Virus record (IMG/VR): IMGVR_UViG_3300032053_000007
From: a virus
Lineage: Duplodnaviria > Heunggongvirae > Uroviricota > Caudoviricetes
Direction: 5' to 3' (one strand)
DNA length: 64,000 bases
The notes below the pieces were generated by a model. It did not search any database. It saw nothing but the letters and a program-made list of their open reading frames with translations, and was not told the origin of the DNA. Made by a program: the position numbers and the translations under genes. Shown one piece after another: positions 1 through 64,000 of this stretch. Numbering within the stretch: position 1 is the first letter of the stretch; each line of letters opens with the position of its first letter.

Positions 1-87
1 CAAGAATAAGAACTACCTTCACTCTCCCTCTTTTTCCGCAAGATTTAAATACTTCCTTTACTCTATGTTATCCCTTAGTGAGAAAAT

Positions 88-408
88 ATGCCTAACCCGA
101 AAATTCATGAAGATATTGATTGGAAAATTTTTGGAGAATCTTATCCCGAAGTTCATAAGTGGATAGATGGAACATATAATGGAACTAACGGACGTACTCA
201 TTGGATAGATACACACTATACAATTGCAATTTATGATAAATACAACCCAGAGGATTACCCAGATATAAAACAACGTGAAAGATTTATTGAAGTAGCAAAG
301 ATGCACGTTATGTTCGATTGGGCACTCTATTATAAGAGAATACTTCTACCAATTTCTCGTGACGATGTAATTAGAGAATTAAGGTCCGAGGGTATATTGA
401 TTGAGTGA
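88..408 (+). CDS. hypothetical protein (106 aa)
   Basis: Track ORF with ATG start; stop overlaps TTG start of next ORF. Confidence 0.45.
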   Translation: MPNPKIHEDIDWKIFGESYPEVHKWIDGTYNGTNGRTHWIDTHYTIAIYDKYNPEDYPDIKQRERFIEVAKMHVMFDWALYYKRILLPISRDDVIRELRSEGILIE

Positions 409-802
409 ACGAAAGGTATATACAAAGCATGACCTATTAGGTTTCAAATTTACATGTGTTCATGAATGTAGTGAATGGAAACATGATATATGTAAACATT
501 GTCGTTCTCGACATTTATGCAATGACCATGTTCGCCCAGTTTATCTTTCCGAAACTGGGGTTTGTTTTGCAACAGAAACAGTAGAAATTGCTCCCAGATA
601 TTCTCAGGATTTAGGAACATATATTCATGAATTCACAGAAGTTGAGATTATCAAAATCCTAATAAAGTATCGCAAAGATTGGAATGCAGACTTTAACATT
701 AAAGGATATAGAGGAACTTTCATAGCTCACTTCATTTCTTTGTATGGAGTAAATGGCACTTGCCTAGAACCTGTAACAAAGAGAAATAGACCAAGATGGT
801 AA
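401..802 (+). CDS. Cys/His-rich hypothetical protein (133 aa)
   Basis: Track ORF with TTG start overlapping the upstream stop; multiple C/H pairs. Confidence 0.45.
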   Translation: MSERKVYTKHDLLGFKFTCVHECSEWKHDICKHCRSRHLCNDHVRPVYLSETGVCFATETVEIAPRYSQDLGTYIHEFTEVEIIKILIKYRKDWNADFNIKGYRGTFIAHFISLYGVNGTCLEPVTKRNRPRW

Positions 803-803
803 T

Positions 804-962
804 ATGAGTTTCGAATATGATGGACTTTGGATTCATGCAACCGATAGATATAGTATAGAATGGAAAATGAAGGGCGAAAATCTTATTCCACCAGTTGAGG
901 GATTTCATCATCAATTTATTATTCTGAGACATCTTGGAAAAGAACAGAGACTCGAAAGTTGA
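804..962 (+). CDS. small hypothetical protein (52 aa)
   Basis: Hand-translated ATG ORF; stop lies inside the TGAGCATGG terminator/promoter module. Confidence 0.3.
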   Translation: MSFEYDGLWIHATDRYSIEWKMKGENLIPPVEGFHHQFIILRHLGKEQRLES

Positions 963-995
963 GCATGGTCTTTCTAGGGCAAGGTTTATATAGGA
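958..995 (+). promoter_or_regulatory. conserved promoter module (TTGAGCATGGTCTTTCTAGGGCAAGG-TTTATATA-GGACG)
   Basis: BRE/TATA-like TTTATATA at 985-992, upstream GAGCATGG plus T-tract; about 30 nt to the ATG. Confidence 0.6.
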
Positions 996-1028
996 CGAAT
1001 GCGTGTATATATTCAAGGTAAGAAAAAA

Positions 1029-1298
1029 ATGATAAAACAAATCCGAAGTTGTATGCGGATTCCTTTAGAAAACATAAGCGAAGACGAGAAACGAAAAATC
1101 AAGGAAATGGATGGGCGAATCGTTGTAGTTAATGTTGAAGAACCGTGTCTTACTTGTGGACGACATAAACGTATGAAGTACACACAACATATTGACGGAA
1201 AGCTATTCGTTATTGAGGAATGTCTCTACTGCACAATCAACAACGGGAATGGCAAATTACATGGGATTCTCACATACGCCAATAGACAAACGAAGTAG
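1029..1298 (+). CDS. small Zn-ribbon protein
   Basis: In-frame ATG about 37 nt after the TATA (track ORF 999-1298); CxxC...CxxC. Confidence 0.45.
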   Translation: MIKQIRSCMRIPLENISEDEKRKIKEMDGRIVVVNVEEPCLTCGRHKRMKYTQHIDGKLFVIEECLYCTINNGNGKLHGILTYANRQTK

Positions 1299-1306
1299 AT
1301 GGTTTT

Positions 1307-1537
1307 ATGCCAGATTATATGTCAATGGTTTACATCGGAGAAAAAACTTATCTTGTTGACCGAGAAGCATACTATTTGCTTTGTAAGTTACAAGAGAAGA
1401 AGATGCCGAGAACCCCATATGAGACTATCTATCTAAAAGTTCTTAGCTGGCTAGTGGATAATAAAAAAGCCATTGAATTATCGCAGAAACCAATACAATT
1501 GGTAATACCGCATTTCAATCAATGGAGCGAAGAATAA
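1307..1537 (+). CDS. hypothetical protein (76 aa)
   Basis: Track ORF. Confidence 0.4.
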   Translation: MPDYMSMVYIGEKTYLVDREAYYLLCKLQEKKMPRTPYETIYLKVLSWLVDNKKAIELSQKPIQLVIPHFNQWSEE

Positions 1538-1546
1538 AGGTGGTGA

Positions 1547-1933
1547 ATGAGTTTGAACCCTAGATGTCCAGAACCAAAATGTATTAGATTACTGCGAACC
1601 AGAAAACTCATAACTAACTTGGGATTATCCGAATGCCCTAACTGTAAAAGAAGTCAATCTAAGCCATTCATCTTGACCGAGAAAAAGAAAGGTATGCGTA
1701 AATGCTTGAAATGCCGCAAAGATTTCATGCCTAAATGCCGAGAAGGACTCACCAAATATTTCATATGCCAAGACCATCCGTGGCAGAAATTCAAAGTTGG
1801 TGCAGAAGTCATCTCATACAAGACTAAACCAAAGACGGCAGAAGAATTAGTTAGAGATGCTGGCGCAAAGAAACCATTCCAAGCGAAGAAGAAACAGAGG
1901 CAATCTAATGTCCAAATGCGACCACGAGCATAA
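1547..1933 (+). CDS. Lys-rich Zn-ribbon protein (128 aa)
   Basis: Track ORF; CPEPKC...CPNC...CLKC pairs, K/R-rich tail. Confidence 0.5.
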   Translation: MSLNPRCPEPKCIRLLRTRKLITNLGLSECPNCKRSQSKPFILTEKKKGMRKCLKCRKDFMPKCREGLTKYFICQDHPWQKFKVGAEVISYKTKPKTAEELVRDAGAKKPFQAKKKQRQSNVQMRPRA

Positions 1934-2165
1934 GGTCTGCGAAAGTCGTTTGCGTACAGTCCTTAAAGGTGTAACCGCAAAGATGTTGGAAGTAGTATTT
2001 GACTTCATAGTTCTCGACCTTATCTTCCAACGTCCAGCGGAATCTTTAGGCGTAGCAATTGGGATAGAAGGACTTTGTTATGCTATTACCTATTTCAATG
2101 AACGTGGATGGAATAGAATACAATGGGGAAGAAAAATAATCAATGTTGCCACTAATAGAAATTGA
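1908..2165 (+). CDS. hypothetical protein (about 85 aa)
   Basis: Internal ATG of track ORF 1857-2165; overlaps neighbours. Confidence 0.3.
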   Translation: MSKCDHEHKVCESRLRTVLKGVTAKMLEVVFDFIVLDLIFQRPAESLGVAIGIEGLCYAITYFNERGWNRIQWGRKIINVATNRN

Positions 2166-3078
2166 GGGCTTCAAAGTTTCTTTCACTCTTCTTTGGGTTA
2201 GAGATGATACCCCATTTTTAGGGAAAGTAGCTAAAGATGTAGTTCTTCTTGTGCCTATTTACAATACTACAAGACGTTGCTGGAAAGTTTTCGAACGAGC
2301 ACTTTATCGCTTAGACCCACAGCCTGAAAAAGTCATCTTCTGCGAAAACAATAGCGTAGATAATACTCTTGAACTGATTGAAAAGTTTCAGTTGCCACAC
2401 GAAGTTATTCGTATTTGGTTCAAAGAAGATGCCGCTAAGGGACAACCTTATGAGCCAATAGCTAATGTTCGTCAACTGCTTTTAACACGGGCAAGAACAT
2501 TTGGTGCAAACATAGCGATATTTCTCGATGATGACTGTATCCCACAGGATAAAGATTTTATTCAAAGGTTTTTGGATAATATTTATTACGACAATAATCT
2601 CGATATTTGTGGCGGGTCATATACTAGGGATTTTCCACAAGAAACTATGGTAGCAACCGTATGGTCTATTGATGCTCCTATTAAGGACATGCCGAAAGGG
2701 ACTGTTCCGATTATAAAACGAGGAATTGCAAAAGAGATAAGAAAAGCCAGACAACTTAATCTTAATGTTCTCGGCTTTAAATATCAAGATTATGACGAGG
2801 GAAAGATATACAAAGCGACTTGCACAAGTGCTGGTGCTTTGGCGTTAAGCAGAAAAATTCTTAATGATAAAAGATTGAATTTTGTTCCTATACGCCATGA
2901 TTTGGCTAAACAAGAAGAGGGGGCAAGCGAAGACTTTGGATTTTGTCTTTTAGCTGGTAGTTTGGGATATTCAGTTCATCTTGATTTCAGAATAAAGTTC
3001 GCTCATTTGGGTGCTATGTCTAATGAAACGGCAAAAAACCGTCCGTGGGCTACCTATGTGAAAGATTTCAAATATTGA
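2143..3078 (+). CDS. family-2 glycosyltransferase (GT-A fold)
   Basis: N-terminal LVPIYNTTRR and DxD motif AIFLDDDCIP; 311 aa. Confidence 0.6.
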   Translation: MLPLIEIEGFKVSFTLLWVRDDTPFLGKVAKDVVLLVPIYNTTRRCWKVFERALYRLDPQPEKVIFCENNSVDNTLELIEKFQLPHEVIRIWFKEDAAKGQPYEPIANVRQLLLTRARTFGANIAIFLDDDCIPQDKDFIQRFLDNIYYDNNLDICGGSYTRDFPQETMVATVWSIDAPIKDMPKGTVPIIKRGIAKEIRKARQLNLNVLGFKYQDYDEGKIYKATCTSAGALALSRKILNDKRLNFVPIRHDLAKQEEGASEDFGFCLLAGSLGYSVHLDFRIKFAHLGAMSNETAKNRPWATYVKDFKY

Positions 3079-3115
3079 GCATGGTGTTTTTTACGCAAGA
3101 TTTATATAGGACGAC
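3076..3115 (+). promoter_or_regulatory. conserved promoter module
   Basis: TTGAGCATGGTGTTTTTTACGCAAGA-TTTATATA-GGACG. Confidence 0.55.
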
Positions 3116-3141
3116 TGATATAATAGGATAGTGACCTAAAA

Positions 3142-3309
3142 ATGGGTAAAATAACTATAAGGGATTACGAGAGCTTGAGAAGATGGGCACAAAGAAAAAT
3201 AGGCGAATCCTATAATCTTTGGATAATGGAACAAGCTCTTAGGGAAATAAATGAAGCATTCAAAGCCTATATCGTTATGGGAGCCAAATCAGTAGAGGTT
3301 AATGAATAA
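3142..3309 (+). CDS. small hypothetical protein (55 aa)
   Basis: Hand-translated; TAATG overlap with next gene. Confidence 0.3.
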   Translation: MGKITIRDYESLRRWAQRKIGESYNLWIMEQALREINEAFKAYIVMGAKSVEVNE

Positions 3310-3698
3310 TGCCAGAAATACCGAAAGTACCAACAATCAAGCCAGTTCTTCCTATCAATCAAGAGAAATGTCCGAAGTGCGGCTCAATAGAAGTCAAACT
3401 TACATATGTTTCAGAAACTTATACAAAGATGGAATGTCGTAAATGTGGTTATCGGGTTGGTGACGATTGGAGACAACCAGCACCACTTAAGGAAGGATGG
3501 GTTTGGTTTCTTAATAGCAAAAAGGCACATTATGTCAAGGAACATCGTGCGCTTTGCGGACGTTGGCTATATCTAGGAAACACTTATGAGTTAGGAAATG
3601 ACGACAGCGTAGATAATTGTGCGGAATGCAAACGAAAATTGCTCAAAACGAATTGGAGAGAAGCAAAGAAATTAGCAAAGGAAGGATTGATACAATAA
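3309..3698 (+). CDS. Zn-ribbon protein (129 aa)
   Basis: CPKCGS...CRKCGY...CAEC. Confidence 0.5.
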   Translation: MPEIPKVPTIKPVLPINQEKCPKCGSIEVKLTYVSETYTKMECRKCGYRVGDDWRQPAPLKEGWVWFLNSKKAHYVKEHRALCGRWLYLGNTYELGNDDSVDNCAECKRKLLKTNWREAKKLAKEGLIQ

Positions 3699-4012
3699 TG
3701 CCAGTAACCATTCATTGTCCACATTGTAACGCAGAACTTCAACTCAAAGAAGAGAATAAAGGTCCAGAAGGTTTACTTGAATGTCCTAAATGTAAATGCA
3801 CATTCAGAGTTTGCTTGGCTACTTTTAATAGAGAATGTTTTGCTAAAATTTATCCAAAAACTGAGTGGAAAGCAGACAAAGACATTCAGATGGAAATTGG
3901 GGAAACTCTTGAGAAACGAAAGCGTGGGCGACCAAAGAAGGATAAAGTAGAATGGCAAGGTGGTCCTATGCAAGAAGTACCAAAAGAGAAGGAAGAAAAA
4001 AATGCCTCTTGA
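3698..4012 (+). CDS. Zn-ribbon protein with KR-rich tail
   Basis: ATG in TAATG overlap; CPHCNAE...CPKCKC; RKRGRPKK tail (track ORF 3617-4012). Confidence 0.5.
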   Translation: MPVTIHCPHCNAELQLKEENKGPEGLLECPKCKCTFRVCLATFNRECFAKIYPKTEWKADKDIQMEIGETLEKRKRGRPKKDKVEWQGGPMQEVPKEKEEKNAS

Positions 4013-4358
4013 ATTGAATTTTCCTAATGCACCACAGATAAAGACAATACGAATAAAAGACAAGTATATATTCAAAGAACCTGATATAGATGAAGACCCC
4101 TATATTATCTGGGTCTGGAACAAAAGACTTCAATCTGGAAATACATTCTATGCAAAGCCTATTAACTTGGTGACGATGAATCTTTATATGGCTAAGAAGA
4201 TGCATGACTGTCCAGAGGATATGGTCGGAATAAGTCAATTCATGAGTGCTGTCTTGGTTGAGGAACTTTCTCATTGTGCAACTCGTTCAATGAAGAATCA
4301 TGAGAATTGGATTAGTTTCTTAGTCAAACTACAGGAGCAACTTCATTATGGCGTATAA
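4002..4358 (+). CDS. hypothetical protein (about 118 aa)
   Basis: Internal ATG of track ORF 3960-4358. Confidence 0.4.
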   Translation: MPLELNFPNAPQIKTIRIKDKYIFKEPDIDEDPYIIWVWNKRLQSGNTFYAKPINLVTMNLYMAKKMHDCPEDMVGISQFMSAVLVEELSHCATRSMKNHENWISFLVKLQEQLHYGV

Positions 4359-4524
4359 GAGAAAAACTGTTGAAGAAATTCATATGATGATTGATTCTTT
4401 CAAGAAGTTGAGAGAAAAAGCTAAAGTTGACCACGAGTGGGCGATGTTCCATATTTTGAAAAGTTACATAGATTTGTTAGAATGGACTTTAGGAGAAAAA
4501 GAACTCAATGTGCCAAGTAAATGA
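4348..4524 (+). CDS. small hypothetical protein (58 aa)
   Basis: Hand-translated ATG ORF. Confidence 0.3.
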   Translation: MAYKRKTVEEIHMMIDSFKKLREKAKVDHEWAMFHILKSYIDLLEWTLGEKELNVPSK

Positions 4525-4525
4525 A

Positions 4526-4786
4526 ATGAAACTTCACGTTCGGTGCAAGACTCTCGAAGACCCAGCCATTGTTTATATAACTTGGAAAAAGAAGGGTCAA
4601 ATAGGTGTATGTGCCAAATGCTGGGAGCGTATTGCAGATAAGGATTGGGAAACTGGTGATAGTCCCAAATCAACTATGGAAGAAATACTTTCCGATAAAG
4701 CTAGGTTCGGAGAAAATCCAGTAGAAACCGAATACAAACTTAGAGGTAAGAAACTTGAAGAGCAAAAAGACGAAGAAGATTTCTAA
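4526..4786 (+). CDS. Zn-ribbon protein
   Basis: Track ORF 4508-4786 (GTG); ATG at 4526; CKT...CAKC. Confidence 0.4.
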   Translation: MKLHVRCKTLEDPAIVYITWKKKGQIGVCAKCWERIADKDWETGDSPKSTMEEILSDKARFGENPVETEYKLRGKKLEEQKDEEDF

Positions 4787-5030
4787 GTCCTATCGCACAT
4801 TTCTTTTTAAAGAACGCATGATAAACATAATTTCTATAATGCAAAGGTCTAATCCAACAATATGCTACTTTTGTGGTTTGCCTTTTGATGCATCCGATTT
4901 TCCGATTGATGGAAGGGACAAAGTTGATATTCACCATGTTTCTTATTCTCCTGAATATCTAGTATTGGCTCACACAAAATGTCACAAAAAGTTTCACGCC
5001 AAGCAGAAAAAAATCAGAACTAAAGTTTGA
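4755..5030 (+). CDS. HNH-like endonuclease domain protein
   Basis: CYFCG...DIHHV...LVLAHTKCHKKFH. Confidence 0.4.
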   Translation: MKSKKTKKISKSYRTFLFKERMINIISIMQRSNPTICYFCGLPFDASDFPIDGRDKVDIHHVSYSPEYLVLAHTKCHKKFHAKQKKIRTKV

Positions 5031-5096
5031 TAACTATATTATAAAGCATGTTGAAAGCATGGGAAAACGGCGGAGAAGGTTATCAAAACCAATATT

Positions 5097-5112
5097 TTAA
5101 TCAGTTGATTAA
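5097..5112. promoter_or_regulatory. palindromic operator-like site TTAATCAGTTGATTAA
   Basis: Perfect 7-2-7 inverted repeat about 20 nt upstream of the promoter module. Confidence 0.55.
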
Positions 5113-5133
5113 CTGGCATCATAACCTTTAAAT

Positions 5134-5170
5134 TGAGCATGGTTATTCTAGCGTAAGGTTTATAAGGGAC
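5134..5170 (+). promoter_or_regulatory. conserved promoter module
   Basis: TTGAGCATGGTTATTCTAGCGTAAGG-TTTATAAG-GGACG. Confidence 0.55.
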
Positions 5171-5204
5171 GGAGAGATTATAGTAGTTGGAGTATTGATG
5201 TATA

Positions 5205-5897
5205 ATGGCTCTTAATATAGATATGAGATTTTGGATTAACACGTTAATTTTCAATAATCTAGCTGAAATTTGTCCATTGCTAAGTCTTACTGGCGAAGAC
5301 CGAAAGGTTTATGAAATCTGCATTGAAGACTTTAAGAATTATACTGAATATCTTGACAGAAACCATATGAGTGTTGATAAACAAATATCTCAAGAGTTTC
5401 TACCTTCGCAACAAGTAATCATGGAAGAGATTATATCATTAATTGTAGAAAATTTTGGCGTAACCAAAAATTTGCAAGATATAAAAGACACAGAGGAATT
5501 TGTTCATTTTTGGGTTCAGTCGTGGTGGAAGAAATGGCAATATAGGACGAAAATTATTTTCAAAGACCAACCACATATGATTAATGTTAATTCACACTTT
5601 ACGGTGAATGATTTTACAGGAGAAGAACTTAACGAATTAACTCATGTCGTGACTGACAGACTTATACAATGTGGTGAGATATGCTGTGTCAACATTATGG
5701 CTGATGCCCTTATTAAGAAAGATATTCAAGCCGCTCAAAAATCAGAATGGACCGTTCAAGATAAACTTAATCTGATTCCAAGATTGCAAAGAGAAGTTAA
5801 GGAAATGAGTTATACCCACGGTCCACTCGTGTTCATTAAGGCAAACAAAAGTTACGGACTGAGGGAATGGCGGGATGGCTCAAACAAAATTATATAG
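5205..5897 (+). CDS. hypothetical protein (230 aa)
   Basis: Track ORF downstream of the promoter. Confidence 0.5.
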   Translation: MALNIDMRFWINTLIFNNLAEICPLLSLTGEDRKVYEICIEDFKNYTEYLDRNHMSVDKQISQEFLPSQQVIMEEIISLIVENFGVTKNLQDIKDTEEFVHFWVQSWWKKWQYRTKIIFKDQPHMINVNSHFTVNDFTGEELNELTHVVTDRLIQCGEICCVNIMADALIKKDIQAAQKSEWTVQDKLNLIPRLQREVKEMSYTHGPLVFIKANKSYGLREWRDGSNKII

Positions 5898-5973
5898 GCA
5901 AATCCATAATCACAAATTTCGACTTGGAAATAACAAATGCAGAGCGGCTTTAGGATGGTACACTCGTTTTATT

Positions 5974-6021
5974 ATGATGGCAATTAAATTTGTAGAAGAA
6001 GAAAAGGTTACGTTCACATGA
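5974..6021 (+). CDS. 15-aa leader mini-ORF ending in the junction motif (MMAIKFVEEEKVTFT)
   Basis: GAAAAGGTTACGTTCACATGA; stop overlaps ATG of the next gene. Confidence 0.3.
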   Translation: MMAIKFVEEEKVTFT

Positions 6022-6167
6022 AACCAAAAAATACATGGGGATGTATAATACCACCACCGACCACTCAATGTGGTAGTAATCATAGAGCATGTATGAGATG
6101 GTTTGTACGACTTGCTCACGAATATTACAACTATTTTCATAAAATAGAGAAGGTCCAATTCGATTGA
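6018..6167 (+). CDS. small Cys-rich protein, junction-motif family (49 aa, ...KVQFD)
   Basis: ATGA/TTGA coupling on both sides. Confidence 0.4.
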   Translation: MKPKNTWGCIIPPPTTQCGSNHRACMRWFVRLAHEYYNYFHKIEKVQFD

Positions 6168-6343
6168 AATGCCTTAATTGCGGTATCGAATTCGAATGTG
6201 ATGCCAAGTTTAAAGACTGTAGAACCAAAGAATGTTTCTGTAGAAAATGTTGGAAGAAAACTCGTTCGTATATTGAGAATCCCCATGCATTTGATGACTG
6301 TTATAAAGTTCGTGTAGAGTCTGAAAAGGTGAAGTTCGATTGA
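6164..6343 (+). CDS. Zn-ribbon protein, CxxCxxxFxC...CFCxxC family (59 aa, ...KVKFD)
   Basis: TTG start in TTGA overlap; paralog of the 35184 family. Confidence 0.4.
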   Translation: MKCLNCGIEFECDAKFKDCRTKECFCRKCWKKTRSYIENPHAFDDCYKVRVESEKVKFD

Positions 6344-6519
6344 TAAAAGAACTTAGAATACGTCCTTCGATGGTTCAAAGAATTTATTGGACAGACCGAA
6401 AGCCTTACTTCTTTATCGAGTTGTTTCTATTTTTAGATATTCCAGAGTTTCCAAAATACCCAGATGACATTATGGTTCTCGTCAATGAATGGTTGACCCT
6501 CTCATTGATTAGAAGTTGA
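6340..6519 (+). CDS. small hypothetical protein (59 aa)
   Basis: TTG in TTGA overlap; stop inside the TGAGCATGG module. Confidence 0.35.
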   Translation: MIKELRIRPSMVQRIYWTDRKPYFFIELFLFLDIPEFPKYPDDIMVLVNEWLTLSLIRS

Positions 6520-6555
6520 GCATGGAGTTTCTGACGCAAAGTTTAAATAGGACGA
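6516..6555 (+). promoter_or_regulatory. conserved promoter module (TATA variant TTTAAATA)
   Basis: TTGAGCATGGAGTTTCTGACGCAAAG-TTTAAATA-GGACG. Confidence 0.5.
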
Positions 6556-6584
6556 GTGCGTAATACCTTTATAGTGATTGAAAT

Positions 6585-7298
6585 ATGAAACAAAAACAGA
6601 AATGTTCATCATGTGGACAAGATTATTTCGTAACAATGTTGAAGGTTTACGTCTTCAAGAAACATACTTGCCCTGACGACAAAACAGAATTGGCGAAGTC
6701 TATTGATGGGAATATTTTTGGTTGCCCTAAATGTAAGAAGGTATTTCGTAAAACTGTTCCAACCGAATGGAATAGTATGGGCACAAAAATTGAGGGTTCA
6801 ACTCGAAGTCTCGAAGAAAAAGGAAAAAGACTAATAAAGGAACCGAACACAGAGGTTGACAATGTTATGATTCCAGAGAAATCAATGTGCCAGAAATGTC
6901 GTAATTGGCAAATTAGAAGCGAACAAGCTACCAAGAATCGTGAACGAAAAATTGCAATGGGTGTGCCTGATGACATAAAGGTGGTTCCAGATTCGATAAG
7001 TAACGCTGATATTTACAAATATGAAATTTTCAGAAAAACCCAGACAGACTATCAGGAAACTAGAAAAGCGGAAGCATATGAACTACAGAAGAAAGAACGT
7101 GCCGCAATGGAAGCTGAACGCCAAGCAAAACTAGCCGAACAATTTAAGAAACCAGAAACTATGATACCCACAAAAGAAGAAATGATACCATTGATTGACC
7201 CCGAAACTGCAAAAATCATAGAAGAAGTAAAGAAGAAAGACGCTCACATAGCCGAACTGAAAAAGAAACTTGAGAAAGCACAAAAGGCTGAGAAGTAA
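6585..7298 (+). CDS. Zn-ribbon/coiled-coil protein with Lys/Glu-rich C-terminus (237 aa)
   Basis: CSSCGQ...CPKCKK...CQKCRN. Confidence 0.5.
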   Translation: MKQKQKCSSCGQDYFVTMLKVYVFKKHTCPDDKTELAKSIDGNIFGCPKCKKVFRKTVPTEWNSMGTKIEGSTRSLEEKGKRLIKEPNTEVDNVMIPEKSMCQKCRNWQIRSEQATKNRERKIAMGVPDDIKVVPDSISNADIYKYEIFRKTQTDYQETRKAEAYELQKKERAAMEAERQAKLAEQFKKPETMIPTKEEMIPLIDPETAKIIEEVKKKDAHIAELKKKLEKAQKAEK

Positions 7299-8416
7299 TG
7301 ACAGGCGCAGATAATCCAGACGAAATCTGGAAACCTTCCAAAGTATTCAAAAGGTTGGAGAAATTAGGAAAGAAGATGAGAAAACCACGAAAGATTCCAG
7401 AAGGATTCGAATGGGACCCTAAAGCTAAAGAATTGATTGATACTAGATGTAATAATGCAAAACTGAGAAAGTTGGTTAAGGAATCTGTTAAGGTTGATTT
7501 CGATAAACCAGCCATATGTATATCTCCATTCTTTACTGGAACAAAGAAACGCCAAAAAGAACTTCCGTGGGAACACTACCCTCATATTCCTATTTTGACA
7601 ACTAATGCCAGACTTAGAAGGTCATTGCTCGGACTTAGACTTCAATGGACAATAAAAGAAGATGGTGAAAATGTTACCATATGGAAGAGAAAGAAACCAC
7701 ATACGCGGAAACAGTTCGAGTTTGTCATATCAAGTCATAATCAAGAGATAGCCGCTAAGGATATTCAAGCCAGAGTAAGAAAAGATTGTGTAGAGGATTA
7801 TGAGAAAATCGTAGCACTAATCGAAGCTAATCCAACATTCAGAGTAATTGTAGAAGAATGTGCCAAAGGTGCAAGCGTCACAGGGATAAGAAGGTATGAA
7901 AAGCCTATCCTGTTCGTTGTTGACATCTACGATACCGCACTCAAGAATTTCCTTCCTTATACACAGGTATATCAATATTGTTATCACTCTAAAATTCCAG
8001 TTGTCCAGCTTTACGCATCAACAAGACACAGAACAATAAAGGATTTGATAAAGTTTTCTAATCACGTTCTGGAATACTGTAACACCGAAAAGGATTACGG
8101 CAAAGATGAAGGTATGGTACTGAAAACATTCGATAAAGAAGGAGAGTATATTCAAGCAAAAGTGAAACTAGATATTCCAAAGCCAATAGTCGAACGGATA
8201 CGAGAGGGACCGCCAAAGTTACCACAAATTCCAGAGAGCGAAATCATGGGTGCAATAAGCCATGTCGAAGCGGACTTTGGATTAGATGGTACACCAAAAC
8301 ATGATATGCCACTTATTGCTAAAGCCGTTTCAGAAGAATGCCGAAAACATCTCTACTCAAGTCGTGGAAACTTGTTCACATTCTATGAAGATTACATGGA
8401 GCGAAGAAAGAAATGA
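7298..8416 (+). CDS. ATP-dependent ligase-like nucleotidyltransferase (RNA/DNA ligase or capping-enzyme superfamily)
   Basis: Motif I KxDG (TIKEDGENV), motif IV-like EGMVLK, motif V-like AKVKLD; 372 aa. Confidence 0.5.
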   Translation: MTGADNPDEIWKPSKVFKRLEKLGKKMRKPRKIPEGFEWDPKAKELIDTRCNNAKLRKLVKESVKVDFDKPAICISPFFTGTKKRQKELPWEHYPHIPILTTNARLRRSLLGLRLQWTIKEDGENVTIWKRKKPHTRKQFEFVISSHNQEIAAKDIQARVRKDCVEDYEKIVALIEANPTFRVIVEECAKGASVTGIRRYEKPILFVVDIYDTALKNFLPYTQVYQYCYHSKIPVVQLYASTRHRTIKDLIKFSNHVLEYCNTEKDYGKDEGMVLKTFDKEGEYIQAKVKLDIPKPIVERIREGPPKLPQIPESEIMGAISHVEADFGLDGTPKHDMPLIAKAVSEECRKHLYSSRGNLFTFYEDYMERRKK

Positions 8417-8529
8417 GAAGGTATCCCGTTAACTTTAGACCGTATAATTGTTGTGCAACCTGTGGAAATGAAGAATGCACCCATAGATGGTGGGGAAGTT
8501 GCAGAGAATGGACGGAGAAGAAAAAATGA
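8413..8529 (+). CDS. small Cys-rich protein (38 aa)
   Basis: ATGA overlaps at both ends; CCATCGNEEC. Confidence 0.3.
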   Translation: MRRYPVNFRPYNCCATCGNEECTHRWWGSCREWTEKKK

Positions 8530-8810
8530 AAGCTACATTTGAAGGAATATTAAATCTTTCTAATGAGGAATGGGAACAGAAAAAGAAAGAGATAGAATCC
8601 TTTCGAAATTGTACTATTTGTAATGCACGGCTTGTTATGAATCTTTGTCATCTTTACGAAGACAAATACTATTGTGAAGAACATTGCCCAGAACATAAAT
8701 GGCAAAGTGATTATGATTGGGTTACAGAATGTGCCAAATGTGGATTACATTACGAACATTATCTCCAAAAACTTCTCGAAGATAATAAAATTTCTTATTT
8801 AAAAAGATGA
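8526..8810 (+). CDS. Zn-binding protein
   Basis: ATG in ATGA overlap (track ORF 8487-8810); CTIC...CEEHC...CAKC. Confidence 0.45.
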   Translation: MKATFEGILNLSNEEWEQKKKEIESFRNCTICNARLVMNLCHLYEDKYYCEEHCPEHKWQSDYDWVTECAKCGLHYEHYLQKLLEDNKISYLKR

Positions 8811-8839
8811 TGATAGTGATATATGGAGAGTAGAAAGAA

Positions 8840-8956
8840 ATGACCGATGAAGAATTACGAATAATTTCAGAAAGTCTTAAAGAATATTTGGAAGCAAGGC
8901 GAGAATATAACAGAGTCTATAGGTATCTTAAAGTTGTAAAGGTAATGAGAAAATGA
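8840..8956 (+). CDS. small basic protein (38 aa)
   Basis: Hand-translated; ATGA overlap with 8953. Confidence 0.3.
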   Translation: MTDEELRIISESLKEYLEARREYNRVYRYLKVVKVMRK

Positions 8957-9174
8957 TATGTCCACATTGCAGAAAAGGAGAATTAGTAAATCCCAGACAT
9001 AACGTTCAACTAGATGCCGACCTTTATACTTGTAATGTTTGTCATCGTGGTTGGCATCAGGATAAAAAGAAGAGATGGCACAGTCACTTTGCGGCAGACG
9101 TTGAAGTATATAGTGAAAATGGGCATACTCTAATAGACTGTTCAACTTGGCACATAAATGAGGGAAGAAAATGA
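8953..9174 (+). CDS. Zn-ribbon protein (73 aa)
   Basis: CPHC...CNVC. Confidence 0.45.
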   Translation: MICPHCRKGELVNPRHNVQLDADLYTCNVCHRGWHQDKKKRWHSHFAADVEVYSENGHTLIDCSTWHINEGRK

Positions 9175-9596
9175 ACTGGCTTAAAAAAGCTAAAAAGAGT
9201 CTTAAAGAAAAATATAACCCCGATACACAGATAGATAAATGTGAATTGTGCGTATGTTGCTTCAAGAAATATAGAGAAGAATATGCCGTGGATTTTAACG
9301 ATGTATTTTTGAGGGCTTCTAATCTCGATAGTCGTATTAGTGGGGAATATTCACCTTATTACAACCTTATTAGGTTGAACAAAATGTATTTGAAACGTTT
9401 GTTCCAATTGAAAACCGTTGATGATGTAATTAGCCACGAGTTGGAACATGCATTAATTTATCGAATAATGCGGCGATTTGGTTTTTCAGAAGAAGTAAGC
9501 GATATTGGTTCTCTCTGTGTTTCCAAACCGTCACAATTTGATTTAAAAGATTTACGAGAGAAACTACATAAAAGGAAGCCAAAAAAATATGCCTGA
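9171..9596 (+). CDS. small HExxH metallopeptidase-motif protein
   Basis: VISHELEHALIY. Confidence 0.4.
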   Translation: MNWLKKAKKSLKEKYNPDTQIDKCELCVCCFKKYREEYAVDFNDVFLRASNLDSRISGEYSPYYNLIRLNKMYLKRLFQLKTVDDVISHELEHALIYRIMRRFGFSEEVSDIGSLCVSKPSQFDLKDLREKLHKRKPKKYA

Positions 9597-10266
9597 TGAA
9601 GAGAAAAGAAAAGAAATAAGACACCCAAGTTTTGGTGTAATAAATATCTCTAGGGGCGTTTGCTCAGAGAAAATGAATTTGTTTGGAAGCAGTATCCAGC
9701 AGAGAACATTCATCAGAGTAGATATTAGCAAAGCTATTCTTATGAGGGACCTTTACAAAGATTGGATTATGTCGGACCACGGCGTACCGATAGTATCCGT
9801 TTATCTTTCGCCGTCACAGTTTGCAGATGCTATAACATCTTTGAATCAGGGTGAAGGAACCCCATGCACAATACGTTACATGGATGGACATGAAGTAAAA
9901 GAGGCACAATTTGAAAGTAAACGTGTGCAGTTCGATACCGAATTCGAAGATAAGATGAAGGAAGTCGCATCGACTACTAACCAATTTTACACCAAGATTG
10001 CTGGGATACTAGCGAAGCCGAGCATAGGAAAACATGATAGGGAAGAAATTCAAAAGCAACTCGACCAGTTAAAGATGCAGATAGAAAATAATGTTCCTTT
10101 TATAAAAAGACAATTCTCAGAACAGATGGATGAAACTGTAGTCGAAGCAAAGAATGAAGTTACCGCATTCATAGAAGACAAAATAAAGAAGTTGGGCTTA
10201 GAGGGATACAAAAAGGAACTACAGAAATCTTTAGAATTCAAGGAAGAAAAGAAGGAAGAACCATGA
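9589..10266 (+). CDS. hypothetical protein (225 aa)
   Basis: Track ORF. Confidence 0.5.
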   Translation: MPDEEKRKEIRHPSFGVINISRGVCSEKMNLFGSSIQQRTFIRVDISKAILMRDLYKDWIMSDHGVPIVSVYLSPSQFADAITSLNQGEGTPCTIRYMDGHEVKEAQFESKRVQFDTEFEDKMKEVASTTNQFYTKIAGILAKPSIGKHDREEIQKQLDQLKMQIENNVPFIKRQFSEQMDETVVEAKNEVTAFIEDKIKKLGLEGYKKELQKSLEFKEEKKEEP

Positions 10267-10430
10267 ACTTTAACGAAGCCAGATGGAAAATTCAAGTGGA
10301 CATAATGTTTTTCCTAGATAGAAAAAATATTCCAATGGCTCTTGAAATTAGTCTATGGCTTACAACCCCGATAACTCTTTGGTACTGGATTATAGGAACA
10401 TTCGTCAAATTGGGGATTCTCGATTTATGA
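10263..10430 (+). CDS. small membrane protein (55 aa)
   Basis: ATGA overlaps at both ends; hydrophobic LWLTTPITLWYWIIG. Confidence 0.35.
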   Translation: MNFNEARWKIQVDIMFFLDRKNIPMALEISLWLTTPITLWYWIIGTFVKLGILDL

Positions 10431-10615
10431 CCGAGGAAGTTAAACTTCTTAAATGCCCCAAATGTGGTGAATTGCTTATTCGGGTTAATGAAGAGAAGGA
10501 ACGTCAGCGTGTCGATTGCAAATGGATGTGTATTAACCAAGATTGTAGAAAAGGTTTAGAGTTTCCTGTCTATTATGGTTATACACAAAAAGATATTGAC
10601 AATCAGGTGAAATAA
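10427..10615 (+). CDS. Zn-ribbon protein
   Basis: CPKCGE...CINQDC (track ORF 10355-10615). Confidence 0.45.
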   Translation: MTEEVKLLKCPKCGELLIRVNEEKERQRVDCKWMCINQDCRKGLEFPVYYGYTQKDIDNQVK

Positions 10616-10746
10616 TGGTTGCTATTAAATCTTGTGACCATTGTGGAAACGATGTTCTCGTTCAAGAAGTTCATCTTTACTGGAACGGCACTTCAATGTC
10701 ATGGATATGTGAAGTGTGTTGGAATAAATGTGGTAGTAAAAATTGA
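10615..10746 (+). CDS. small Zn-ribbon protein (43 aa)
   Basis: CDHCGN...CEVC; TAATG overlap. Confidence 0.3.
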   Translation: MVAIKSCDHCGNDVLVQEVHLYWNGTSMSWICEVCWNKCGSKN

Positions 10747-10754
10747 ATGAAACA

Positions 10755-10922
10755 ATGAAACAATGGGTTAAGTCGTCTGGTAAAAAATGTAAAAGTTGTA
10801 AAAGAGAATTAACAGAAATCGAAGCGGCATATTGTGAGAATTTGCATACCTGTGCATACTATTGTATTAACTGTCTTTCAAAGAAGTATTATCTAATGCC
10901 AAAATTGCATGAGGACGATTGA
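10755..10922 (+). CDS. small Zn-ribbon protein (55 aa)
   Basis: CKSC...CINC. Confidence 0.3.
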   Translation: MKQWVKSSGKKCKSCKRELTEIEAAYCENLHTCAYYCINCLSKKYYLMPKLHEDD

Positions 10923-10935
10923 TATGTTCGAAATT

Positions 10936-10985
10936 TTGAGCATGGGCGTTCTACCACAAAGTTTATAAGGAATGAATGCGTATTA
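10936..10985 (+). promoter_or_regulatory. conserved promoter module
   Basis: TTGAGCATGGGCGTTCTACCACAAAG-TTTATAAG-GAATG. Confidence 0.5.
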
Positions 10986-11008
10986 GTGTGTAGATAGGTG
11001 AAACAGTA

Positions 11009-11404
11009 ATGTTTGAAATCTGGAAAGACCATTTGGCAACTTGTAACATCTTAGAATCTATGACTCCCGAAGGATGGATAATCGTAGATGTTAGAGATAT
11101 AAAGGATGGAACTGGCAACGATATTGAAGCTATAAAAACCAAAATACAAATCATAGCTAACCTTCTTTCTGTCGGGCAAAAAGTTGTAGTTAGATGTTGC
11201 GGCGGAATATCTCGGTCAAATACTATCGCATGTGCCGTAATGGTATTTATGCTTAATATTGACGGCAGAGATTTCGCTTATCATTGGGCAAAAGTTCGAA
11301 AAGCATGTCCACGGGCACTTATAAATATGGGATTCTTTGATGAAGTAAAGAAAGCCTTAGAAGAATTAGGCGTTGAAGAGAAACGGTTATTCTATGATAC
11401 CTAA
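11009..11404 (+). CDS. dual-specificity/tyrosine protein phosphatase (CX5R)
   Basis: VVVRCCGGISRSNTIACAVMVF active-site loop. Confidence 0.6.
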   Translation: MFEIWKDHLATCNILESMTPEGWIIVDVRDIKDGTGNDIEAIKTKIQIIANLLSVGQKVVVRCCGGISRSNTIACAVMVFMLNIDGRDFAYHWAKVRKACPRALINMGFFDEVKKALEELGVEEKRLFYDT

Positions 11405-11651
11405 AAAGAAAGTATGGTTAGTCTGGGAATTTCAAATAGTAACTATAGAAACTGCTAAAGTTCAGTTACAGAGTCTTAGAGTTATCGCTGATACGGAAGA
11501 GAAAGGCGTTATCTATAAAGCCATATTTGAAAGAGAGAAACAATGGAAGTTTACTAAAGATGAATTATGGTTTGAACTTGAGGAAAGAGAGGTTAATCAT
11601 ATGTTCGGAATAGAAGACTTGAACAGATATGTGAGTAGAAATAGAATATGA
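11373..11651 (+). CDS. hypothetical protein (92 aa)
   Basis: Track ORF. Confidence 0.4.
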   Translation: MKRNGYSMIPKKKVWLVWEFQIVTIETAKVQLQSLRVIADTEEKGVIYKAIFEREKQWKFTKDELWFELEEREVNHMFGIEDLNRYVSRNRI

Positions 11652-12304
11652 ACAAACTTATTTGCTTAATGCCAGTTTACAACTCGGCTGATGTAGTTCT
11701 AGAAGCCTTAAAATCTATAGACGGCAAAGTTGATGAGATATTTTGTCTTGACGGGCGATGGATTGGTACGAGTGGTTTAGACCATTCAACTGATGAAACA
11801 CAGGAAATAATTTTGAATTTTTCTGAACATTCAAAATCTCGTGTTTGTTACACAAGATTACGACCTATGCATCAATGGGAAGCTAGGACAGAATCATTAA
11901 AATTTTGTGGTGATGGAGATTGGGCAATTTTTCTCGACTCAGATGAGATAATAATCATGTGGGGCGATAATGTTCGTAAAACGCTTGAAATATCAAATGA
12001 GAAAGTATATCGTATTTATTGGAAATTTTATAAACCTCATACGGCACTTCTAAGATATGGACTTGTTAAAAAGACAGAAACAATACATTGGTCAACAGAC
12101 CATAGGAGAATATTTGATAAAGATGGTGAATTAGATATAGTACATGCTCCAATAATCAATATTGTATTTGACCATCAAAAAATAGCCGACATAAAGAAGA
12201 TGCGTAAACGAGAGGAAGAATACAAACATTGGCTTCACGAATATGAAACTACACATTGGAATTTAGAAGATGGTCCAGACCCCAATCAAATTGATTTGGG
12301 ATAA
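11648..12304 (+). CDS. GT2-like glycosyltransferase
   Basis: LMPVYNSADVV and DxD AIFLDSDEII. Confidence 0.5.
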   Translation: MNKLICLMPVYNSADVVLEALKSIDGKVDEIFCLDGRWIGTSGLDHSTDETQEIILNFSEHSKSRVCYTRLRPMHQWEARTESLKFCGDGDWAIFLDSDEIIIMWGDNVRKTLEISNEKVYRIYWKFYKPHTALLRYGLVKKTETIHWSTDHRRIFDKDGELDIVHAPIINIVFDHQKIADIKKMRKREEEYKHWLHEYETTHWNLEDGPDPNQIDLG

Positions 12305-12555
12305 TCAAGATAGGAATTAGGTGGGTAATAAATTTTCCCATCAAAACATGGTATTTCTTTATAGTTCAATTCTTTACAACAAAAGTACCGATGATGACCA
12401 TTCAGAATTATGGCTTTTCCATCTTCACGAAACATTACTCGCAAAGGCTCTTTTAATCCATTAACTCGAATATCTTCAAGTAATACCTTCTCAACTTTGG
12501 GATTTCCTCTTGGAATTATTTTGTCTATGGGAACCATAATTATAGGGATTTTCAA
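12286..12555 (-). CDS. ParB/Srx-like nuclease domain protein
   Basis: AIILNGHHRYFCCKELNYKEIPC; TTG start in TTGA overlap. Confidence 0.5.
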   Translation of the reverse strand: MKIPIIMVPIDKIIPRGNPKVEKVLLEDIRVNGLKEPLRVMFREDGKAIILNGHHRYFCCKELNYKEIPCFDGKIYYPPNSYLDYPKSI

Positions 12556-12671
12556 GTGAACTGCACCTTAGTTTTTTCTTTTATATGTTTACAATTCTCA
12601 CAGAGCCATCGTGTCGTCTTTGGCTTCTTGTATAATACTTGAACATCTTTGCCACACCCATCGCAAATCAA
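12552..12671 (-). CDS. small Zn-ribbon protein (39 aa, ...TKVQFT)
   Basis: Minus-strand junction motif at both ends. Confidence 0.4.
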   Translation of the reverse strand: MICDGCGKDVQVLYKKPKTTRWLCENCKHIKEKTKVQFT

Positions 12672-12850
12672 GTGAACTCGACCTTCTCTCCAAGTTCTCT
12701 ATAACCACATTCTTTAATTTGACCTTTACTTTTACAAGTGCATTTTTTACAAAGACAAACAGAAAGTCCTTTTGACACACTTTCCTCACACACTATATCA
12801 CCTTTACAGAAAAATTCTTTTCCACAATCAACACATTTCATTTTTATCAA
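12668..12850 (-). CDS. Zn-ribbon protein, CxxCxxxFxC family (...KVEFT)
   Basis: MIKMKCVDCGKEFFCKG...CKKCTC; paralog of 35184. Confidence 0.5.
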   Translation of the reverse strand: MIKMKCVDCGKEFFCKGDIVCEESVSKGLSVCLCKKCTCKSKGQIKECGYRELGEKVEFT

Positions 12851-12903
12851 TCGAACTGCACCTTTACCCTCTCATCTTCTTTTTTCGGAAATTTAGGTTT
12901 CAT
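12847..12903 (-). CDS. 18-aa leader mini-ORF MKPKFPKKEDERVKVQFD
   Basis: Consists almost only of the junction motif; TGA/TTG overlap with 12668-12850. Confidence 0.3.
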   Translation of the reverse strand: MKPKFPKKEDERVKVQFD

Positions 12904-13036
12904 TTTGTCGGCTGGAAGTAGAACAATGTTGTAATAGTCATCCCAACGATAGTTGCACATGGTAATCAATAGAACAATAACCATAAGACTTATATATACC
13001 TTTCTCCTTCTATATACAGATTGTGTAGTGATAAGC

Positions 13037-13201
13037 ATGGCAAAGCCATTTATTCCTTTGACAAAAGAGGAACAACAGGCTAGAGCCACTAGGATAGCAC
13101 AACGGGTTTGTACTTCATGCCGTTACGACTACGAAACTGGATGCAAAAAATGTATCTGGTATTTCATAATGAATGGAATGATAGGAGAGGAAGAATTTTG
13201 A
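13037..13201 (+). CDS. small Zn-binding protein
   Basis: CTSC...CKKC (track ORF 12953-13201). Confidence 0.4.
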   Translation: MAKPFIPLTKEEQQARATRIAQRVCTSCRYDYETGCKKCIWYFIMNGMIGEEEF

Positions 13202-13274
13202 GCGAGGAAGAATTAGAAGACGGTTCATTATTCTGGCAAGCATATCTTACTGACAATTGGGTGTTTAATCCTTC

Positions 13275-13481
13275 ATGAATCCCCTCAAGAAACTCTGGAA
13301 TCTTTTCATTACTCTACAGCTTTCTCTAATGTGGTGGCTTCTAACGGCTGTGATTCTTTTCAATTACTTTGGGTTTCTGGGATTGGTATGGGCGTTTTTT
13401 ATCATGTATTATGCCCGATACGCTAAACGAGAAGACCTCAAAAAGATGAGAGAAACCGCAAGGTTTATTAGTGACCGATAG
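13275..13481 (+). CDS. small membrane protein
   Basis: Two hydrophobic helices. Confidence 0.45.
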   Translation: MNPLKKLWNLFITLQLSLMWWLLTAVILFNYFGFLGLVWAFFIMYYARYAKREDLKKMRETARFISDR

Positions 13482-13494
13482 ATACATTCTATAG

Positions 13495-14250
13495 ATGACT
13501 AATATGGCAAAATATATGATATGTATTTGCGGTTGGGTAAGTGAAGAATATCCAGATAATTGGATGCCTATAGGTTTAGGCGGAGTATTGGACTGTCCAA
13601 TATGTCATGCTCAACAACGAAATGCTACACTTGAAATGTGTTACGGTCACGTTTCTGTAGTTACCTTAAAGGAACTCAAAATGATTAGAGAATTTGAAGC
13701 AAGAGATATTCCGTGGGAAAAAGCAATATCGTTGTATCATGAAATAAAAATATGGGAAGGAGCTAGTGTGGAAAACTTGGCTAAAACTTATGAAAAACTT
13801 GAAACCAAATCTATTCATTGTCATCTTGCGTGGTTTGGTAGCGAGTTGGTTTGCAAAGAATGTAACCCAGTTTGCTATAAGAATCACCAGATGGGCAACC
13901 CAAATCATCTCAAATGGTGTGGCGAAGAGAAGTGTCCGATAAATCCCGAAAGATTCAAGAAACCAACATTTCCAGTAACATATAACCAAGAATTAGCTGA
14001 CTATCTAAGTTCTCCGCGAGAAGGTGTTTCTCCTAGAGAAAAAAAGGAAATAAAAAAGGGATTAGACGCATTAAAGACAGAAGAGGCTAAACCATTTGTT
14101 CCTGTAATACGTTCTCGAAGTGATGAATGCTGGGAAGAAGAGGAAGAACTGGAAGCAAAAGAGGATGCTATTCGAATGTCAAAGCGCAAGTCAATTCGCA
14201 AGGGTGGAAAATATAAAGAGCGAGGCAAGGAAAAACGGCGTGAACCATGA
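13495..14250 (+). CDS. Cys/His-rich protein with charged KE-rich tail (251 aa)
   Basis: Track ORF. Confidence 0.5.
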   Translation: MTNMAKYMICICGWVSEEYPDNWMPIGLGGVLDCPICHAQQRNATLEMCYGHVSVVTLKELKMIREFEARDIPWEKAISLYHEIKIWEGASVENLAKTYEKLETKSIHCHLAWFGSELVCKECNPVCYKNHQMGNPNHLKWCGEEKCPINPERFKKPTFPVTYNQELADYLSSPREGVSPREKKEIKKGLDALKTEEAKPFVPVIRSRSDECWEEEEELEAKEDAIRMSKRKSIRKGGKYKERGKEKRREP

Positions 14251-14411
14251 GTGATTGTAATAGATGTCCATATTGTGGTTCTGTTCCTATTCATGACCCA
14301 ATAATGTGTATAAATAAGTGCCCCCATTGTGGACGAATATGGTCTGATATTTACGCTGAGAATTATCTTTCAGATTTTTGGAACCGACCAGTAAAGGTAC
14401 AATTCGACTAA
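14247..14411 (+). CDS. small Zn-ribbon protein (54 aa, ...PVKVQFD)
   Basis: ATGA overlap; CNRCPYCG...CPHCG. Confidence 0.4.
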   Translation: MSDCNRCPYCGSVPIHDPIMCINKCPHCGRIWSDIYAENYLSDFWNRPVKVQFD

Positions 14412-14454
14412 CCGTAAAGTTTATATACTTCTTTTAATACAGTATCTCTTAGAC

Positions 14455-14770
14455 ACGGGTAATTGTTCACAACTTACATAGATGGACATGCCCCATGTTA
14501 GGACCTTTCGGGTACACGATTGGCGACAACATGATTGGTCGGACAACGAACAAGACCTATAGGAGTTGGGTGAACCCGCCAGCAATGCATTGGGGGTGGC
14601 GAAACCCTGACAAAACCGTGTCATGACCGAAGACCCACGGTGGGAGCGAAACGTACACTATGATATACGGATTGGCAGAACGGCTCGCCGTGATAGCTAT
14701 GGGGTCGGGTGTACTTTACCCGTCCCCACATTCTATTTCCATAACCTTTAAATACCCGTTTTTCTTCTCA
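14455..14770 (+). ncRNA. candidate structured ncRNA (GC-rich, ORF-free, own BRE/TATA at 14413-14427, 3' hairpin plus T-tract)
   Basis: GC-rich island in an AT-rich genome; hairpin 14702-14727; T-rich 14756-14770. Confidence 0.3.
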
Positions 14771-14785
14771 TTCTAATGGATAGCA

Positions 14786-15229
14786 ATGGCTAGAATAAAG
14801 AAAAACATCAAAGGTATTCCGTTATTTTTATACGACTTTTTACAAATTTCCTTGTCAGCCTTCAAAGATTATTATCTAAAATTGAAGGTTTCTATAACAG
14901 GAGAAAATTATATTGGTCGTTATGTGGGAATCATTAGTTCATCTGAAAGACGACTTAGTTTTGAGAAATGCATAGCTGGTGGCTATACGGGGTATGTTCA
15001 GATAAAACTTTTCTCAAATCCAGATTGTGATGATTATGAAGAATGTGCAGAAGAAATTCTCAATCATGAAATACTTCATCAAGTGCTTGACAAAGTTGTG
15101 GGGCATGAAGCCAAAATGGGATTAGATAATATTCACAAGTCTTTCTATGTTCTCGATTGCAATGATAATAAGTGGCGGTTTGTGATAAAATTCATTAGCA
15201 AGAAAAAAGGGAATGTAGCCATTATCTGA
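14786..15229 (+). CDS. small HExxH motif protein
   Basis: ILNHEILHQVLDKVVGHE. Confidence 0.45.
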   Translation: MARIKKNIKGIPLFLYDFLQISLSAFKDYYLKLKVSITGENYIGRYVGIISSSERRLSFEKCIAGGYTGYVQIKLFSNPDCDDYEECAEEILNHEILHQVLDKVVGHEAKMGLDNIHKSFYVLDCNDNKWRFVIKFISKKKGNVAII

Positions 15230-15292
15230 GGTAAACAAAAACCTATAAGATGAACCGAAAGATTTATATATTAGTTAGAAGTATATAAGTTT

Positions 15293-15679
15293 GTGATTTC
15301 AATGTCATTAAAAGATAGAAAACAAAAAAGACAATATATGAAAGATTATTGGATAACTCATCCAGAGAAATATGCGGACCAAAAGAAATCCATGACAAAA
15401 TTTCATAGAAAACAAAGACAATCGTTGAGAGTTGAGATTATTCAACTGCTCGGTAGCAAGTGTTCTAATACAGATTGTCCTATTCCACCTGAAAAGATGG
15501 ATATTAGATGTTTGCAAATAGACCATATAAATGGAAACGGAAATAAAGAACGAAGTCAATTTAGCAATTATAACCAATGGTTGAAATTTATCTTACCAAA
15601 AATACAAGTTGGTTCTAAAGATTATCAACTTCTTTGTGCATATTGTAATTGGATAAAACGTTATACTGAAAAATCCTAG
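15293..15679 (+). CDS. HNH endonuclease
   Basis: CSNTDC...QIDHINGNG...N...LLCAYCNWIKR. Confidence 0.55.
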   Translation: MISMSLKDRKQKRQYMKDYWITHPEKYADQKKSMTKFHRKQRQSLRVEIIQLLGSKCSNTDCPIPPEKMDIRCLQIDHINGNGNKERSQFSNYNQWLKFILPKIQVGSKDYQLLCAYCNWIKRYTEKS

Positions 15680-15845
15680 TATAAAAACCTATCGCAAGAT
15701 GTAAATAGGCGTTATACGTGAATTCTTTTAATCATATGATTAAACTTTCAAAATGTGCGATTGGGCAAAAAGCGATTTCAAATCTTAACACCGTGGCTCT
15801 GCTCCGCACCATATGTTCAAACCGACTTATAAATGTTGCGGAAAT

Positions 15846-15885
15846 TGAGTATGGAGTTTCTAGCGCAAGGTTTATAAGGGACGAA
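15846..15885 (+). promoter_or_regulatory. conserved promoter module driving array 1
   Basis: TTGAGTATGGAGTTTCTAGCGCAAGG-TTTATAAG-GGACG. Confidence 0.55.
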
Positions 15886-15910
15886 AGACATTATTATTCC
15901 CAGATGGAAA

Positions 15911-16153
15911 ATGAGCGACAATCGTAAAACCCCATTCGGAAAACTCAACAGACGAGCAGAGCAAATTGCTGGTGATATTGATACAAAGAAGTTGGAAGAC
16001 GAGATTGGTGAGGCATTAGCAGATGCATGGCAAGCTGGCTATGACGAAGGATGCGGTACAGCACATGATGAGGGTTATCAGGAAGGAAAGGCAGAGGGCA
16101 TAAGGGAAGCCGAAGAGAAGTTTAAAGCCAAAGAGAAAGTGACGTTCACATGA
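15911..16153 (+). CDS. acidic small protein (...EKVTFT)
   Basis: Junction motif; ATGA. Confidence 0.5.
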   Translation: MSDNRKTPFGKLNRRAEQIAGDIDTKKLEDEIGEALADAWQAGYDEGCGTAHDEGYQEGKAEGIREAEEKFKAKEKVTFT

Positions 16154-16287
16154 TGAAGCCACCGAAAGAATGTTTTGTTTGTAGAGGAATTGGTTACGTG
16201 ATAGAAAGAAATCCAGACCCAAAAGGAGATAGATGGATTAGAGTTATGTGTAGAAGATGTAAAGGAGCGGGGTTTCTGAGAGAATGA
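16150..16287 (+). CDS. Zn-ribbon mini-protein (45 aa)
   Basis: CFVC...CRRC; ATGA at both ends. Confidence 0.45.
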   Translation: MMKPPKECFVCRGIGYVIERNPDPKGDRWIRVMCRRCKGAGFLRE

Positions 16288-16502
16288 TTCATTGTGAATG
16301 GAGAGGGTGTTCTAAGAAATCGGAATATGTTATCAATTGGAAAAACGAGCCTAGACCAATAATCATTGAACCTTTTGCGGACCATAACTTTCTTTGTGGA
16401 ACACACTTCAAAAAATTACAGCATGATTTTCCTGAGACAAAACAGAAACCTATAGAAATCTATGAACTTACAGACCCAGTTATAAAGGTGACATTTACTT
16501 GA
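16284..16502 (+). CDS. small C/H-rich protein (...KVTFT)
   Basis: Junction motif; TTGA. Confidence 0.5.
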   Translation: MIHCEWRGCSKKSEYVINWKNEPRPIIIEPFADHNFLCGTHFKKLQHDFPETKQKPIEIYELTDPVIKVTFT

Positions 16503-16735
16503 ACTTTGACAAAATAAGGGCTGGCGACATTGTAATGTTCGAGCGAGAAGGAAAAATGCTTCATGGCAGAGTGTCAGCTAAAGGTTATCGTTATGTTGTT
16601 AGACCATTTGTGAATACTGATGAGCCAATTCTTTTCATTAGAGTGATTGAACATCCAGAATGGAAGGAAATAACTTTGTCTAGTAAAGAAGTAAAAAATA
16701 TTATCACAATAGGAGAAGTAGTGCATTTCACATGA
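16499..16735 (+). CDS. small protein (...VVHFT)
   Basis: TTG start; junction motif. Confidence 0.5.
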   Translation: MNFDKIRAGDIVMFEREGKMLHGRVSAKGYRYVVRPFVNTDEPILFIRVIEHPEWKEITLSSKEVKNIITIGEVVHFT

Positions 16736-16833
16736 ACAGAAAAGATATAGACTATCCTCTCATCTTTAGACGACTTCGCTGGTTTAAACGACTTGCTAAA
16801 GAATATCAGAAAGAAAAGGTGCAGTTCACATGA
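16732..16833 (+). CDS. 33-aa mini-protein (...EKVQFT)
   Basis: ATGA at both ends. Confidence 0.4.
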   Translation: MNRKDIDYPLIFRRLRWFKRLAKEYQKEKVQFT

Positions 16834-17102
16834 CAATCATACTTAAAAAGAACTTCAAGAAATGTCCTATGTGCGGCTCACGAAATTTAGCCCCTCATCT
16901 TCATAGCCAACATACTGAAAAGGAAGTACCGTGGGTTCGTTGCGAAGATTGTACGGCAATGTTTGTTAGAAGTTGTTCAAGTAATTCCCCAACAGAATCT
17001 ATTGTTATTTGGAATCGTAGAGGAAATGGCACTAAAATTGAGCCTGAAAGCACTAGCGTCTTTGTAACGCCAGAAGACCCAGAGGTTGTGCATTTTACAT
17101 GA
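16830..17102 (+). CDS. Zn-ribbon protein (...VVHFT); paralog of 19202
   Basis: CPMCGSRN...CEDC. Confidence 0.55.
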   Translation: MTIILKKNFKKCPMCGSRNLAPHLHSQHTEKEVPWVRCEDCTAMFVRSCSSNSPTESIVIWNRRGNGTKIEPESTSVFVTPEDPEVVHFT

Positions 17103-17347
17103 TTGGGTCAACTATTGCTAATATAAGAAAAGACGGACACACTAGATGTGTAGCAATGCATGGTCGGAGTGACCAATGCCCAAAAGAGGCAGAATTCTTA
17201 CTTTACTATAAAATACAAGGAAGAGTTAATGTTGAACCGTTTTGCGAAGATGACGCATATGAATTCTCAATGTATTTCTCGAATTATCTAGGGCTAAAAG
17301 TAATAATCGAAGAGATGAGACTTAAAGAGAGGGTACAATTTACATGA
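17099..17347 (+). CDS. small protein (...RVQFT); paralog of 18682
   Basis: Shared AYEFSMYFSNYLGLKV segment. Confidence 0.55.
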   Translation: MIGSTIANIRKDGHTRCVAMHGRSDQCPKEAEFLLYYKIQGRVNVEPFCEDDAYEFSMYFSNYLGLKVIIEEMRLKERVQFT

Positions 17348-17595
17348 TGAAGAGACCATGTGACAAGTGCAATAATATGTCTGATGCGTTAGTAAGAGTA
17401 CATCCAATTGATAAAAATGGACAAAATTTGGAAACTGTTTATCTTTGCCCAAATTGTCGTGCGGCGTGGGGAAAAGTTTATGATAAGGAAGTAAAGAATG
17501 TTGATTCTATTAAATTCCAAAGTGCGTGGACTAATTCTTGGGAAAACTTTATGAGTGGGAAATATGAAGAACGAGAAGTGGTGCAGTTTACATGA
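17344..17595 (+). CDS. Zn-ribbon protein (...VVQFT)
   Basis: CDKC...CPNC. Confidence 0.55.
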   Translation: MMKRPCDKCNNMSDALVRVHPIDKNGQNLETVYLCPNCRAAWGKVYDKEVKNVDSIKFQSAWTNSWENFMSGKYEEREVVQFT

Positions 17596-17774
17596 GTGCT
17601 GAACCAGTTCTTTTAACGCATCCTTCTAAACTGAACGTTAAATGGAGTATTTCGGGATGCACAGTACATAATTCGCTTAACAAAGAATATTGCATAAAAT
17701 CTTGCAGAATAAGAGAACATTGTACGGTTTATGTGTCAATTATGAATGAACGGGAGAAGGTTCAATTCACATGA
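17592..17774 (+). CDS. small Cys-containing protein (...KVQFT)
   Basis: Junction motif. Confidence 0.5.
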   Translation: MSAEPVLLTHPSKLNVKWSISGCTVHNSLNKEYCIKSCRIREHCTVYVSIMNEREKVQFT

Positions 17775-17998
17775 AACAACTCAAAGTTTTGCATTATGAT
17801 AAAGATTGTGGTTTGGTTCGTTTGACTACGCGAGAACATAGGTCTATACATTCTAATATTTGTTTCGGTTGTGGATATAATGGAGCAATAAAATGGAATT
17901 CTTATAACAAAGTTGTTCAATGTCACAATTGCGGACAGATAATAGCTAAACCAGAAAGTCATCCAGAATTAGAACGAGAGGTAGTGCAATTTACATGA
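17771..17998 (+). CDS. Zn-ribbon protein (...VVQFT)
   Basis: CFGCGY...CHNCGQ. Confidence 0.55.
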   Translation: MKQLKVLHYDKDCGLVRLTTREHRSIHSNICFGCGYNGAIKWNSYNKVVQCHNCGQIIAKPESHPELEREVVQFT

Positions 17999-18210
17999 CT
18001 GAACTACTAATTATTGGAATGATAAGTACAATTTGTGGTCTAATTATTGCAATGGTATTAGAGGCAAAAAGACAAAAACGCAAAATGATAAAAAGAGTAA
18101 GAATATATATCAAAGACCGTAATAAAACTTTACGTCTTTCAAAATGGAAAAGAATTGCTACTGAATGGAGAGAAGAATTAAAGAGACCTGTAAAGGTGAA
18201 GTTTACATGA
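17995..18210 (+). CDS. small membrane protein (...VKVKFT)
   Basis: N-terminal TM helix. Confidence 0.5.
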   Translation: MTELLIIGMISTICGLIIAMVLEAKRQKRKMIKRVRIYIKDRNKTLRLSKWKRIATEWREELKRPVKVKFT

Positions 18211-18560
18211 GCAAATTTTTACGGGCATATCTAGTTCAGGGTAACAAGAAATATGAGGGGATTTCATCAGTCGATATGACAGTAAAAGTGAATGGTGGCG
18301 ACATTTGGGAAATCGAACTTAAAATAGATAACGCACAGAAATTATGTAAAGATTGTGATAATAACAAAATGTTCAGGCTTCATATAGAAAGTACATCAAT
18401 GAAGGATTCAAAACCAATGATTGAAACTACTACAGGGGAAATACTAATAACTGAGATTGAATTTTTATCACAAACTCAATGTCGTGTAAATGGAATCGCA
18501 TCTAATATACGTTGGGCTTCCAGAGAAGGAATCACTAGAGAAAAGGTGCAATTTACGTGA
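18207..18560 (+). CDS. small protein (117 aa, ...EKVQFT)
   Basis: ATG in ATGA overlap (track ORF 18165-18560). Confidence 0.5.
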   Translation: MSKFLRAYLVQGNKKYEGISSVDMTVKVNGGDIWEIELKIDNAQKLCKDCDNNKMFRLHIESTSMKDSKPMIETTTGEILITEIEFLSQTQCRVNGIASNIRWASREGITREKVQFT

Positions 18561-18685
18561 AGTCAAAGTTATTTGATAATTGGGATACAGAAATTCAATA
18601 CAAAGCTAGAGTAATAGATTGGATGCTTGTTGTTGCAATTTGGAGACAGAACAAACACAGAAGGGAAAAGGTGCAGTTTACTTGA
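18557..18685 (+). CDS. 42-aa mini-protein (GTG start, ...EKVQFT)
   Basis: GTGA and TTGA overlaps. Confidence 0.35.
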   Translation: MKSKLFDNWDTEIQYKARVIDWMLVVAIWRQNKHRREKVQFT

Positions 18686-18930
18686 ATGGTCGTGTTTTAA
18701 CCTGTTGTCTCGCGGTTGATTGTAGAAAAGAATCAGAGATTATTTTGTCATACAAAATGGTGCGAAGCGAAGGGAGCACTCGTGAATTTGCTACAAAAAT
18801 AACACATATATGCCACGATGAATTTTGTGAAGAACATGCTTATGAGTTCGGTATGTATTTTTCAAATTACTTAGGACTAAAAGTAAGAACAAAGAGAATA
18901 AATAGACCAGTAAAGGTGCAGTTTACATGA
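18682..18930 (+). CDS. small protein (...VKVQFT); paralog of 17099
   Basis: TTG start (track ORF 18619-18930). Confidence 0.5.
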   Translation: MNGRVLTCCLAVDCRKESEIILSYKMVRSEGSTREFATKITHICHDEFCEEHAYEFGMYFSNYLGLKVRTKRINRPVKVQFT

Positions 18931-19157
18931 AACGATGGTATCATAAAAAGTGTTGTTATTGCCATTGCAGTTTTATGTGTCACGGAGAATGTGGAATAGA
19001 ACTTAAAGCTAAACAAGAAACTGCTTGCTATTGTGGGGCTTGCATTCAAGAATTTGAGAGAGAGAAGGGTGGCAGAGAAATTGTCTCTGGAAAAGAGCGT
19101 TGTAGAAGTAGAATGGATTTTGGAATTGATGCAAAGGAGAAGGTGGAATTCACATAG
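18927..19157 (+). CDS. Cys-rich protein (...KVEFT, TAG stop)
   Basis: CCYCHC...CYCGAC; junction mutated to ACATAG. Confidence 0.5.
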   Translation: MKRWYHKKCCYCHCSFMCHGECGIELKAKQETACYCGACIQEFEREKGGREIVSGKERCRSRMDFGIDAKEKVEFT

Positions 19158-19201
19158 CTCTCAATACTTTTGGTTTAAAATTCAACTTCACTAAATGCCC
19201 T

Positions 19202-19405
19202 ATGTGCCATTCACGAAATATAGAAAAGAAAGAAGTATGTATGGAATGTAAAGATTGTCATGCTCAGTTTGTTCGAAGAGTACATCTTTTCGACAAAGAA
19301 TCATTGACGTGTATTTGGAATAGAAAAACAGATGGGACATATTTTGAGCATAGCAACAAAGTTTTTATAGTACCAGAGGACCCAGAGGTAGTGCAGTTCA
19401 CATGA
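19202..19405 (+). CDS. Zn-ribbon protein (...VVQFT); paralog of 16830 with lost coupled start
   Basis: Homology continues upstream in frame to 19154 with no start codon. Confidence 0.45.
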   Translation: MCHSRNIEKKEVCMECKDCHAQFVRRVHLFDKESLTCIWNRKTDGTYFEHSNKVFIVPEDPEVVQFT

Positions 19406-19692
19406 CTGTTTGGATTTGTCCGTTCTGTAAAAGTGAACTGATATTTACTGGAAAACGAAATGGCATAGGTTGGTTTGGAGATTTAGGCGCGAGTTTCTAT
19501 GCTTGTGAGTGCGGGCACAATATTATTAGCGAGGCATTCAAAAATGAAGATGGGACTCCAAAGATTTTCTATGATAATAAATGGGAACATCTTCTTAATG
19601 ACAAATGGAGATTTTATGATGAAAGGGATATGTGGGGAACGCCTAAAGATGTGCCGAAAGAATTAAAGAGAATAAAGGTGCAGTTTACTTGA
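19402..19692 (+). CDS. Zn-ribbon protein (...IKVQFT)
   Basis: CPFCKSE...CECGHN. Confidence 0.55.
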   Translation: MTVWICPFCKSELIFTGKRNGIGWFGDLGASFYACECGHNIISEAFKNEDGTPKIFYDNKWEHLLNDKWRFYDERDMWGTPKDVPKELKRIKVQFT

Positions 19693-19868
19693 CTGAATAT
19701 AAATGTACTTGTTGCACACTTACCAAAGGATGCATATTACGGACTAACAAACATGGAGAAATTTTTTGCACTCATGGTGGTAAAAGTATCAAAATTCCAA
19801 TTGAAAGGGAAATAAAACGTGGGGATTTAAAAGTGATAATACCGAGAGAGGTAGTGCAATTCACATGA
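19689..19868 (+). CDS. Cys-rich mini-protein (58 aa, ...VVQFT)
   Basis: TTGA and ATGA overlaps. Confidence 0.4.
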   Translation: MTEYKCTCCTLTKGCILRTNKHGEIFCTHGGKSIKIPIEREIKRGDLKVIIPREVVQFT

Positions 19869-20104
19869 GAGCTAATTGGCTTAAAGGTAGAAAATGTGAC
19901 CGTTGTGGAAAAGAATCTGAATTGGTTTTAGGCAAATTTGAACATTTTCTTTGCAGAGAATGTAGTACAGAATGGGGTAATTTTATACAACCATTTCTTT
20001 CCAAACTTCATGATGTAGCGAGAACTCCTAAATGGTCTGAATTATGGGAAAAAATTTACGCCAAGTTTTTGGCTGAATGGATAGAGAAGGTACAATTCAC
20101 TTGA
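19865..20104 (+). CDS. Zn-ribbon protein, CxxC...LCxxC..W..F family (...KVQFT)
   Basis: CDRCGKE...CREC. Confidence 0.55.
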   Translation: MRANWLKGRKCDRCGKESELVLGKFEHFLCRECSTEWGNFIQPFLSKLHDVARTPKWSELWEKIYAKFLAEWIEKVQFT

Positions 20105-20385
20105 CCGAAGAAATAAATCTTGAAAACCTCATTATTAAGGTGCGAAAAAGTACGCCTAAAAATCATAGACGAGCAAAAATTTGGGTTAAAAAAGGTTCGG
20201 CTAAAGTGGAGATTACTGACCAAGAAAAGTGGCTTAATGTAGAAGATATGTGTTGCGTTCTTAATCACGAGTTTCTTCATTGGATAATTACAAATATGAC
20301 AAAAACAAGACCTAAACAATATGACAAATACTTAGAGAGTCTTGGATTGTACTACCACGAAATATTAAGGGAAATATGGCAATAA
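20101..20385 (+). CDS. small HExxH motif protein
   Basis: TTG start in TTGA overlap; LNHEFLHWII. Confidence 0.45.
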   Translation: MTEEINLENLIIKVRKSTPKNHRRAKIWVKKGSAKVEITDQEKWLNVEDMCCVLNHEFLHWIITNMTKTRPKQYDKYLESLGLYYHEILREIWQ

Positions 20386-20564
20386 GGGTAGTGAATAAGA
20401 TACCATTTGAAGAGATAAAGGAACGTGCAAAATGTAAGGAATGTTTAAGGGAAGAATACTGCAAGCGTATTCCAGTAAACGACCTTATCGTTCAGGCAAT
20501 AAAGGAGAATGGCAAGTGCCCAGACTTTATTACAACAGCTTCCCCGCCACCCGCTTCCTTCTGA
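20376..20564 (+). CDS. small Cys-containing protein
   Basis: Last gene of array 1a. Confidence 0.4.
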   Translation: MAIRVVNKIPFEEIKERAKCKECLREEYCKRIPVNDLIVQAIKENGKCPDFITTASPPPASF

Positions 20565-20978
20565 GCATATACCAACTTTCTCTGGGATAGTCCCCTACCC
20601 CTAGCTCCCCTAGACGTTCAAAACTCCCTGAAAAAAAGACGTTTTCAGTTATTTTCTTTTCTCGAATCCTTAGTAAATCTAAATCGAAATGCTCAGGAAA
20701 TAGGAAATAAAAATAATACCAAAATAACAATCATAACAGAAATCACAAAGTTCGCCGACCAAAATCAAATTTTCGCCTGCGCGCCGCCTATGTGTGGGTA
20801 TGTGGTTTCAAAAAGTGTGACCGATGGTTTTTTCCTAAAGGTTTTTCTGCGTTACCCTTTTCCGTGTTTCCGTCTGGGTCACTTTCGAGGTTACGGTTAG
20901 TGTAACTTTCTGTGTCATTGAAAGTTCAACTCTTCCTTATATAATACGAGTTGCACCATATAAACCTTTCGGTAGTTA

Positions 20979-20994
20979 TTAATCAACTGATTAA
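20979..20994. promoter_or_regulatory. palindromic site TTAATCAACTGATTAA
   Basis: Perfect inverted repeat. Confidence 0.5.
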
Positions 20995-21310
20995 AAGTTT
21001 GGGGCATGGAGCCGAGGGGGTGGAAAAAAGCCATCTGACCCCCGAACTGAATCGAACTCGGCAATACGAGCAAATTTCGGGGCGATTTGGCTCCCGCCCT
21101 TTCCCACCGAGAAAATTTCCCATAGGGTGAGTTTCGAACTGAGTCGAATTTCCGAAAACGAGCAAATTTCGAGGCAGATAATTTTTACAGGTCTCGCAAA
21201 TGACCATCACTTTTTTGCTGGTTGGGGATGTTTGTATGGAGAGAATGGCTTTCGAAATTTTTCGAAGTGCCAAAAAAGCTCCCAACCCTGCTGGTCATGG
21301 AAACCGAATG

Positions 21311-21326
21311 TTTAATCAACTGATTA
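21311..21326. promoter_or_regulatory. palindromic site TTAATCAACTGATTAA
   Basis: Perfect inverted repeat. Confidence 0.5.
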
Positions 21327-21392
21327 AAATAGTTCCTTTTATGACCTTCGGCATGGAGAAGTCCATGCAAACCAGCGATACTCATAGGGTTT

Positions 21393-21430
21393 TGAGCATG
21401 GGAGTTCTTACTAAACCTTTATATAGGGGA
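21393..21430 (+). promoter_or_regulatory. conserved promoter module driving array 1b
   Basis: TTGAGCATGGGAGTTCTTACTAAACC-TTTATATA-GGGG. Confidence 0.5.
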
Positions 21431-21459
21431 AAGCTATATCTCTAGGTAGTGACCGATTA

Positions 21460-21681
21460 ATGGGAAAAGTTAGAGATACAATGAAGCAGATAGGAATCAG
21501 GAACAGACCGAAAACCAATCTCGATAATGCTCAATGTCTCATTCAATGGGTTGCAAAGAAACACCCAAAAGTCTTAACTGAATATCTTGACTCCGAATTT
21601 TTCAAGATTCTAACGAGAACAAACCAATACGTTAGCGTCATGGAAGCAATGCACTTTCTTGATACAGGGAAGGATGAATAA
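21460..21681 (+). CDS. hypothetical protein (73 aa)
   Basis: Track ORF. Confidence 0.45.
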   Translation: MGKVRDTMKQIGIRNRPKTNLDNAQCLIQWVAKKHPKVLTEYLDSEFFKILTRTNQYVSVMEAMHFLDTGKDE

Positions 21682-22337
21682 TGATTGAGGAAAAGAGAAA
21701 GAAAATTATAGTTACAATGGAACGGTTGCAAGACCTTCACCATTTAGCTATTCGACACCCGTTTCGTGTGAGTAGAAAAGGTACAACAGATGAATATTAT
21801 GACGTTCTTGATGAACTCGGTGAAGTTTTTCTAGCGTTAGTAAAGAAGTCTTTCGAGAACTCGGACATACCTTATCCGTGGTATCCGACAGGTAGATGGA
21901 TTTGGTCACACCAATATTGGTCATGCCTTCTTTCTCTCAGAGGGGAGATTGACGCTCAAACACCCGAATACATGGAAACTGTCGAACATTACCTAAATAC
22001 AATTCATCAATTCATGGAAAGAGAAAAACTCGAATCTTTCTATATGCACTCTGGTTATTCAACTTATGACAAGAAACAGCATGAAGAAAATCCCATGCGA
22101 AGTATGTTGTATGTCTATTATCCGAAAAGTAAAAGATGGGATTTGACAAAGTTCTGGGCTGAACGGGAATTGGAATATTGGAAGAAAGAACTAGCCGATG
22201 ATTTGGAACAAGTCAGGAAAGCAAAAAAAGATAAGGGACAATTCGTAAAAGTAAACGTCAACTATTATGAACGAAACACATATTACGATAGAAGAAGAAT
22301 AAAGGAATTGAAGGAGATAATAAATGGTGAAGCATAG
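21681..22337 (+). CDS. hypothetical protein (218 aa)
   Basis: Track ORF; TAATG overlap. Confidence 0.5.
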   Translation: MIEEKRKKIIVTMERLQDLHHLAIRHPFRVSRKGTTDEYYDVLDELGEVFLALVKKSFENSDIPYPWYPTGRWIWSHQYWSCLLSLRGEIDAQTPEYMETVEHYLNTIHQFMEREKLESFYMHSGYSTYDKKQHEENPMRSMLYVYYPKSKRWDLTKFWAERELEYWKKELADDLEQVRKAKKDKGQFVKVNVNYYERNTYYDRRRIKELKEIINGEA

Positions 22338-22427
22338 ATTCATTCCGCGTCCTTTCATTGAGGACGATGAACGCCCGACTAGACCGATGCCTCACGGGAA
22401 TCCATTCGACTTAGGAGAACTTGATTA

Positions 22428-22661
22428 ATGCCTAAGAAATTCTACGCGCGTTGTGGTTTGTGCAAGAAAAACTTTGCAACAAAGAGAGGCGTTGATACTC
22501 ATTTTAAAAGTGAAGAACATCTCAGACGACTTGCAAGATGGTATGAACTTTGTACGGAAGGTAAAGAAAAAGGATTCACTTATATTTTAGGAAACATGGA
22601 AGGAAGTGCAAAGGAAGTTCTTGCAGAAGAGGAACGTCCAGAAGTTGTTAGCTTTGACTAA
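22428..22661 (+). CDS. C2H2-like Zn-finger protein (...VVSFD)
   Basis: CGLCKKNF...HFKSEEH. Confidence 0.5.
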   Translation: MPKKFYARCGLCKKNFATKRGVDTHFKSEEHLRRLARWYELCTEGKEKGFTYILGNMEGSAKEVLAEEERPEVVSFD

Positions 22662-22893
22662 AAGAAACTGTGAGAAATGTGGACGAGTTTTCACGGTGAC
22701 AGAAGATAAACTAAAATATCCTCATTCTATAGACGCTATTCTTTGTGGTTCTTGTCTAAGAAAATGGCTAGAGTTTTTTGCTGACCATAATACATTTTTT
22801 GTTGCTAAATATCCTAAGAAAATAAACCCAACTTGGGAAGTATTTAAGGGGAAAATTGCAGACTATACTAGAGAGAAGGTTGTGTTCACTTGA
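22654..22893 (+). CDS. Zn-ribbon protein (...KVVFT)
   Basis: TTG start (track ORF 22606-22893); CEKCG...CGSC. Confidence 0.45.
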   Translation: MTKRNCEKCGRVFTVTEDKLKYPHSIDAILCGSCLRKWLEFFADHNTFFVAKYPKKINPTWEVFKGKIADYTREKVVFT

Positions 22894-23078
22894 CGACTTG
22901 GCAAATTGTTAAGTGTGACGTTTGCGGACGGTCTTATGAACAATACGGGGACGCTCACGATATTGGTGAACAAAACTTCTGCTGTGAACATTGCCTCTGG
23001 ACAGCAGTTAGTAATAGTGGAGAACCACAACCTAGACATACTTGCATAGAGGTAAAGGAAAAGGTGAACTTTACTTGA
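22890..23078 (+). CDS. Zn-ribbon protein (...KVNFT)
   Basis: CDVCG...CCEHC. Confidence 0.5.
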   Translation: MTTWQIVKCDVCGRSYEQYGDAHDIGEQNFCCEHCLWTAVSNSGEPQPRHTCIEVKEKVNFT

Positions 23079-23263
23079 GTGGTTTATCAATTAATCGTGG
23101 TTGCTTCAACTGTAAGAAATACAAAAATTGTCGTGGTTCCATAGATAGTGAAAAAGGAATAGACCCAAAAGAAATTCAGAAAGGTAGAAATAATATACCT
23201 TATCGTGCTGGCTGTTGTTGCCAAAATTACGAGTTTGTCAAAGAAAAGGTGCTGTTCACATGA
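23075..23263 (+). CDS. Cys-rich protein (...KVLFT); paralog of 46391
   Basis: GCFNC...GCCCQNYEF. Confidence 0.5.
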   Translation: MSGLSINRGCFNCKKYKNCRGSIDSEKGIDPKEIQKGRNNIPYRAGCCCQNYEFVKEKVLFT

Positions 23264-23535
23264 TTTGTGCTAAATGCGGAAAGGAAAACGGAAAAGCCAC
23301 GATGTTTAGGGAAACGGGGACAACCAACATTCTTAAACTAAATCCTGTATTTTATATTGGTGCTGATTGTGGTTGTTTTTGGAAGTGGTTGAAATTTCTT
23401 AAAGAGAAAGACCCAAATATCAAAATTGAAAAGAAAAGATGGGGCGCGTCTATAATATTTTCAAAGGGAATAGGTGAAGCAAACGAATTAGCCAAAGAGT
23501 TCGCGGACGATTTTGTGAAGGTGCAATTCACTTGA
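23260..23535 (+). CDS. Zn-binding protein (...VKVQFT)
   Basis: ATG in ATGA overlap; CAKCGKENGK. Confidence 0.5.
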   Translation: MICAKCGKENGKATMFRETGTTNILKLNPVFYIGADCGCFWKWLKFLKEKDPNIKIEKKRWGASIIFSKGIGEANELAKEFADDFVKVQFT

Positions 23536-23735
23536 AATGCCAAATTCCGATGTGCAATAAAGAAGCTGTAAAAGAAGTTCACGTTTACAAAAAGGTGAAC
23601 AGAGTAGAAATAATTTTTCTTTGTGAAGAACATTTTAAACAAGAAAATAAATGGCTCAGATATAAGAATATACAGCGAGAGATTTTCGACTTGAAACCTA
23701 AAGTGGATGATAGAATAAGGGTGCAATTTACTTGA
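23532..23735 (+). CDS. small protein (...RVQFT)
   Basis: TTG start; junction motif. Confidence 0.5.
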   Translation: MKCQIPMCNKEAVKEVHVYKKVNRVEIIFLCEEHFKQENKWLRYKNIQREIFDLKPKVDDRIRVQFT

Positions 23736-23968
23736 AACCGAAAAATAGACAAAACGTAAAATGTCCTAAATGTGGAAACGGATGGAATGAATGGGGATTT
23801 GCTTTTGAGCAAAAAGACATAAAATGGGTTCCGAACGGACATAAATTCTTAATGGGATATAAAGTTGTTGAAGGACACGACCCTTATCCTCTTAAAGTAA
23901 CTTGCAAGAAATGTGGTAAAGTTTTCAGAATAGAGTATGTTGATAAGGAAAAGGTCGAGTTCACTTGA
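23732..23968 (+). CDS. Zn-ribbon protein (...KVEFT)
   Basis: CPKCGN...CKKCGK. Confidence 0.55.
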   Translation: MKPKNRQNVKCPKCGNGWNEWGFAFEQKDIKWVPNGHKFLMGYKVVEGHDPYPLKVTCKKCGKVFRIEYVDKEKVEFT

Positions 23969-24288
23969 CTTACTATTGTCCCTTCTGCAAACAAAAAATG
24001 TTTCATCAACCGAACAACCAAAGCGTAACTCAAGACGAAAAACTGAAAGCCAAAGTTGGAGACACTTTCAAATGTAGTTGCAGTATTTTTCAAGAAGATT
24101 CAGACGGGCAAGTTTACCAACTAAATTCGTGGAAACTTGAAAATGATGGATGGTATCATTTCGGCTCAACAAACGGCAAACCAATTAGAGAACATTTTCA
24201 CATGCACAACGAAAATGAGTGGGTAAAAATTTGTGGCAGAACTAGCGAACCATTTGATACACTTCCAGAGGTTGTGAGTTTTACTTGA
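23965..24288 (+). CDS. Zn-binding protein (...VVSFT)
   Basis: CPFCKQ. Confidence 0.5.
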   Translation: MTYYCPFCKQKMFHQPNNQSVTQDEKLKAKVGDTFKCSCSIFQEDSDGQVYQLNSWKLENDGWYHFGSTNGKPIREHFHMHNENEWVKICGRTSEPFDTLPEVVSFT

Positions 24289-24443
24289 GCAAAAGAATCA
24301 CTATGAGTATAGACTACGCTGACATTCAGAAAGCCATAGAAATAATGGAGAAAGACGGGTTCTTGGTTGCTATTAGAGGAGATAAAATGATTGTCATGGG
24401 AAAACCAATAAAGGATACAAAGGAGAAGGTACAGTTTACATGA
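24285..24443 (+). CDS. 52-aa mini-protein (...EKVQFT)
   Basis: TTGA and ATGA overlaps. Confidence 0.4.
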   Translation: MSKRITMSIDYADIQKAIEIMEKDGFLVAIRGDKMIVMGKPIKDTKEKVQFT

Positions 24444-24580
24444 CCGAACTTCCAGAACATAAGTGCAAAGGTTGTCAAATGGATTGTTGGGGCAAAGAAT
24501 GGGACGATGAGAAGAAACAATATTTCTGTATAGCTGACGGATTTTATATTCAACAGAAAGAAAGAGTTGAGTTTACTTGA
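24440..24580 (+). CDS. 46-aa Cys mini-protein (...RVEFT)
   Basis: CKGC...C. Confidence 0.4.
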   Translation: MTELPEHKCKGCQMDCWGKEWDDEKKQYFCIADGFYIQQKERVEFT

Positions 24581-24870
24581 CAGACCTGAAAATTTGTTCT
24601 GTTTGTAATGAGGAAAAGACATGCCATTCTATTGCCCCATATACTATATGTAAAGATTGTTTTTCAAAATGGACACACTTTCTTGACAAAGGAAGTAGAA
24701 TACAAAGATTAAATGATGCTCGTAAAAATTATAACAATAGTGCAAAATTTGGAAATGATAACGATGAGGGTGAAAAAGCGTGGAAAGAATTCAGCGAAAT
24801 TTGGAACAAATATTTTGAAGAGTTTTTGAAAAACATAGAAACCAGAAAAGAGAAGGTTGCATTTACATGA
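24577..24870 (+). CDS. Zn-ribbon protein, CxxC...CxxC..W..F family (...KVAFT)
   Basis: CSVCNE...CKDCFSKW. Confidence 0.55.
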   Translation: MTDLKICSVCNEEKTCHSIAPYTICKDCFSKWTHFLDKGSRIQRLNDARKNYNNSAKFGNDNDEGEKAWKEFSEIWNKYFEEFLKNIETRKEKVAFT

Positions 24871-25013
24871 ATGCCAAAATCACTATGGCTTATACAGGAT
24901 TAACGTGTGACGGATGCGGAAGAAAACAGATTGTGGTAGTTCTTAAAGGAAGAAAGTGGCTTTGTTATGACTGTATGCACAAAATGGACGTGGAGAAAGT
25001 AACCTTTACTTGA
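24867..25013 (+). CDS. 48-aa Zn-ribbon mini-protein (...EKVTFT)
   Basis: CDGCG...CYDC; stop inside the TGAGCATGG module. Confidence 0.45.
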   Translation: MNAKITMAYTGLTCDGCGRKQIVVVLKGRKWLCYDCMHKMDVEKVTFT

Positions 25014-25046
25014 GCATGGTTCTTCTACCACAACCTTTATATAGTA
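25011..25046 (+). promoter_or_regulatory. terminator/promoter module after array 1
   Basis: TGAGCATGGTTCTTCTACCACAACC-TTTATATA. Confidence 0.45.
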
Positions 25047-25369
25047 GTTTGCACATACTACTTCTCAGCTATGGGTGATAGCATGGAAAACTACACCACA
25101 ACGAATCGTCTGAATGCTAGAATAGGACTTGAAACAACGATTACTGTTTCCATTATATATATTTAATGAATTGGTATATAGAATTAAAATGCGTGTAGAA
25201 AGAAACACGTACTTCTAGCCTAATCGTGCCCGTCCCGTTCAAGTGGACGAAGCGAAACCCCCTAACGGCTGTTCCGTTTTGGATGTTTCATTTTCAATTT
25301 TTCTACGTTAGTTTTTTTTCGAATGCTCAAAATTTTGCGCGAGCGCGACTCACCCGATTTTTCGAATTT

Positions 25370-25385
25370 TTAATCAGTTGATTAA
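25370..25385. promoter_or_regulatory. palindromic site TTAATCAGTTGATTAA
   Basis: Perfect inverted repeat. Confidence 0.5.
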
Positions 25386-25420
25386 TTATCCTATATTGTC
25401 CATGCAATATACGACCACGG

Positions 25421-25436
25421 TTAATCACCTGATTAA
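25421..25436. promoter_or_regulatory. palindromic site TTAATCACCTGATTAA
   Basis: Perfect inverted repeat. Confidence 0.5.
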
Positions 25437-25763
25437 AATTCTAAAATATAATTTTAATATTTTTTATATCTATGTCCTTTTGTCAAACGGGGCATTCTTA
25501 TGGCTTCTCTGGGCAATCGGATAGTTATTTTAATCCATAAAATCCTAAATAATTATATTTTCTTTTCGAAAATTGTTCGAATAGTCTATGGTAAAAGTAT
25601 GGACTTTTTGATGTTTCGAACTAACTCCGAAATCTATCAAGGATTATATTTAGGATTTATGGAATAGTTTATAACCTATGGGAAAAGACCATGAAAAATT
25701 ATATAACAGTCCCATTAAATCTTAAATTTAATTCATATACTTTTTCGAACTAACTTCGAAACT

Positions 25764-25800
25764 GAGCATGGCAATTCTTAGGGAAAGTTTATAAGGGACA
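25764..25800 (+). promoter_or_regulatory. conserved promoter module
   Basis: CTGAGCATGGCAATTCTTAGGGAAAG-TTTATAAG-GGACA. Confidence 0.5.
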
Positions 25801-25827
25801 TTGCTATCTTAGTGTGTAGTGATTGAA

Positions 25828-26235
25828 ATGAACGACAAGAAATCAACTCAAGTCGTAGTAAAAACCTATGGAACTTCGTGGATAACTTCGCTGATTATCG
25901 CACTCATAGTCGGTGCTGTCGGCTTTCTAATTACGTCAAGCATACAAGGATTCATAGTCGGCTTCGTTATGGTTTTCCTGACTGAACTCATAATGCTGGC
26001 TTCGCTTATTCCCTACGTTGGCATATATCTCTATTGGGTCTGGGCGATACAACTAAATCAATTACTGATTAGTCTGGGAAACTTTACAACTGCACAAACA
26101 GCAACCTTCACAAACTTGCTAATCTATGCCCCATTGATTTACTGCCTGATTATCGGAATAATTCTTTTTGCCGTTTCAACACTCGTAGTCACGGTGTTCA
26201 TAGGAGCTTTGATAGGAGCATTGCTATCTCGATGA
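25828..26235 (+). CDS. integral membrane protein (4 TM helices)
   Basis: GTGATTGAAATG start context; hydrophobic throughout. Confidence 0.55.
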   Translation: MNDKKSTQVVVKTYGTSWITSLIIALIVGAVGFLITSSIQGFIVGFVMVFLTELIMLASLIPYVGIYLYWVWAIQLNQLLISLGNFTTAQTATFTNLLIYAPLIYCLIIGIILFAVSTLVVTVFIGALIGALLSR

Positions 26236-26429
26236 ACACGATAAAAACCAAAAAACTTCACCTTTTTTTAGAAGGAAAGAAAATAAAACAAACGTCCGAA
26301 GAAAAAGAATGGGAAGCACATGAAGCTGGATTTTCAGAGGGTTATGACGCTGGCGCGGACGATTTTGAAGAGGTTGCAAGACGTAAAGCAAAACTTAGAG
26401 CAAAAGGAATCCCCGTGATGCACGATTAA
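26232..26429 (+). CDS. small acidic protein (65 aa)
   Basis: ATGA overlap. Confidence 0.4.
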   Translation: MNTIKTKKLHLFLEGKKIKQTSEEKEWEAHEAGFSEGYDAGADDFEEVARRKAKLRAKGIPVMHD

Positions 26430-26431
26430 TC

Positions 26432-26468
26432 GAGCATGGACGTTCTAACGCAAAGTTTATAAGTCACA
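26432..26468 (+). promoter_or_regulatory. conserved promoter module
   Basis: CGAGCATGGACGTTCTAACGCAAAG-TTTATAAG. Confidence 0.5.
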
Positions 26469-26498
26469 TTGAGATAGTATAGAAGTAAAGTGATTGAA

Positions 26499-26657
26499 AT
26501 GGTTGACAGAGATACGAAAAAGATAGATACCAAGTCCGAGAAGATTTGGATAACACAAATTCAACAAAGACATGGCTACGATACGTTAGTCACGATGCTT
26601 GTTCCAAACCCGAATTTGGGTGGAAAAAAGAACAAACGAAAACGTAGAGAAGATTAG
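26499..26657 (+). CDS. small basic protein (52 aa)
   Basis: GTGATTGAAATG start context. Confidence 0.35.
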   Translation: MVDRDTKKIDTKSEKIWITQIQQRHGYDTLVTMLVPNPNLGGKKNKRKRRED

Positions 26658-26658
26658 A

Positions 26659-26928
26659 ATGCAAGTAGAAAAACACGACAAATGGAATGCAAAAATAGGT
26701 TTCATAGTTCCAGAAGAGAAGCAACGGGGAGCAGAGTATCATTATACTGCTTATGCAGAAGGGAAAACTCCTAAAGAGTTGCGAAAAGCGATACGCGAGA
26801 AGATAAAATATCTTGAAAACAACGGAAGAGTAGTGAAAACGATTGAATTAGTTCACGATGTTAGTTTGGCTCTTATTTTTTCAAAAGAAGAATATCTAAG
26901 CGGAAAGGCAAAGGGGAAAAGAGAATGA
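26659..26928 (+). CDS. hypothetical protein (about 89 aa)
   Basis: Internal ATG of track ORF 26599-26928. Confidence 0.45.
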   Translation: MQVEKHDKWNAKIGFIVPEEKQRGAEYHYTAYAEGKTPKELRKAIREKIKYLENNGRVVKTIELVHDVSLALIFSKEEYLSGKAKGKRE

Positions 26929-27242
26929 TAGACCCCTCAATGCTTTTCAACATTTCTAACATTCTCTTTCTGCTTGGCACATCTGCGCTGATTAGGGCAG
27001 TATTGAAGAACCGAAACATCTTGAAAGGCTACGATTGGCTAGGGGCATTGCTAACTTTGTCGGCGATGGCTTGCGTTCAGGGAGCGTATATTGTCTTTAT
27101 CGGACAGGGTTTGGGAAATTATTGGGTTTCATTTTTCTTCGCTCTTCCAACAGTTGCATATTGGGTTCTAGTCACAGTTTACTCGGTAAAGAACAAAATA
27201 CAAAAAGGCAAAATCGAAATCAAAGAAATAGAGGACGATTGA
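26925..27242 (+). CDS. membrane protein (105 aa)
   Basis: ATGA overlap; 3 TM helices. Confidence 0.5.
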   Translation: MIDPSMLFNISNILFLLGTSALIRAVLKNRNILKGYDWLGALLTLSAMACVQGAYIVFIGQGLGNYWVSFFFALPTVAYWVLVTVYSVKNKIQKGKIEIKEIEDD

Positions 27243-27243
27243 A

Positions 27244-27477
27244 ATGTTCGGATGGGGAAAGAAAGATAAATGCGATAGTTGTCCAACAGCGAAAATTTTA
27301 GAGGACGCAATGAGATTAGAGAGCGAAACGATTCGTACTTACCGCGACAGAATGGAAACACTTACGAATTATCTTCACCATTTCGAATTACGATACTTAG
27401 ACTTGAAAGAGGAAAACGAAGGTTTAAGAAAAGAGTTAAAGAAGTTGACGGGAAAAGAAAAGGTTCAATTCACTTGA
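27244..27477 (+). CDS. coiled-coil small protein (...EKVQFT)
   Basis: Junction motif outside the arrays. Confidence 0.5.
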   Translation: MFGWGKKDKCDSCPTAKILEDAMRLESETIRTYRDRMETLTNYLHHFELRYLDLKEENEGLRKELKKLTGKEKVQFT

Positions 27478-27487
27478 GTTGATTGAA

Positions 27488-27679
27488 ATGTCCGAAATAA
27501 AATTCGTAGGTACTTTCCATTTAGGCGAAAGATTCTACGCGATGCTTTCTAATCTAGCTTTCTATTTCCAGATAGGCATAGTTCCAAACCCAAAGATAGA
27601 ACATTTTATCTATTTGCAGATAGACTTTGAGGACAAGAAGATTCATTGGAGATTCTTTAAATTCACTAATTTAAGGTGA
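27488..27679 (+). CDS. hypothetical protein (63 aa)
   Basis: GTTGATTGAAATG start context. Confidence 0.4.
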   Translation: MSEIKFVGTFHLGERFYAMLSNLAFYFQIGIVPNPKIEHFIYLQIDFEDKKIHWRFFKFTNLR

Positions 27680-27684
27680 TTGAA

Positions 27685-27894
27685 ATGTCTGAAAAACAAA
27701 AAGCACAAGCACAGGGAATACTAGACGCGCTGAAAGAATTAGGTTACTTGTCGATTGAATATGATTGTGGACATAGAGTAACCGTTTCTATAAGTGCTGG
27801 CGATGCACAGCGTTCAAGACCGAAAGCAACTGCGCTGGCTGTTGTAAAACTTCGAGAAATTATCCTTCAAGCGATAGTAAAGACAGAGGAATAA
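27685..27894 (+). CDS. hypothetical protein (69 aa)
   Basis: GGTGATTGAAATG start context. Confidence 0.4.
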   Translation: MSEKQKAQAQGILDALKELGYLSIEYDCGHRVTVSISAGDAQRSRPKATALAVVKLREIILQAIVKTEE

Positions 27895-27896
27895 AA

Positions 27897-28841
27897 ATGA
27901 GCGAAGAACAAAGTAAAAAAGAACTAGAGGAAAGAGCTAAATCTGTAATGGAGAGAATGGAAGAGATAATCGCTAAGGCTCAGAATGATGGAACGCTAGA
28001 GAGTTTTAACAAACCAATTCAACTTACTAAAGACTTTCTGACCACTAGACCGAACGATGCAAAGATAAAGACACAAATAGCATTATTCAAAAGCAGAACC
28101 TTCCTAGACAATTTCTTCTTAGACAAAGACGATAAACCTATGGGGGGCATTCCGAAAGTTGCACAGATAGGTGTGGTCGGAAACCCAGATGTCGGCAAGT
28201 CTTTAATCGCTCAGGAAGTTGCGCTCAGATTAGCTAGTGACGGAAACAAAGTTATTTTCACAACTAGCGAAGATATTTTCCAAGCTGACAACGACAGATT
28301 TGATTTGCAGAGTCGAATGAAACAGATGGCAACTTTTCTGGGACTGAGTTGGGAAAACATAAAGCAGAATCTTTTTGTGCTGGACGTTATTGCACACGGC
28401 GAACTTAGAGAATGGAATACACTTGTTTCAACTTATCGCGTACTCGTAGAACAGGAAAAGGCTGAGTTTCTAATTGTCGATTCGTTAACTCTCCTAGATG
28501 ATTATCGTGCTGGACTGAAATTCCACTTAGGCGAATTTGTCCGCTATAATCAGAAGAAAGGCGTGACAGGAATCTTTATCTCACAGAAAGCAAATGAGGA
28601 ATCAGTTGACCAACACGGACTTGCAGGGGGCATTGCATTAAGCCATTTGCTAGACGTGGAGTTTGAAATCAACTTTAAGAAACTCTCAAGTTGGGACGCT
28701 CAAATGAAAATCGACACCGAAGCAAAACAAGGCGAACTTCTACACTTCATACGGGTTCTCAAGTGTCGGCTAGGCAAGGCTGATATGCGATACCACAAAC
28801 TCCAAATAAGTAAAGATGGGATACTTCAATTAATCAAGTGA
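27897..28841 (+). CDS. RecA-superfamily ATPase (KaiC/RadA-like)
   Basis: Walker A GNPDVGKS, Walker B FLIVDSLT, KaiC-like GGIPKVAQIGVVG. Confidence 0.55.
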   Translation: MSEEQSKKELEERAKSVMERMEEIIAKAQNDGTLESFNKPIQLTKDFLTTRPNDAKIKTQIALFKSRTFLDNFFLDKDDKPMGGIPKVAQIGVVGNPDVGKSLIAQEVALRLASDGNKVIFTTSEDIFQADNDRFDLQSRMKQMATFLGLSWENIKQNLFVLDVIAHGELREWNTLVSTYRVLVEQEKAEFLIVDSLTLLDDYRAGLKFHLGEFVRYNQKKGVTGIFISQKANEESVDQHGLAGGIALSHLLDVEFEINFKKLSSWDAQMKIDTEAKQGELLHFIRVLKCRLGKADMRYHKLQISKDGILQLIK

Positions 28842-28846
28842 TTAAT

Positions 28847-28963
28847 ATGTTGACCGAACTTCAATTCTACGGCTTGATGGCTCTCTACTTTCTCGGTGTG
28901 GTTATATTCGCTCACTTGAAGTATGAGAAGCACAAACCCCCAGAACCGTTCAAACGTGATTGA
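28847..28963 (+). CDS. small membrane protein (38 aa)
   Basis: Hand-translated. Confidence 0.3.
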   Translation: MLTELQFYGLMALYFLGVVIFAHLKYEKHKPPEPFKRD

Positions 28964-28995
28964 GTATGGTCTTTCTAGGGAAACCTTTATTAGTT
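28962..28995 (+). promoter_or_regulatory. promoter module (weak TATA CTTTATTAG)
   Basis: TGAGTATGGTCTTTCTAGGGAAACC. Confidence 0.4.
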
Positions 28996-29028
28996 ACGCT
29001 GTTATAACATAAGTATAAAGTGGTTGAA

Positions 29029-29136
29029 ATGACAAAGAAGATATTGGGCTACACAACTCAATTCGGAAAAGTTTGCGAAATCGTTGAGAAGGATAAAGAA
29101 ATAGTTGTCGAAGAAACAAACATAGATAGTGACTGA
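29029..29136 (+). CDS. 35-aa mini-protein
   Basis: GGTTGAAATG start context. Confidence 0.25.
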   Translation: MTKKILGYTTQFGKVCEIVEKDKEIVVEETNIDSD

Positions 29137-29138
29137 AG

Positions 29139-29408
29139 ATGGAAACAAGAAAACGAAAACTCGAAAGCGAATTGACGAAGATTGCAGAGATGGAAAAAGA
29201 ATCAAAACAACTCAGAACTTTTGAATCTTTTACAGACAAAGAAAAGATAGAATATTTCCGTAAAGTTTACGCATTCGCCAAAAAAATCATGGACGAAAAA
29301 CTCGGCGAAGATTGGTGTGAAGATAACGATAATGACCACTATGCTTTCGAGTTAGTTATGGAAATCTTCGGCAAAGACATTTGGAAACTCTACAATGGAA
29401 GCGATTAA
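29139..29408 (+). CDS. hypothetical acidic protein (89 aa)
   Basis: Track ORF. Confidence 0.45.
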   Translation: METRKRKLESELTKIAEMEKESKQLRTFESFTDKEKIEYFRKVYAFAKKIMDEKLGEDWCEDNDNDHYAFELVMEIFGKDIWKLYNGSD

Positions 29409-29586
29409 AATGAAGTGTCCTAATTGCGGAAGTTCAAAAATCGCATACGATGTGAATCGTTCAAAGTTATCGAAGAAAGCAAAGGCAGAAGCGTACAGGC
29501 ATATTGAGGGAATAGTAAAGTCAGAGGGTCGGACAGATTTTCACGCAACATGTAAAAAGTGTGGCTATAAAGGAGAAATAAGATAA
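29395..29586 (+). CDS. Zn-ribbon protein (63 aa)
   Basis: CPNCGS...CKKCGY. Confidence 0.5.
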   Translation: MEAIKMKCPNCGSSKIAYDVNRSKLSKKAKAEAYRHIEGIVKSEGRTDFHATCKKCGYKGEIR

Positions 29587-29843
29587 TGGCACACGTTAGA
29601 CTTAGAAATCGGGAAACTCCAAAGAGTGAAATAGAATGTCAAATAGGGGAAACGGTTAACCCAAAAAAGGTTTGTCCGAAATGTGCTTATGCAACGGGAT
29701 GCTCTGATTATGAGAATTATCTAAGCGAAAGGCATAGACGACATCAGGTATTAACAAAAATCAAACTAGAATTACAATATCGGTATTGGCAACTTAGAGT
29801 TTGGCTTGACAACTACAAACTGAGGTATTGGAACTATGAATAG
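29586..29843 (+). CDS. small protein (85 aa)
   Basis: CPKC; TAATG overlap. Confidence 0.45.
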   Translation: MAHVRLRNRETPKSEIECQIGETVNPKKVCPKCAYATGCSDYENYLSERHRRHQVLTKIKLELQYRYWQLRVWLDNYKLRYWNYE

Positions 29844-30057
29844 CGGTTGTAACTGTCACGAGTGCAACGGTTGTCGTGAAGTTCCCCGTAAAATGCTCAA
29901 AGAAAGACTGAAAATAATTCGAACACAAGATAAACGAATCGAAAGGGATTTAGAAAAAATGATTGCTCAAGAAACCATTCGAATACTGATAATGAATATA
30001 GGTGAACTAATAGAATATTCAGACCTATACCTAGAAAGCAAAGGTGTTTTCAGATGA
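29836..30057 (+). CDS. small protein (73 aa)
   Basis: CNCHECNGC. Confidence 0.45.
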   Translation: MNSGCNCHECNGCREVPRKMLKERLKIIRTQDKRIERDLEKMIAQETIRILIMNIGELIEYSDLYLESKGVFR

Positions 30058-30317
30058 GCGAATGTCGAGAACATCATTGGGGTTCTAACGGGCGATGCTC
30101 AGTTTGCAGTATGCAAGCTAGATATTACGGTGAAGGTATGGGAAATTTGAGGGCTTGGTCGAAAAGAGAAATTGTTGGCGATAAGGCTCATTATGAAAGT
30201 TGTCTTGAATCTATGAAGTGTCATCCTCACGTTCATTGGTTACACACATCTCACATAATGTTGCCAACTGAGAAATCTCCACTAGCACAACTTTACAATA
30301 TGGAAGGGAACCAATAA
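30054..30317 (+). CDS. small C/H protein (87 aa)
   Basis: ATGA overlap. Confidence 0.45.
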   Translation: MSECREHHWGSNGRCSVCSMQARYYGEGMGNLRAWSKREIVGDKAHYESCLESMKCHPHVHWLHTSHIMLPTEKSPLAQLYNMEGNQ

Positions 30318-30469
30318 TGAACAAAATAAATTGGAAGAAAGAAATCCGAGATTGGCGAAATTGGGTGTGGATTGGTATGTCTAGCTTTGGAACTTGGATA
30401 TGGTTTCTTAGTTGGGTTACTTCACCACAGGGACAGCAATTCATTCAACATCTGGGGCGTTTAGCATGA
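30317..30469 (+). CDS. Trp-rich small membrane protein (50 aa)
   Basis: TAATG and ATGA overlaps. Confidence 0.35.
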   Translation: MNKINWKKEIRDWRNWVWIGMSSFGTWIWFLSWVTSPQGQQFIQHLGRLA

Positions 30470-30678
30470 ACGTAAGATGTATGAATAGGGGACAATTACG
30501 AAAACATCTTGCCATTTGGGATTATCTGGGAATATCCGAAGAGGAATTTCGAAAACGTGCGCTATATGGGTCGTGTGTCAAATGCGGTCAAACAGCAAGA
30601 GTACCAGATTCTTGTTTGTGTTTAGCGCACACGAGAGGATACCACAAATGGAGAAACACTAGAGAGCGAAAACTATGA
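30466..30678 (+). CDS. Zn-binding protein
   Basis: ATG in ATGA overlap (track ORF 30412-30678); CVKCGQ...CLCLAH. Confidence 0.45.
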   Translation: MNVRCMNRGQLRKHLAIWDYLGISEEEFRKRALYGSCVKCGQTARVPDSCLCLAHTRGYHKWRNTRERKL

Positions 30679-30839
30679 ATCAAGACGAACGCCGAGCATT
30701 GAAACTTCTTCGTGAACGATGCTTCTTAGTTGACGAAATGGAATTTAGAAAGTGGTGCGATAGCAGAGTAAAAGGCGAACGTGAAGGGCAATTACAAATA
30801 TCAGAACTTTGGTTAGCAAGGAATAGGTTGAATCAATGA
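30675..30839 (+). CDS. small protein (54 aa)
   Basis: ATGA at both ends. Confidence 0.35.
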   Translation: MNQDERRALKLLRERCFLVDEMEFRKWCDSRVKGEREGQLQISELWLARNRLNQ

Positions 30840-31060
30840 CTAAAGAAAGACATTGTATTCGATGCGGACGGAGAATCTTTAATCCTTCGGACACTTGTTT
30901 TGAATGCAATAAAGAATGGCAGACGTATATGAAAACTCATCCTTTGAAAACTAACATAGATTATTCCAGAGATAACGTAGAACAAAAACTTAGAGAAATG
31001 AGAGAGGAATCAAACAAACGCTGGAAAGGCTTTATTAGCGAAAAGGTGATGTTCACTTGA
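30836..31060 (+). CDS. Zn-ribbon protein (...KVMFT)
   Basis: CIRCGR...CFECNKEW. Confidence 0.5.
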   Translation: MTKERHCIRCGRRIFNPSDTCFECNKEWQTYMKTHPLKTNIDYSRDNVEQKLREMREESNKRWKGFISEKVMFT

Positions 31061-31197
31061 AGTGGACAGTTGTAACTAGCAAACGTAAATTTGAAGTTAA
31101 GGCTAAAAGAAAAGCAGACGCGGAGCGAGAGGCGTGGAAACTAGCCGAGAAAGGCGAAGAAATTCTTTTTGTCGTTCCTAAATTTCCCTCTGACTAA
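31057..31197 (+). CDS. small basic protein (46 aa)
   Basis: TTG in TTGA overlap. Confidence 0.3.
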   Translation: MKWTVVTSKRKFEVKAKRKADAEREAWKLAEKGEEILFVVPKFPSD

Positions 31198-31213
31198 TTA
31201 ATCAGGTGTTTAA
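31198..31213. promoter_or_regulatory. degenerate palindromic site TTAATCAGGTGTTTAA
   Basis: One mismatch in the right arm. Confidence 0.35.
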
Positions 31214-31215
31214 CC

Positions 31216-31485
31216 GTGAGTGAAAAAGTAAAACAATATCTGCAATGTGGATGCAAAACAAAATTTATTCTTCTTGCTAGAGAGGAACACGAGAAACTTC
31301 ACAGAGATGCGTTTATACATTCTCTTGCACTATATAATGGTGCGATTGTTCACAACAACGTGGCACTACTTCATAGCGGAGAATCTTATTATCCTTCTAT
31401 TTCACTTAATTTAGGGGTTCGCCGTTTAGCTTGGCAAAGACGAGTTGAAATCTGGAACGAACCCGAACGTGTTCAATTTACTTGA
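31216..31485 (+). CDS. small protein (...RVQFT)
   Basis: GTG start; junction motif. Confidence 0.45.
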   Translation: MSEKVKQYLQCGCKTKFILLAREEHEKLHRDAFIHSLALYNGAIVHNNVALLHSGESYYPSISLNLGVRRLAWQRRVEIWNEPERVQFT

Positions 31486-31520
31486 ACATGGACTTTCTTA
31501 GCGAAGGTTTATAAGTGACG
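31484..31520 (+). promoter_or_regulatory. conserved promoter module
   Basis: TTGAACATGGACTTTCTTAGCGAAGG-TTTATAAG-TGACGCTGATAACTTACT. Confidence 0.5.
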
Positions 31521-31553
31521 CTGATAACTTACTTTCAGTAAGGTCGAGAATAA

Positions 31554-32450
31554 ATGAGAAATATACTAAAGAATAAAAACGGCGAATGGAGCATTATTCG
31601 AATTGCTATTGTTGTCATCATTTCCGCATTTCTAGTGTTGACAGGCGTTCTAGGAATCAGGACTGTTCCAAGCGGTTACATAGGCGTTTCTACTCAATTC
31701 GGGCAAATTACAGGCACAACGGGTGAAGGCATTCATTGGGTCAACATTTGGTTTGGACAAGACATAGTGAACATTGACTTGCAGATTCATAAAGCAGAAC
31801 TAGCAAACATGTCTTGTGGAACTAACGACATGCAAGAAGTCACAACCACAGTTGCAATAAACTATCGAATTGAGTCTGGATTTGCAGAGGATATTTACAG
31901 AACACTCCGCACAGATTGGGAATCACGGGTTATAATCAACAACATGCAAGAAAGTCTAAAAGGTTCAATCTCTACTTTCAAAGCAGAAGAACTTCTCCAA
32001 AAACGAGATGCAGTAAAAGTTCTCTTTTTAGACACACTTCGCTCACGAATAAAGGATTATCACATAACAGTCGTTGACGTTCAGCTAGAGAACTTCGCAT
32101 TCTCAACAAAGTTCAACGAAGCCATTGAGAACAAAGTAACAGCCGAACAGCAAGCAATCACAGAAAAGAACAACTTAGAAATAGTTCGCTATCAACAGGA
32201 ACAGGAAATTCTCAAGCAACAAGCACAAGCAAACATGACAAGAATTGAAGCAGACGCATACGCATACGCAACTTTGGCAAAAGCCAATGCAGACGCGGAA
32301 GCATTGCAATTAATCGCACAGAAACTAAATGTTAGCCCAGAATATCTTCAATATCTCTATCTGCAACAATGGGACGGCAAACTGCCGACCTATTACGGAA
32401 GCGGTATAATTCCGTTCTTCCAACTGCCAACCAATTCGACAACTCCATAA
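31554..32450 (+). CDS. SPFH/band-7 (prohibitin/stomatin/HflK-like) membrane protein
   Basis: N-terminal TM; SPFH-like core; Ala/Gln-rich coiled-coil C-terminus. Confidence 0.55.
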   Translation: MRNILKNKNGEWSIIRIAIVVIISAFLVLTGVLGIRTVPSGYIGVSTQFGQITGTTGEGIHWVNIWFGQDIVNIDLQIHKAELANMSCGTNDMQEVTTTVAINYRIESGFAEDIYRTLRTDWESRVIINNMQESLKGSISTFKAEELLQKRDAVKVLFLDTLRSRIKDYHITVVDVQLENFAFSTKFNEAIENKVTAEQQAITEKNNLEIVRYQQEQEILKQQAQANMTRIEADAYAYATLAKANADAEALQLIAQKLNVSPEYLQYLYLQQWDGKLPTYYGSGIIPFFQLPTNSTTP

Positions 32451-32537
32451 AATCTTCCTTTCTTTTTTTGTATATGGGTTTTCTTAGTAAACATTTATAT
32501 AGAGGATTGTTATAGTATTCTAGTAAGGTCGAGAAAA

Positions 32538-33218
32538 ATGAAAAAAAGAAATTTGATAATAATCGCGCTTTTGATTGCGTTAGTGATACCAATAGTGATA
32601 GTTCCAGCATTTGCTTCTGACGACAATGATAAGCCAAATTGCAATGACGGTGACGATGGCAACTCTTGTAACAACAAGACCAAAATAATCTACGTGGACA
32701 GAATTGTTTACGTCAACCAAACGGTTGAAGTTCCTGTTTACGTGGACAGAATAGTGTACGTTGACAGAGTTGTTGAGAAAATCGTTTACAAAGACAGAAT
32801 AGTGGAAAAGACTGTTTACATTGACAGAATAGTTGAAAAGATTGTCTATGTTGACAAAGTTGTTGAAACAGTCGTTTACGTTGAAGTGCCAATAGAGGTC
32901 ATCAAAGAAGTCATTAAGGAAGTGCCTGTCGAAGTCATCAAGGAAGTCGAAATAATCAAATACTGCAACAACACGGTCTATATCGAAGTGCCAAAAGAAG
33001 TCATCAAGTACATCGAGAAAGTCCTTTACGTGAACAGAGTTGTTTACGTTGACAAGCCATTCTACGTCTATATCACCGACAACAAGAAAGACTGTAACCC
33101 ATGTTGGCTCTTGATAATCATACTGACTTTCATACTAGGACTGATAATTGGGGCATTGCTCAACAATCGAAAGTGTGTTTGCGTCAAAGAAACCAAAAAC
33201 AAAAATACCAAACAATAG
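32538..33218 (+). CDS. secreted/membrane-anchored tandem-repeat protein
   Basis: Signal/TM at N-terminus, about 10-11-aa repeats (DRIVYVDRVVEK...) ×12, C-terminal TM. Confidence 0.55.
   Translation: MKKRNLIIIALLIALVIPIVIVPAFASDDNDKPNCNDGDDGNSCNNKTKIIYVDRIVYVNQTVEVPVYVDRIVYVDRVVEKIVYKDRIVEKTVYIDRIVEKIVYVDKVVETVVYVEVPIEVIKEVIKEVPVEVIKEVEIIKYCNNTVYIEVPKEVIKYIEKVLYVNRVVYVDKPFYVYITDNKKDCNPCWLLIIILTFILGLIIGALLNNRKCVCVKETKNKNTKQ
32690..33080 (+). repeat. roughly 30-33-nt coding tandem repeats inside 32538-33218
   Basis: GACAGAATAGTKTACGTTGACAGARTTGTTGAGAAAATCGTTTAC reiterated. Confidence 0.6.
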
Positions 33219-33388
33219 AGCATTTTTTTAATTGCTCTCTATATTTCTCTTTTTTAATCTAGTTATCCATTTTAGGGCATACTGCTTTAATTTTCTGTAA
33301 CTTTAAAACATAACAAACTCTTCTGGTTTTATATATGAACCCTTCTTAAACACTACTACTGTGGGCGGAACGGCAAATTTGAGAAATT

Positions 33389-33404
33389 TTAATCAGTTGA
33401 TTAA
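33389..33404. promoter_or_regulatory. palindromic site TTAATCAGTTGATTAA
   Basis: Perfect inverted repeat. Confidence 0.5.
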
Positions 33405-33446
33405 TTAATTTATTGGAAAGACCGTGGAATTTTTTCCAAAGTCGAG

Positions 33447-33462
33447 TTAATCAACTGTTTAA
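33447..33462. promoter_or_regulatory. degenerate palindromic site TTAATCAACTGTTTAA
   Basis: One mismatch. Confidence 0.35.
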
Positions 33463-33507
33463 AAAAGTGGCTTTTGATGGCACAAGGGCTTGGACAGACG
33501 GTTATAT

Positions 33508-33545
33508 TGGCATGGATGTTCTAGGCAAAAGTTTATAAGGGACGC
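33508..33545 (+). promoter_or_regulatory. conserved promoter module
   Basis: GGCATGGATGTTCTAGGCAAAAG-TTTATAAG-GGACGCTGATAATATA. Confidence 0.5.
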
Positions 33546-33562
33546 TGATAATATATCCTAAT

Positions 33563-33853
33563 ATGACAACAAGAGAAGATGCAATAAAGCACATTCAGAA
33601 TTATAACAAGCCAAACGAACATATCTGTCTAATAATTTGGAATGTTGAGGACGTTCTGGGACGGGCAAAAGACAGGGGTATGAAAATTACCAAAAATGAA
33701 GCAGAGGAAATTATTGACATAATGGAACATAGACATGACGCAACAATAGGTGTAACTTGGGATACTATTGACTGTTATCTAGGAGATTTAGATGACAAAC
33801 GCCAAGAAGAGGAAAAGGCAAAGAATGGGGCAGAAAAGGTGTCCTTCACTTGA
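33563..33853 (+). CDS. hypothetical acidic protein (...EKVSFT)
   Basis: Junction motif; stop inside the next promoter module. Confidence 0.5.
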   Translation: MTTREDAIKHIQNYNKPNEHICLIIWNVEDVLGRAKDRGMKITKNEAEEIIDIMEHRHDATIGVTWDTIDCYLGDLDDKRQEEEKAKNGAEKVSFT

Positions 33854-33890
33854 GTATGGGGTTTTAGGGCAAAGGTTTATAAGGGTCGAT
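33852..33890 (+). promoter_or_regulatory. conserved promoter module
   Basis: TGAGTATGGGGTTTTAGGGCAAAGG-TTTATAAG-GGTCGATGCTATTAATA. Confidence 0.5.
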
Positions 33891-33916
33891 GCTATTAATA
33901 ATTCAGGGTAGATTAG

Positions 33917-34174
33917 ATGACAAAGAAAAAAGAAACATTAATGCGTGATTTGAGTGTTAATCCAGAAAACGAAATGGATATTGAAACGGCAGTTCAAAAG
34001 CTAAAAGAAAGACAACGTAGAGCAATGCTTGTTCGAGATAAACGTATGGAAGAGTTTTCAATGTTCCGTTCGAAGAAACTTGCGTGTTTTTGGATTTTCG
34101 GGGGTTTGTTGTTAGCTTTGGCATTCATAGAGTTTATGAATGTACTATTAAGCAGTATGGCAACACCACTTTAG
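33917..34174 (+). CDS. small protein with C-terminal membrane anchor
   Basis: Track ORF. Confidence 0.45.
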   Translation: MTKKKETLMRDLSVNPENEMDIETAVQKLKERQRRAMLVRDKRMEEFSMFRSKKLACFWIFGGLLLALAFIEFMNVLLSSMATPL

Positions 34175-35041
34175 GTGAATGGAATGACCGAAACAGAAAA
34201 TAAAATCGCGGTTGAAATATCTGAACCCGATAAGGTTCAAGAAATGAGCGATGCAATACTTGAAATGATAGTGAAGAACCTAGTCGATAACGGAAGATTG
34301 CTTGTTATTGGGCTAGGGGGAACGGGCAAGACAAACGCCGTGAAGCACATAGTAAGATACATTCGAAACTCACAAAGATATAAAGAGGGAAAAATAGTAA
34401 TTCGAATAGGCGATAGTGCTAATACATGGAAACTCACATTTGATGAAATACCCTACGTTGACATAACAAAGAAACCGAGCATTCCAGAGGACGAGAAAAC
34501 AGTTTTGCTTGATTTGGGATTCTTATCAACTGCAAAAAATGTTAGCCTAGTCGAAAACTTAGTCGGACAAGACTATTACATTCAGAGAGAATCAATGAAC
34601 AAGAACAACGGGACGGCAGAAATCCAGAGAATCTACGTTCTGGAAGAGATTCAGAACTTGTTTGGTTCTTACAAGAAATCTGACTTCTGGTTGAAGATTT
34701 GGAGCGAATCAAGAAATTATAGTCAATTCTTCATAGGAATAGGTCAACGTCTGAGTGACATTTCTACTCAGATAGTTGAGCGCACAAAATATCTACTGAT
34801 AGGTTCTCTCGCTGGCGATAACGACATCTCGAAATTGAAAAGGGCATTTGGTTCAGAGAAGGGACAGAGAATAGCAAATGTAGTTATGAGTTTGCGAAAA
34901 GGCGAATTTCTCTGGGTTGACAGAGAGGGCGAAAACTCTATGAAAATTTCGTTTCCAAAGTTCGAACAGAACGGTAAACCTTATGAATTTAACGACAAAA
35001 CCATTAACACAAGGATTCATGCCGAGAGAGTTTTCCTATGA
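34175..35041 (+). CDS. P-loop NTPase (possible packaging/assembly ATPase)
   Basis: Walker A VIGLGGTGKTNAV; 288 aa. Confidence 0.5.
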   Translation: MNGMTETENKIAVEISEPDKVQEMSDAILEMIVKNLVDNGRLLVIGLGGTGKTNAVKHIVRYIRNSQRYKEGKIVIRIGDSANTWKLTFDEIPYVDITKKPSIPEDEKTVLLDLGFLSTAKNVSLVENLVGQDYYIQRESMNKNNGTAEIQRIYVLEEIQNLFGSYKKSDFWLKIWSESRNYSQFFIGIGQRLSDISTQIVERTKYLLIGSLAGDNDISKLKRAFGSEKGQRIANVVMSLRKGEFLWVDREGENSMKISFPKFEQNGKPYEFNDKTINTRIHAERVFL

Positions 35042-35183
35042 ATTTCTGGAAAGTTTATCAGAAATGGGTTTTGGTTACGGGCAATATTATTGCCTATTAC
35101 ACCCATTCTGAATTTCTTCTTTTCCTTTTTTTCCTTCTCAATGACCCATTAATAGTTTTAGCATTGAAAGGGAGAACAACAGA

Positions 35184-35405
35184 ATGATTAAGGTCAGATG
35201 TGCGAATTGCAAAAAAGAATTTTACTGTAATGGTAATGATATGTGTTCTGTCGGCATTCGAGTTTCACAATTTCACAAAAAGATACATGAATGTTATTGT
35301 GAAGAATGTACGAGAAAACAACGCTTAGATACCGCGAAAGGAATTAAAAAATGCGGTTACAGAAAAGTTGAGGACGTAGAACCAGAAATGGTGAAATTCA
35401 CATGA
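35184..35405 (+). CDS. Zn-ribbon protein, CxxCxxxFxC...CYCxxC family (...MVKFT)
   Basis: CANCKKEFYCNG...CYCEEC. Confidence 0.55.
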   Translation: MIKVRCANCKKEFYCNGNDMCSVGIRVSQFHKKIHECYCEECTRKQRLDTAKGIKKCGYRKVEDVEPEMVKFT

Positions 35406-35725
35406 TTGTCGGATTAAAAATCTTAGATGATTTTCAAGTTGGGGACGCGGAAGAGTTAGTCGAACAACTGAGAAAACGCGGTTTGCTAGATTTGACTCTT
35501 GAACAAGTGAAAGAGAAAGTTAAGAAAGAATATAATGGCACAGATTTTGAGGACGTAGTTTGTAACGATGATTGTATAGACTATATTCTCAAAGATTTAG
35601 CTGACGGTTGTTTTTATTGGGAATACCACAATAGTTCAGAACAATTTACGATAAACATAATTGACCCTAATAAACCATTCACTAAAGACGGTAAAGAACC
35701 AAAGGTTAAGGTGCAATTCAGTTGA
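35402..35725 (+). CDS. acidic small protein (...VKVQFS)
   Basis: Junction motif. Confidence 0.5.
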   Translation: MIVGLKILDDFQVGDAEELVEQLRKRGLLDLTLEQVKEKVKKEYNGTDFEDVVCNDDCIDYILKDLADGCFYWEYHNSSEQFTINIIDPNKPFTKDGKEPKVKVQFS

Positions 35726-35949
35726 GTTTACCAACACAGGGCTGTTTCAACTGTTTGTTTAACAACCGAAAAAAAGGATATTGTGATACGAAAGGAGAAC
35801 AATATGGAACGAGATATGAGAATATAGGAAAACACAGCGAAAAATCCATTAAGACGACAGGAAGCAGTTGTATAACTTGGAAACAAGGAATAGACCTTTT
35901 CGCAAAATGGGATAAAGAGAAAGTAAAGGAAAGGGTGAAGTTTACTTGA
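35722..35949 (+). CDS. small protein (...RVKFT)
   Basis: TTG start. Confidence 0.5.
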   Translation: MSLPTQGCFNCLFNNRKKGYCDTKGEQYGTRYENIGKHSEKSIKTTGSSCITWKQGIDLFAKWDKEKVKERVKFT

Positions 35950-36119
35950 AGTGTAAAAATTGTAAAAAAGAGTTTAATTGCAAGCAATCATGTGATGCGA
36001 AAAATAGAAAGATGAACCAATGTTTATGTCCTGATTGTTGGGTGAAAAAGAAAGAAAGACTTGTAGAATGTCTTAAAGTCAAGCAACCAAATGAAAGGGA
36101 AATAGTGATGTTCACTTGA
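35946..36119 (+). CDS. Zn-ribbon mini-protein, CxxCxxxFxC family (57 aa, ...IVMFT)
   Basis: CKNCKKEFNCKQ...CLCPDC. Confidence 0.45.
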   Translation: MKCKNCKKEFNCKQSCDAKNRKMNQCLCPDCWVKKKERLVECLKVKQPNEREIVMFT

Positions 36120-36265
36120 ACAAAATAATACCCAGAGGACAAGCCAACAGAGAAGAGTTGAAAGTTGGAGATGTCTTTCACAAAAACGGTTATCGTTATC
36201 TGGTTCAAAAAATAGTTCATGGGATTCCATATTTAGAAGAACAAGAGGAAGTGCAATTCACTTGA
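36116..36265 (+). CDS. 49-aa mini-protein (...EEVQFT)
   Basis: TTGA overlaps. Confidence 0.4.
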   Translation: MNKIIPRGQANREELKVGDVFHKNGYRYLVQKIVHGIPYLEEQEEVQFT

Positions 36266-36390
36266 ATCGAGAACAGATAATCAAAAATCTAAAATCTGTT
36301 CCAACAGGAAATGTCCAACAGAATCAGCAAATAATTGCTCAGGCATTAATTTACATCTTGGAGAATAAAGAAAAGGTGTCCTTCACTTGA
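36262..36390 (+). CDS. 42-aa mini-protein (...EKVSFT)
   Basis: TTGA overlaps. Confidence 0.4.
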   Translation: MNREQIIKNLKSVPTGNVQQNQQIIAQALIYILENKEKVSFT

Positions 36391-36551
36391 GAAGAATGCA
36401 ACTGCAAGCTAACATAAAAACGGGCGTAACTACTCTGAAAGTTTTGATATGCACAAACTATTTACAAGACAGATGCCAAAAGTGTGACATGTATTCTGTG
36501 TGCGATGTTAGTGGCAAAAAGCCTAAAAAGGAAGTTGTGTGTTTCACTTGA
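36387..36551 (+). CDS. 54-aa Cys mini-protein (...VVCFT)
   Basis: TTGA overlaps. Confidence 0.4.
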   Translation: MRRMQLQANIKTGVTTLKVLICTNYLQDRCQKCDMYSVCDVSGKKPKKEVVCFT

Positions 36552-36763
36552 CCGAAAAAATTCCGCTAGAAGAAGATTATGACCCCCCAGATTATAGAGA
36601 GAAACTTACTTGTTATAATTGTGAGAAGTTCGCAAGTAGTATTAGAGAAATAGGCAATGGGGGAAGAGTAAAATTTGCTCACAAGTTTTGGTGGCTTTGT
36701 CCCGAATGTTTCAAAAAGCTAATTTTGAAAGAAAAAAGAAAAGAGAGGGTTGAGTTCACATGA
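36548..36763 (+). CDS. Zn-ribbon protein (...RVEFT)
   Basis: CYNC...CPEC (track ORF 36539-36763). Confidence 0.5.
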   Translation: MTEKIPLEEDYDPPDYREKLTCYNCEKFASSIREIGNGGRVKFAHKFWWLCPECFKKLILKEKRKERVEFT

Positions 36764-37047
36764 CACGTAAAGTTAGTTTAAGATGGCTTGCGTATTCTAA
36801 TGACCCTCTTGCAGTAAAATTTAGAGGGGGTATAAGTGGGGGTTCAGAGGAATGTGCTCTTTGCTCTATGTTTTTTGAAGATGACTACGATGACGGAGAA
36901 CATATATCTAAATGTTCATTTGAAGAGATACACGAAAGCGAGATAGAACACTTTCAACAGATGGCAGATGAGATGATTTTGGATATTAAAATTACTTCAC
37001 TAGGCGATATAAGGAACGCTATAAAAGAAGTAGTTCAGTTCACTTGA
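36760..37047 (+). CDS. small acidic protein (...VVQFT)
   Basis: Stop inside the next promoter module. Confidence 0.5.
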   Translation: MTRKVSLRWLAYSNDPLAVKFRGGISGGSEECALCSMFFEDDYDDGEHISKCSFEEIHESEIEHFQQMADEMILDIKITSLGDIRNAIKEVVQFT

Positions 37048-37082
37048 GTATGGTAGTTCTGGGCTAAGGTTTATATAGGACG
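37046..37082 (+). promoter_or_regulatory. conserved promoter module
   Basis: TGAGTATGGTAGTTCTGGGCTAAGG-TTTATATA-GGACGATGCTAATATACT. Confidence 0.5.
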
Positions 37083-37108
37083 ATGCTAATATACTCTTGT
37101 TGATAAAA

Positions 37109-37318
37109 ATGGACTCCGAAGTTGATTTGATTATCGCCTACGAATCAGGCGAACTAGACGAACAGAAAACTCTGGAACTTTTCTCGATGCTAGTGAAAAA
37201 CGGACACGCTTGGAGTTTACAGGGAACCTACGGACGCATGGCTCACCAATTAATCGAAGCTGGCTACCTAGATAAACAGGGAAATATAACTCGAACATTC
37301 GAAGAGGACGAAGGTTAA
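37109..37318 (+). CDS. small acidic protein (69 aa)
   Basis: Track ORF 37097-37318. Confidence 0.45.
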   Translation: MDSEVDLIIAYESGELDEQKTLELFSMLVKNGHAWSLQGTYGRMAHQLIEAGYLDKQGNITRTFEEDEG

Positions 37319-37482
37319 TGCCTGAACCGAAATTCAAAATAGTTACGAGTAAACGCAATTGGGTTGAGAAAGCGAAGGACAAGCAAACAGCCTACATACA
37401 GGCAGAGAAAAAGTTGGACAGGGACGAAAAGATTCTCTTCAACTTAGCATGGAATCAGGAAGCAAAACTTAGCGGTGAATGA
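37318..37482 (+). CDS. small basic protein (54 aa)
   Basis: TAATG overlap. Confidence 0.35.
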   Translation: MPEPKFKIVTSKRNWVEKAKDKQTAYIQAEKKLDRDEKILFNLAWNQEAKLSGE

Positions 37483-37483
37483 A

Positions 37484-37618
37484 ATGCCAAAAACCCTTTA
37501 TGATGTTGTCTTAAAGGAATTGGACAAACAATTGAAATACTACGGAGAAGATGTCGATTCAGAAATAGTTGCTTCGGAGATTGTAAAAAAAGTTGAGAAG
37601 TTTCTAGGAGAAAAGTAA
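37484..37618 (+). CDS. 44-aa mini-protein
   Basis: Hand-translated. Confidence 0.3.
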   Translation: MPKTLYDVVLKELDKQLKYYGEDVDSEIVASEIVKKVEKFLGEK

Positions 37619-37619
37619 A

Positions 37620-37790
37620 ATGCCAAAACAAGCAACAGATGAACAAGTAAAAGACCTAGTTCGAAAGATAGACTTTCGGTCAAGAGTTTACGAAAGACTC
37701 AGAGTTCTAGGCTATTCAAAAGAAGATGCAACAGAAATAGTTATCGAATTAAGAAAAGCAATGGAGAAAATAGACGATGCCAACGCTTGA
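37620..37790 (+). CDS. 56-aa mini-protein
   Basis: Hand-translated. Confidence 0.3.
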   Translation: MPKQATDEQVKDLVRKIDFRSRVYERLRVLGYSKEDATEIVIELRKAMEKIDDANA

Positions 37791-38013
37791 ATCTTCGATT
37801 TACATTGAAGCCCAAAAGAAAAAGAAAGACCCGAATGCAGAACTTAGACGAATGAAGGGAACGGCGATTCTTTTCATCTGCGATAATCCGACCCCGATAT
37901 TCACACGACAATTTAATGCGGAGAAACAAGCCGTTTCCGAGTTGGCGTTTTCGGAAGAAATGGTTGAGAACCCCGAAAAAAGGAAGGAAAGACTTAGAGG
38001 TTACGTTTGCTGA
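37777..38013 (+). CDS. small protein (78 aa)
   Basis: Track ORF. Confidence 0.4.
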   Translation: MPTLESSIYIEAQKKKKDPNAELRRMKGTAILFICDNPTPIFTRQFNAEKQAVSELAFSEEMVENPEKRKERLRGYVC

Positions 38014-38048
38014 GTACGTTCGTTCTAGGCATACATTTATATAGGACG
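38011..38048 (+). promoter_or_regulatory. conserved promoter module
   Basis: TGAGTACGTTCGTTCTAGGCATACA-TTTATATA-GGACG. Confidence 0.5.
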
Positions 38049-38067
38049 AACACATAGACATAACTGA

Positions 38068-38343
38068 GTGTCTGCAATGGAAGGAAGTAAAGCGTTTCGC
38101 GCTCAGATAGACAAACTTGTTAAGCAACGAACAAAACTTAAACTAGACGATGACGTAAAAATATTGAGGGGGGAAAACAAAGGCAAGATAGGGTTCATTG
38201 ACAAAATAGGCTCTATAACAGACATTAAAGACGTAAATTCTACACACGTTCAATATCTTGTTCGTGTTGGCAAAGACCTTCTTGCATACGATGATTTTGA
38301 ATTACAGGTAACAATGAAACCTGAGAAAGTGGACTTCACATGA
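38068..38343 (+). CDS. small protein (...EKVDFT)
   Basis: Junction motif. Confidence 0.5.
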   Translation: MSAMEGSKAFRAQIDKLVKQRTKLKLDDDVKILRGENKGKIGFIDKIGSITDIKDVNSTHVQYLVRVGKDLLAYDDFELQVTMKPEKVDFT

Positions 38344-38606
38344 TGTTGAAAACGGATTGTCTAAAATGTGGTGCATGGGTTCCTGAATATAATCGGGACG
38401 ATGATATGATAGACGTTTCTTTGTGCAAAGATTGTCTTGCGATGTGGCACAAATTTCATCACAAATATGGAAGGGATATTGAAAGAAAATATACTCAGGG
38501 CATAAATGGACATCACGCAAGTTGGGCTGTTTTTCTAGGCGAACTTCCTAACTTCTGGGATAAGAGTATAGACAAACCTAAAAAAGAACGAGTGCAATTT
38601 ACATGA
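38340..38606 (+). CDS. Zn-ribbon protein, CxxC...LCxxC..W..F family (...RVQFT)
   Basis: CLKCGA...CKDCLAMWHKF. Confidence 0.55.
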   Translation: MMLKTDCLKCGAWVPEYNRDDDMIDVSLCKDCLAMWHKFHHKYGRDIERKYTQGINGHHASWAVFLGELPNFWDKSIDKPKKERVQFT

Positions 38607-38761
38607 ATAACCCCGATTGTGAAAAGTGTCATTGCAACGGTTGTGCTAACTTCTGCTATAAAACTTGTAAAAGTCATTCATGTGGTGCTGACAGAGAAAA
38701 TTATCCTTACAAAATTTTGTGCAGAGAAATCAAAATCAGAGAGAAGGTATTGTTCACTTGA
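38603..38761 (+). CDS. Cys-rich mini-protein (52 aa, ...EKVLFT)
   Basis: 10 Cys. Confidence 0.4.
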   Translation: MNNPDCEKCHCNGCANFCYKTCKSHSCGADRENYPYKILCREIKIREKVLFT

Positions 38762-38985
38762 AGTGCGCTAAATGTCACAAAGAAATTCAGGGACGAGAAG
38801 TTAAGATAGGAGAATCTAAAGAAACTATGAGAATTATTTGTATGGGGTGCAGAACAGTTTGGATAAAAATTTATGAGAAAAAGATTCAGATATTAGAAGG
38901 TTTCCAACTTCAAAATAAAGTTTGGAAAGAAGAGTATCACAAGTTCATAGGAATTATAGACAAAGAACAGGTAGAATTTACATGA
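38758..38985 (+). CDS. Zn-ribbon protein (...EQVEFT)
   Basis: TTG start (track ORF 38719-38985); CAKCHKE...CMGC. Confidence 0.5.
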   Translation: MKCAKCHKEIQGREVKIGESKETMRIICMGCRTVWIKIYEKKIQILEGFQLQNKVWKEEYHKFIGIIDKEQVEFT

Positions 38986-39128
38986 ATCGAAACGAACAAC
39001 CTGATTATTGCAAAAAGTGTGAGTTGGATTGTGAGGGAAGAGTATGGGATTCAAAAAGAGGATTGTGGTATTGCACAAGTTGGACTTGCTTTATTCCAGA
39101 TAACAGAGAGCGAGTTGAGTTTACTTGA
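38982..39128 (+). CDS. Zn-ribbon mini-protein (48 aa, ...RVEFT)
   Basis: CKKCELDC...C. Confidence 0.4.
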   Translation: MNRNEQPDYCKKCELDCEGRVWDSKRGLWYCTSWTCFIPDNRERVEFT

Positions 39129-39505
39129 GTGGCACTTTTTCGAATTGGACTTTACGCAAAGAACCTGAGTTTGAAACCGAACTAACAGATATTATGGAAG
39201 AATATTCAGATGACACGATAGAGAAAAATATCCTTATCATTTTGAAACGGGAGAAATTATGGGATAAGGGGTTTGAACTGATTTTTCCTATTGGAGCTTT
39301 CAAAGAGATAGATAAAGAAAATGATAGCTACCAATTTGACTATGAGATTTGGAAGGGCGATAAGGTAATTGCTAGTGGAACTTGTTACGGGACTGTCACA
39401 ACCGACTTGGCATATTCAGAAATTTTAGATATGACACTAGAAATAAATGAGGGATATAGCGAACTTGTACGTTTACATTCAAAAGAAAAGGTTGAGTTTA
39501 CATGA
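39125..39505 (+). CDS. acidic protein (126 aa, ...EKVEFT)
   Basis: TTG start. Confidence 0.5.
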   Translation: MSGTFSNWTLRKEPEFETELTDIMEEYSDDTIEKNILIILKREKLWDKGFELIFPIGAFKEIDKENDSYQFDYEIWKGDKVIASGTCYGTVTTDLAYSEILDMTLEINEGYSELVRLHSKEKVEFT

Positions 39506-39717
39506 TAGTCCCCGAACTTTTCAAAAGAACTTGTAGAACGTGTGGACGAATTTTTTACTGTGATAATGATTGTGGAAAACTTGAAAAGAGCAAACATAGT
39601 AATGGTTGTGAATGTGGATTATGCCACGCAAAAACAGTAAGGGAAAATGGTCGTTCTTGCGAAGAACGAATGGAGCGAAACAAATATCGTTATCAAGAGG
39701 TTGTACAATTTACATGA
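39502..39717 (+). CDS. Zn-ribbon protein, CxxCxxxFxC family (...VVQFT)
   Basis: CRTCGRIFYCDNDC...CECGLC. Confidence 0.55.
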   Translation: MIVPELFKRTCRTCGRIFYCDNDCGKLEKSKHSNGCECGLCHAKTVRENGRSCEERMERNKYRYQEVVQFT

Positions 39718-39815
39718 ACCATCTACAACATATTTTTACAAAATATAGAAGTCTCAAAAAATGGTATGACCGTTTTGAAATTGAGAAAGAACCCGTGAGA
39801 GTGCAATTCACATGA
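39714..39815 (+). CDS. 33-aa mini-protein (...VRVQFT)
   Basis: ATGA at both ends. Confidence 0.35.
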   Translation: MNHLQHIFTKYRSLKKWYDRFEIEKEPVRVQFT

Positions 39816-40027
39816 CACAAAAATCCTATAATCGTATTTGTGAAAAATGCGGTGAATCTTTTCAAACGAATAACGATATTCTTTGTCAAAAATGCAGAGA
39901 AAAATGGTATAATTTTTACGAACTTCACAAAAACGATGCCGACATTCCAGAATCCGAAGCAAAAGCAACCTTTCTCTGGGACAAGTTTATTAAAAGGGTA
40001 GATAAAGAGGTAGTGCAATTTACATGA
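39812..40027 (+). CDS. Zn-ribbon protein, CxxC...LCxxC..W..F family (...VVQFT)
   Basis: CEKCGES...CQKCREKWYNF. Confidence 0.55.
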   Translation: MTQKSYNRICEKCGESFQTNNDILCQKCREKWYNFYELHKNDADIPESEAKATFLWDKFIKRVDKEVVQFT

Positions 40028-40233
40028 AGAAATATCCATTAGCTCTAACAAAGAAGTGCGGTAATTGTGGTAGAACTTTCACTTGTAAAGGGAGAGGATG
40101 GACTAAATCTTCAATAACGGGAAAATGTCCTCACGAATATAGCGTTTGTTGGTGTGAAAAATGCAATCATGGGTCGGGTCGTCCAGAAGGTTGCGAAGAG
40201 GTTGACTTAAAAGAAGTGGTGCAATTCACATGA
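40024..40233 (+). CDS. Zn-ribbon protein, CxxCxxxFxC family (...VVQFT)
   Basis: CGNCGRTFTCKG...CWCEKC. Confidence 0.55.
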   Translation: MKKYPLALTKKCGNCGRTFTCKGRGWTKSSITGKCPHEYSVCWCEKCNHGSGRPEGCEEVDLKEVVQFT

Positions 40234-40373
40234 CGGAAATATACTGCGCTGGAAAAATAATTTACTGCGATGTCGGGGAGATAAATCATTATGACGATTT
40301 TTGTCAAAAGAGTTGCAGACAACGTTCGATTTGTGAAGTGAGAAAACAAAAAGAAGAGGTTCAATTCACTTGA
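40230..40373 (+). CDS. 47-aa Cys mini-protein (...EEVQFT)
   Basis: ATGA and TTGA overlaps. Confidence 0.4.
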   Translation: MTEIYCAGKIIYCDVGEINHYDDFCQKSCRQRSICEVRKQKEEVQFT

Positions 40374-40567
40374 AAGAAATGACGTGCCAAGTTTGCGGAA
40401 AAAAGTTCTTCTGTAATTGTGACGAAGAATGTTCCCCAGACGCTACATTATGCTATTGTAAAGAATGTTCAATCAAAAAATGGGGAACAAAATTTACTGA
40501 AGATATAGGGTCACTTGAATTGTGCTATGGGGGAATACCCGAAAAAGAGAAGGTGTTATTCACTTGA
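40370..40567 (+). CDS. Zn-ribbon protein, CxxCxxxFxC family (...KVLFT)
   Basis: CQVCGKKFFCNCDEEC...CYCKEC. Confidence 0.55.
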   Translation: MKEMTCQVCGKKFFCNCDEECSPDATLCYCKECSIKKWGTKFTEDIGSLELCYGGIPEKEKVLFT

Positions 40568-40773
40568 CAAACAAACTCGTTGATAAAGAAGAACTTCCAG
40601 ATTTTTGTCCCGTGTGCGGAGAAAAGAATAACGGAAAATGGGCGTTTCTTTGTATAAAATGTTGGATGGTTTTTGTCAAGTGGAGTCATGAAAAATATCC
40701 GAATGACATAATAATTTCAGACCATATTCCAGAATATTTAGCCAAACTCAAAGAGAAGGTAGAGTTCACTTGA
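40564..40773 (+). CDS. Zn-ribbon protein, CxxC...LCxxC..W family (...EKVEFT)
   Basis: TTG start (track ORF 40522-40773); CPVCGE...CIKCW. Confidence 0.5.
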   Translation: MTNKLVDKEELPDFCPVCGEKNNGKWAFLCIKCWMVFVKWSHEKYPNDIIISDHIPEYLAKLKEKVEFT

Positions 40774-41048
40774 AATGTTCGAAATGTGGAAAACCAATAA
40801 CTGTAACTCTTCCAAAAAAGAAATGGTTCCACGTAAGCAATTCTAATAATTTTGAACATAAAGACGAAGATACCAAAACGATAGATGCGGTTTTAATCTT
40901 TTTAGTAAATAGCGGATTTAAACATAACATCTGGATTTGTAGAGGATGTTATGACGAATGGGGCATCTTTCATGGGAAACATTTTGGAAGATGGGAATAT
41001 TGCTGGAATCTCTGGTTTAATATGAGAGAGGTTGTTCGATTCACATGA
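40770..41048 (+). CDS. Zn-ribbon protein (...VVRFT)
   Basis: CSKCGK...CRGC. Confidence 0.55.
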   Translation: MKCSKCGKPITVTLPKKKWFHVSNSNNFEHKDEDTKTIDAVLIFLVNSGFKHNIWICRGCYDEWGIFHGKHFGRWEYCWNLWFNMREVVRFT

Positions 41049-41260
41049 ACAAAATTTGTGGAAAATGCGGAAAACATTTCGTGTGCAATAATGGGTGCGC
41101 TAGATTAGGTCTTAGTCATGGCAAAGTGCAATACGGGGGTTGTTATTGCTCCGATTGTGCGCGAAAGTTTGAGAAATCCGAAGTTGGGGAATACCCAAAA
41201 GATTTGAAAGAAGTTTGTTCACGATTCTGTAAAGCTAAAGAAACGGTGTCATTCACATGA
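41045..41260 (+). CDS. Zn-ribbon protein, CxxCxxxFxC family (...TVSFT)
   Basis: CGKCGKHFVCNNGC...CYCSDC. Confidence 0.55.
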   Translation: MNKICGKCGKHFVCNNGCARLGLSHGKVQYGGCYCSDCARKFEKSEVGEYPKDLKEVCSRFCKAKETVSFT

Positions 41261-41487
41261 CCCATAAATCTCCGCTTGCACAATGGAAAAAGAAACCACT
41301 TGTCGAATTGAAAAGTGAAATTCATACTTTACAAGCATTGAGCAACCGATTAACTAGGTCTGCGGAACTACATAAAAAAGAGAGAAATTTTCCAATGCAA
41401 ATGGTTTGTCTGATAAAGAAGAGAAAAGTCGATATTAGAATTTCTGAACTTATGTTTCGGATTCCAGAAAAGGTGAGTTTCGATTGA
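41257..41487 (+). CDS. small protein (...EKVSFD)
   Basis: Junction variant. Confidence 0.5.
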   Translation: MTHKSPLAQWKKKPLVELKSEIHTLQALSNRLTRSAELHKKERNFPMQMVCLIKKRKVDIRISELMFRIPEKVSFD

Positions 41488-41624
41488 CAGAAGAGAAAAT
41501 GATAGAATGTTTTAGATGTGGAAAACTTTGGTTCTGCAAACCCTTCGCTGGAAGTCGTGCACTTTTTTGTCCCGAATGTCTAAAACTATTGTATAAACAA
41601 AAAGAGAAAGTTCGGTTCGATTAG
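41484..41624 (+). CDS. Zn-ribbon mini-protein (46 aa, ...EKVRFD, TAG)
   Basis: CFRCGK...CPEC; last gene of array 2. Confidence 0.4.
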   Translation: MTEEKMIECFRCGKLWFCKPFAGSRALFCPECLKLLYKQKEKVRFD

Positions 41625-41729
41625 TCCCCTACCCCTAGCTACATTTGACAGGTAAATAGACTAGGGAAAAAGACGTTCTGGATGCTAGGGCGAAGCCAAT
41701 GGGAACTGAAGCCTGAAGTCGGTGCTTTT

Positions 41730-41745
41730 TTAATCAGTTGATTAA
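41730..41745. promoter_or_regulatory. palindromic site TTAATCAGTTGATTAA
   Basis: Perfect inverted repeat. Confidence 0.5.
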
Positions 41746-42164
41746 AAGTCTGGGGAATACGTTGGGGGCTGGCAGAGGGCTTCACCATAAACCGAAATCT
41801 AATTGGGAAGAAAAAACGCCTATGTGCGTTATGTGACACTCAGGATTCTACTAAAAATTTAATTTTCGAGGGGACGGAAAGTTACACCGAAAGTGTGACC
41901 TAGCCTTCGTCCTCTAGTGCTTCCTCAAGTTCTGACGGGTCGGGACAACCAACGGGTCGCCTGAAAGTTTTAACTACTTTTGCAAGAACAATTAAACCTA
42001 TTATGAAACCCAGAGTATCAAACGGAAACATATTTGTGCCTCTTTGTGAATACTACAACACGGTAGCTTATAAATCTTTCCCTAAAAACGCCATGCTCAA
42101 TTTCCAGCACAGCTTTCACAATGGTCGCTTTTGCCAAACGGGACGCGGTGCGAGGCGCATTTAA

Positions 42165-42180
42165 TTAATCAGGTGATTAA
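42165..42180. promoter_or_regulatory. palindromic site TTAATCAGGTGATTAA
   Basis: Perfect inverted repeat. Confidence 0.5.
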
Positions 42181-42229
42181 CTGCTTCACGCCCCTTCACG
42201 CCGAGGCACGATGCGAACTGTTGAGCTTA

Positions 42230-42245
42230 TTTAATCAAATGATTA
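42230..42245. promoter_or_regulatory. palindromic site TTAATCAAATGATTAA
   Basis: Arms perfect; spacer AA instead of CANNTG. Confidence 0.45.
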
Positions 42246-42341
42246 ATTTCAAAACTCGAAGCCTTTACATTCGAAGTCTGCGCGTTGCCGTTTTCCAAGA
42301 CTGATTTTCCAAAACGAACCCGAACGAAACCCAGATTCCAT

Positions 42342-42520
42342 AGGACTGATGGTCTTTTTAACATCGTTTCCATTGGTCGAAAAGCATTATTTGAGCCTCT
42401 TCGAACAAAAGAAGGACACTCGTTCAATATCGTTTATATATGTTCGAAATTATTGAACGATTTGCCCCGAAGAGAACGCTCAGGGGATGAAATTGAGAGT
42501 CGGGCATTATCCACAGTCCT
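42342..42520 (+). ncRNA. candidate structured RNA/repeat element, copy 1 (179 nt)
   Basis: Starts AGGACTGATGG, ends CGGGCATTATCCACAGTCCT; complementary termini; second copy at 56348-56526. Confidence 0.3.
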
Positions 42521-42629
42521 TTGGGGGACACTACTTCGGGGCACAGTTAAACTCTAGGTGTAATAAAAGTTTCGACCATGCCTTTGACCATCAACATTTA
42601 AGTCACTCAGAGTGCAACCTTTCACTTTT

Positions 42630-42645
42630 TTAAACAGTTGATTAA
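42630..42645. promoter_or_regulatory. palindromic site TTAAACAGTTGATTAA
   Basis: One mismatch; 7 nt upstream of the promoter module. Confidence 0.45.
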
Positions 42646-42651
42646 CTAAAA

Positions 42652-42690
42652 CGAGCATGGTCGTTCTGGGGAAACCTTTATAAGCTACGC
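42652..42690 (+). promoter_or_regulatory. conserved promoter module
   Basis: CGAGCATGGTCGTTCTGGGGAAACC-TTTATAAG-CTACGCTGGCATCTATA. Confidence 0.55.
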
Positions 42691-42714
42691 TGGCATCTAT
42701 AAAGGTGTGGAAAA

Positions 42715-44442
42715 ATGACAAAGCAGAAACAAGCAAAGACGAACAACTTCTCTAAGATACTTGACGAGATGAGGAATCTTGCCATAGCAATTACGAAGGA
42801 CAAACGGATTCGTATCAAGTATATTCCAGAACAACCAACTTCTGCTTTCAATATGGAAAACTTTGAGATTTCTTTGAGTTTACAGAGTTATCCCGATTTC
42901 GTGAAAACATCGCCCCGTCTATTCCGAAAAATCCTAGACGGTGACATGGTTCACGAGTGCGGTCATCTGATTCTAACAAAACCGAATTGGGAATTTTTCA
43001 ACAATTGGACAACAAAAATCAAACGACAGAGAGGATTTTACAAGCTGGCTCACGAAGTTTGCAACATAGTTGAAGATAAGCGCGTGAATCATTTCATAAT
43101 TCTCAGATACAGGTTTGATGTCGGCAAGAGGCTACTTTTGGCGAATTTGATACTAAAAGACATGATAGACAACACAATTGAAAAGCCACAAATAGCCATG
43201 TCAACCATCTTACCGAAGGGCGAAAACTTAGGCGAAAACGAAATTCCAAACATGACAATTCAAGCTGGACAACAAGACGGGGTTTACATGGTTGCAATTT
43301 TGTGCAATGAAGGTCTATATGAGGCTAAATGCACAGAGTTATGGAACAAACTAAGCCCAGATGCTAGAAAGGACTGTGAAACAGCCCTTAAAGTGCTAGA
43401 GGGGACGAAATATCAACGTGTCAAACTCGACATAATAAGGTCTTGCCAAACGATTTATGAATTGGTAGCTAAACACTTGAACGCTGACTATACGACAAAG
43501 GAATATGTCGTTTCTAGAAGAGGGGGCAACGTAAAGGGCAAAATATCGGACAGACTTAGGCAATTACTAGAAAAAGAGGAAGAGCAAGAAAAGGCAGAAG
43601 AGGACAAGAAGAAACACCTAGAAGATTTGCAGAAAGGTTCGGGTGCTGGCGAAGGCACAGGCGAAGAGATTCCAGCCCCAGACCCAGATTTTGAGGCGTA
43701 TTCGAAACTTCTGGACGAATGCAAGCCTGAAATTTCCGAGCTATTGAATCAACTAAAGAAGAAAATGAAACCGAGAGTTCAACGGGACATTTTCCAGAAA
43801 CGCGGAAAAATGATGAGTCCAATTGTTCCACGCATCTACACAAACAGCTTTAGGGGAACCGTTCGCAATGTGTATCTGCGTACAACAACAAAATTTGAGA
43901 AGGAACAAGTCGCAATTCAATTTTGGTTCGATTTCTCAGGGTCAGTTAGTCGAATAGAGGCTGAAAAGATAACCACTATACTGAATGAGGTCTTTGGACA
44001 TTACGTTGACGATTACGGGTTCAGTATTGGGTGCTTTGGGGCAGATACCCAGAAAGTAAAGACTTTCTTTGAAACCTTCGAAAACACACGGGCAAGAATT
44101 GGAGCTATTTCGGTGAATGCTGGCGGTACTGAGGTTTCCGTTGGATTAGAGGCAAGCCTGAGAATGTTCAATACGATTAAAGGCGAACGCCGAAAGATTC
44201 TGGTCATTGCGTCCGATTTCTGCTTCTGTGGTGATGAAGAAACGAAAGCAGAGGAATTAATCGACCAATATGCGAAAGCTGGAATTGAATGTATCTTCAT
44301 AGGTTTCTGTGACTGTGAGAATGTAGAAACCTTCGCAAGCAAAGTGAAAAACTTGAAGTGCTCACGAACACGGATAAACCAAATATCCGAATTACCTCAG
44401 AGATTCCTAAACGTGTATCTAAACGTAGAAACCCAGAAGTGA
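42715..44442 (+). CDS. HExxH metallopeptidase-motif / von Willebrand factor A (vWA) fusion protein (575 aa)
   Basis: N-terminal MVHECGHLIL; acidic linker; C-terminal vWA MIDAS DFSGSVS...GGTEVS...IASDF. Confidence 0.6.
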   Translation: MTKQKQAKTNNFSKILDEMRNLAIAITKDKRIRIKYIPEQPTSAFNMENFEISLSLQSYPDFVKTSPRLFRKILDGDMVHECGHLILTKPNWEFFNNWTTKIKRQRGFYKLAHEVCNIVEDKRVNHFIILRYRFDVGKRLLLANLILKDMIDNTIEKPQIAMSTILPKGENLGENEIPNMTIQAGQQDGVYMVAILCNEGLYEAKCTELWNKLSPDARKDCETALKVLEGTKYQRVKLDIIRSCQTIYELVAKHLNADYTTKEYVVSRRGGNVKGKISDRLRQLLEKEEEQEKAEEDKKKHLEDLQKGSGAGEGTGEEIPAPDPDFEAYSKLLDECKPEISELLNQLKKKMKPRVQRDIFQKRGKMMSPIVPRIYTNSFRGTVRNVYLRTTTKFEKEQVAIQFWFDFSGSVSRIEAEKITTILNEVFGHYVDDYGFSIGCFGADTQKVKTFFETFENTRARIGAISVNAGGTEVSVGLEASLRMFNTIKGERRKILVIASDFCFCGDEETKAEELIDQYAKAGIECIFIGFCDCENVETFASKVKNLKCSRTRINQISELPQRFLNVYLNVETQK

Positions 44443-44448
44443 GTAAAA

Positions 44449-44613
44449 ATGGTTTGCATAATTGACGATAAAGAATGTAGAAAATTGGCAGACGAAATTT
44501 CTAAAGACCTCTTCGAATACAATAAACACAAGATAAAGCTAACCAAAAAATTCTTGTGGACTATGCTTTATTGCGAATTGAAACGAAGTAAACTTAACAA
44601 AACTCGAATGTGA
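44449..44613 (+). CDS. small basic protein (54 aa)
   Basis: Hand-translated. Confidence 0.3.
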   Translation: MVCIIDDKECRKLADEISKDLFEYNKHKIKLTKKFLWTMLYCELKRSKLNKTRM

Positions 44614-44619
44614 TAACTT

Positions 44620-44847
44620 GTGAAATATAAAAGACATTGCACACATTGTAAGAACAATTTTTTCTGCAACGGAAAATGCAAAAGTGATAGACTTAAAAAT
44701 CCGAATGACTGTTATTGTCTTGAGTGTGTAAAAAAAGTTTCGGAAGAGTTTTCAAAGTTGTCTGGGGCAGACTCTACTTATGAATCTTTTAACGTTGTTC
44801 AATTTCATTGCCAAGAATCGGGCAGAGAAGAAGTGCAATTTACTTAA
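44620..44847 (+). CDS. Zn-ribbon protein, CxxCxxxFxC family (...EEVQFT, TAA)
   Basis: CTHCKNNFFCNGKC...CYCLEC. Confidence 0.5.
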   Translation: MKYKRHCTHCKNNFFCNGKCKSDRLKNPNDCYCLECVKKVSEEFSKLSGADSTYESFNVVQFHCQESGREEVQFT

Positions 44848-44896
44848 ACTTTTGGTGCAACCTTTGGTTCGGGCGGGAGAGGGGTTTTGAGAAATT

Positions 44897-44912
44897 TTAA
44901 TCAGTTGATTAA
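44897..44912. promoter_or_regulatory. palindromic site TTAATCAGTTGATTAA
   Basis: 8 nt upstream of the promoter module. Confidence 0.55.
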
Positions 44913-44919
44913 CTAAAAT

Positions 44920-44956
44920 GAACATGGTCTTTCTAAGCAAACATTTAAATAGGACG
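44920..44956 (+). promoter_or_regulatory. conserved promoter module (TTTAAATA)
   Basis: TGAACATGGTCTTTCTAAGCAAACA-TTTAAATA-GGACGCTGGCATCTATACT. Confidence 0.55.
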
Positions 44957-44985
44957 CTGGCATCTATACTCGTAAGGTAATAAAG

Positions 44986-45873
44986 ATGAACTCAGAATTT
45001 GAAAAGATTCATGCAAAGGTCGAATCAGCACTTGAAGGTGCTGGCATCTACGTCAAAGGCATCGAGTTCGTGGACGAACATGGCTACATTGAAAAGTCAA
45101 GAGCGATTCTTGAAATTGTCGGCAACCTTAGATTAGTCGGCGAAACGGGGACGGGCAAAACAACTCTTGTTCACAAGTTGGCTGAATTGTTAGAGGTTCC
45201 GCTTTTTGAAATTGTCTTAACACGGGACGTGACAAAGTGGGATTTGCTGGCATGTGATACTCTGAAAGCTGGAAGCACAGAAACAAGAGATGGAATCATA
45301 ATTCAATGGTTGAACAGCGAGAAAGGTCTGCTTTACATAGACGGGTTCAACTATGCAGAACCATCGATAATTTCACTTCTGGAATCATTGGCAGACTTTA
45401 GGGGAAACGTGTATATTCCAGAATACAAGAAGCAATTCACACGGACAGCACAGCACTATCTCGTTATCAGCTATAACCCCTCAGAAAAATCGGGTTACTC
45501 TGGGACATTCATCGAGAACATTGCAACCATTAGACGATTTGAAGGTCTGATAATCGAATACCTTAGCCCCCAGAAAGAACGCGAATTGGTAAAGAAGTTC
45601 TCTGGAAACTATGACTTTTCTGCGAAGTTCGTAGAAATTGCCAAAAAGACGCGAACCGAATACGAGAACGGAAAACTTAGAACGCCCCTCACGACAGGCA
45701 ACCTAATAAACTACGGCAAACTCTACAAAGCGAAGATGTCCGAAGAGGACATAATCGATATAGCAAGTTCGCTTTACACCGCAAGAGAAGAGCGCAATTT
45801 ATTTAGGTCGTTCTTCGAAGATAGCTCTGAGATAGACGTAGAAAAGTTGAAAAAGAAAGAAGAGGATACCTAA
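44986..45873 (+). CDS. MoxR-family AAA+ ATPase
   Basis: Walker A GETGTGKTTL; Walker B/sensor LLYIDGFNYAEPSIISLLESL; 295 aa. Confidence 0.65.
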   Translation: MNSEFEKIHAKVESALEGAGIYVKGIEFVDEHGYIEKSRAILEIVGNLRLVGETGTGKTTLVHKLAELLEVPLFEIVLTRDVTKWDLLACDTLKAGSTETRDGIIIQWLNSEKGLLYIDGFNYAEPSIISLLESLADFRGNVYIPEYKKQFTRTAQHYLVISYNPSEKSGYSGTFIENIATIRRFEGLIIEYLSPQKERELVKKFSGNYDFSAKFVEIAKKTRTEYENGKLRTPLTTGNLINYGKLYKAKMSEEDIIDIASSLYTAREERNLFRSFFEDSSEIDVEKLKKKEEDT

Positions 45874-46200
45874 ATGAATAGATTCTTTTGCAATAGAAAA
45901 ATTATAGTAGCGAACCCTGCTGGCGAAGAACCCCCAACACCACAACCGACACGAAAAACTTTGCAGAAACCGTTTGACCCCAAAAACCCCCCGAAAGGTA
46001 TCTGTGAAATTTGCCTAGACCCGAAACACAAAACTGCACATTGCGAAGCACACGGACGGATTCACTATATTCACAAAAAATGCCACAAAATTGCAGATGG
46101 AAAACTTCTCGAATTCATACGTCATTTCTACTGTAAAGAATTCGAAGAGTTACCAATTGAACAACGTGCAATTTGGCTATGGCTACACGATAAATGGTAA
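45874..46200 (+). CDS. Cys/His-rich Zn-binding protein (108 aa)
   Basis: TAAATG overlap with the ATPase gene; CEICLDPKHKTAHCEAHG...HKKCH. Confidence 0.5.
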   Translation: MNRFFCNRKIIVANPAGEEPPTPQPTRKTLQKPFDPKNPPKGICEICLDPKHKTAHCEAHGRIHYIHKKCHKIADGKLLEFIRHFYCKEFEELPIEQRAIWLWLHDKW

Positions 46201-46233
46201 ACCCAAAATTCCACTTTTTTGAGGAAAACCAAA

Positions 46234-46386
46234 ATGACTGATTATATTGAAGAGGCGTTAGCGCGAAGAGAAATGCAAGAATTTCTAATCGAGAGAAGAA
46301 AAGACTATCAGAAAAAATACGCTCAAACTCACAAACGAAAATCGAAACCGAAAAAGAAAGTTGAACGGGAAATTTTCCATTGGTGA
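46234..46386 (+). CDS. small basic protein (50 aa)
   Basis: Hand-translated. Confidence 0.3.
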   Translation: MTDYIEEALARREMQEFLIERRKDYQKKYAQTHKRKSKPKKKVEREIFHW

Positions 46387-46390
46387 AAAA

Positions 46391-46606
46391 ATGACATATA
46401 TCGGGCAAGACGAAGAATTAACGATAGAGCGTGGTTGTTTTAATTGCGCTCGATTCAAAAAATGTCATCTTATTGAGGGACAAAGAAGAAATGGAATTAA
46501 TTTTATGGAGATTTTGAAGGACGGTGCGGAAGATTATCGTTATGGTTGTTGTTGCACAACTTATCTAGCAGAATCCGAAGCTAGAGAACAGGTGCAATTT
46601 ACTTGA
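46391..46606 (+). CDS. Cys-rich protein (...EQVQFT); paralog of 23075
   Basis: GCFNC...GCCCTTY. Confidence 0.5.
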   Translation: MTYIGQDEELTIERGCFNCARFKKCHLIEGQRRNGINFMEILKDGAEDYRYGCCCTTYLAESEAREQVQFT

Positions 46607-46890
46607 TTCAAAATTGTCCGTCTTGCGGTTCAATTCGCTTGACTCGAAAATGTCCGTCTTGTGGTTCTATTCTGGAAGAACAAAGTGGAACACTTTTTTT
46701 CACAGATAGTTTTTCACAACACGATAGACAAAAAATAAGGGAAACTCACTTTTTGCATTATTTTTGCGAAGTTTGTCGTAAAAATGATTTGCCTTTTGAC
46801 TTTTTATTTTTCAAAGGAAAACAATTCATTTATGATAAGGGCAGATGGAACCTCTTAGCTCCTGAGAGAGAATGTGTTCAATTCACCTAA
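46603..46890 (+). CDS. Zn-ribbon protein (...CVQFT, TAA)
   Basis: CPSCGS...CPSCGS duplicated knuckle. Confidence 0.5.
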   Translation: MIQNCPSCGSIRLTRKCPSCGSILEEQSGTLFFTDSFSQHDRQKIRETHFLHYFCEVCRKNDLPFDFLFFKGKQFIYDKGRWNLLAPERECVQFT

Positions 46891-46937
46891 TTAATCAACC
46901 ATAAGACTTAAATACTTAATTAACCATCTATTAATTA

Positions 46938-47300
46938 GTGTTTCAAATGAAATGTCAAGACTGTGAAAAAGAAACAAATACAAAATCTCAAAGATGTCCT
47001 GAATGCCAAAAGATATATCACCAAAAATGGCTAGAAGAATTAAAACTCTGGGCGATTCAAAAGTTAGGCGATAAGTGTTTTCATTGCGATAAACATTTTG
47101 ATTCTTGTGTTTATGATTTTCACCATGAAGGAAACGATACATGGCTTCGTTGCAATGAACAACAAAAAAATGCGAATCGAAGAGTAAAAGAATTGGTTCG
47201 TTGGAGAAGGGCAGAGAAAATTCCAGAGGACGTTCGATTAGTCTGCGCGAATTGTCACAGAATTATTAGTCATAAATCGTTTAATCACCTGATTAAGTAA
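46938..47300 (+). CDS. HNH endonuclease
   Basis: CFHC...DFHHEGND...N...LVCANCHRII. Confidence 0.55.
   Translation: MFQMKCQDCEKETNTKSQRCPECQKIYHQKWLEELKLWAIQKLGDKCFHCDKHFDSCVYDFHHEGNDTWLRCNEQQKNANRRVKELVRWRRAEKIPEDVRLVCANCHRIISHKSFNHLIK
47281..47296. promoter_or_regulatory. palindromic site TTAATCACCTGATTAA
   Basis: Overlaps the 3' end of the HNH gene; 7 nt upstream of the promoter module. Confidence 0.5.
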
Positions 47301-47302
47301 AA

Positions 47303-47340
47303 TGAGAATGGAGATTCCTAGCAAACGTTTATATAGGACG
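47303..47340 (+). promoter_or_regulatory. conserved promoter module
   Basis: TGAGAATGGAGATTCCTAGCAAACG-TTTATATA-GGACGCTG. Confidence 0.55.
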
Positions 47341-47352
47341 CTGTATTTATAG

Positions 47353-47368
47353 TTAATCAAGTGATTAA
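47353..47368. promoter_or_regulatory. palindromic site TTAATCAAGTGATTAA between TATA and start codon
   Basis: Second site flanking the same promoter. Confidence 0.5.
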
Positions 47369-47369
47369 A

Positions 47370-48059
47370 ATGGCTGACCAAAAAACGACAAACAAACTCA
47401 TCATAGACGAAAAGGCTCTTGAATCGTTAGGACTACACGGCGAAACGATTTATACAATAGAGTATGACCTTTACAGCGAGAAATATCTGACGGACGCGGA
47501 AAAGAAAAAGTTGACAAAAGAACAACGGGACGCAAACACGCGATTCAACAAACTTGCGCGAATTTTCAGAAACGCAATTGTGTTCGCTCTGAAATTCAAG
47601 CTGGACGCTGTGAAACATCTCGAAAGCAGTTGGCTTCTGGACGGCGATAAGCTGGACTTAGCTGTTGCAGAAATTGAAGAGATAAAGGCAAAGGCAAAGA
47701 GCAAAGGATTTGAGGACATCGACAGACGCATAAAAATCATTCCGATTTTCACGACCCCAGAAGGATTCGAAAACTACAAAGACAAGAAAGCAGAGTTCAT
47801 TCTTAACTTCATAATGGAACACGTCAAGATGGCAGAGGACGGGTTAAAAGACAAACGCATGGCTCAGAGCACACTTTGGAGATGTCGAAAAGCAGTTGAG
47901 ATTTGCAATTCACACATCGAAAGCATGAAGGGACACGAGCGATATAACGAAATGTTAGACACCGTGAATATGCTGGACGAATTGAACGGGCAATGCGAAA
48001 GTTTTCTCTGTGACCAAAAGGCAGAAAAGGCAAAGAAGAACAAGAAAGAAGAGGACTGA
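47370..48059 (+). CDS. hypothetical coiled-coil protein (about 229 aa)
   Basis: Track ORF 47361-48059; ATG at 47370. Confidence 0.5.
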   Translation: MADQKTTNKLIIDEKALESLGLHGETIYTIEYDLYSEKYLTDAEKKKLTKEQRDANTRFNKLARIFRNAIVFALKFKLDAVKHLESSWLLDGDKLDLAVAEIEEIKAKAKSKGFEDIDRRIKIIPIFTTPEGFENYKDKKAEFILNFIMEHVKMAEDGLKDKRMAQSTLWRCRKAVEICNSHIESMKGHERYNEMLDTVNMLDELNGQCESFLCDQKAEKAKKNKKEED

Positions 48060-48091
48060 AAACTTAGACAAAAATTCGAGCGTGAAAGAAA

Positions 48092-48370
48092 ATGTTTCAA
48101 TTCAATATAATTTCAACCAAAGAAATAGAAGAGGACGCTAAACTGTTCTCAAACCTTAAAGTACCATGTTCTCTGTTGCTCATTAGAAAAGACGGTTTCG
48201 ACATAGAAGAACAGGAAGATATTGACCTTATATGCAACCTTCTTTCTCAATTTGAATATGAGGTTAGTACCGAGTCCACTTTTTATGTTTCGACAAAAGA
48301 CATAGGCAAAATTAAAGAAGTCTTAGTTGCCTACGGAATTGCATTAAATCCACACATTAAGGAAGATTAA
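48092..48370 (+). CDS. hypothetical acidic protein (92 aa)
   Basis: Track ORF. Confidence 0.45.
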   Translation: MFQFNIISTKEIEEDAKLFSNLKVPCSLLLIRKDGFDIEEQEDIDLICNLLSQFEYEVSTESTFYVSTKDIGKIKEVLVAYGIALNPHIKED

Positions 48371-48373
48371 AAA

Positions 48374-48490
48374 ATGAGTAAAGAACTAACGGGCTACGAA
48401 ATATTTCGTAAAATCTTTAGTGAAACTGAGGGTGGCAAAAAGTTTTCAGAACACCCGTTAGCGAAAAAAATCTTTAAGGAACGGACGTGA
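48374..48490 (+). CDS. 38-aa mini-protein
   Basis: Hand-translated; GTGA overlap. Confidence 0.25.
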   Translation: MSKELTGYEIFRKIFSETEGGKKFSEHPLAKKIFKERT

Positions 48491-48648
48491 AAACTTTGAC
48501 AAAACAACCTTCGTGGACGGATAACCGAATTTTGACACGCAACGAAGTTAGACGGGGATTAGTAGAAAATTGGCTGAACGGTTGTGAATTTTCCGAAGCG
48601 TTTCTTAATTCAGACCTTTACAAACTAGAGAACAAGAGCGTGAAATAA
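48487..48648 (+). CDS. 53-aa mini-protein (GTG start)
   Basis: Hand-translated; TAATG overlap. Confidence 0.25.
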   Translation: MKTLTKQPSWTDNRILTRNEVRRGLVENWLNGCEFSEAFLNSDLYKLENKSVK

Positions 48649-48803
48649 TGTCTAAAAAGAAATTCTTAGTTACATACGAAGGGGACGACCCCCCGACATT
48701 GCTCGACATGAAAGACTGTCTGTTATCAAACGGAATGGACGAAGGGGGCATTCTCACAGTCGTAGAGGTCAAACGGACGAAGGAAAAGGTTGCATTTACA
48801 TGA
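48648..48803 (+). CDS. 51-aa mini-protein (...EKVAFT)
   Basis: Junction motif. Confidence 0.4.
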   Translation: MSKKKFLVTYEGDDPPTLLDMKDCLLSNGMDEGGILTVVEVKRTKEKVAFT

Positions 48804-49021
48804 ATCAAATAATAAAAGCTGGCGATTTTGTACGGTTGCTTAAATCAAATAATCCTTACGTTCCCGTAGGCACGATACTAGAAGTTGAATCAATTACAAA
48901 AAAAACCCCACTTGTTTTTACCGTGTGTGTGGTAAAACGAAAATGGTCAAAGTATTTCGTTCACGGTGACATAATTCGAAAGGTGAAATTCATGGTTCCT
49001 GAGAGGGTTGAATTTACATGA
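48800..49021 (+). CDS. small protein (...RVEFT)
   Basis: Junction motif. Confidence 0.5.
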   Translation: MNQIIKAGDFVRLLKSNNPYVPVGTILEVESITKKTPLVFTVCVVKRKWSKYFVHGDIIRKVKFMVPERVEFT

Positions 49022-49266
49022 CTGATTTGAAGAACGTAGCTCGAAAACTTGGGCATATTGGATTTGGAGTTCGAATTGAGGGGGACAAACTAATCGTTTA
49101 TGAGGGATGGATGAAAGATTGTCTGCTCATTCTGGGCGTTAAATCCTATAAGGACGGGCTGGCGAAGAGGGCGAAGCAATTAGAGGCTGAATATGGGCTT
49201 AAACTCGAAAGTTGTAAGATACGGAACAGTATTTCGAGAATGGTCTTTCTGGAACAACCTTTATAA
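49018..49266 (+). CDS. small protein (82 aa)
   Basis: 3' end carries TATA-like CCTTTATAAG for a downstream promoter. Confidence 0.45.
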   Translation: MTDLKNVARKLGHIGFGVRIEGDKLIVYEGWMKDCLLILGVKSYKDGLAKRAKQLEAEYGLKLESCKIRNSISRMVFLEQPL

Positions 49267-49284
49267 GTCACGGTGTTGTTCTAG

Positions 49285-49300
49285 TTAATCAGGTGATTAA
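49285..49300. promoter_or_regulatory. palindromic site TTAATCAGGTGATTAA just after the TATA
   Basis: Perfect inverted repeat. Confidence 0.5.
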
Positions 49301-49464
49301 TACGGGAAAACTTCATAGGATAAAGCGCAAACTCGCAAAACGCAAAGTCACGGGGGTCTGCCGTTGAACGTCCGAAAACTTAGACGTTTCTATTCAAGTC
49401 TGCCGACAGGCTCACATCACGGTCAACCGTTCGCACATGGCAAGTTTAGAGAGGGGTTGAAAGC

Positions 49465-49662
49465 GTGACGGATTTAAACTTAAAGGCTCTTCTGAAAAAT
49501 CACGATGTCCCTATTTGCATTGATGAGGCAGAATGTCCTCATAAGGTTCACAGAAAGAACCCCTATAAACCTCTATGCTTATTGCCTTTTCTTAACTATA
49601 AACATAAAGAATGCAAAGCGCAAAGATACCCAGACGCAAAGGAAAAGGTGAACTTTACATGA
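49465..49662 (+). CDS. Cys/His small protein (...EKVNFT)
   Basis: GTG start; CIDEAECPHKVH. Confidence 0.45.
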   Translation: MTDLNLKALLKNHDVPICIDEAECPHKVHRKNPYKPLCLLPFLNYKHKECKAQRYPDAKEKVNFT

Positions 49663-49952
49663 CGGGTAAATGGGTCTGGGATGGAACTAATTCGTGGAGA
49701 ATAGGAACCGAATTTCTTAGTTTAGACGTTTATGAAGATTGTGAAACTCATACTCCCAATGAATGTGAGTGCACAGAGATTTGGCTCAGAGATGATAAAA
49801 CAGGAAAATACGATACTGAGGGAATCTTTAACACTTATGAAGAGGCAAAAAGTCATGCTGAACAATTTATGAGAGAAAATCCGAATGGATGGCTTTTAAA
49901 GGACAGTTTAAAAACAGAATACGACAAAAGGGAAAAGGTGACGTTTACATGA
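49659..49952 (+). CDS. small acidic protein (...EKVTFT)
   Basis: ATG in ATGA overlap (track ORF 49611-49952). Confidence 0.5.
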   Translation: MTGKWVWDGTNSWRIGTEFLSLDVYEDCETHTPNECECTEIWLRDDKTGKYDTEGIFNTYEEAKSHAEQFMRENPNGWLLKDSLKTEYDKREKVTFT

Positions 49953-50068
49953 CTGACTGTGCTATAATAGTGTTCGACAAAGATACAGGAAAACTTAGAT
50001 GTTTCATTCATACGGCAGAGTTTAATCGCTGGCTAGACAGAAGAAAAGAACGGGTGATTTTCTCGTGA
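49949..50068 (+). CDS. 39-aa mini-protein
   Basis: ATGA and GTGA overlaps. Confidence 0.35.
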   Translation: MTDCAIIVFDKDTGKLRCFIHTAEFNRWLDRRKERVIFS

Positions 50069-50259
50069 CGTTTCAAGTTGGCGATAAGGCAAAGCTAAAA
50101 TACGCTGGCTTTAGGCATTGCCCCAAAGGTTCATTTGTTAAAATTACAAGAATTATGTCAAACAGAACCATTGATATAAGATATAAAACCGAAAGGTATG
50201 TTGTATCTGATACAGATTTAATCGAATTACAACAAAAGGAGAAGGTATGTTTCACATGA
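50065..50259 (+). CDS. small protein (...EKVCFT)
   Basis: GTG start. Confidence 0.45.
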   Translation: MTFQVGDKAKLKYAGFRHCPKGSFVKITRIMSNRTIDIRYKTERYVVSDTDLIELQQKEKVCFT

Positions 50260-50462
50260 CAACAATAGACGATAACGGTTATATCGAGTACGATTATGAG
50301 GATTTGTGTACGGAATGCAAGATGCACGATAAATGTCACGAAAACAGTATTGATTATGATGAAATTGATAAATGTTGTCAAGAACTTAATTCTCAAATGA
50401 AAGCGCGAGGAACCAAACTATATAAAACCCCAGAGCCAAAAGAGAAGGTGTTATTCACATGA
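50256..50462 (+). CDS. Cys-containing acidic protein (...EKVLFT)
   Basis: ATG in ATGA overlap. Confidence 0.5.
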   Translation: MTTIDDNGYIEYDYEDLCTECKMHDKCHENSIDYDEIDKCCQELNSQMKARGTKLYKTPEPKEKVLFT

Positions 50463-50605
50463 CGGGCGTTCTCGTTATACCGTGTTCAAAATGTGGCAGA
50501 CCTCTCAATATTCCCGTTAAAAACTATGCGGATGCAAAGAAGATAGGTTCAAGAATGTGTAAGCAATGCAACAACAAAGGAAGAGAAAAGGTCTGTTTCA
50601 CATGA
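50459..50605 (+). CDS. 48-aa Zn-ribbon mini-protein (...EKVCFT)
   Basis: CSKCGR...CKQC. Confidence 0.4.
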   Translation: MTGVLVIPCSKCGRPLNIPVKNYADAKKIGSRMCKQCNNKGREKVCFT

Positions 50606-50820
50606 TTTGTTCTAAATGTGGAAACGAGTTCAAACAACGAATTAACGAGAAATTATGCTTTAATTGTATGATGTACGAGCTAGACAGGCTCAGAGAGCAA
50701 GGCGAACGCATAGACAAGTTACTTTCCGATAACCCAGAGATAATGGAACTCTTAGACAAAATGAAGGCGCGAGAGATTATTAACCGTCTAAAGGGACGGG
50801 AAACGGTGACGTTCACATGA
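50602..50820 (+). CDS. Zn-ribbon protein (...TVTFT)
   Basis: CSKCGNE...CFNC (track ORF 50566-50820). Confidence 0.5.
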   Translation: MICSKCGNEFKQRINEKLCFNCMMYELDRLREQGERIDKLLSDNPEIMELLDKMKAREIINRLKGRETVTFT

Positions 50821-50996
50821 TTTGTAAAGTTTGTGGAAAGAGATTCACTTGCAATAATATATGTGATAGTTTGCATAAATTGAGCGCGAACGTGTGTTAT
50901 TGCAAACCATGTTCAATAGAAAGAGGATTCAAAGGCAATACCCTAAATGTTTGTTATAAAAAGGCTAACGAAAAAGAACAGGTCGAGTTCACATGA
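50817..50996 (+). CDS. Zn-ribbon protein, CxxCxxxFxC family (59 aa, ...QVEFT)
   Basis: CKVCGKRFTCNNIC...CYCKPC. Confidence 0.45.
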   Translation: MICKVCGKRFTCNNICDSLHKLSANVCYCKPCSIERGFKGNTLNVCYKKANEKEQVEFT

Positions 50997-51232
50997 TAAA
51001 TTCAAACCGTAAAAAGTGTTGTATTTGCGGTAAAAAAGGTTATGCAAATTATCACGATATACAGACTGAGGAAAAACTTTATCTTTGCGACTCACATGGT
51101 ATTTTGTGGGAAAAATCACAAGAACGACATGACTTCTTTCACGATAGAAGAGATAATACTTGGGAGTCTTTTTTCAAAAAGTGGCTATTAAAACGCAAAG
51201 TAACAACAAAAGAGAAGGTCAATTTCACTTGA
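50993..51232 (+). CDS. Zn-binding protein (...EKVNFT)
   Basis: CCICGKKG...CDSHG. Confidence 0.5.
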   Translation: MINSNRKKCCICGKKGYANYHDIQTEEKLYLCDSHGILWEKSQERHDFFHDRRDNTWESFFKKWLLKRKVTTKEKVNFT

Positions 51233-51456
51233 AAGAGAAAGGTTGCTTTAACTGTTCGAACAAGAGGAATCTCGACAAGATTTATTATAAATGCACAGAG
51301 ATGCGCTCACAACCTAACTTAACTGAACCGAACGGGAAAGCTACAGGATTTTTAAGGGACGTGAAAACTCCGTTAGGTAGTCCTAGACATTCTTATCGTT
51401 TAGGTTGTTCATGTGAGTATTGGAAGAGTGAACGGGAAACGGTTGAATTTACATGA
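51229..51456 (+). CDS. Cys-containing protein (...TVEFT)
   Basis: TTG start (track ORF 51160-51456); GCFNCSN...GCSCEY. Confidence 0.45.
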   Translation: MKEKGCFNCSNKRNLDKIYYKCTEMRSQPNLTEPNGKATGFLRDVKTPLGSPRHSYRLGCSCEYWKSERETVEFT

Positions 51457-51695
51457 CAAAATTTAAAGGACGTTGTAGAAAATGCAAAAGAATAGTTAGC
51501 GGTCAATTTCCAATTAAACTATTATTGGCTGTTCTCTGCGAAAGTTGTAACGAAGAATGGAAGAGATATTTTTCAAAAAGGTTTGACAAAGAACATGGGA
51601 CGCTTTTAGGTTTTCATACGCCCATTGAAGAATGGGAAAAGGAAAAGTGGTTTAAGGATTTTCTCAACAGCAAAGAGAAGGTAGAGTTTACATGA
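51453..51695 (+). CDS. Zn-ribbon protein, CxxC...LCxxC..W..F family (...EKVEFT)
   Basis: CRKCKR...CESCNEEWKRYF. Confidence 0.55.
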   Translation: MTKFKGRCRKCKRIVSGQFPIKLLLAVLCESCNEEWKRYFSKRFDKEHGTLLGFHTPIEEWEKEKWFKDFLNSKEKVEFT

Positions 51696-51907
51696 TTCAA
51701 CTAACAAAAACCGATTATAATATTTGTATTTCATCAATAAGCTATTATAGTTGCACTAATTGTTGGAAAAACAGCCTAAAAGTTTATCGTTTGAAAGGAA
51801 AAGTACAAGAAAGAGGAAAAATTGGCATAACTTTAACGTGGCTCTGCCCTGACTGTTTCGAAAAAATCATCAAAAAGAAAGACATAGAACAGGTTCAATT
51901 TACATAA
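51692..51907 (+). CDS. Zn-ribbon protein (...EQVQFT, TAA)
   Basis: CTNCW...CPDC; last gene of array 3. Confidence 0.5.
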   Translation: MIQLTKTDYNICISSISYYSCTNCWKNSLKVYRLKGKVQERGKIGITLTWLCPDCFEKIIKKKDIEQVQFT

Positions 51908-51948
51908 ACCATAACCTTTATAAGCAACTTCTACTATTTTATCTTTAG

Positions 51949-52275
51949 ATGATTCAGATGCGATTAAAGTCTATTGGAAATTTTGACGTTGAAATAAAAG
52001 AGAAAACTGAATCACAAAAAAAGAGACAACGAGAACAAATAAAAATGTGGGGAAAAAAACACCCAGAGCGAACTAAAATGAAGAATGCAAAACGGCGAGA
52101 ATTAGGGTTTGACCCTTTTAATGGGAGATTTATTGGCTCTGTTGCTCATCATATAGATTTTGAATGTGTTATCTATATTCCCAGAGAACTTCATATTTCT
52201 ATTCATCATTGCGTTTGGACAGGTCAGGGTATGGCAGAAATAAATGATAAAGTTTTCGAATGGCTTACCACATAA
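51949..52275 (+). CDS. possible HNH-like nuclease (low confidence)
   Basis: AHHIDFEC...N...HISIHHC. Confidence 0.3.
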   Translation: MIQMRLKSIGNFDVEIKEKTESQKKRQREQIKMWGKKHPERTKMKNAKRRELGFDPFNGRFIGSVAHHIDFECVIYIPRELHISIHHCVWTGQGMAEINDKVFEWLTT

Positions 52276-52305
52276 ACGTGGCGACAAGTGGTTTTTAGCG
52301 AATTT

Positions 52306-52321
52306 TTAATCAGTTGATTAA
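52306..52321. promoter_or_regulatory. palindromic site TTAATCAGTTGATTAA
   Basis: Immediately upstream of the promoter module. Confidence 0.55.
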
Positions 52322-52322
52322 C

Positions 52323-52360
52323 TCGAACATGGACGTTCTAGGCGAAACTTTATATAGCGC
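52323..52360 (+). promoter_or_regulatory. conserved promoter module
   Basis: GAACATGGACGTTCTAGGCGAAAC-TTTATATA-GCGCGCTGTACT. Confidence 0.55.
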
Positions 52361-52369
52361 GCTGTACTG

Positions 52370-52385
52370 ATTAATCAGTTGATTA
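52370..52385. promoter_or_regulatory. palindromic site TTAATCAGTTGATTAA between TATA and start codon
   Basis: Same dual-operator layout as at 47.3 kb. Confidence 0.55.
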
Positions 52386-52398
52386 ATTGGTGAACGCG

Positions 52399-52782
52399 AT
52401 GAACACGGAGAAAATTTACTTCGATAACGCTGAACTCGATGGAACAGCTTTGGCTTCTGGGACTATTTCAAGATATGATACTAAAATTACCAAAGTTATC
52501 TATTCCATTGACGGTATAATCGCTGATGATATTGGTGCTGAGTTGTTCGTTCACGAATTCAATGAAGTTGCAATTTATGAAGTATTGAATCGAATTCTTC
52601 CATACGAAAGTTTATCAGCTATTTCTCACAACTTGAACGCTGAAAGCGATAACGAGTATGTAGAAGAGAGAAACCTTTTACATGGTTATGTAAAGAGCGA
52701 TAGACTTCCAGCTATTGACAAAGTTTTCACACAACAAGAAACAGACGAGTTTAGGGCAAGAGCAAACAAACCTAGACGATAA
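52399..52782 (+). CDS. hypothetical protein (about 127 aa)
   Basis: Track ORF 52387-52782. Confidence 0.45.
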   Translation: MNTEKIYFDNAELDGTALASGTISRYDTKITKVIYSIDGIIADDIGAELFVHEFNEVAIYEVLNRILPYESLSAISHNLNAESDNEYVEERNLLHGYVKSDRLPAIDKVFTQQETDEFRARANKPRR

Positions 52783-52784
52783 AC

Positions 52785-52820
52785 GAGCATGGACTTTTTC
52801 CCGAAACATTTATATACTTG
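52785..52820 (+). promoter_or_regulatory. conserved promoter module with no ORF downstream
   Basis: CGAGCATGGACTTTTTCCCGAAACA-TTTATATA. Confidence 0.5.
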
Positions 52821-52839
52821 ATTGACATCTGTAATAACA

Positions 52840-53090
52840 TGACGCACTCGCGTCTAACTAAAGGGCGCGTAAGACCGAAGGACGCACAACGTCCAAAAAC
52901 TTACCGACCCTTCAAAGTCGCTAGGGTTACGTTCGAAATAAGCGACAAGAACGGAACCGCACAAGACCGAAGGTTTGTCTCGCGGTAAAACGGGGCATTC
53001 CACCAACTTGTGCTTCAACTGACAAAAAAACCACAAACCACGTCCGAAAACGGGGCATGGCACACTCTCCATGCCCCCTCTCTCCTTTTT
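52840..53090 (+). ncRNA. candidate ncRNA A (GC-rich, ORF-poor, promoter-to-terminator unit)
   Basis: Internal repeats AAGACCGAAGG ×2 and AAAACGGGGCAT ×2; ends in a 9-bp hairpin plus T-tract. Confidence 0.35.
53052..53090 (+). terminator. intrinsic-terminator-like hairpin GGGGCATGG-N8-CCATGCCCC followed by a T-rich tract
   Basis: Perfect 9-bp stem, then CTCTCTCCTTTTT. Confidence 0.5.
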
Positions 53091-53128
53091 AAGTATGGTC
53101 TTTCTATGACAAGGTTTATATAGGACGC
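53091..53128 (+). promoter_or_regulatory. conserved promoter module (second ncRNA unit)
   Basis: AGTATGGTCTTTCTATGACAAGG-TTTATATA-GGACGCAGACATATTACT. Confidence 0.5.
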
Positions 53129-53149
53129 AGACATATTACTTTTGGGTTC

Positions 53150-53265
53150 GTGCGGAACACTCTCAGATAGTCGGCGAGTTAATGAGCCATGAAAAACCGC
53201 TAGGGTATGGGAGTTAGGCGTGGGTAATGGCACTCACGGTGTATCAGCCACACGAACTCACTAAT
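53150..53265 (+). ncRNA. candidate short ncRNA B
   Basis: Promoter followed by a GC-rich ORF-free segment ending at the next promoter module. Confidence 0.25.
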
Positions 53266-53300
53266 TGAATATGGTCTTTCTTAGCGAAAGTTTATATAGT
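53266..53300 (+). promoter_or_regulatory. conserved promoter module (third unit)
   Basis: TTGAATATGGTCTTTCTTAGCGAAAG-TTTATATA. Confidence 0.5.
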
Positions 53301-53324
53301 TGGGTGTGTATTATACTCTTCCGC

Positions 53325-53440
53325 ACGTTGAAAAATCCTTATGCGGTGCGATACGACATAGGGCAAATTTCAACCTCTACATTAAATAAAACTAGGGTCA
53401 CGGCGAAACGCACTAGCCAAGACCCCCCTAAAATTTTGAG
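53325..53440 (+). ncRNA. candidate short ncRNA C
   Basis: As for unit B; contains GGTCACGGCGAAACGCACTAGCC. Confidence 0.25.
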
Positions 53441-53475
53441 CACGTTCTTTCTTAGCAAACCTTTATATAGGACGG
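53436..53475 (+). promoter_or_regulatory. conserved promoter module
   Basis: TTTTGAGCACGTTCTTTCTTAGCAAACC-TTTATATA-GGACG. Confidence 0.5.
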
Positions 53476-53503
53476 CGAACACTACATCTCAAAGGTTGAA
53501 ACT

Positions 53504-53893
53504 ATGAAATTGCAAGAACTTAGGGAAAAGTTGACATCGAAGGACGTTAAACCCTCAGAGTCATGGCTAGAAAATCAATATCCAGCACAACCATCTGAAC
53601 GATACTCTAAGCTAACATATTTGAACCTAGCGAACATTGAGGACAATTTCGGCAAAGAGGCAAAAGAACAACTAGAAAAATATCTTCTAAAGAACCCAGA
53701 AAAACGTGTCGTTGTTCTCGCGGAACTCACAGAGAAGGGCAATGTCAAAAAGCGACCCAGAATCTTCGTAGATTCAGGTGTTGGTTATGACAACTTTGCG
53801 TCATACTACGGAATCTATGAGCTATTCGCGTGTTCCGTTCACATGCACGGATTCATTGAAGTTTTCCAGAATATCAAAGACGGACAACAATAG
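53504..53893 (+). CDS. hypothetical protein (129 aa)
   Basis: Track ORF. Confidence 0.5.
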   Translation: MKLQELREKLTSKDVKPSESWLENQYPAQPSERYSKLTYLNLANIEDNFGKEAKEQLEKYLLKNPEKRVVVLAELTEKGNVKKRPRIFVDSGVGYDNFASYYGIYELFACSVHMHGFIEVFQNIKDGQQ

Positions 53894-53904
53894 GTGACTG
53901 AGCA

Positions 53905-54252
53905 ATGAAGAACTTCCTAACATCAAAAGACAAATTCCCACCCGTCCATTGCAATGTTTTCCAAGACTATGACAGATTAGACGCGCTGGCAAAGAAACGG
54001 GGCTACCACGCTATTGAACTAGGAAATGACGACAAAATTACGACCCGTTCAGGCACAGGGCTTCAAAATGAACACCTTCATTCTGGATGGATAACAACTA
54101 TGGGTGAATCTGGAACAGACCCGAAAGCAATGACCGAATTGCTGAAAGACAAGATAAAAGAGTGCGAAACGCGCGGAGAAACCGTTATTATTGGCTTCTG
54201 CCAAACGGGATGGTTCTCAGTCGGATATACGCTTTACTTGAAGGACGCTTAA
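53905..54252 (+). CDS. hypothetical protein (115 aa)
   Basis: Track ORF. Confidence 0.5.
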   Translation: MKNFLTSKDKFPPVHCNVFQDYDRLDALAKKRGYHAIELGNDDKITTRSGTGLQNEHLHSGWITTMGESGTDPKAMTELLKDKIKECETRGETVIIGFCQTGWFSVGYTLYLKDA

Positions 54253-54255
54253 GCC

Positions 54256-54435
54256 ATGATGGACAAAGAGTTTAAGGTCAAAATAACCCCTAAACAAGCT
54301 CGATACGTCATAAAGCTCTTGAAAGATGCCGTAAAGACGAAAAGACGCAAAAAACAGCAAAACATCGACAGCATTGAAATACTCGTCACGGACATCGACA
54401 TTCAGGTATCAACCGAGAACACACGATTTCTCTAA
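54256..54435 (+). CDS. small basic protein (59 aa)
   Basis: Hand-translated. Confidence 0.3.
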   Translation: MMDKEFKVKITPKQARYVIKLLKDAVKTKRRKKQQNIDSIEILVTDIDIQVSTENTRFL

Positions 54436-54449
54436 CCTTCTCTTTTTTT

Positions 54450-54485
54450 GTGCATGGACGTTCTACCACAATCTTTATATAGCTG
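54450..54485 (+). promoter_or_regulatory. conserved promoter module
   Basis: TGCATGGACGTTCTACCACAATC-TTTATATA. Confidence 0.5.
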
Positions 54486-54608
54486 TTTGATTATTGTATT
54501 ACTCGTATGAGCACGGGAACAAGGTTTCCAAACTACGTCCTTAGCTGACGAGTGATGGACGCTTATTGGAGAATCGTCCGTGTTCCGCGCTAATCTAAGT
54601 GGTCTAAA

Positions 54609-54746
54609 ATGATAACACTAAAAACCGTGATTAAGAAAGTAAAAGAGAACGCTGGCATAATCATGGCATTTGCCCCGATAGCCTTTTTCGTAGTTGTAAT
54701 AGCTCTAATACTTTCTGGAATACTCAAAGTTCACATTGAATTTTGA
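54609..54746 (+). CDS. small membrane protein (45 aa)
   Basis: Hydrophobic core; stop inside the TGAGCATGG module. Confidence 0.35.
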   Translation: MITLKTVIKKVKENAGIIMAFAPIAFFVVVIALILSGILKVHIEF

Positions 54747-54780
54747 GCATGGACGTTCTTAGGAAACCTTTATATAGCTC
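54744..54780 (+). promoter_or_regulatory. conserved promoter module
   Basis: TGAGCATGGACGTTCTTAGGAAACC-TTTATATA. Confidence 0.5.
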
Positions 54781-54800
54781 GGTGTTGTTGTTATTATCAA

Positions 54801-55028
54801 GTGAACAAGATGGTCAAGCAAAAAATAGGATTCTTTAAGTGGCTCTACACAAGAACCATCGAAGTCATACGTGACCCTCTAACCCAAAGTATAGGGGCAA
54901 TTCTGGGTGGAATTTTCATTTTCGCTTTTTCTGCTACTTTTGGTGCGCTATTCTCGCCTCTTCTATTTTTGGGTGTCCCTGTTGGAATATTGGTACTACT
55001 CTACGGAGTCTATAAAGTCGAACACTAG
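54801..55028 (+). CDS. small membrane protein (75 aa)
   Basis: Two TM helices. Confidence 0.5.
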   Translation: MNKMVKQKIGFFKWLYTRTIEVIRDPLTQSIGAILGGIFIFAFSATFGALFSPLLFLGVPVGILVLLYGVYKVEH

Positions 55029-55031
55029 ATT

Positions 55032-55068
55032 CGAGCATGGTCTTTCTACCACAACCTTTATATACCCG
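55032..55068 (+). promoter_or_regulatory. conserved promoter module opening an ORF-free island
   Basis: CGAGCATGGTCTTTCTACCACAACC-TTTATATA. Confidence 0.45.
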
Positions 55069-55336
55069 TTTGACATACTACTCTATCAAGGGCGAAGGGA
55101 TATTGTTCCATTTTTTCACCGTCCTTTCTCGCGCTTTCCCTTCGCCCGTTCTACTCATTCCTTCTAACCTCTCTAACCCTCTACAAACTTAGACGATTTC
55201 ACTAACACTTTTTGTTAAAGACCTCAGAACCCCCGACCCAGAGAGCCTTTACACTTTTTGATTTCACCACGTCAACCGAAACTGACCCAAGTTCTGCCCA
55301 AGCCGTCTTGAGCCTCTCTCACGAAACCCAGATTTT

Positions 55337-55352
55337 TAATCAACTGATTAAC
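55337..55352. promoter_or_regulatory. palindromic site TTAATCAACTGATTAA
   Basis: Perfect inverted repeat. Confidence 0.5.
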
Positions 55353-55672
55353 GAATCGTAGCTCGTAACGAGGCTGTGCACCCTTTACCCCGACCTCTAA
55401 CCATATAACACAAATTGTTAAGCAAATTCCCGAACCCCAGAGAACCCACGTCCGACCCCTAACCCAGACCCTCTAACGACCTCTAATCACTAACCCCCCC
55501 AAGAGAGCCATATACCCCCAAAAGTGGAGTCCATGCTTAAAAGAAATGCTCGATAAAAGATACTGATGACCTTTACATACGTAAAGGAAAGGGTTGTCAT
55601 ACGTAAAGGGTCTATGGAGTGGAATGTTGGCATACGACAACGGCGTGATTGACATAGTGCTGTAGCTCTATT

Positions 55673-55688
55673 TTAAACAGGTGATTAA
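55673..55688. promoter_or_regulatory. palindromic site TTAAACAGGTGATTAA
   Basis: One mismatch. Confidence 0.4.
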
Positions 55689-55813
55689 CGACCCCATTAT
55701 AAAGAAGTCCCCCCCCTCTAGCTCCCCTGAATGCCAAAACAAGCCTAGAAAAAAGACGTTTTGGCAAACGGTGACTTTATTATCCGAAAGGCTCGCGGAA
55801 CTGTGGAGAATTT

Positions 55814-55829
55814 TTAATCAGGTGATTAA
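55814..55829. promoter_or_regulatory. palindromic site TTAATCAGGTGATTAA
   Basis: Perfect inverted repeat. Confidence 0.5.
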
Positions 55830-56347
55830 GCAGGGCGAACCGACAGGTAGAAGGGACGGCGTGAACTCTCTGACCAGAAAATAATTGGAACCAAAAAAAC
55901 GCCTATGTGCGCTTATGTGATATTCTCAGTTGCATTCTATGGACAATTTCCTGTTAACCGAGGCGTTACCCCAAAAGTTGCACTTTTTGTTACACTAGAA
56001 GTTGTGCTAGACCAAAACGTTTATATACCCCCTATTTAAGCGTATCGCCGATAGCCTTATATAGTAGCTATTTAAACCTATCGGTTGCTTATATATGTGC
56101 AAACTTAGCAAAATTCGAACCATAAAGTACAACTCTCTATTATCACGTCCTTCGAACCATATACCGCAACTCTTATATAGATGCCATACTTACTTATAAA
56201 CGTTTGCCCAGAACGACCATGCTCGATTTAGAGGCTGATTCAGGGCGGAAACAACTAACGGAGCACACTTACAGATTCGAACTCGCGCCGATGACTAGCT
56301 CTGAGACTGATTAACTAAAACGAACGTCATCGAACGGTGAATTCATT

Positions 56348-56526
56348 AGGACTGATGACAATTTTGACGTTCTAACATTACCCCGAACTCCACGATTTAG
56401 CCTTATTCGACTAAACGGGGCGTACTCGCTCAATATCGTTGAGCAAATATAAAGGGAATTGAGCGTATTGCTCCGAACGACCCGCTCACAGGTTGATTTT
56501 AGAAAACGGGCATTATCCACAGTCCT
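56348..56526 (+). ncRNA. candidate structured RNA/repeat element, copy 2 (179 nt)
   Basis: AGGACTGATGA...CTCGCTCAATATCGTT...CGGGCATTATCCACAGTCCT; same length and termini as 42342-42520. Confidence 0.3.
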
Positions 56527-56783
56527 ACCCGCCATTGCTGGCGCGAACGGGCTTCGAACTTGGTTGTACTTTGAGTTACATTGAATATACATCATGCGTT
56601 ACTATGTAATATACGCTTAACGCGAACAACTCCAACTCTCTCAAACATACGTTCTCAGCGCACTATATATACGTTTGCTTTTTCCTGTACGACACATCTA
56701 CAAGTCAATGGTCGAACTGTTGGTTTAAGCTACACTTTAATGGAAACGTTTATAAGAGAGGGTGCGAACGTTATTCTAAGGAC

Positions 56784-57287
56784 GTGAAACACTTGAACGA
56801 TAAGGACGAATTGACACGACTTGAAAACTTAGCGCAAAAACTAGGTTTTACCGTGATATATAATTTAACCCTTAGCTGGAATCATTCGAAGGTTTCCTTT
56901 TATCCATGTCGAAGAATCCTTATCGGAACTAAGAACTATTCACCAAATTCAAATATCGGTTATGGAACCATACCTGATAAGGTTAAAGCGTTAATTCTGA
57001 ATCACGAGCTAGGGCATATTGTCGTATATGAAACGCTTTACCCTAACATGGATTTAGCTGATTTTTGTCTCTCAAATGATTCAAAATTCTTGGTACAACA
57101 AGAGATGTACGCATGGAAAACCGCAATAAATGAATCGCTCGATGATAATTCTGACCCTCTAGTGTTGGAATTGATACAAGAATCGATAAACCAATACATT
57201 TATTGTGAGTATATCGGAACATGCACAATAGAATCTCAGCAAGAACTACAGCAAAAAATAATTACTAAGTTTACACGTACAAAATAG
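56784..57287 (+). CDS. HExxH motif protein (167 aa)
   Basis: GTG start; LILNHELGHIVVYE. Confidence 0.5.
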   Translation: MKHLNDKDELTRLENLAQKLGFTVIYNLTLSWNHSKVSFYPCRRILIGTKNYSPNSNIGYGTIPDKVKALILNHELGHIVVYETLYPNMDLADFCLSNDSKFLVQQEMYAWKTAINESLDDNSDPLVLELIQESINQYIYCEYIGTCTIESQQELQQKIITKFTRTK

Positions 57288-57340
57288 TACACAAAGGTTT
57301 ATTAAGGACGGTGCTATTATACTCTTAAGGACGTGGAAAG

Positions 57341-57634
57341 ATGGTCGAAATAAAAATCTATGTCGTAACAACGGAAAACCCAGATAAGACAAAACTAGAT
57401 TCTGTGAAAGTTCAACTATGCGGTGCATTCGGCGGTTTAACCGTCATTAATAACTGTGAGGGTCTATGGCTAGATAACGGAAAATTATACGCGGACAACG
57501 TACAGATTTGGCTCATAGAAAGTTCAACTGTGGTTTCTCCTGAACAAATAATGAAATATGGTGAAGACTTAAAGGCAATATGCAAACAAAAATCTCAAAT
57601 GATAAGCATAAACGGACACCCATATTTTGTTTGA
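57341..57634 (+). CDS. hypothetical protein (97 aa)
   Basis: Variant promoter with TATA at 57293-57300 and leader TATACTCTTAAGGACGTGG. Confidence 0.5.
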   Translation: MVEIKIYVVTTENPDKTKLDSVKVQLCGAFGGLTVINNCEGLWLDNGKLYADNVQIWLIESSTVVSPEQIMKYGEDLKAICKQKSQMISINGHPYFV

Positions 57635-57702
57635 AACAATTTCCCTCTTTTTTTGATATAAACCTTTATATAGAACGCTGACATTATACTATTGAAGGAC
57701 GT

Positions 57703-58302
57703 GTGAACGTGGAACACTTACAACTTAGCGCAATATGCGAACACTTAACACAACTAGAGGACACGGACGCGGAAGGACTCTTCGATTTAAGCCTAGAATC
57801 ACAAGTGCAGTTCTTAGAATTCTTTAAACACTATAAGGACTGTGAAAAAGGCAAGGCTAAAGGAAAGGGCTTTGGAAATTGCTGGAAATTGAATTCTAAG
57901 CGTAATCCTAACGTATTTACCCATTTAGAGGCACAATTTAAGAGATTAGTGGACGACTTTAACCTAGAGTTGAACCATGAGGTACGCATAAAAGTTAAGG
58001 ATAGGTGCAACCGCTGGCACATTTTCAAATTAGACTTCTTTGACCCTAAGACCCAAATTGACATAGAAATAAGCCCAAATTGGCACAAGAATTACCTTTT
58101 AGTCGTAAGACGTGACGCATTGCGTAGAAGGCTCTTAAAACGGGTCGGGATTCGAAGTCTAACGGTTCCTGTAGTATATAAGGGCAAACACGGACACATA
58201 GATTATATAAGAGCGAAACGAATAATAAAGATAATCAAAAGTGCAACCGTCAGCCCTAACTCACTAGACTACTATACAACTAATAAAGAGGTGAATGAAT
58301 AA
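57703..58302 (+). CDS. hypothetical protein (199 aa)
   Basis: GTG start; TATA at 57665-57672. Confidence 0.5.
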   Translation: MNVEHLQLSAICEHLTQLEDTDAEGLFDLSLESQVQFLEFFKHYKDCEKGKAKGKGFGNCWKLNSKRNPNVFTHLEAQFKRLVDDFNLELNHEVRIKVKDRCNRWHIFKLDFFDPKTQIDIEISPNWHKNYLLVVRRDALRRRLLKRVGIRSLTVPVVYKGKHGHIDYIRAKRIIKIIKSATVSPNSLDYYTTNKEVNE

Positions 58303-58535
58303 TGGAATATTTCGGAAATTGTCCCAAATGCAGACACCACACGATAGTTAAATCCGTGAAGGCTATAAAAAGTGCAACTGCGAGACTACCACAGCGTACA
58401 AGCGAATGTATCAACTGCGGAACAACTGCAAGAATAACCATAATCGGCGAAATAGTTAAACTTGCAGGGATAACTAACGTGGTCAACCCAGAGTTTGCAA
58501 CGGTAAACAGACTTGTGGTGCGCCTGTGGAGTTAA
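58302..58535 (+). CDS. Zn-ribbon protein (77 aa)
   Basis: TAATG overlap; CPKCRHH...CINCG. Confidence 0.5.
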   Translation: MEYFGNCPKCRHHTIVKSVKAIKSATARLPQRTSECINCGTTARITIIGEIVKLAGITNVVNPEFATVNRLVVRLWS

Positions 58536-58830
58536 ACCACCGTGACATGCACGGTGCAACTTTCCCTTCTTTTTTTAGTACAACTTTCTATTAACTGAAA
58601 ACTTAGCGAATTTTTAATTTTCTTCCCTGTTCGAATATTGTCTTCGATTCACCACAATGACGTGCTATTGAACCATACTCTCCATTGTGATGAATTTGTG
58701 TCCCACTTCGAGGTATGGTCTTTTCCCATGCTTTTCTTCGAATGTTGACTTCGATTCATCACGAATTTTGGAAACATTGTTGGCATGGATGGAACGGTAC
58801 GGCGGAGCCGTGCGGCGAACTTAGCATTTT

Positions 58831-58846
58831 TTAATCAACTGATTAA
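58831..58846. promoter_or_regulatory. palindromic site TTAATCAACTGATTAA
   Basis: Upstream of the promoter for 58910. Confidence 0.5.
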
Positions 58847-58909
58847 CTCAGGACTGAGTAGGAATGTTTATAAGACTCGATGCTATTATACTCTTAAGGA
58901 CGTGGAATA

Positions 58910-59170
58910 ATGGCAAGAATCTTTAAAGTGAATGAAACCACAGAAATACTCTGTGAATTTGTGAGCACAAGAAGCGGTTTTAGACATGATGCAAGGCTGT
59001 TCAAAAATGGCAATGAATACGAAAAGGCTAAAGTATGCTACGTAAACAGAACATGGGAGAAATTTGACTTCGAAACCGTCATACATAAACTGCTAGAAAA
59101 GACGGACGCTTTGACCGAAACAGAAAAAGAGCAATTCAGAACCGAATTAAACAACAAATACGGCTATTAA
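58910..59170 (+). CDS. hypothetical protein (86 aa)
   Basis: Variant promoter GTTTATAAGACTCGATGCTATTATACTCTTAAGGACGTGG. Confidence 0.5.
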   Translation: MARIFKVNETTEILCEFVSTRSGFRHDARLFKNGNEYEKAKVCYVNRTWEKFDFETVIHKLLEKTDALTETEKEQFRTELNNKYGY

Positions 59171-60020
59171 CCCCCCTACCCCCTTTTTGTTTTTTTGGTG
59201 ATAATCATGGAACAAAAAAGACGAATTCGGACACAACCGAAATTAAAAGGAAATCTCGGCAAACTGTTTAATAAGCGATTTTTTGAACTGCTCGAACAGA
59301 ACCGATAAAACTCCCTCTTTTTTTGACTTGCAAACTTAGCGGAAAAACAAATTTTAACTTAATATATACCTATGTGCGTTACACCCCAGACAGTTACCCC
59401 CAGAAGTTCAACTTTCGGTTGACCACAACCTTTATATAGGTCGCCATACCGAAACGTTTATATACTACCCTATACCGAAACCCTTATATACTACCTATTT
59501 GACTTCATAGTTCCTGTTCTAACCATACAACACCGTCACTTATAAACCTTCCTATTTAACTGTTCAACAATAATACAGTTAGTACATTGTGTTCGATTCA
59601 TCACAACGATGAGAGCGAAAATTTCGTTCGAGAAAATATACATGAAAACACCATAGTACGAGTAACCACTTCGAAAACACACATATGGGGCAATAAAAAG
59701 ACCATTGTGGTGAATCGTAGCCAATTTCGAAGCATGGGAAAAGCATGGTAAATTCTCGAATCGTGACTTCGATTCACCACGCATAGGAACAAAAGTTCAC
59801 CGTGAGTTCAACTGTGGGTGACATTCAATTCAAGTGATGCGTGTCCATGTAATATACGCTTAACGCGAGGCTCTGGTTATGAACGTGGGCACGGGACTAT
59901 TTAAACGTTTGCTTTTAACTGTTTAACGTGACTACACATGACCATATAAACTGTATATTTGACCTACACTTTAAAGCCAACCTTTAAATACTACGTTCGA
60001 CACGTTACCTAATGGTGAAC
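59171..60020. repeat. ORF-free repeat island
   Basis: CCCCCTACCCCC, ACCTATGTGCGTTACAC, AGTTCAACTTTCGGTTGACC, tandem TATA-like boxes 59425-59500, CCATGTAATATACGCTTAACGCGA. Confidence 0.45.
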
Positions 60021-60024
60021 AAGG

Positions 60025-60498
60025 ATGCCAATAAAAACCGTGGAATTTGTCTTATATCTCTCGGACGTTGTAAACTTAGGCTTTTCAGAATTGACGATTC
60101 AAAAAATTAAGCAGAGATTGATAGACCACTTTTCATTTGGTACGAATTTACCAGAGAATTACGTTGTAATTTATCCTCATATTGTAGCGTTTGAGATGCA
60201 CAACGAGGATAAAATTGTTCGCAAATTTAACTATACAGTTCTGCATGAATTGATACACGGATTACTTGAAGAGAGTGAACTTAATACAGAAGAGATGTGC
60301 CACGCTTGGAGTATGATACTAACCGATGACCGTGAATCAAATGTAAGCGGTCAAGGACACCACTATTATCAAATGTTAAAAGGACGAACAGAAATCGTTG
60401 TAAACGAAGAACCCAAATTCGAGGCGGAAAAGCTAAACGCGGCGCGGAATTTGTCCAGAATGCGATTAGTGAAACACCATGAGCTAACAGGACTTTAA
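60025..60498 (+). CDS. HExxH motif protein (157 aa)
   Basis: VLHELIHGLLEE. Confidence 0.5.
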   Translation: MPIKTVEFVLYLSDVVNLGFSELTIQKIKQRLIDHFSFGTNLPENYVVIYPHIVAFEMHNEDKIVRKFNYTVLHELIHGLLEESELNTEEMCHAWSMILTDDRESNVSGQGHHYYQMLKGRTEIVVNEEPKFEAEKLNAARNLSRMRLVKHHELTGL

Positions 60499-60581
60499 AC
60501 CGCGAAGTATATAAACCTTCTGGTTTTACCCAAACCTTTATTAATGACCGTGCTATATTATATCTCAAGGATGTTGAAAAA

Positions 60582-60884
60582 ATGGCAAACGTATTTAGTG
60601 TTAAACACTACGTAAAAATTGCCGAGCTAATAGGCAAGGCAAAAGACTTAGACGAATTTTACAGATTTTTCGTAAAGTTCGCACAAGCCGAAAACCCAAA
60701 ATTCTCTATTGAGAAGTTCTATAAAGCGGTTCAGAAAAGCCACCAATTCGGCGGAATCGGGTGCGGTGCGCCCGAATTAGCCGAGAAACCCCAAAAAGAG
60801 TGGGAATTTCCTCAAGAGGCTATAGAATCGGACGGTCAACCTGACGAAGCCCAAGAATGGCACGATTTCGACCCTGACGCTTAA
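60582..60884 (+). CDS. hypothetical acidic protein (100 aa)
   Basis: Track ORF. Confidence 0.5.
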   Translation: MANVFSVKHYVKIAELIGKAKDLDEFYRFFVKFAQAENPKFSIEKFYKAVQKSHQFGGIGCGAPELAEKPQKEWEFPQEAIESDGQPDEAQEWHDFDPDA

Positions 60885-61004
60885 AGCGTCCCTCTTTTTT
60901 TATCCATAACATGTAACATAACATGTTTTCCATGCTTTGACCATGCCTGACATGACATAAAGGTTTATATAAGTCGGTTGATATAGTAGTACATGGCGAG
61001 AAAA

Positions 61005-61166
61005 ATGAACACACACAACAACACACAAGTAAAAACTCATGTCGGGACTTTTCAAGTGAAATACCACCGTGACGGCGGAAAAGTCGGCAGTACGAGCGTG
61101 ATTATCCGAAAGAAGCTCGTTTATGAACCCTATGACATTTTAGCCTATAAATTCGGAGCAAAATAA
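61005..61166 (+). CDS. 53-aa small protein
   Basis: Hand-translated; TATA at 60963-60971. Confidence 0.3.
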   Translation: MNTHNNTQVKTHVGTFQVKYHRDGGKVGSTSVIIRKKLVYEPYDILAYKFGAK

Positions 61167-61168
61167 AA

Positions 61169-61288
61169 ATGCCAAAAACTTGTTTAGGAAATTTGACTCG
61201 TGACTGTTCTGGGACATGTCCAGATTATCAGGAATGCCTTAAAAAATACATGGACATGGAAATAAGAACGTCAGAACATAACAGAGAT
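61169..61288 (+). CDS. 39-aa Cys small protein
   Basis: Hand-translated. Confidence 0.25.
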
Positions 61289-61522
61289 TAATGCAACCGA
61301 GGCGGTTCACGGGAAGTTTAACTTTAAGTTGGTTTCTAATCATGGTATCCGTGTCCATGTAATATCCCGTTTTTTCTCGCGCTGAGGTTGTCGCCCTCAA
61401 TAGTAACGTGTGCATCGAGGTATATAAACGTTTGCTTTCAAGTGTAGAACAGGACTACAGTTTAGCTACACAACAACGTTTATAAGTCACGGTGATATAA
61501 TATAGTTAAGGACGTGTGTGAC

Positions 61523-62035
61523 ATGGACGCATTAAAAAAAGCTCTTGCGGTTAAGCGTAAAATGATTCACCCAGAACGACAAAATTTTTGTCTAAACAAA
61601 CTTAGTGAATTCTCGAAACGCTTAATATTAGGAATTCAAGACACACCTTATATTTTGCTTCCTGACCAAAAACAAACCTATTCTATCGATTTGAACCTTA
61701 AGCAATGCCGAAAAGCTAAACGGGACGGTTTACAGAACGTAATTCGTGCATCATGGTCAAATCTGCCTTTTAGAAATAAAAGCGAATTTGATATTATTTA
61801 TGCTGATAATTTCGGCGATAGAAAAGACATTAACGAAATAGCGCACGAAGTAAATCGACTGAAAACCAAAAAGCTCATCGTTTTAGGTGCGGCTAGAGCA
61901 TTCAGGAAGCCAGCGAAGCGTAAATGGAAATATCTGCTCAAAACGAGGTTCCCTAAGCTAAAGCTCCAAGAATTACGGAAGGACGGCGGTTATTGTTCCA
62001 CGGTGCAATGGACAGCAATACTGTATAAGCGTTGA
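61523..62035 (+). CDS. hypothetical basic protein (about 170 aa)
   Basis: Track ORF 61514-62035. Confidence 0.5.
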   Translation: MDALKKALAVKRKMIHPERQNFCLNKLSEFSKRLILGIQDTPYILLPDQKQTYSIDLNLKQCRKAKRDGLQNVIRASWSNLPFRNKSEFDIIYADNFGDRKDINEIAHEVNRLKTKKLIVLGAARAFRKPAKRKWKYLLKTRFPKLKLQELRKDGGYCSTVQWTAILYKR

Positions 62036-62091
62036 ACACTTAAATAGGAACGTTTATATAGCTCGCCGCATACGTTACTATTGGTGAAAAA

Positions 62092-62223
62092 ATGACCAAC
62101 AACAAAAAGCCCAAAAAGTTGAGCACGGAAGACTTTAACGCGATATTTGACGCGATAAGGAACACGGAAAAACACCCAAAAATAAAATTCTCATGTCGAA
62201 CGTTCAGAGGAGTCAGGGACTAA
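62092..62223 (+). CDS. 43-aa small basic protein
   Basis: Hand-translated. Confidence 0.3.
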   Translation: MTNNKKPKKLSTEDFNAIFDAIRNTEKHPKIKFSCRTFRGVRD

Positions 62224-62310
62224 AACCCTTTTTCTTTTGTAGTTCTGTTGTACACTTGAATCGAAAGGTATATAAGGAACGGTGTACACATACTATTGAG
62301 GGAAAAACTC

Positions 62311-62538
62311 ATGGCAAGGACAATAAGGGTTAACGTGGTTGTGTGCTACAGAAATAGGCTTACAAGAATGTTTAAAAACGTTGAACTTGACATAACACAC
62401 ATAAACGAACTTAATAACCGTAACATGTCAAGAGCGTTCGAAGAACAATACCCTAAACTCGTGGCAAAAATCCCAACGTGGACGGACAACCGAGGGTTTA
62501 CTTTTAGGGCTAACTTCGAATGTGAACCGCTCTACTAA
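62311..62538 (+). CDS. hypothetical protein (about 75 aa)
   Basis: Track ORF 62296-62538. Confidence 0.45.
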   Translation: MARTIRVNVVVCYRNRLTRMFKNVELDITHINELNNRNMSRAFEEQYPKLVAKIPTWTDNRGFTFRANFECEPLY

Positions 62539-62758
62539 AACCCCAATTTTTTGTGTATTTCTGTTCTACAGTTAAAAGCGAAGGTTTAAATAGGTCGGCG
62601 ATATACTATATTTGTCGAGCGCGGGACTCGGCGGCGCGAGCTATCGGATATTACATGGGCACGGACGGCAAGAATCCACCGAAACGTTTATAAGCAACCG
62701 CCTCACCAGAACCTTTATAAGTCTCTGTGCTATACTATTCTATAAGGACTGTGAAAAC

Positions 62759-63052
62759 ATGATAGACATGAATAAGGTCAGTATGGCGTTAACTCTAACA
62801 AACGCGAAGTTAAACGCTCTCTCAACAGAAAAATACAACACACTAAAAGCCTCTGTTGACGTACCACTTGAACCGCTGGAAATAGTGAAATATCAGAATC
62901 TAAAAGCTATCGCCCAAATAGAACAGAAAATTTCACTCGAAGTTGCACTCTGGATATACACGGCAATTGAGCATTGGGCAAAAACGACACTAGGAGAAAA
63001 AATTCTGATAACTCAAATGATAGCTGGCTGGGCTGGGATTCTTCGCAAATAA
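62759..63052 (+). CDS. hypothetical protein (97 aa)
   Basis: ATG after the promoter (track ORF 62612-63052 over-extended). Confidence 0.45.
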   Translation: MIDMNKVSMALTLTNAKLNALSTEKYNTLKASVDVPLEPLEIVKYQNLKAIAQIEQKISLEVALWIYTAIEHWAKTTLGEKILITQMIAGWAGILRK

Positions 63053-63141
63053 ACCCTTTCTTTTCTGTATTATTGTTCTACAGTCAAAAGCAAACGTTTA
63101 AATACCTCTCTGAACATATACTATTATTGGTGAAAAGCGCA

Positions 63142-63288
63142 ATGAGAAACCGAAAAAGAGAATTTAGTTATGAAGAGCAACCTAGACAAATAGCTCTAGC
63201 ATTTGAACGTGAGCTATTGATAATCTGCGCTCAAGTAGAACAAGCCGAAAAAATCGAAGCACAAAAAAGACGAGGTTATCAAGTATGA
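63142..63288 (+). CDS. 48-aa small protein
   Basis: ATG after TATA at 63095 (track ORF 62974-63288). Confidence 0.35.
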   Translation: MRNRKREFSYEEQPRQIALAFERELLIICAQVEQAEKIEAQKRRGYQV

Positions 63289-63377
63289 GCGAATTACTAA
63301 TAGCTCTCTTAGGCATCTTTTCAGCGTGGTTTATCTCTGACCAACTGATACAGAACGTAGGCAAAAAGAAAAAGTAA
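63285..63377 (+). CDS. 30-aa membrane mini-protein
   Basis: ATGA overlap. Confidence 0.25.
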   Translation: MSELLIALLGIFSAWFISDQLIQNVGKKKK

Positions 63378-63389
63378 GAGGGCTTCAAT

Positions 63390-64000
63390 ACAGCACGGGC
63401 TAATTGCCCGTGTTCCTAGTGATTAGCCTCTAGGTAGAATATAGCTAACTGATGAACCTTATAGGCTATGGTTTATAGGGTCAAGGTTGTTGCACTACAC
63501 TTGCAAGCTAGAGGCTATCACACAATAATACTTTTAGTACAACTAATTAGTTACACTTTTAGTTATACCAAATCCTTATATACTAGCCTGTTTCACTTGT
63601 GCACAACACTACTATATAAACCTTTCACAACCCTTATATACTAGAGCCTCACTCACGAGCACAGCACTACTATATAAGGCTTACGCAACCCTTATATACT
63701 ACACCCTACCCCCTACCCCTATTTAAACTTATCGCAACGCTTATATACTAGACCCGCCCCTCTACCCCCTTATAAAGCTATCGGACAATTCTCAGTTGCA
63801 CTTTCGGTTGCACCCACAAGAGCACTAACAATTATCACAAAAAGTACAACTTTCAGTTACATCAACAAGTCCCCCGCCAGTTCCACCCACAGGCGAATCA
63901 GAGGTAATATAGTCCCCCCCTAAACACAGGAATTCGATTTTGGTGGATGGGACTAAGCTGGGTAAATTGCCCTATGTTTCAACTGGGTCATGATGTTTCA
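63390..64000. repeat. ORF-free repeat island at the window end (tandem CCTTATATACTA boxes)
   Basis: At least 6 TATA-like boxes 63560-63760, CCCTACCCCCTACCCC, GTTGCACTTTCGGTTGCAC. Confidence 0.5.

Follow-up and report, generated by a model that had tools for sequence, protein, structure and literature searches.

Diverged families of tiny cysteine-rich proteins in the long operons of an uncultivated virus

The window, a stretch of 64,000 nucleotides, belongs to an uncultivated large DNA virus of at least 152 kb. Between positions 15911 and 25013 it consists of two long polycistronic operons of this virus. Judged by sequence comparison, the arrays contain true paralogous families of tiny Cys-rich proteins. 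We think it probable on balance that one picture explains the region: two operons of coupled micro-proteins, real families, a tail with a dual use, cassettes that meet at common junctions, and products that serve as accessory effectors.

The source contig measures 151.8 kb; it encodes a class II RNR and a dCMP deaminase and has an HNH gene and genes for glycosylation. Immediately upstream of the window is a gene for a trypsin-like protease. The virus is probably archaeal, because it has BRE/TATA-like promoter modules and its relative L010 has an Alba gene (E 3e-17). The host would most likely be an archaeon in anoxic peat or sediment.

Operons and arrays

The operons and the other arrays of tail-bearing genes are as follows.

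15847..15877, + strand: operon 1 promoter, GAGTATGG-N5-TTCTAG-N7-TTTATAA, made up of an upstream element and a BRE/TATA-like box; the box precedes the ATG (15911) by 33 nt
15911..20385, + strand: operon 1, 20 micro-protein cistrons of 33-117 aa linked via NTGA overlaps
21396..21425, + strand: operon 2 promoter module, GCATGGGAGTTCTTACTAAACCTTTATATA
21460..25013, + strand: operon 2, genes 21460, 21681 and 22324, then 12 tail-bearing cistrons (22428 to 25013)
12552..13089, - strand: inverted mini-array, three tail genes, adjoining a ParB_N-like gene
35184..37047, + strand: further tail-gene array
38068..41624, + strand: further tail-gene array, 20 cistrons, highest in members of families A and B
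48648..51907, + strand: further tail-gene arrays

The promoter module of operon 1 also stands ahead of the operon-first genes 5205, 11009, 25819, 31554, 33563, 42715 and 44986. BRE/TATA-like modules are found on the + strand only, and the palindrome TTAATCA-NN-TGATTAA, present 24 times, adjoins promoters. Each operon would be transcribed from one conserved BRE/TATA-type promoter, so that 12-20 micro-proteins (33-117 aa) would be co-produced from a single message. All cistrons of operon 1 except 16150 and the final gene 20101 (18/20) end in the tail E-[KV]-V-x-F-T. Throughout its long operons the virus has about 85 tiny genes, mostly zinc-binding and nearly all with a common seven-residue tail. 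Most of the inverted mini-array (12293-12979) is missing in the relatives L003 and L004.

Similarity beyond the tail and the cysteines

An earlier, sequence-only reading had proposed two large families (A and B) and three pairs (C, D and E) of similar small proteins. All of its coordinates are real ORFs, and the similarity holds beyond the shared C-terminus. We removed the last 8 residues from 93 small proteins and compared these all-vs-all with BLASTP. Among the real proteins, 14 pairs reached E<=1e-3, 27 reached E<=0.01 and 67 reached E<=0.1. For ten full shuffles the corresponding ranges were 0-1, 0-1 and 0-9 pairs, and for ten shuffles with fixed Cys positions 0-1, 0-3 and 4-14. At E<=0.01 the real pairs thus lie about 20-fold above the Cys-fixed shuffles. 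Since real pairs outnumber those of both kinds of shuffle, the similarity exceeds what the common tail and Cys spacing provide.

In a leave-one-out HMM test each member was scored against 30 of its own Cys-fixed decoys and ranked out of 31. The profiles recover all ten proposed members of family A together with 18927. For family B they recover five of the six proposed members and add seven; pairs C and D are also recovered, as is a family E of four members. The ORFs are real genes under purifying selection, because the pooled dN/dS is 0.26 (range 0.09-0.66) for 19 cassettes of the window paired with their L003 orthologues.

Could the families be convergent, that is, unrelated short proteins alike only in their zinc-binding CxxC spacing and common tail? 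Most of the profile information is indeed carried by cysteines, and Cys-fixed decoys of A members score up to 25 bits, or E 8e-8 against a model trained on the members themselves. Yet every A member and 12 B members beat all 30 of their own decoys when left out of the profile, and the excess of real over shuffled pairs points the same way. Invariant positions also exist outside the cysteines (F13 in family A; in family B, the W that follows the second CxxC), and the 16-mer common to pair D has no Cys. The decoy, shuffle and motif tests already contradict convergence at the sequence level, and we regard it as very improbable.

Families A and B

A six-frame scan with the pattern CxxCxxxFxC...CxCxxC finds exactly 11 ORFs, the ten proposed earlier and 18927; 200 shuffled proteomes contain no match. 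The 11 members score 19-37 bits in the leave-one-out test, with decoy maxima of at most 25.

6164..6343, + strand: family A member (8-Cys finger), 21.8 bits, decoy maximum 16.7
12668..12850, - strand: family A member in the inverted mini-array, 36.7 bits
18927..19157, + strand: family A member, absent from the earlier list, 19.4 bits, rank 1/31
35184..35405, + strand: family A member, 32.1 bits
35946..36119, + strand: family A member, 31.1 bits
39502..39717, + strand: family A member, 28.1 bits, marginal zf-MYND match
40024..40233, + strand: family A member, 23.7 bits
40370..40567, + strand: family A member, 29.7 bits, modelled with AlphaFold2
41045..41260, + strand: family A member, 29.9 bits
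44620..44847, + strand: family A member, 31.2 bits
50817..50996, + strand: family A member, 35.6 bits

Family A is an 8-Cys finger that probably holds two zinc ions. Its domains occur both with and without the tail. Word-indexed searches of 5.8 billion proteins returned 11 proteins, and an exhaustive HMM search of 1.84 billion representatives returned 79 clusters. Gene 44620 is flanked by a VWA-like gene and a MoxR gene.

The B-type pattern finds ten ORFs: five of the six proposed earlier plus 17344, 22606/22654, 30836, 38758 and 40770. Shuffles contain no match. Twelve members score 13-34 bits in the leave-one-out test; the sixth proposed member, 40564, is weak.

17344..17595, + strand: family B member, 30.4 bits, above the Pfam DUF7569 threshold
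19865..20104, + strand: family B member, 23.2 bits, modelled with AlphaFold2
22654..22893, + strand: family B member, 32.7 bits, longest ORF from 22606
23260..23535, + strand: divergent family B member, 14.2 bits, decoy maximum 6.9
24577..24870, + strand: family B member, 21.4 bits
30836..31060, + strand: divergent family B member, 14.6 bits
38340..38606, + strand: family B member, 26.3 bits
38758..38985, + strand: family B member, 28.2 bits
39812..40027, + strand: family B member, 34.3 bits
40564..40773, + strand: proposed family B member, membership weak, 8.3 bits, rank 3/31
40770..41048, + strand: divergent family B member with a long insert, 13.6 bits
50602..50820, + strand: divergent family B member, 13.1 bits
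51453..51695, + strand: family B member, 18.7 bits

Gene 22654 likely starts with a TTG at this position, and this codon overlaps the upstream stop. Family B, with at least 12 copies, is a C4 finger plus helical hairpin and looks treble-clef-like in its predicted structure. Word-indexed searches of 5.8 billion proteins returned 15 proteins. Structure prediction, suggested earlier for family representatives, gave moderate confidence for B (pLDDT 74) but low confidence for A (pLDDT 58), and fold searches with the two models gave no significant match. The earlier label "Zn-ribbon" is too loose, as neither family is a plain Zn ribbon.

Pairs C and D, family E and further pairs

The three proposed pairs are confirmed, and E grows to four members.

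16830..17102, + strand: pair C, copy 1, E 1e-9 to 19202
19202..19405, + strand: pair C, copy 2, 63% identity to the single copy in L004
17099..17347, + strand: pair D, copy 1, E 5e-11 to 18682, 47% identity
18682..18930, + strand: pair D, copy 2, without an orthologue in L003 or L004
23075..23263, + strand: family E member (GCFNC...GCCC), 32.9 bits, E 3e-7 to 46391
46391..46606, + strand: family E member, ATG at 46391 preceded by GGTGA, longest ORF from 46361
35722..35949, + strand: family E member, added here, 13.4 bits, decoy maximum 8.2
51229..51456, + strand: family E member, added here, 19.4 bits
36548..36763 and 51692..51907, + strand: extra paralogue pair (WLCPxCFxK), E 6e-5
24440..24580 and 38982..39128, + strand: extra paralogue pair, E 1.7e-4

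By profile search, pair C matches the Lar restriction-alleviation family (16830: Pfam Lar_restr_allev 31.8 bits, cut-off 28.6; NCBIfam anti_R_Lar 4.8e-6). Its copies look like two diverged alleles, retained or acquired, because each of these two relatives has just one type, C1 in L003 and C2 in L004. The 16-mer quoted earlier for pair D matches at 15/16 positions between 17099 and 18682.

Extent and age of the families

The sequence-only reading was right that this large DNA virus has multigene families, which by sequence searches are lineage-specific. Most small genes nevertheless lie outside them, and a few expanded families do not account for the arrays. About 23 of the 96 small genes belong to A or B, about 31 to A-E and about 40 to all detectable paralogue groups; the remainder are singletons. 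With relatives included, there are 391 unique proteins in 188 clusters. Zinc binding is not a general trait either: about two-thirds of the small proteins are small zinc-binding modules, and 33/93 have fewer than four Cys. Nor are the families the particular content of 15911-25013, since most A and B members lie elsewhere. Of the 32 small genes in this span, 11 are members of A-E, and 18927 is the only one from A.

Paralogues are 25-50% identical and scattered, not tandem; they are old. The families would have originated by ancient duplication and divergence, together with exchange of whole cassettes among related viruses.

Coupling and cassette turnover

Tail genes stop with TGA in 74/81 cases. 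Of 84 junctions, 41 have ATG and 38 have TTG as the start that overlaps the stop. Genes that do not overlap have AAGGT 7-9 nt ahead of the start. Termination-reinitiation at stop/start overlaps has been demonstrated in archaea and bacteria, and Shine-Dalgarno (SD) motifs inside upstream genes contribute to coupling (PMC6728339). From the overlap geometry we infer that the cistrons are coupled and co-expressed. The ribosome would move along the mRNA by terminating and then re-initiating at each NTGA overlap.

The copy-number comparison proposed earlier shows that relatives gain, lose and reorder whole cassettes at the tail junction. Gene number and order differ among the window, L003 and L004, and alignment blocks end at junctions, which is not proof of recombination there because abutting genes force whole-gene indels to break at junctions. 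The dS of neighbouring cassettes ranges from 0.09 to 1.12, and gene 46603 contains a fossil junction. The uniform junction of about 21 nt may act as a ready-made homology patch. It would allow cassettes to be gained, lost, duplicated and moved while frame and coupling stay intact, and would thus account for the growth of arrays and families.

The tail and its overlaid Shine-Dalgarno sequence

Almost every cassette ends in [KRP]-E-[KV]-V-x-F-T. The junction logo, GAR nnG GTN nnn TTY ACW TGA, is degenerate exactly at synonymous sites. The V, F and T of the tail are invariant with freely varying third codon positions, and the last residue is T, D or S, from dissimilar codons. Where no downstream cistron overlaps, the peptide is kept in 13/13 tails and GGT in only 6/13, versus GGT in 58/68 internal junctions (Fisher p=0.004). 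The distant relative L010 keeps EK[IV]xFT; its stops are TAA/TAG, its spacers 10 nt long and its SD sequences separate. Codon choice is also skewed. The tail K is AAG over its alternative by 39:4 (30% AAG in gene bodies), and the tail V is GTG in 56% (14% in gene bodies). We show by these codon-level comparisons that the tail is conserved as a peptide and that its codons double as the next cistron's SD sequence, AAGGTG, 8 nt before the start.

The families could be real and the C-terminus still lack a peptide function, being a mere imprint of a translation signal that every cistron needs: an SD sequence together with a context preferred for re-initiation ahead of NTGA. The position of AAGGTG ahead of the overlapping start, the strong synonymous skew, the frequency of GGT at internal junctions and the known help of SD motifs within upstream genes (PMC6728339) all fit such a signal. 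It does not explain why V, F and T are invariant despite free third positions, or why V-x-F-T is kept at the 17/81 junctions without GGT. Operon-terminal genes lose the SD sequence and keep the tail, the tail of L010 occurs without overlaps, and in other genes of the window's virus the SD-to-start spacer is arbitrary. Hence we consider this explanation unlikely, while giving it some weight. The terminal residues themselves may have a role in translation, in the efficiency of termination or re-initiation.

With the tail read as a conserved peptide, both structure models (A and B) predict a flexible appendage (tail pLDDT <50). It is borne by unrelated folds, including the membrane protein 17995, and by none of the 22 ORFs of at least 140 aa. 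Such a tail could serve all these proteins as a signal for docking to, or handling by, one shared putative partner.

What the micro-proteins may do

The only direct lead to function is that pair C exceeds the cut-off of the Lar restriction-alleviation model; other database matches are generic zinc-finger similarities (E 1e-3 to 1e-5). Alternatively, the small proteins are nucleic-acid-binding or structural components, for example proteins that condense the genome or lie inside the virion, or a group of transcription regulators, with a tail that targets capsid or DNA. Their median pI is 8.8 (above 8 in 62/96), zinc fingers commonly bind nucleic acids, the promoter-adjoining palindrome needs a binding protein, and weak matches point to TFIIB, Spt4, Elf1, TFS and ribosomal zinc modules. 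None of these matches is significant once 96 queries are allowed for, and the set includes 16 acidic proteins and one membrane protein. About 190 clusters and fast cassette turnover in close relatives would be unexpected for structural or core regulatory proteins, which leaves this role quite unlikely. Far less likely still is a RiPP-like role, in which the arrays code for precursors of Cys-rich peptides that are modified or exported, a processing enzyme binds a conserved C-terminal "follower" and the N-terminal part is hypervariable. Many diverse Cys-rich products do share a single recognition-like sequence, two members have a weak match (0.0018) to TIGR04165, the model for methanogen Cys-rich peptides, and the trypsin-like protease gene is near. 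However, the products are 33-126 aa long with features of folded domains, a third have few or no Cys, and the larger ORFs include no radical-SAM, cyclodehydratase, lanthipeptide or transporter genes.

We favor a host-directed role because one family matches Lar. Host takeover or anti-defence is the most likely predicted role of these proteins, and the micro-proteins would act in it as co-expressed accessory effectors.

Layout of the arrays

On the window's plus strand, about 93 small ORFs of 26-126 amino acids are joined head to tail, and three additional small ORFs lie on the minus strand (12552-13089). Altogether, 84 small ORFs terminate in E-[KV]-V-x-F-[TDS], the end of a C-terminal tail of the form [KRP]-E-[KV]-V-x-F-T. 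None of the 22 plus-strand ORFs of at least 140 amino acids carries this tail. We name small genes by their start position and call a single tail gene a cassette. The features discussed are:

15911-20385, plus strand: tail-gene run 1, 20 cistrons
22428-25013, plus strand: tail-gene run 2, 12 tail cistrons, continuing an operon that starts at 21460
12286-12555, minus strand: ParB_N-like gene of an inverted mini-array (12293-12979)
12552-12671, minus strand: tail gene of the mini-array
12668-12850, minus strand: tail gene of the mini-array, family A

Of the 81 plus-strand tail genes, 74 stop at TGA, which usually overlaps the next start as NTGA. Tail codons and overlap together form the junction (about 21 nt). 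Counting co-directed NTGA (-4) or -1 overlaps, the window has 68 internal junctions that overlap a start. At overlapping junctions ATG (41/84) and TTG (38/84) are used almost equally. Codon 2 begins with the A of TGA, so that residue 2 is T, K, N, I, S, R or M in nearly every cistron.

The inverted mini-array has no counterpart in the related loci L003 and L004 and therefore looks like an insertion in the window's lineage. The two operons are separated by about 860 bp (20591-21454) with no convincing ORF and no Rfam match. This region is 87% identical to L003; in relatives a transglutaminase-core gene, which the window lacks, lies just upstream. Candidate roles for it are an origin, a non-coding RNA and a regulatory region. 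Scans for tRNAs, Rfam families and tandem repeats returned nothing relevant to the arrays except a 36-bp duplication at 46591.

Families within the arrays

The sequence-only reading described the arrays as expansions of a few families of tiny zinc-binding proteins. We compared the 93 small proteins all against all with BLASTP, with the last eight residues removed beforehand. At E≤1e-3, 0.01 and 0.1 there are 14, 27 and 67 real pairs. Ten full shuffles yield 0-1, 0-1 and 0-9 pairs at these thresholds, and ten shuffles with every cysteine fixed yield 0-1, 0-3 and 4-14. The real counts exceed both types of shuffle; hence similarity within the arrays goes beyond the shared C-terminus and the spacing of cysteines. 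The three best pairs are precisely the three proposed from the sequence: pair D (17099/18682, 5e-11), pair C (16830/19202, 1e-9) and pair E (23075/46391, 3e-7). Further paralogue pairs are 36548/51692, 24440/38982, 14247/46603 and 19402/23965.

Larger families were assessed with leave-one-out HMM profiles, each gene being ranked against 30 cysteine-fixed decoys of its own. These replaced self-trained iterative HMMs, which we discarded as family evidence because the cysteine-fixed decoys scored against them too. All ten proposed members of family A, an eight-cysteine finger, are recovered together with 18927. Each of the 11 beats all 30 decoys, at 19-37 bits and a decoy maximum of 25 or less. 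The family A cysteine pattern occurs in exactly 11 ORFs of a six-frame scan and in no shuffle. Family B, a C4 finger with a helical hairpin, has 12 members that beat all their decoys. Five of these are among the six originally proposed and seven are additions (17344, 22606, 23260, 30836, 38758, 40770, 50602); the sixth proposed gene, 40564, is a weak member (8.3 bits, rank 3/31), and 50993 fails the test. Family A is thus sharply bounded and family B has a weak penumbra. Pair E grows into a family of four (23075, 46391, 35722, 51229), each ranking first against 30 cysteine-fixed decoys. If a viral multigene family is at least three paralogous genes related beyond chance and composition, then A, B and E are such families.

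The families are real, which confirms the observation. The interpretation that they make up the arrays is partly supported. As in other multigene families, several lineage-specific paralogous families share one large viral genome. However, families A-E hold about 31 of the 96 genes, and paralogue groups of any kind about 40 of 96. Between 15911 and 25013, 11 of 32 genes belong to A-E. At least four cysteines are found in 60 of the 93 small proteins; the other 33 have fewer and include the acidic 15911, the membrane protein 17995 and beta-rich proteins. When the window and its relatives are pooled, 391 unique small proteins fall into 188 clusters at E≤1e-4, the largest being family B with 27 members. 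Few paralogues and many clusters mean that the arrays are a large, diverse pool of cassettes with a few moderately expanded families. Copy number differs among related genomes, both in gene order comparisons (see below) and in pattern counts: 326 tail ORFs from relatives show the A pattern 24 times and the B pattern 19 times.

The MGF110/360 genes of ASFV and the repeat proteins of poxviruses and mimiviruses are multigene families of large DNA viruses. The arrays resemble them as lineage-specific accessory paralogues whose copy number varies between relatives. In contrast to those families, the window's units are only 33-126 amino acids long, and its paralogues are old and lie scattered among polycistronic operons instead of clustering near genome ends. 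Moreover, only about 40% of the arrays consists of family members, and every member of any family ends in the common tail.

Zinc-binding domains

Every family A protein has 8-10 cysteines, and the positions C6, C9, F13, C15, C28, C30 and C33 are invariant. Pfam gives no match for ten of the eleven members. The exception, 39502, scores marginally above the zf-MYND threshold (PF01753; 23.1 bits, cut-off 22.7), and six other members tested do not match zf-MYND. Binuclear cross-brace fingers such as MYND and PHD resemble family A in having eight conserved ligands, here all cysteines, but family A lacks their histidine ligands: the zf-MYND pattern is C4-C2HC, and family A has no conserved histidine. 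Judged by its ligands, family A does not appear to belong to zf-MYND. Its AlphaFold2 model is of low confidence (pLDDT 58), with PHD fingers as best, non-significant structure matches and no Foldseek match against the PDB with E below 1. An exhaustive HMM search of 1.84 billion protein representatives found only 79 family A clusters. The tail is present in 44 of the 73 new clusters, and the rest have variant ends or no tail. Given this rarity and the existence of tailed and untailed proteins, we regard family A as an undescribed small domain from which the tail is separable. In other metagenomic lineages (P0053-P0125) family A proteins end in EKVEFQ, EKVVFN, PFIFR or AFVFR, pointing to lineage-specific tail types that retain F at position -2. 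Three family A proteins have two tandem A domains.

Family B proteins have four cysteines. In the AlphaFold2 model (pLDDT 74) a zinc knuckle and hairpin are followed by two helices, and the second CxxC begins a long helix (31-51), a treble-clef-like arrangement. A zinc ribbon was taken to be four ligands from two knuckles, each on a beta-hairpin. Foldseek against the PDB returned nothing significant for the A and B models, none with E below 0.7. In sequence, the zinc module is similar to McsA and to a small CPxCG protein of haloarchaea, and over this module the family B profile matches 8q5b, a small CPxCG zinc-finger protein, at 7.8e-4. One member, 17344, exceeds the Pfam DUF7569 threshold (33.2 bits, cut-off 27); seven others tested have no DUF7569 match at E≤0.05. 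Family B shares C4 modules and a length below 100 amino acids with archaeal one-domain zinc-finger micro-proteins (DUF7569, CPxCG_zf, HVO_0758; PDB 8q5b). It differs from them in that just one of 12 members passes DUF7569, in its added W-rich helical hairpin and tail, and in being viral and massively co-encoded. Our literature search found nothing on DUF7569 or on similar arrays. Several array singletons weakly match Pfam zinc-ribbon models.

The Lar restriction-alleviation family was defined on bacterial prophage proteins. 16830 passes its curated threshold, with 31.8 bits against a PF14354 cut-off of 28.6 over model positions 2-57 of 58 (NCBIfam TIGR03655: 4.8e-6). The L003 orthologue has the same, precomputed Lar match. 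The other pair C protein, 19202, has no Lar match, though it is homologous to 16830 at E 1e-9. Unlike Lar proteins, both carry the extra tail. L003 has type C1 alone, L004 type C2 alone and the window both; hence pair C may be two diverged alleles that were acquired or retained, and not the product of a local duplication.

The tail is coded twice

The junction logo is GAR nnG GTN nnn TTY ACW TGA. First and second codon positions are invariant and the freedom lies at exactly the synonymous sites. The last tail residue is T, D or S, encoded by dissimilar codons. Both properties indicate selection on the peptide, and three other findings point the same way. GGT is wholly missing from 17 of 81 junctions that keep V-x-F-T. 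In tails without an overlapping downstream cistron the peptide is kept in 13 of 13 cases and GGT in 6 of 13, compared to 58 of 68 internal junctions (p=0.004). In the distant relative L010, EK[IV]xFT ends four consecutive genes with TAA or TAG stops, and after each of them comes a spacer of 10 nt that contains a separate Shine-Dalgarno (SD) sequence.

The synonymous sites are skewed towards AAGGTG. Tail K is AAG in a ratio of 39:4, against 30% in gene bodies, and tail V is GTG in 56%, against 14%. AAGGTG lies 8 nt ahead of the next start, which is the spacing of this virus's non-overlapping genes. A constrained peptide written in SD-skewed codons means that the tail is dual-coded, as a peptide motif and as the Shine-Dalgarno sequence of the next cistron. 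As a peptide it would fit a flexible linear motif, with pLDDT below 50 in the models of both families. To our knowledge none of the HbYX, PDZ-ligand, PIP-box or SSB-tail motifs is a good fit.

TGA recoding or frameshifted polyproteins were considered and rejected: frame changes between genes happen at a start codon, the called frames of orthologues show dN/dS below 1, and the stops of L010 are TAA or TAG, with spacers. In both archaea and bacteria, termination-reinitiation is known to operate at overlaps of this kind (PMC6728339), and we infer it for the junctions of the window. Like known coupled ATGA/TGATG overlaps (PMC6728339, PMC10666635), the junctions have a 4-nt overlap and an SD motif inside the upstream gene. 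In contrast to them, the same six codons recur at about 70 junctions in succession, TTG starts nearly match ATG starts (38 and 41 of 84), and the upstream codons are constrained as peptide too. No description of a universal dual-coded C-terminal tail was found in the literature.

Evolution of the cassettes

Nineteen orthologous cassettes of the window and L003 have dN/dS values of 0.09-0.66. Hence these are real genes under purifying selection. Between neighbouring cassettes dS spans 0.09 to 1.12, which indicates apparent mosaicism at the scale of the cassette. L003 lacks 17771, 18682, 19202, 19402, 19689 and 19865, has four cassettes that are absent from the window, and carries 17995 at a different position. 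L004 has yet another gene order, unlike either. Alignment blocks between relatives terminate in the common junction, and as this is expected when genes abut, it is suggestive only.

Gene 46603 contains the 36-bp tandem duplication (46591-46672), which holds a decayed junction, GGTTCAATTCGCTTGA, and doubles the CPSCGS zinc knuckle. It looks like the footprint of slippage or unequal exchange across the junction, making a second knuckle.

The closest described analogue is the modular shuffling mediated by PeSLs in hyperplastic regions of T4-type phages (PMC2839356, PMC4122927). There, too, small and mostly ORFan genes are each flanked by a short conserved motif, and close relatives differ by insertion, deletion or replacement of whole cassettes at the motifs. 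Such motif-bounded indels are found between the window and its relatives, where they are unavoidable because genes abut. However, PeSLs are intergenic units of promoter and stem-loop terminator, so each PeSL cassette is its own transcription unit. The window's motif is instead a coding tail plus SD, start and stop within a long predicted transcript, and promoters stand at operon heads only. Motif recombination and mini-circles are not part of the likeness.

Promoters, relatives and host

The proteins of the window are also encoded on a 151.8-kb metagenomic contig, whose flanks carry glycosylation genes, a trypsin-like protease, ParB_N, dCMP deaminase, a class II RNR and an HNH gene. The window further encodes an RNA ligase, a KaiC-like ATPase, an SPFH protein and a MoxR ATPase. 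A conserved promoter module with a BRE/TATA-like element, GCATGG-N4-TTCT-N~8-AAnnTTTATA(A/T)(A/G), precedes operon-first starts by 33-45 nt on the plus strand only.

15847-15877, 21396-21425, 25014-25043, 42655-42684, 44922-44951, 52327-52356 and others, plus strand: promoter module
5097, 15728, 20979, 21312, 25370, 25421, 33389, 41730, 44897, 47281, 49285, 52306, 52371, 55336 and others: palindrome TTAATCA-NN-TGATTAA

The TATA element comes in two flavours, TTTATAAGG and TTTATATAG, which possibly mark temporal classes. Several operon-terminal tails lead directly into the promoter module (TTGA-GCATGG). The palindrome occurs 24 times (1.1 expected), always between genes and adjoining promoter modules; it is likely an operator for a dimeric regulator.

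The window yielded neither a capsid gene nor a host marker. L010 has a MoxR 70% identical to that of the window and encodes Alba, and the RNR has mixed best matches. We read the element as a large virus, probably of an archaeon, on indirect evidence from promoters and gene content. Megablast of the span and tblastn of a 575-aa protein against 50,697 phage records gave no match, nor did a PDB sequence search with that protein. A DNA pattern of two junctions retrieved 34 further stretches with 293 tail ORFs from peat and sediment metagenomes; in IMG/VR only the distant relative was found. A single-junction pattern run on IMG/VR and GTDB genomes gave, among the matches listed, isolated single matches per contig and, in GTDB, no host clue. 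These are most likely chance; one IMG/VR match lies on the known relative's contig. The search required the double-junction pattern, which worked on metagenomes.

A MoxR AAA+ ATPase and a partner of 558-575 amino acids adjoin tail genes both in the window (42715-45873) and in L010 (2723-7827). The L010 partner matches VWA below the threshold (19.2 bits, cut-off 23.8; E 0.0015). The two proteins are a candidate handler of tail-tagged or zinc-binding proteins.

Discussion

The arrays appear to combine viral multigene families with translationally coupled operons, both of known kinds. What seems unusual is the universal, dual-coded C-terminal tail. Our confidence in the architecture and the families is higher than in any function.

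The small proteins have a median pI of 8.8 and, beyond the Lar-like family, match generic zinc modules. Tentatively, and with some doubt, they may be accessory effectors that are expressed together, serve host takeover or anti-defence, and share a docking tail. We consider it unlikely, though worth stating, that the heptapeptide is a universal address tag that brings unrelated micro-proteins, about 85 in each genome and more than 300 in the lineage as a whole, to one receptor. Such a tag could load proteins into the capsid for co-injection, dock them on a host hub, or time their removal, with a protease or an AAA+ machine (the linked MoxR/VWA pair, for example) doing the work. Its codons would serve as ribosome-binding site and as recombination patch for shuffling the effector repertoire. 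If the address-tag reading were true, it would amount to a system for delivering and diversifying effectors of a kind that has not been described for any virus.

Small zinc-finger ORFans without an assigned role abound in archaeal viruses. The organization of the window makes them tractable, since it offers a uniform operon architecture and defined families, namely an undescribed eight-cysteine domain and a domain of C4 finger plus helical hairpin. A shared tail implies one partner; thus one pull-down experiment using the tail peptide could show what the whole repertoire targets. The junction itself is a clean natural case of dual coding, with peptide motif and ribosome-binding site in identical codons. 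It shows how the accessory gene pool of a virus may grow and shuffle while polycistronic translation stays intact.

Follow-up and report, generated by a model that had tools for sequence, protein, structure and literature searches.

Five gene-poor islands as putative control regions between operons in a large archaeal-type virus genome

What occupies the long gene-poor stretches of a viral genome whose genes lie almost all on the plus strand? The window analyzed here, a stretch of 64,000 nucleotides, is contained in a 151-kb metagenomic contig (k141_6238898; 151,756 bp) of archaeal viral type, whose source is an uncultured large archaeal virus. Five islands, together 8% of the window, interrupt its genes. 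A sequence-only reading proposed that they share a repeat vocabulary and represent replication origins, termini, or integration regions or, as a fallback, promoter arrays for non-coding transcripts. Three independent gene-calling sources place no genes at 54.4-56.8, 59.15-60.0, and 63.29-64.5 kb, where open reading frames (ORFs) of at least 30 amino acids look spurious. Although the islands are indeed gene poor, the description of all five as ORF-free fails for island 2, which carries a minus-strand gene that is both called and conserved in a relative. The end of the window cuts through island 5, which extends to about 64.5 kb. At the scale of whole islands, the term "AT-rich" does not apply, as their GC content is 0.385 to 0.435 versus 0.38 for the window, with 0.37 to 0.41 in the box arrays.

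Our preferred reading, to which we assign a probability of roughly 55%, is that each island is a conserved control region between two operons of a large archaeal-type virus with otherwise one-stranded genes. The predicted parts are terminators, palindromic operators, promoters that face backwards, small units transcribed in that direction, and candidate structured RNAs (Table 1). One plan would accommodate all five. From left to right in islands 1 to 4, the upstream plus-strand operon would end in a terminator in which a C-tract hairpin precedes an A-run and a T-run, so that a T-run is read on either strand. A small leftward transcription unit would follow, carrying a BRE/TATA promoter of its own and conserved at its 3' end (CACAUAGGCG, then a U-run), and then, in islands 1 to 3, copies of the palindrome TTAATCARYTGATTAA. 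Optional ORF-less inserts with a palindrome at both bounds, module B among them, may come next, and the promoter of the next plus-strand operon would close the island. Island 5 would use the same parts in another order; there the terminator-like module comes after the array, and the CACATAGGCG end was not found.

Table 1. Predicted features of the five islands and their counterparts in related genomes (L numbers); a point marks features given on neither strand.
Island	Position	Strand	Feature	Details and conservation
1	20588..20645	+	Terminator module of upstream operon	C-tract GTCCCCTACCCCTAGC, then AAAAAGACGTTTT; A and T runs, T-runs on both strands; paralogous to 41622-41677 and 55706-55762; conserved in L037 and L038
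1	20785..20935	-	Small leftward non-coding unit	GTTSAAC-type repeats, then CACATAGGCG 3' end; 87% identity to L037; 3' segment aligns with islands 2 and 3 and relatives
1	20956..20970	-	BRE/TATA promoter-like element GAAAGGTTTATATGG	19.6 bits (BRE/TATA matrix); same in L037, counterpart in L038
1	20979..21327	.	Two identical operator palindromes, 20979-20994 and 21312-21327	Surround a 317-bp insert; L037 has one palindrome without the insert
1	21393..21430	+	Class-1 promoter of next operon	Matrix score 39.9
2	41622..41745	+	Terminator module	C-tract hairpin CCCTAG..CTAGGG, then AAAAAGACGTTCT; operator palindrome 41730-41745; 88% identity to L013
2	41817..41897	-	3' untranslated part of leftward unit	Hairpin GTCACAC-TTTCG-GTGTAAC; terminator CACATAGGCG, then T6
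2	41900..42031	-	Gene for 43-aa membrane-type peptide, MFPFDTLGFIIGLIVLAKVVKTFRRP...	Gene call; L013 peptide (MFPFDTISFILALIVLAKVARTFRHP...) conserved despite many nucleotide differences; 40-aa minus-strand gene at matching place in L039
2	42062..42099	-	Class-1 promoter	Score 34.8; conserved in L013
2	42165..42246	.	Two operator palindromes, 42165-42180 and 42231-42246	Both conserved in L013
2	42261..42539	.	Module B, copy 1	ORF-less insert between palindromes at 42231 and 42630; closing helix AGGACUG/CAGUCCU conserved
2	42630..42689	+	Operator palindrome and class-1 promoter of VWA-MoxR operon	
3	55032..55069	+	Class-1 promoter	Opens into ORF-less C-rich stretch; conserved in L026 and L028
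3	55080..55690	+	C-rich, G-poor stretch	C8 run at about 55495; palindromes at 55336 and 55673
3	55706..55829	+	Terminator module	C-tract, AAAAAGACGTTTT; palindrome 55814-55829; same order in L026, L028, and L021
3	55897..55920	-	Terminator of leftward unit	Terminator scan; hairpin AAGCGC-ACATAG-GCGTTT, then T-run; aligned across islands and relatives
3	55928..56010	+	GTTGCAC / GTTACAC / GTTGTGC direct repeats	12-bp phase; conserved in L026, L028, and L032
3	56014..56180	.	Array of oppositely oriented BRE/TATA boxes	TTTATATA-N5-TATTTAA, CTTATATAG-N3-CTATTTAAA, and others; boxes invariant, spacers vary
3	56188..56225	-	Class-1 promoter reading into array	Score 41.2; same place in L026, L028, L021, and L032
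3	56267..56545	.	Module B, copy 2	
3	56561..56788	+	Module C, copy 1, leader upstream of gene 56784	Back-to-back promoter-like boxes (minus 56663, plus 56743); core ATGTAATATACGCTTAACGCGA and ribosome-site motif TAAGGACGTG
4	59170..59390	+	Shortened terminator module	C-tract, AAAAAGACGAATT, CCTATGTGCG
4	59393..59552	.	Repeat and box array	GTTCAAC-N5-GTTGACC; three plus-strand BRE/TATA boxes with 26-bp period; minus-strand box at 59538
4	59804..60024	+	Module C, copy 2	Upstream of gene 60025
	61314-61513		Module C, third copy	
5	63425..63516	+	Candidate 95-nt structured RNA	Covarying 9-bp closing stem, replaceable middle hairpin, invariant 3' hairpin UUGCA-N7-UGCAA
5	63530..63862	.	Repeat and box array	Repeats at 63549, 63794, and 63843; four CTTATATACTA boxes and opposite-oriented boxes (63566-63783); right half nearly identical in L025
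5	63865..63950	+	Terminator-module-like element	C-tracts, hairpin AGTCCC..GGGACT around GAATTCGATTTTGG; conserved in L025; hairpin folds no better than shuffles

The shared vocabulary exists, but its motifs are more degenerate than the sequence-only reading had them. C-tracts of the CCCCTACCCC type recur as described (8 matches versus 0.8 expected), and AAAAAGACGTTYT occurs only at 20633, 41667, and 55750, with a variant at 59216. The 20-mer CGCCTATGTGCGTTATGTGA, reported from four islands, is found only once within three mismatches; what recurs at those four sites is a core, CCTATGTG(C/T)G, at 20787, 41819, 55902, and 59369, in copies that differ by indels. This core has 7 matches in the window versus 1.3 in shuffles, 4 of the 7 within islands. 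Good copies of GTTGCACTTTCGGTTGCAC lie at 55977 and 63795 and weaker ones at 20899, 59405, 63549, and 63843, but the supposed copy at 41879 is not the same direct repeat, being a true hairpin (GTTACAC-CGAAA-GTGTGAC). A matrix scan for GTTSAAC-type repeats returned 26 matches versus 2.4 in shuffles, 19 of them between 55.9 and 63.9 kb and some within genes. The palindrome TTAATCARYTGATTAA has 24 matches versus 0.3 expected; the density ascribed to the islands is seen in islands 1 to 3 (nine copies) but not in islands 4 and 5 (none). Elsewhere it lies mostly near a class-1 promoter, either just upstream, just downstream, or tens of base pairs upstream. Since this is where a repressor would be expected to bind, we infer that the palindrome is a putative operator.

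Promoter orientation also sets the islands apart. Only 2 of the 31 class-1 promoter matches fall on the minus strand, 1 in island 2 and 1 in island 3, and 11 of the 15 minus-strand matches to the BRE/TATA core (70 matches in the window) lie within islands. In islands 1 to 4, the putative leftward units have CACATAGGCG and a T-run at their ends, a sequence that corresponds to the previously listed motif CGCCTATGTG read backwards; on the minus strand CGCCTATGTG reads as a hairpin followed by a T-run, and it lies downstream of the island 2 peptide gene, as a terminator would. Judging by their 3' segments, which align mutually among islands 1 to 3 and relatives and share only the short CACATAGG core with island 4, the leftward units are paralogues of each other. 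The island 2 unit encodes the membrane peptide, and no coding signal was detected in the leftward units of the other islands. The common vocabulary would thus stem from the genome's own transcription signals together with paralogy between leftward units. Promoter arrays for non-coding transcripts, the fallback interpretation, fit best, as the motifs resolve into predicted promoters, terminators, and operators from which transcription is presumed.

The layout recurs in relatives at 61 to 85% protein identity, with the order of island 1 found again in L037 and L038, that of island 2 in L013 and L039, and that of island 3 in L026, L028, L021/L015, and L032. Nucleotide identity to relatives is 66 to 81% in the islands and 70 to 86% in the flanking genes. 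Conservation of order and sequence at the level of coding DNA disfavors decayed genes or neutral spacer, an explanation that we regard as very unlikely. Long spurious ORFs, such as a 100-amino-acid minus-strand ORF at 20983-21285 and a frame open across module B of island 2, might be taken as gene remnants, but no frame is open throughout all module B copies. Similarly, when the codons of the minus-strand ORF across the island 3 array are compared between L026 and L028, about 12 differences change the amino acid against 3 that are silent (counted by hand), and the stop codon of this ORF is not conserved.

Two independent presence/absence polymorphisms, module B relative to L013 and the 317-bp insert relative to L037, have breakpoints exactly at palindromes. 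Module B occurs twice in the window, twice in L032, and once in L026 and is absent from L028 and from the island 2 counterpart of L013, while palindrome-to-palindrome spacings are regular (333, 337, 399, and 435 bp). Such a pattern would be expected of accretion zones in which mobile ORF-less inserts enter and leave at the 16-bp palindrome, with the vocabulary arising from repeated insertion instead of regulation. However, where an abundant repeat has two copies close together, deletion by recombination between them would give an identical pattern, the inserts of islands 1 and 3 have no common sequence, and no integrase or transposase was found beside the islands. As the position of the palindrome beside promoters genome-wide also points to an operator role, we consider accretion quite unlikely.

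Two elements are candidate structured RNAs, module B and the 95-nt element of island 5. Module B has a conserved fold signal, with one hairpin missing in two of five copies. The island 5 element is present in one copy per genome and has a fold z-score of -2.9, and three pairs of its stem have changed on both sides among three sequences.

The proposal of origins, termini, or integration sites found no support in any test run. A role as genome ends, packaging sites, or att sites is largely refuted: all five are internal to the 151-kb contig, and the island 3 equivalent is internal to a relative's 86-kb contig. Several contigs do stop within island 3, and C-rich telomere-like tracts (CCCCTA repeated) are present. 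Poly-C runs are a known weak point of assembly and sequencing, and the C8 run of island 3 is the site of many contig breaks; several breaks lie at or beside a poly-C run, also in a different genome (L013), so their clustering points to an assembly artifact. No tRNA gene was found in the window or in L003, and no integrase domain was found among the neighboring proteins scanned.

The gene block that islands 3 to 5 open has a distinct type of promoter and of ribosome site (TAAGGACGTG, confined to 56.1-61.5 kb), and the region is expanded there by reiterated, oppositely oriented BRE/TATA boxes between GTTGCAC/AGTTSAAC-type repeats. Tandem Repeats Finder recovered the arrays that the sequence-only reading had seen, with periods of 58 and 49 at 63574-63783 and of 26 at 59446-59495. 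The spacing given for the boxes, 30 to 40 bp, is roughly right, with CTTATATACTA copies 49 to 58 bp apart and oppositely oriented boxes interleaved. The TATA octamers form invariant columns between spacers that vary in sequence and length, and real genes of L028 use CTTATATACTA as their TATA box, with an inverted partner box upstream. The array boxes may be orphan bidirectional promoters combined with binding sites for a block-specific regulator, which would yield short non-coding or antisense transcripts and interference between facing promoters. Neither orientation fully fits the geometry of gene promoters, as boxes with a good BRE are without a properly spaced AT-rich proximal element and vice versa.

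The cores of islands 3 to 5 could instead be replication origins, in which the repeats bind a viral initiator, the TATA-like boxes melt, and transcription from the conserved inward-facing promoter activates the origin. On either side of the boxes lie direct repeats in 12-bp phase, the array layout is conserved among relatives, all of the relatives examined have a promoter directed into the array, and parts of island 5 are conserved beyond the need of a plain promoter (60+ nt identical to L025; 96% identity to L028 over 81 nt of the 95-nt element), a degree of conservation that also tells against the control-region reading. We nevertheless hold origins to be unlikely. The arrays have average GC content, at the 11th to 80th percentile among low-GC windows, and the GC check revealed no AT-rich unwinding stretch in the islands. 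GC skew is negative only locally within islands and positive again beyond, with no global switch, and ORB motifs are no more frequent than expected by chance. The neighboring proteins scanned yielded no initiator domain, and origins would not usually come as three similar arrays within 8 kb. In L028 the array box serves ordinary genes as their TATA box, and some of the repeats, at 57.4-58.6 kb, lie within coding sequence. The islands are largely what the sequence-only reading named as its refutation, ordinary divergent intergenic regions without replication signals, though elaborate and conserved ones. Compared with known systems, the GTTGCAC direct repeats in 12-bp phase beside A/T-rich boxes look like an iteron-type origin, which counts against the control-region reading, and transcriptional activation of the origin, as at lambda ori or in ColE1, would be the model for an inward-facing promoter.

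The five gene-poor islands of the window are a conserved, real feature, and we infer that they are elaborate operon-boundary control regions that combine operators and orphan promoter arrays with candidate structured RNAs and with small minus-strand transcription units (leftward units). A sequence-only reading had described them as ORF-free regions with AT-rich boxes and a common vocabulary of repeats and had proposed them as candidate origins, termini, or integration sites or, alternatively, as promoter arrays for noncoding transcripts. Gene callers from three sources leave the islands empty and their short ORFs look spurious, except in island 2, which holds a 43-amino-acid minus-strand gene. 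The long motifs said to be shared are not exact repeats, but their cores sit where they had been placed; because the copies differ by indels, exact-motif searches (≤3 mismatches) under-report the repeats, which core-motif searches recover. Tandem TATA arrays were found in two stretches. The 16-bp operator-like palindrome TTAATCARYTGATTAA, with 24 copies in the window against 0.3 expected, is present in islands 1 to 3, but islands 4 and 5 have none. The islands are not AT-rich: GC content is 0.385-0.435 in the islands and 0.37-0.41 in the arrays versus 0.38 in the window. Beyond short words, the islands have homologous modules in common (modules A, B, and C). Coordinates are collected in the table.

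Positions of the islands and of their repeated and transcriptional features in the window
Feature	Position	Remark
Island 1	20.57-21.39 kb	
Island 2	41.63-42.65 kb	
Island 3	55.07-56.78 kb	
Island 4	59.17-60.02 kb	
Island 5	63.39-64.0 kb	continues to ~64.5 kb
Module A	20588-20645, 41622-41860, 55706-55949	blastn self-comparison
Module B	42269-42520, 56275-56526	blastn self-comparison
Module C	56563-56788, 59806-60019, 61305-61459	blastn self-comparison
Core CCTATGTG(C/T)G	20787, 41819, 55902, 59369	
C-tract	20592, 41626, 59173, 63710	
AAAAGACG	20634, 41668, 55751, 59216	
Tandem TATA arrays	59446-59495, 63574-63783	
Minus-strand class-1 promoters	42099 to 42062, 56225 to 56188	islands 2 and 3
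Minus-strand BRE/TATA elements of leftward units	20956, 56192, 59538	islands 1, 3, and 4
43-amino-acid ORF	41900-42031	island 2, minus strand
GTTGCAC/GTTACAC/GTTGTGC repeats	55977-56007	at least three phased direct repeats, 12-bp phase
Repeat pairs	59405, 63549, 63794, 63843	

Credible ORFs of the window all lie on the + strand save a few, its GC content is ~0.37-0.38, and its promoters belong to the archaeal BRE/TATA type. By exact-protein look-up, it lies within ENA contig ERZ27247916:k141_6238898 (151,756 bp), on which window position 1 corresponds, by a rough coordinate offset, to record position ~14,168. Recognizable genes are few (an RNA ligase, a glycosyltransferase, a KaiC/DnaB-like ATPase, an SPFH protein, and a VWA and MoxR-type AAA pair), with a dCMP deaminase and a ribonucleotide reductase shortly after the window ends; small zinc-ribbon ORFs are numerous. 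For the VWA protein, 77 homologs were found at 31-95% identity, many on contigs of 60-150 kb, with three of the homolog-bearing contigs catalogued as viral in IMG/VR and one belonging to an “uncultured archaeon” MAG; the window virus therefore belongs to a family of large archaeal-type viruses, as yet uncultured, that occurs in freshwater sediment and peat. A protein scan of IMG/VR with a single sequence gave no match, and a scan with a profile of 15 homologs returned three viral contigs of 59-112 kb; a metagenome scan returned seven loci. No match was obtained in DNA and protein searches of the GenBank phage collection, and a literature search turned up no description of this virus group or its repeats.

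Among homologs of the VWA gene (42715-44442), several (P0005, P0011, P0018-P0020, and P0059) are ~900 amino acids long, and three (P0005, P0020, and P0059) contain intein and LAGLIDADG domains; the window copy is without an intein, and a LAGLIDADG-type ORF follows the VWA gene in the peat locus L015. The small genes at 51949-52272, 46938-47300, and 15293-15679 have several paralogs in scattered places and orientations in the related loci L013, L015, and L021, one of which immediately precedes the VWA gene of L015 and lies on the minus strand. They behave like mobile genes and are candidates for the homing-endonuclease (HNH) type. Tandem repeats in or near coding sequence occur at 32750-32884 (period 30, 4.5 copies) and 46591-46672 (period 36, 2.3 copies).

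Comparing the window with itself brought out three abundant motif classes: the class-1 promoter, the palindrome, and a gene-junction motif. The last, GA(G/A)AAGGTG-N5-TT(C/T)AC(A/T)TGA (~21 nt), stands at no fewer than 32 gene junctions between 5997 and 51709 (for example, 16809-16835, 27453-27479, and 40349-40375), counting the largest repeat family alone, to which overlapping families may add more. The next ATG overlaps the TGA stop and a GGTG ribosome site lies 9-10 nt upstream, which looks like a standardized translational-coupling junction. Since the motif is shared, many small ORFs end ..EKVxFT*, and it imposes a common C-terminal peptide on unrelated small proteins.

The class-1 promoter, an extended promoter, has the form TGAGCATGG-N3-TTCT-N8-10-TTTATA. 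Its matrix (threshold, 14 bits; best shuffled score, 0.6 bits) has 31 matches in the window, 29 of them on the + strand ahead of operons; the only two on the minus strand fall in islands 2 and 3. The 31 sites extend over 960-55069 (for example, 960-997 and 42652-42689), with the TGAGCATGG-N3-TTCT element ~20 nt before the TATA box, GGACG just 3′ of the box, and an AT-rich element ~13 nt downstream. Relatives with VWA identities below ~50% have lost this upstream element and retained the operator palindrome. Outside the islands, most palindrome copies lie near a class-1 promoter (~20 nt upstream, ~50 nt into it, or tens of base pairs upstream), and some promoters have a copy on both sides (47281/47353 and 52306/52371), a placement that suggests an operator. 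Within the islands, 23 sites match the BRE/TATA matrix (a purine-rich BRE directly 5′ of a TTTATATA-type box) at ≥11 bits, 12 of them on the + strand. The other 11 are minus-strand matches, of which the whole window has 15, and the islands amount to 8% of its length. A scan for bacterial sigma-70 promoters (15 matches versus 20.8 expected) is uninformative here.

The CGCCTATGTGCG motif of the sequence-only reading is, on the minus strand, CGCACATAGGCG followed by T6-T7, and a terminator scan recovered its island 3 copy as a hairpin with a T-run. In island 2, the minus-strand order is class-1 promoter, 43-amino-acid ORF, and terminator, and the peptide is kept in an 85% relative, L013 (MFPFDTLGFIIGLIVLAKVVKTFRRP... 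versus MFPFDTISFILALIVLAKVARTFRHP...), despite many nucleotide differences. This order and the conserved peptide argue that island 2 holds a genuine small leftward gene with its own predicted promoter and terminator; the relative L039 has a 40-amino-acid minus-strand gene at the same position. In islands 1, 3, and 4, a minus-strand BRE/TATA element is followed by a CACATAGG 3′ end, and no conserved ORF was found in these leftward units. The ~70-nt 3′ segments of the leftward units can be aligned with one another in islands 1 to 3 and six relatives, and island 4 shares only the CACATAGG core. In islands 2 and 4, the piece formed by the C-tract and AAAAAGACGTTTT comes directly after the stop codon of the upstream + strand gene; in island 1, ~20 nt separate the two. 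Within this piece, A runs and T runs come after a small hairpin (CCCTAG..CTAGGG). It probably acts as the terminator of the upstream operon, stopping transcripts from either direction. G-quadruplexes on the minus strand of the C-tracts were rejected, the number of G-runs being inconsistent between islands.

Islands 3 to 5 differ in that the leftward unit or leader is enlarged by boxes of alternating orientation. Most boxes have a purine-rich BRE on their own upstream side, as in AAAACG-TTTATATA followed after 5 nt by the reverse of GAAAGG-CTTAAATA, and they are bordered by GTTGCAC/GTTACAC repeats in a 12-bp phase. The tandem units (26-58 bp, ~2 copies, 74-91% match) do not form a CRISPR array of identical 24- to 40-nt repeats with unique spacers; what repeats in them is a TATA-like box of 11 nt. 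In an alignment of five genomes, the octamers form invariant columns and the spacers vary in sequence and length. RNA hairpins were rejected as the cause of the paired TATA boxes, as each half stays TATA-like and complementarity to its partner is not kept, which argues that the constraint on the arrays acts on DNA boxes rather than on RNA hairpins. Also rejected, for lack of coding constraint, was a coding reading of the island 3 array as the minus-strand ORF MVRILLSL...GYINVLV; between the related loci L026 and L028, a hand count gave ~12 codon differences that change the amino acid and 3 that are silent, and the stop codon is not conserved.

What the boxes might do is suggested by L028, where the CTTATATACTA box is the TATA box of two ordinary genes, with an inverted partner ~21 nt upstream and a TAAGGACGTG-type ribosome site after the box. 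This type of ribosome site is confined to 56.1-61.5 kb of the window, and 19 of 26 GTTSAAC-type sites cluster in 55.9-63.9 kb, from which it appears that islands 3 to 5 stand at the head of a separate regulon or punctuate it. For the arrays, the best reading is that of reiterated, orphan, bidirectional promoters belonging to the class that this regulon would use. The genes at 56784-57287, 60025-60498, and 61514-62035 each stand behind a module C leader; their proteins are weakly similar (13-22% identity), and two of the three have an HExxH motif (HELGH and HELIHG). Pfam gave no match to the module C-led proteins and no assignment for the HExxH motifs of the 167- and 157-amino-acid proteins, and these three genes may be diverged metalloprotease-like paralogs. 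Just upstream of island 4 (window 58.9-59.2 kb), the near-identical strains L004-L006 have an extra ~2-kb segment (locus ~3800-6100) with a minus-strand 160-amino-acid gene and a second copy of an 86-amino-acid gene, so that the population is polymorphic for the structure of this region.

The reading of the islands as origins, termini, or att sites found no support in tests of GC, ORB motifs, skew, tRNAs, domains, and contig position, all of which were negative or neutral. The phased direct repeats and repeat pairs beside A/T-containing boxes speak for reading the repeat-box-repeat cores of islands 3 to 5 as iteron-type replication origins. We regard this as unlikely, given that no AT-rich unwinding element was found (array GC minima lie at the 11th to 80th percentile of low-GC windows) and that the ORB motif GTTCCAGTGGAAAC (≤3 mismatches) occurs at chance, with 5 matches versus 5.7 expected and only one in an island, at 63976. 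Cumulative GC skew does not switch, being negative only inside islands 3 to 5 and positive again beyond 64 kb. No Orc1/cdc6 or other initiator domain was detected in 20 Pfam-scanned proteins, including all neighbors at 56.8-63 kb, most small ORFs having no detectable domain, and genes adjoining islands 3 to 5 gave no ImmA-like, integrase, Rep, or Orc domain in Pfam. Integration fares no better, with no tRNA in the window or in L003, the locus extending past its end (tRNA scans), and no integrase domain in the neighbors scanned. Nor do the islands mark element ends, as they lie at ~34.7-78.2 kb of the 151,756-bp contig and, more generally, in the interior of long contigs. A poly-C run in the C-rich part of island 3 is where, or next to where, several contigs break, among them contigs of separate assemblies and of another genome: L006 and L007 start at 55517 and 55528, L013 ends there, and L004 starts further left, at 55115. 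The run is a C8-C9 homopolymer (window 55494-55502; L013 20160-20175), and the breaks are most simply an assembly or sequencing weak point.

The expectation that repeats and layout would be kept in relatives was upheld, as island orders recur in L026, L028, L032, L015/L021, L037, L038, and L025. L026 (protein identity, ~71%) has the island 3 order in full, which runs from a + strand promoter through a C-rich stretch, palindromes, terminator module, palindrome, and leftward terminator to repeats, box array, repeat, minus-strand class-1 promoter, module B, module C, and gene. The same order is found in L028, where module B is absent; in the partial locus L032, where it is present; and in the peat virus L015/L021 (VWA, 68% identical), where it is not recognizable. 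Island 1 recurs in L037 and L038, and the right half of island 5 in L025. Nucleotide identity to relatives is 66-81% in the islands versus 70-86% in neighboring genes. Two presence/absence differences break exactly at palindrome copies: the ~400 bp between palindromes 42231 and 42630 that hold module B are missing in L013, which has a single palindrome there, and L037 lacks a 317-bp segment that the window has between two identical palindromes (20979 and 21312). Either insertion at the palindrome or deletion between repeats could be responsible. It is conceivable, if quite improbable, that the islands are insertion sites at which mobile ORF-less RNA cassettes such as module B enter and leave at the palindrome, and that the inverted BRE/TATA boxes are a capture platform for host TBP/TFB rather than ordinary promoters; were this true, it would amount to an integron-like or MITE-like trade in structured noncoding RNAs in an archaeal virus.

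Two segments of the islands were considered as structured RNAs. Module B is known from five copies, of which the window and L032 have two each and L026 has one. None of its frames is open throughout the five, the closing helix AGGACUG/CAGUCCU is invariant, and the alignment folds with a z-score of ~-5 against column shuffles on either strand, with a structure conservation index of 0.4 and one hairpin absent in two of the five copies. A conserved GTTCGTTTT on its minus strand is a hint that this strand is the one expressed. Over 81 nt, the element at 63425-63516 has 96% identity to L028, a relative whose proteins are only ~73% identical. Its 9-bp closing stem differs between three genomes and stays paired, with three of the nine pairs changed on both sides and 95% of cells paired versus 21-45% when the partner column is slid; the middle hairpin depends on G-U pairs if read on the + strand, and L032 has an unrelated UUCG hairpin in its place. 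This covariation makes the element a new candidate structured noncoding RNA, with modest support because only three sequences are compared. It has one copy per genome, and a search of 298 kb of related DNA with a covariance model brought up no others. Exact scans of IMG/VR with the module B core and with the element's 3′ hairpin gave no match, and Rfam 15 gave none at gathering score in the whole window and no meaningful one at E ≤ 1 in L003 or islands 1 and 2. Past the window end, L003 14290-14470 (~window 64,300-64,500) has a ~150-nt ORF-less element behind its own TATA box. Its closing stem is 11 bp long (ACGGUAGCGGG/CCCGUUACCGU), and its GGGUCCGAAUCCC resembles the T-arm of a tRNA; neither ARAGORN nor Rfam recognizes the element.

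To our knowledge, almost nothing is known about how transcription is organized in large viruses of non-extremophilic archaea. The window offers what appears to be a readable transcription grammar: an extended promoter, a 16-bp operator in 24 copies, a second promoter class for a separate gene block, small units that face backward and form a paralogous family, and at least one RNA candidate with covariation. Because this grammar is kept throughout a virus family of which 77 relatives can be detected in metagenomes from sediment and peat, it makes concrete predictions for transcript mapping in existing metatranscriptomes. The islands should not serve as origin or terminus markers when such genomes are finished, and contig breaks at poly-C should not be taken as genome ends, a trap when judging genome completeness.

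Several known systems invite comparison. Iteron-type origins (lambda ori, P1 oriR, and theta plasmids) and the ORB-type archaeal oriC have phased direct repeats beside A/T-containing boxes, as do the islands, but the islands have no AT-rich unwinding stretch, ORB motif, skew switch, or detected adjacent initiator and come in three copies within 8 kb. Tandem promoters are known from the phage T7 early region (A1-A3) and, as multiple promoters, upstream of Halobacterium rRNA operons; the island arrays are likewise tandem, regularly spaced, free of intervening ORFs, and at the head of a gene block. Unlike these, their boxes alternate in orientation and have no clear downstream product, and at a spacing of 26-58 bp neighboring preinitiation complexes would overlap. 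In the Sulfolobus virus SSV1, sites for the F55 repressor are tandem repeats overlapping the TATA/BRE of early promoters; the islands also have short repeats beside or over archaeal viral TATA boxes, as a temporal switch needs, although the sequences are unrelated, the host lineage is another, and no binding protein was identified. In integron attC cassettes and bacterial REP/BIME elements, repeats bound cassettes, and here too an abundant imperfect palindrome borders segments present or absent between relatives; the island segments, however, have no ORF and no integrase nearby, and the palindrome also sits beside promoters in an operator-like manner. Temperate-phage switch regions in which promoters face each other or stand back to back, such as lambda PR/PRM with its OR operators and coliphage 186, whose pR and pL face each other 62 bp apart, differ from the islands in using sigma-70 rather than archaeal BRE/TATA promoters and in an identified repressor gene; the island units are mostly noncoding, their boxes are reiterated up to four times, and there are five such regions in 44 kb. 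Like those immunity regions, however, the islands are inter-operon noncoding stretches with palindromic operators, promoters in both directions, and a small counter-direction unit, which makes them candidates for transcriptional interference.
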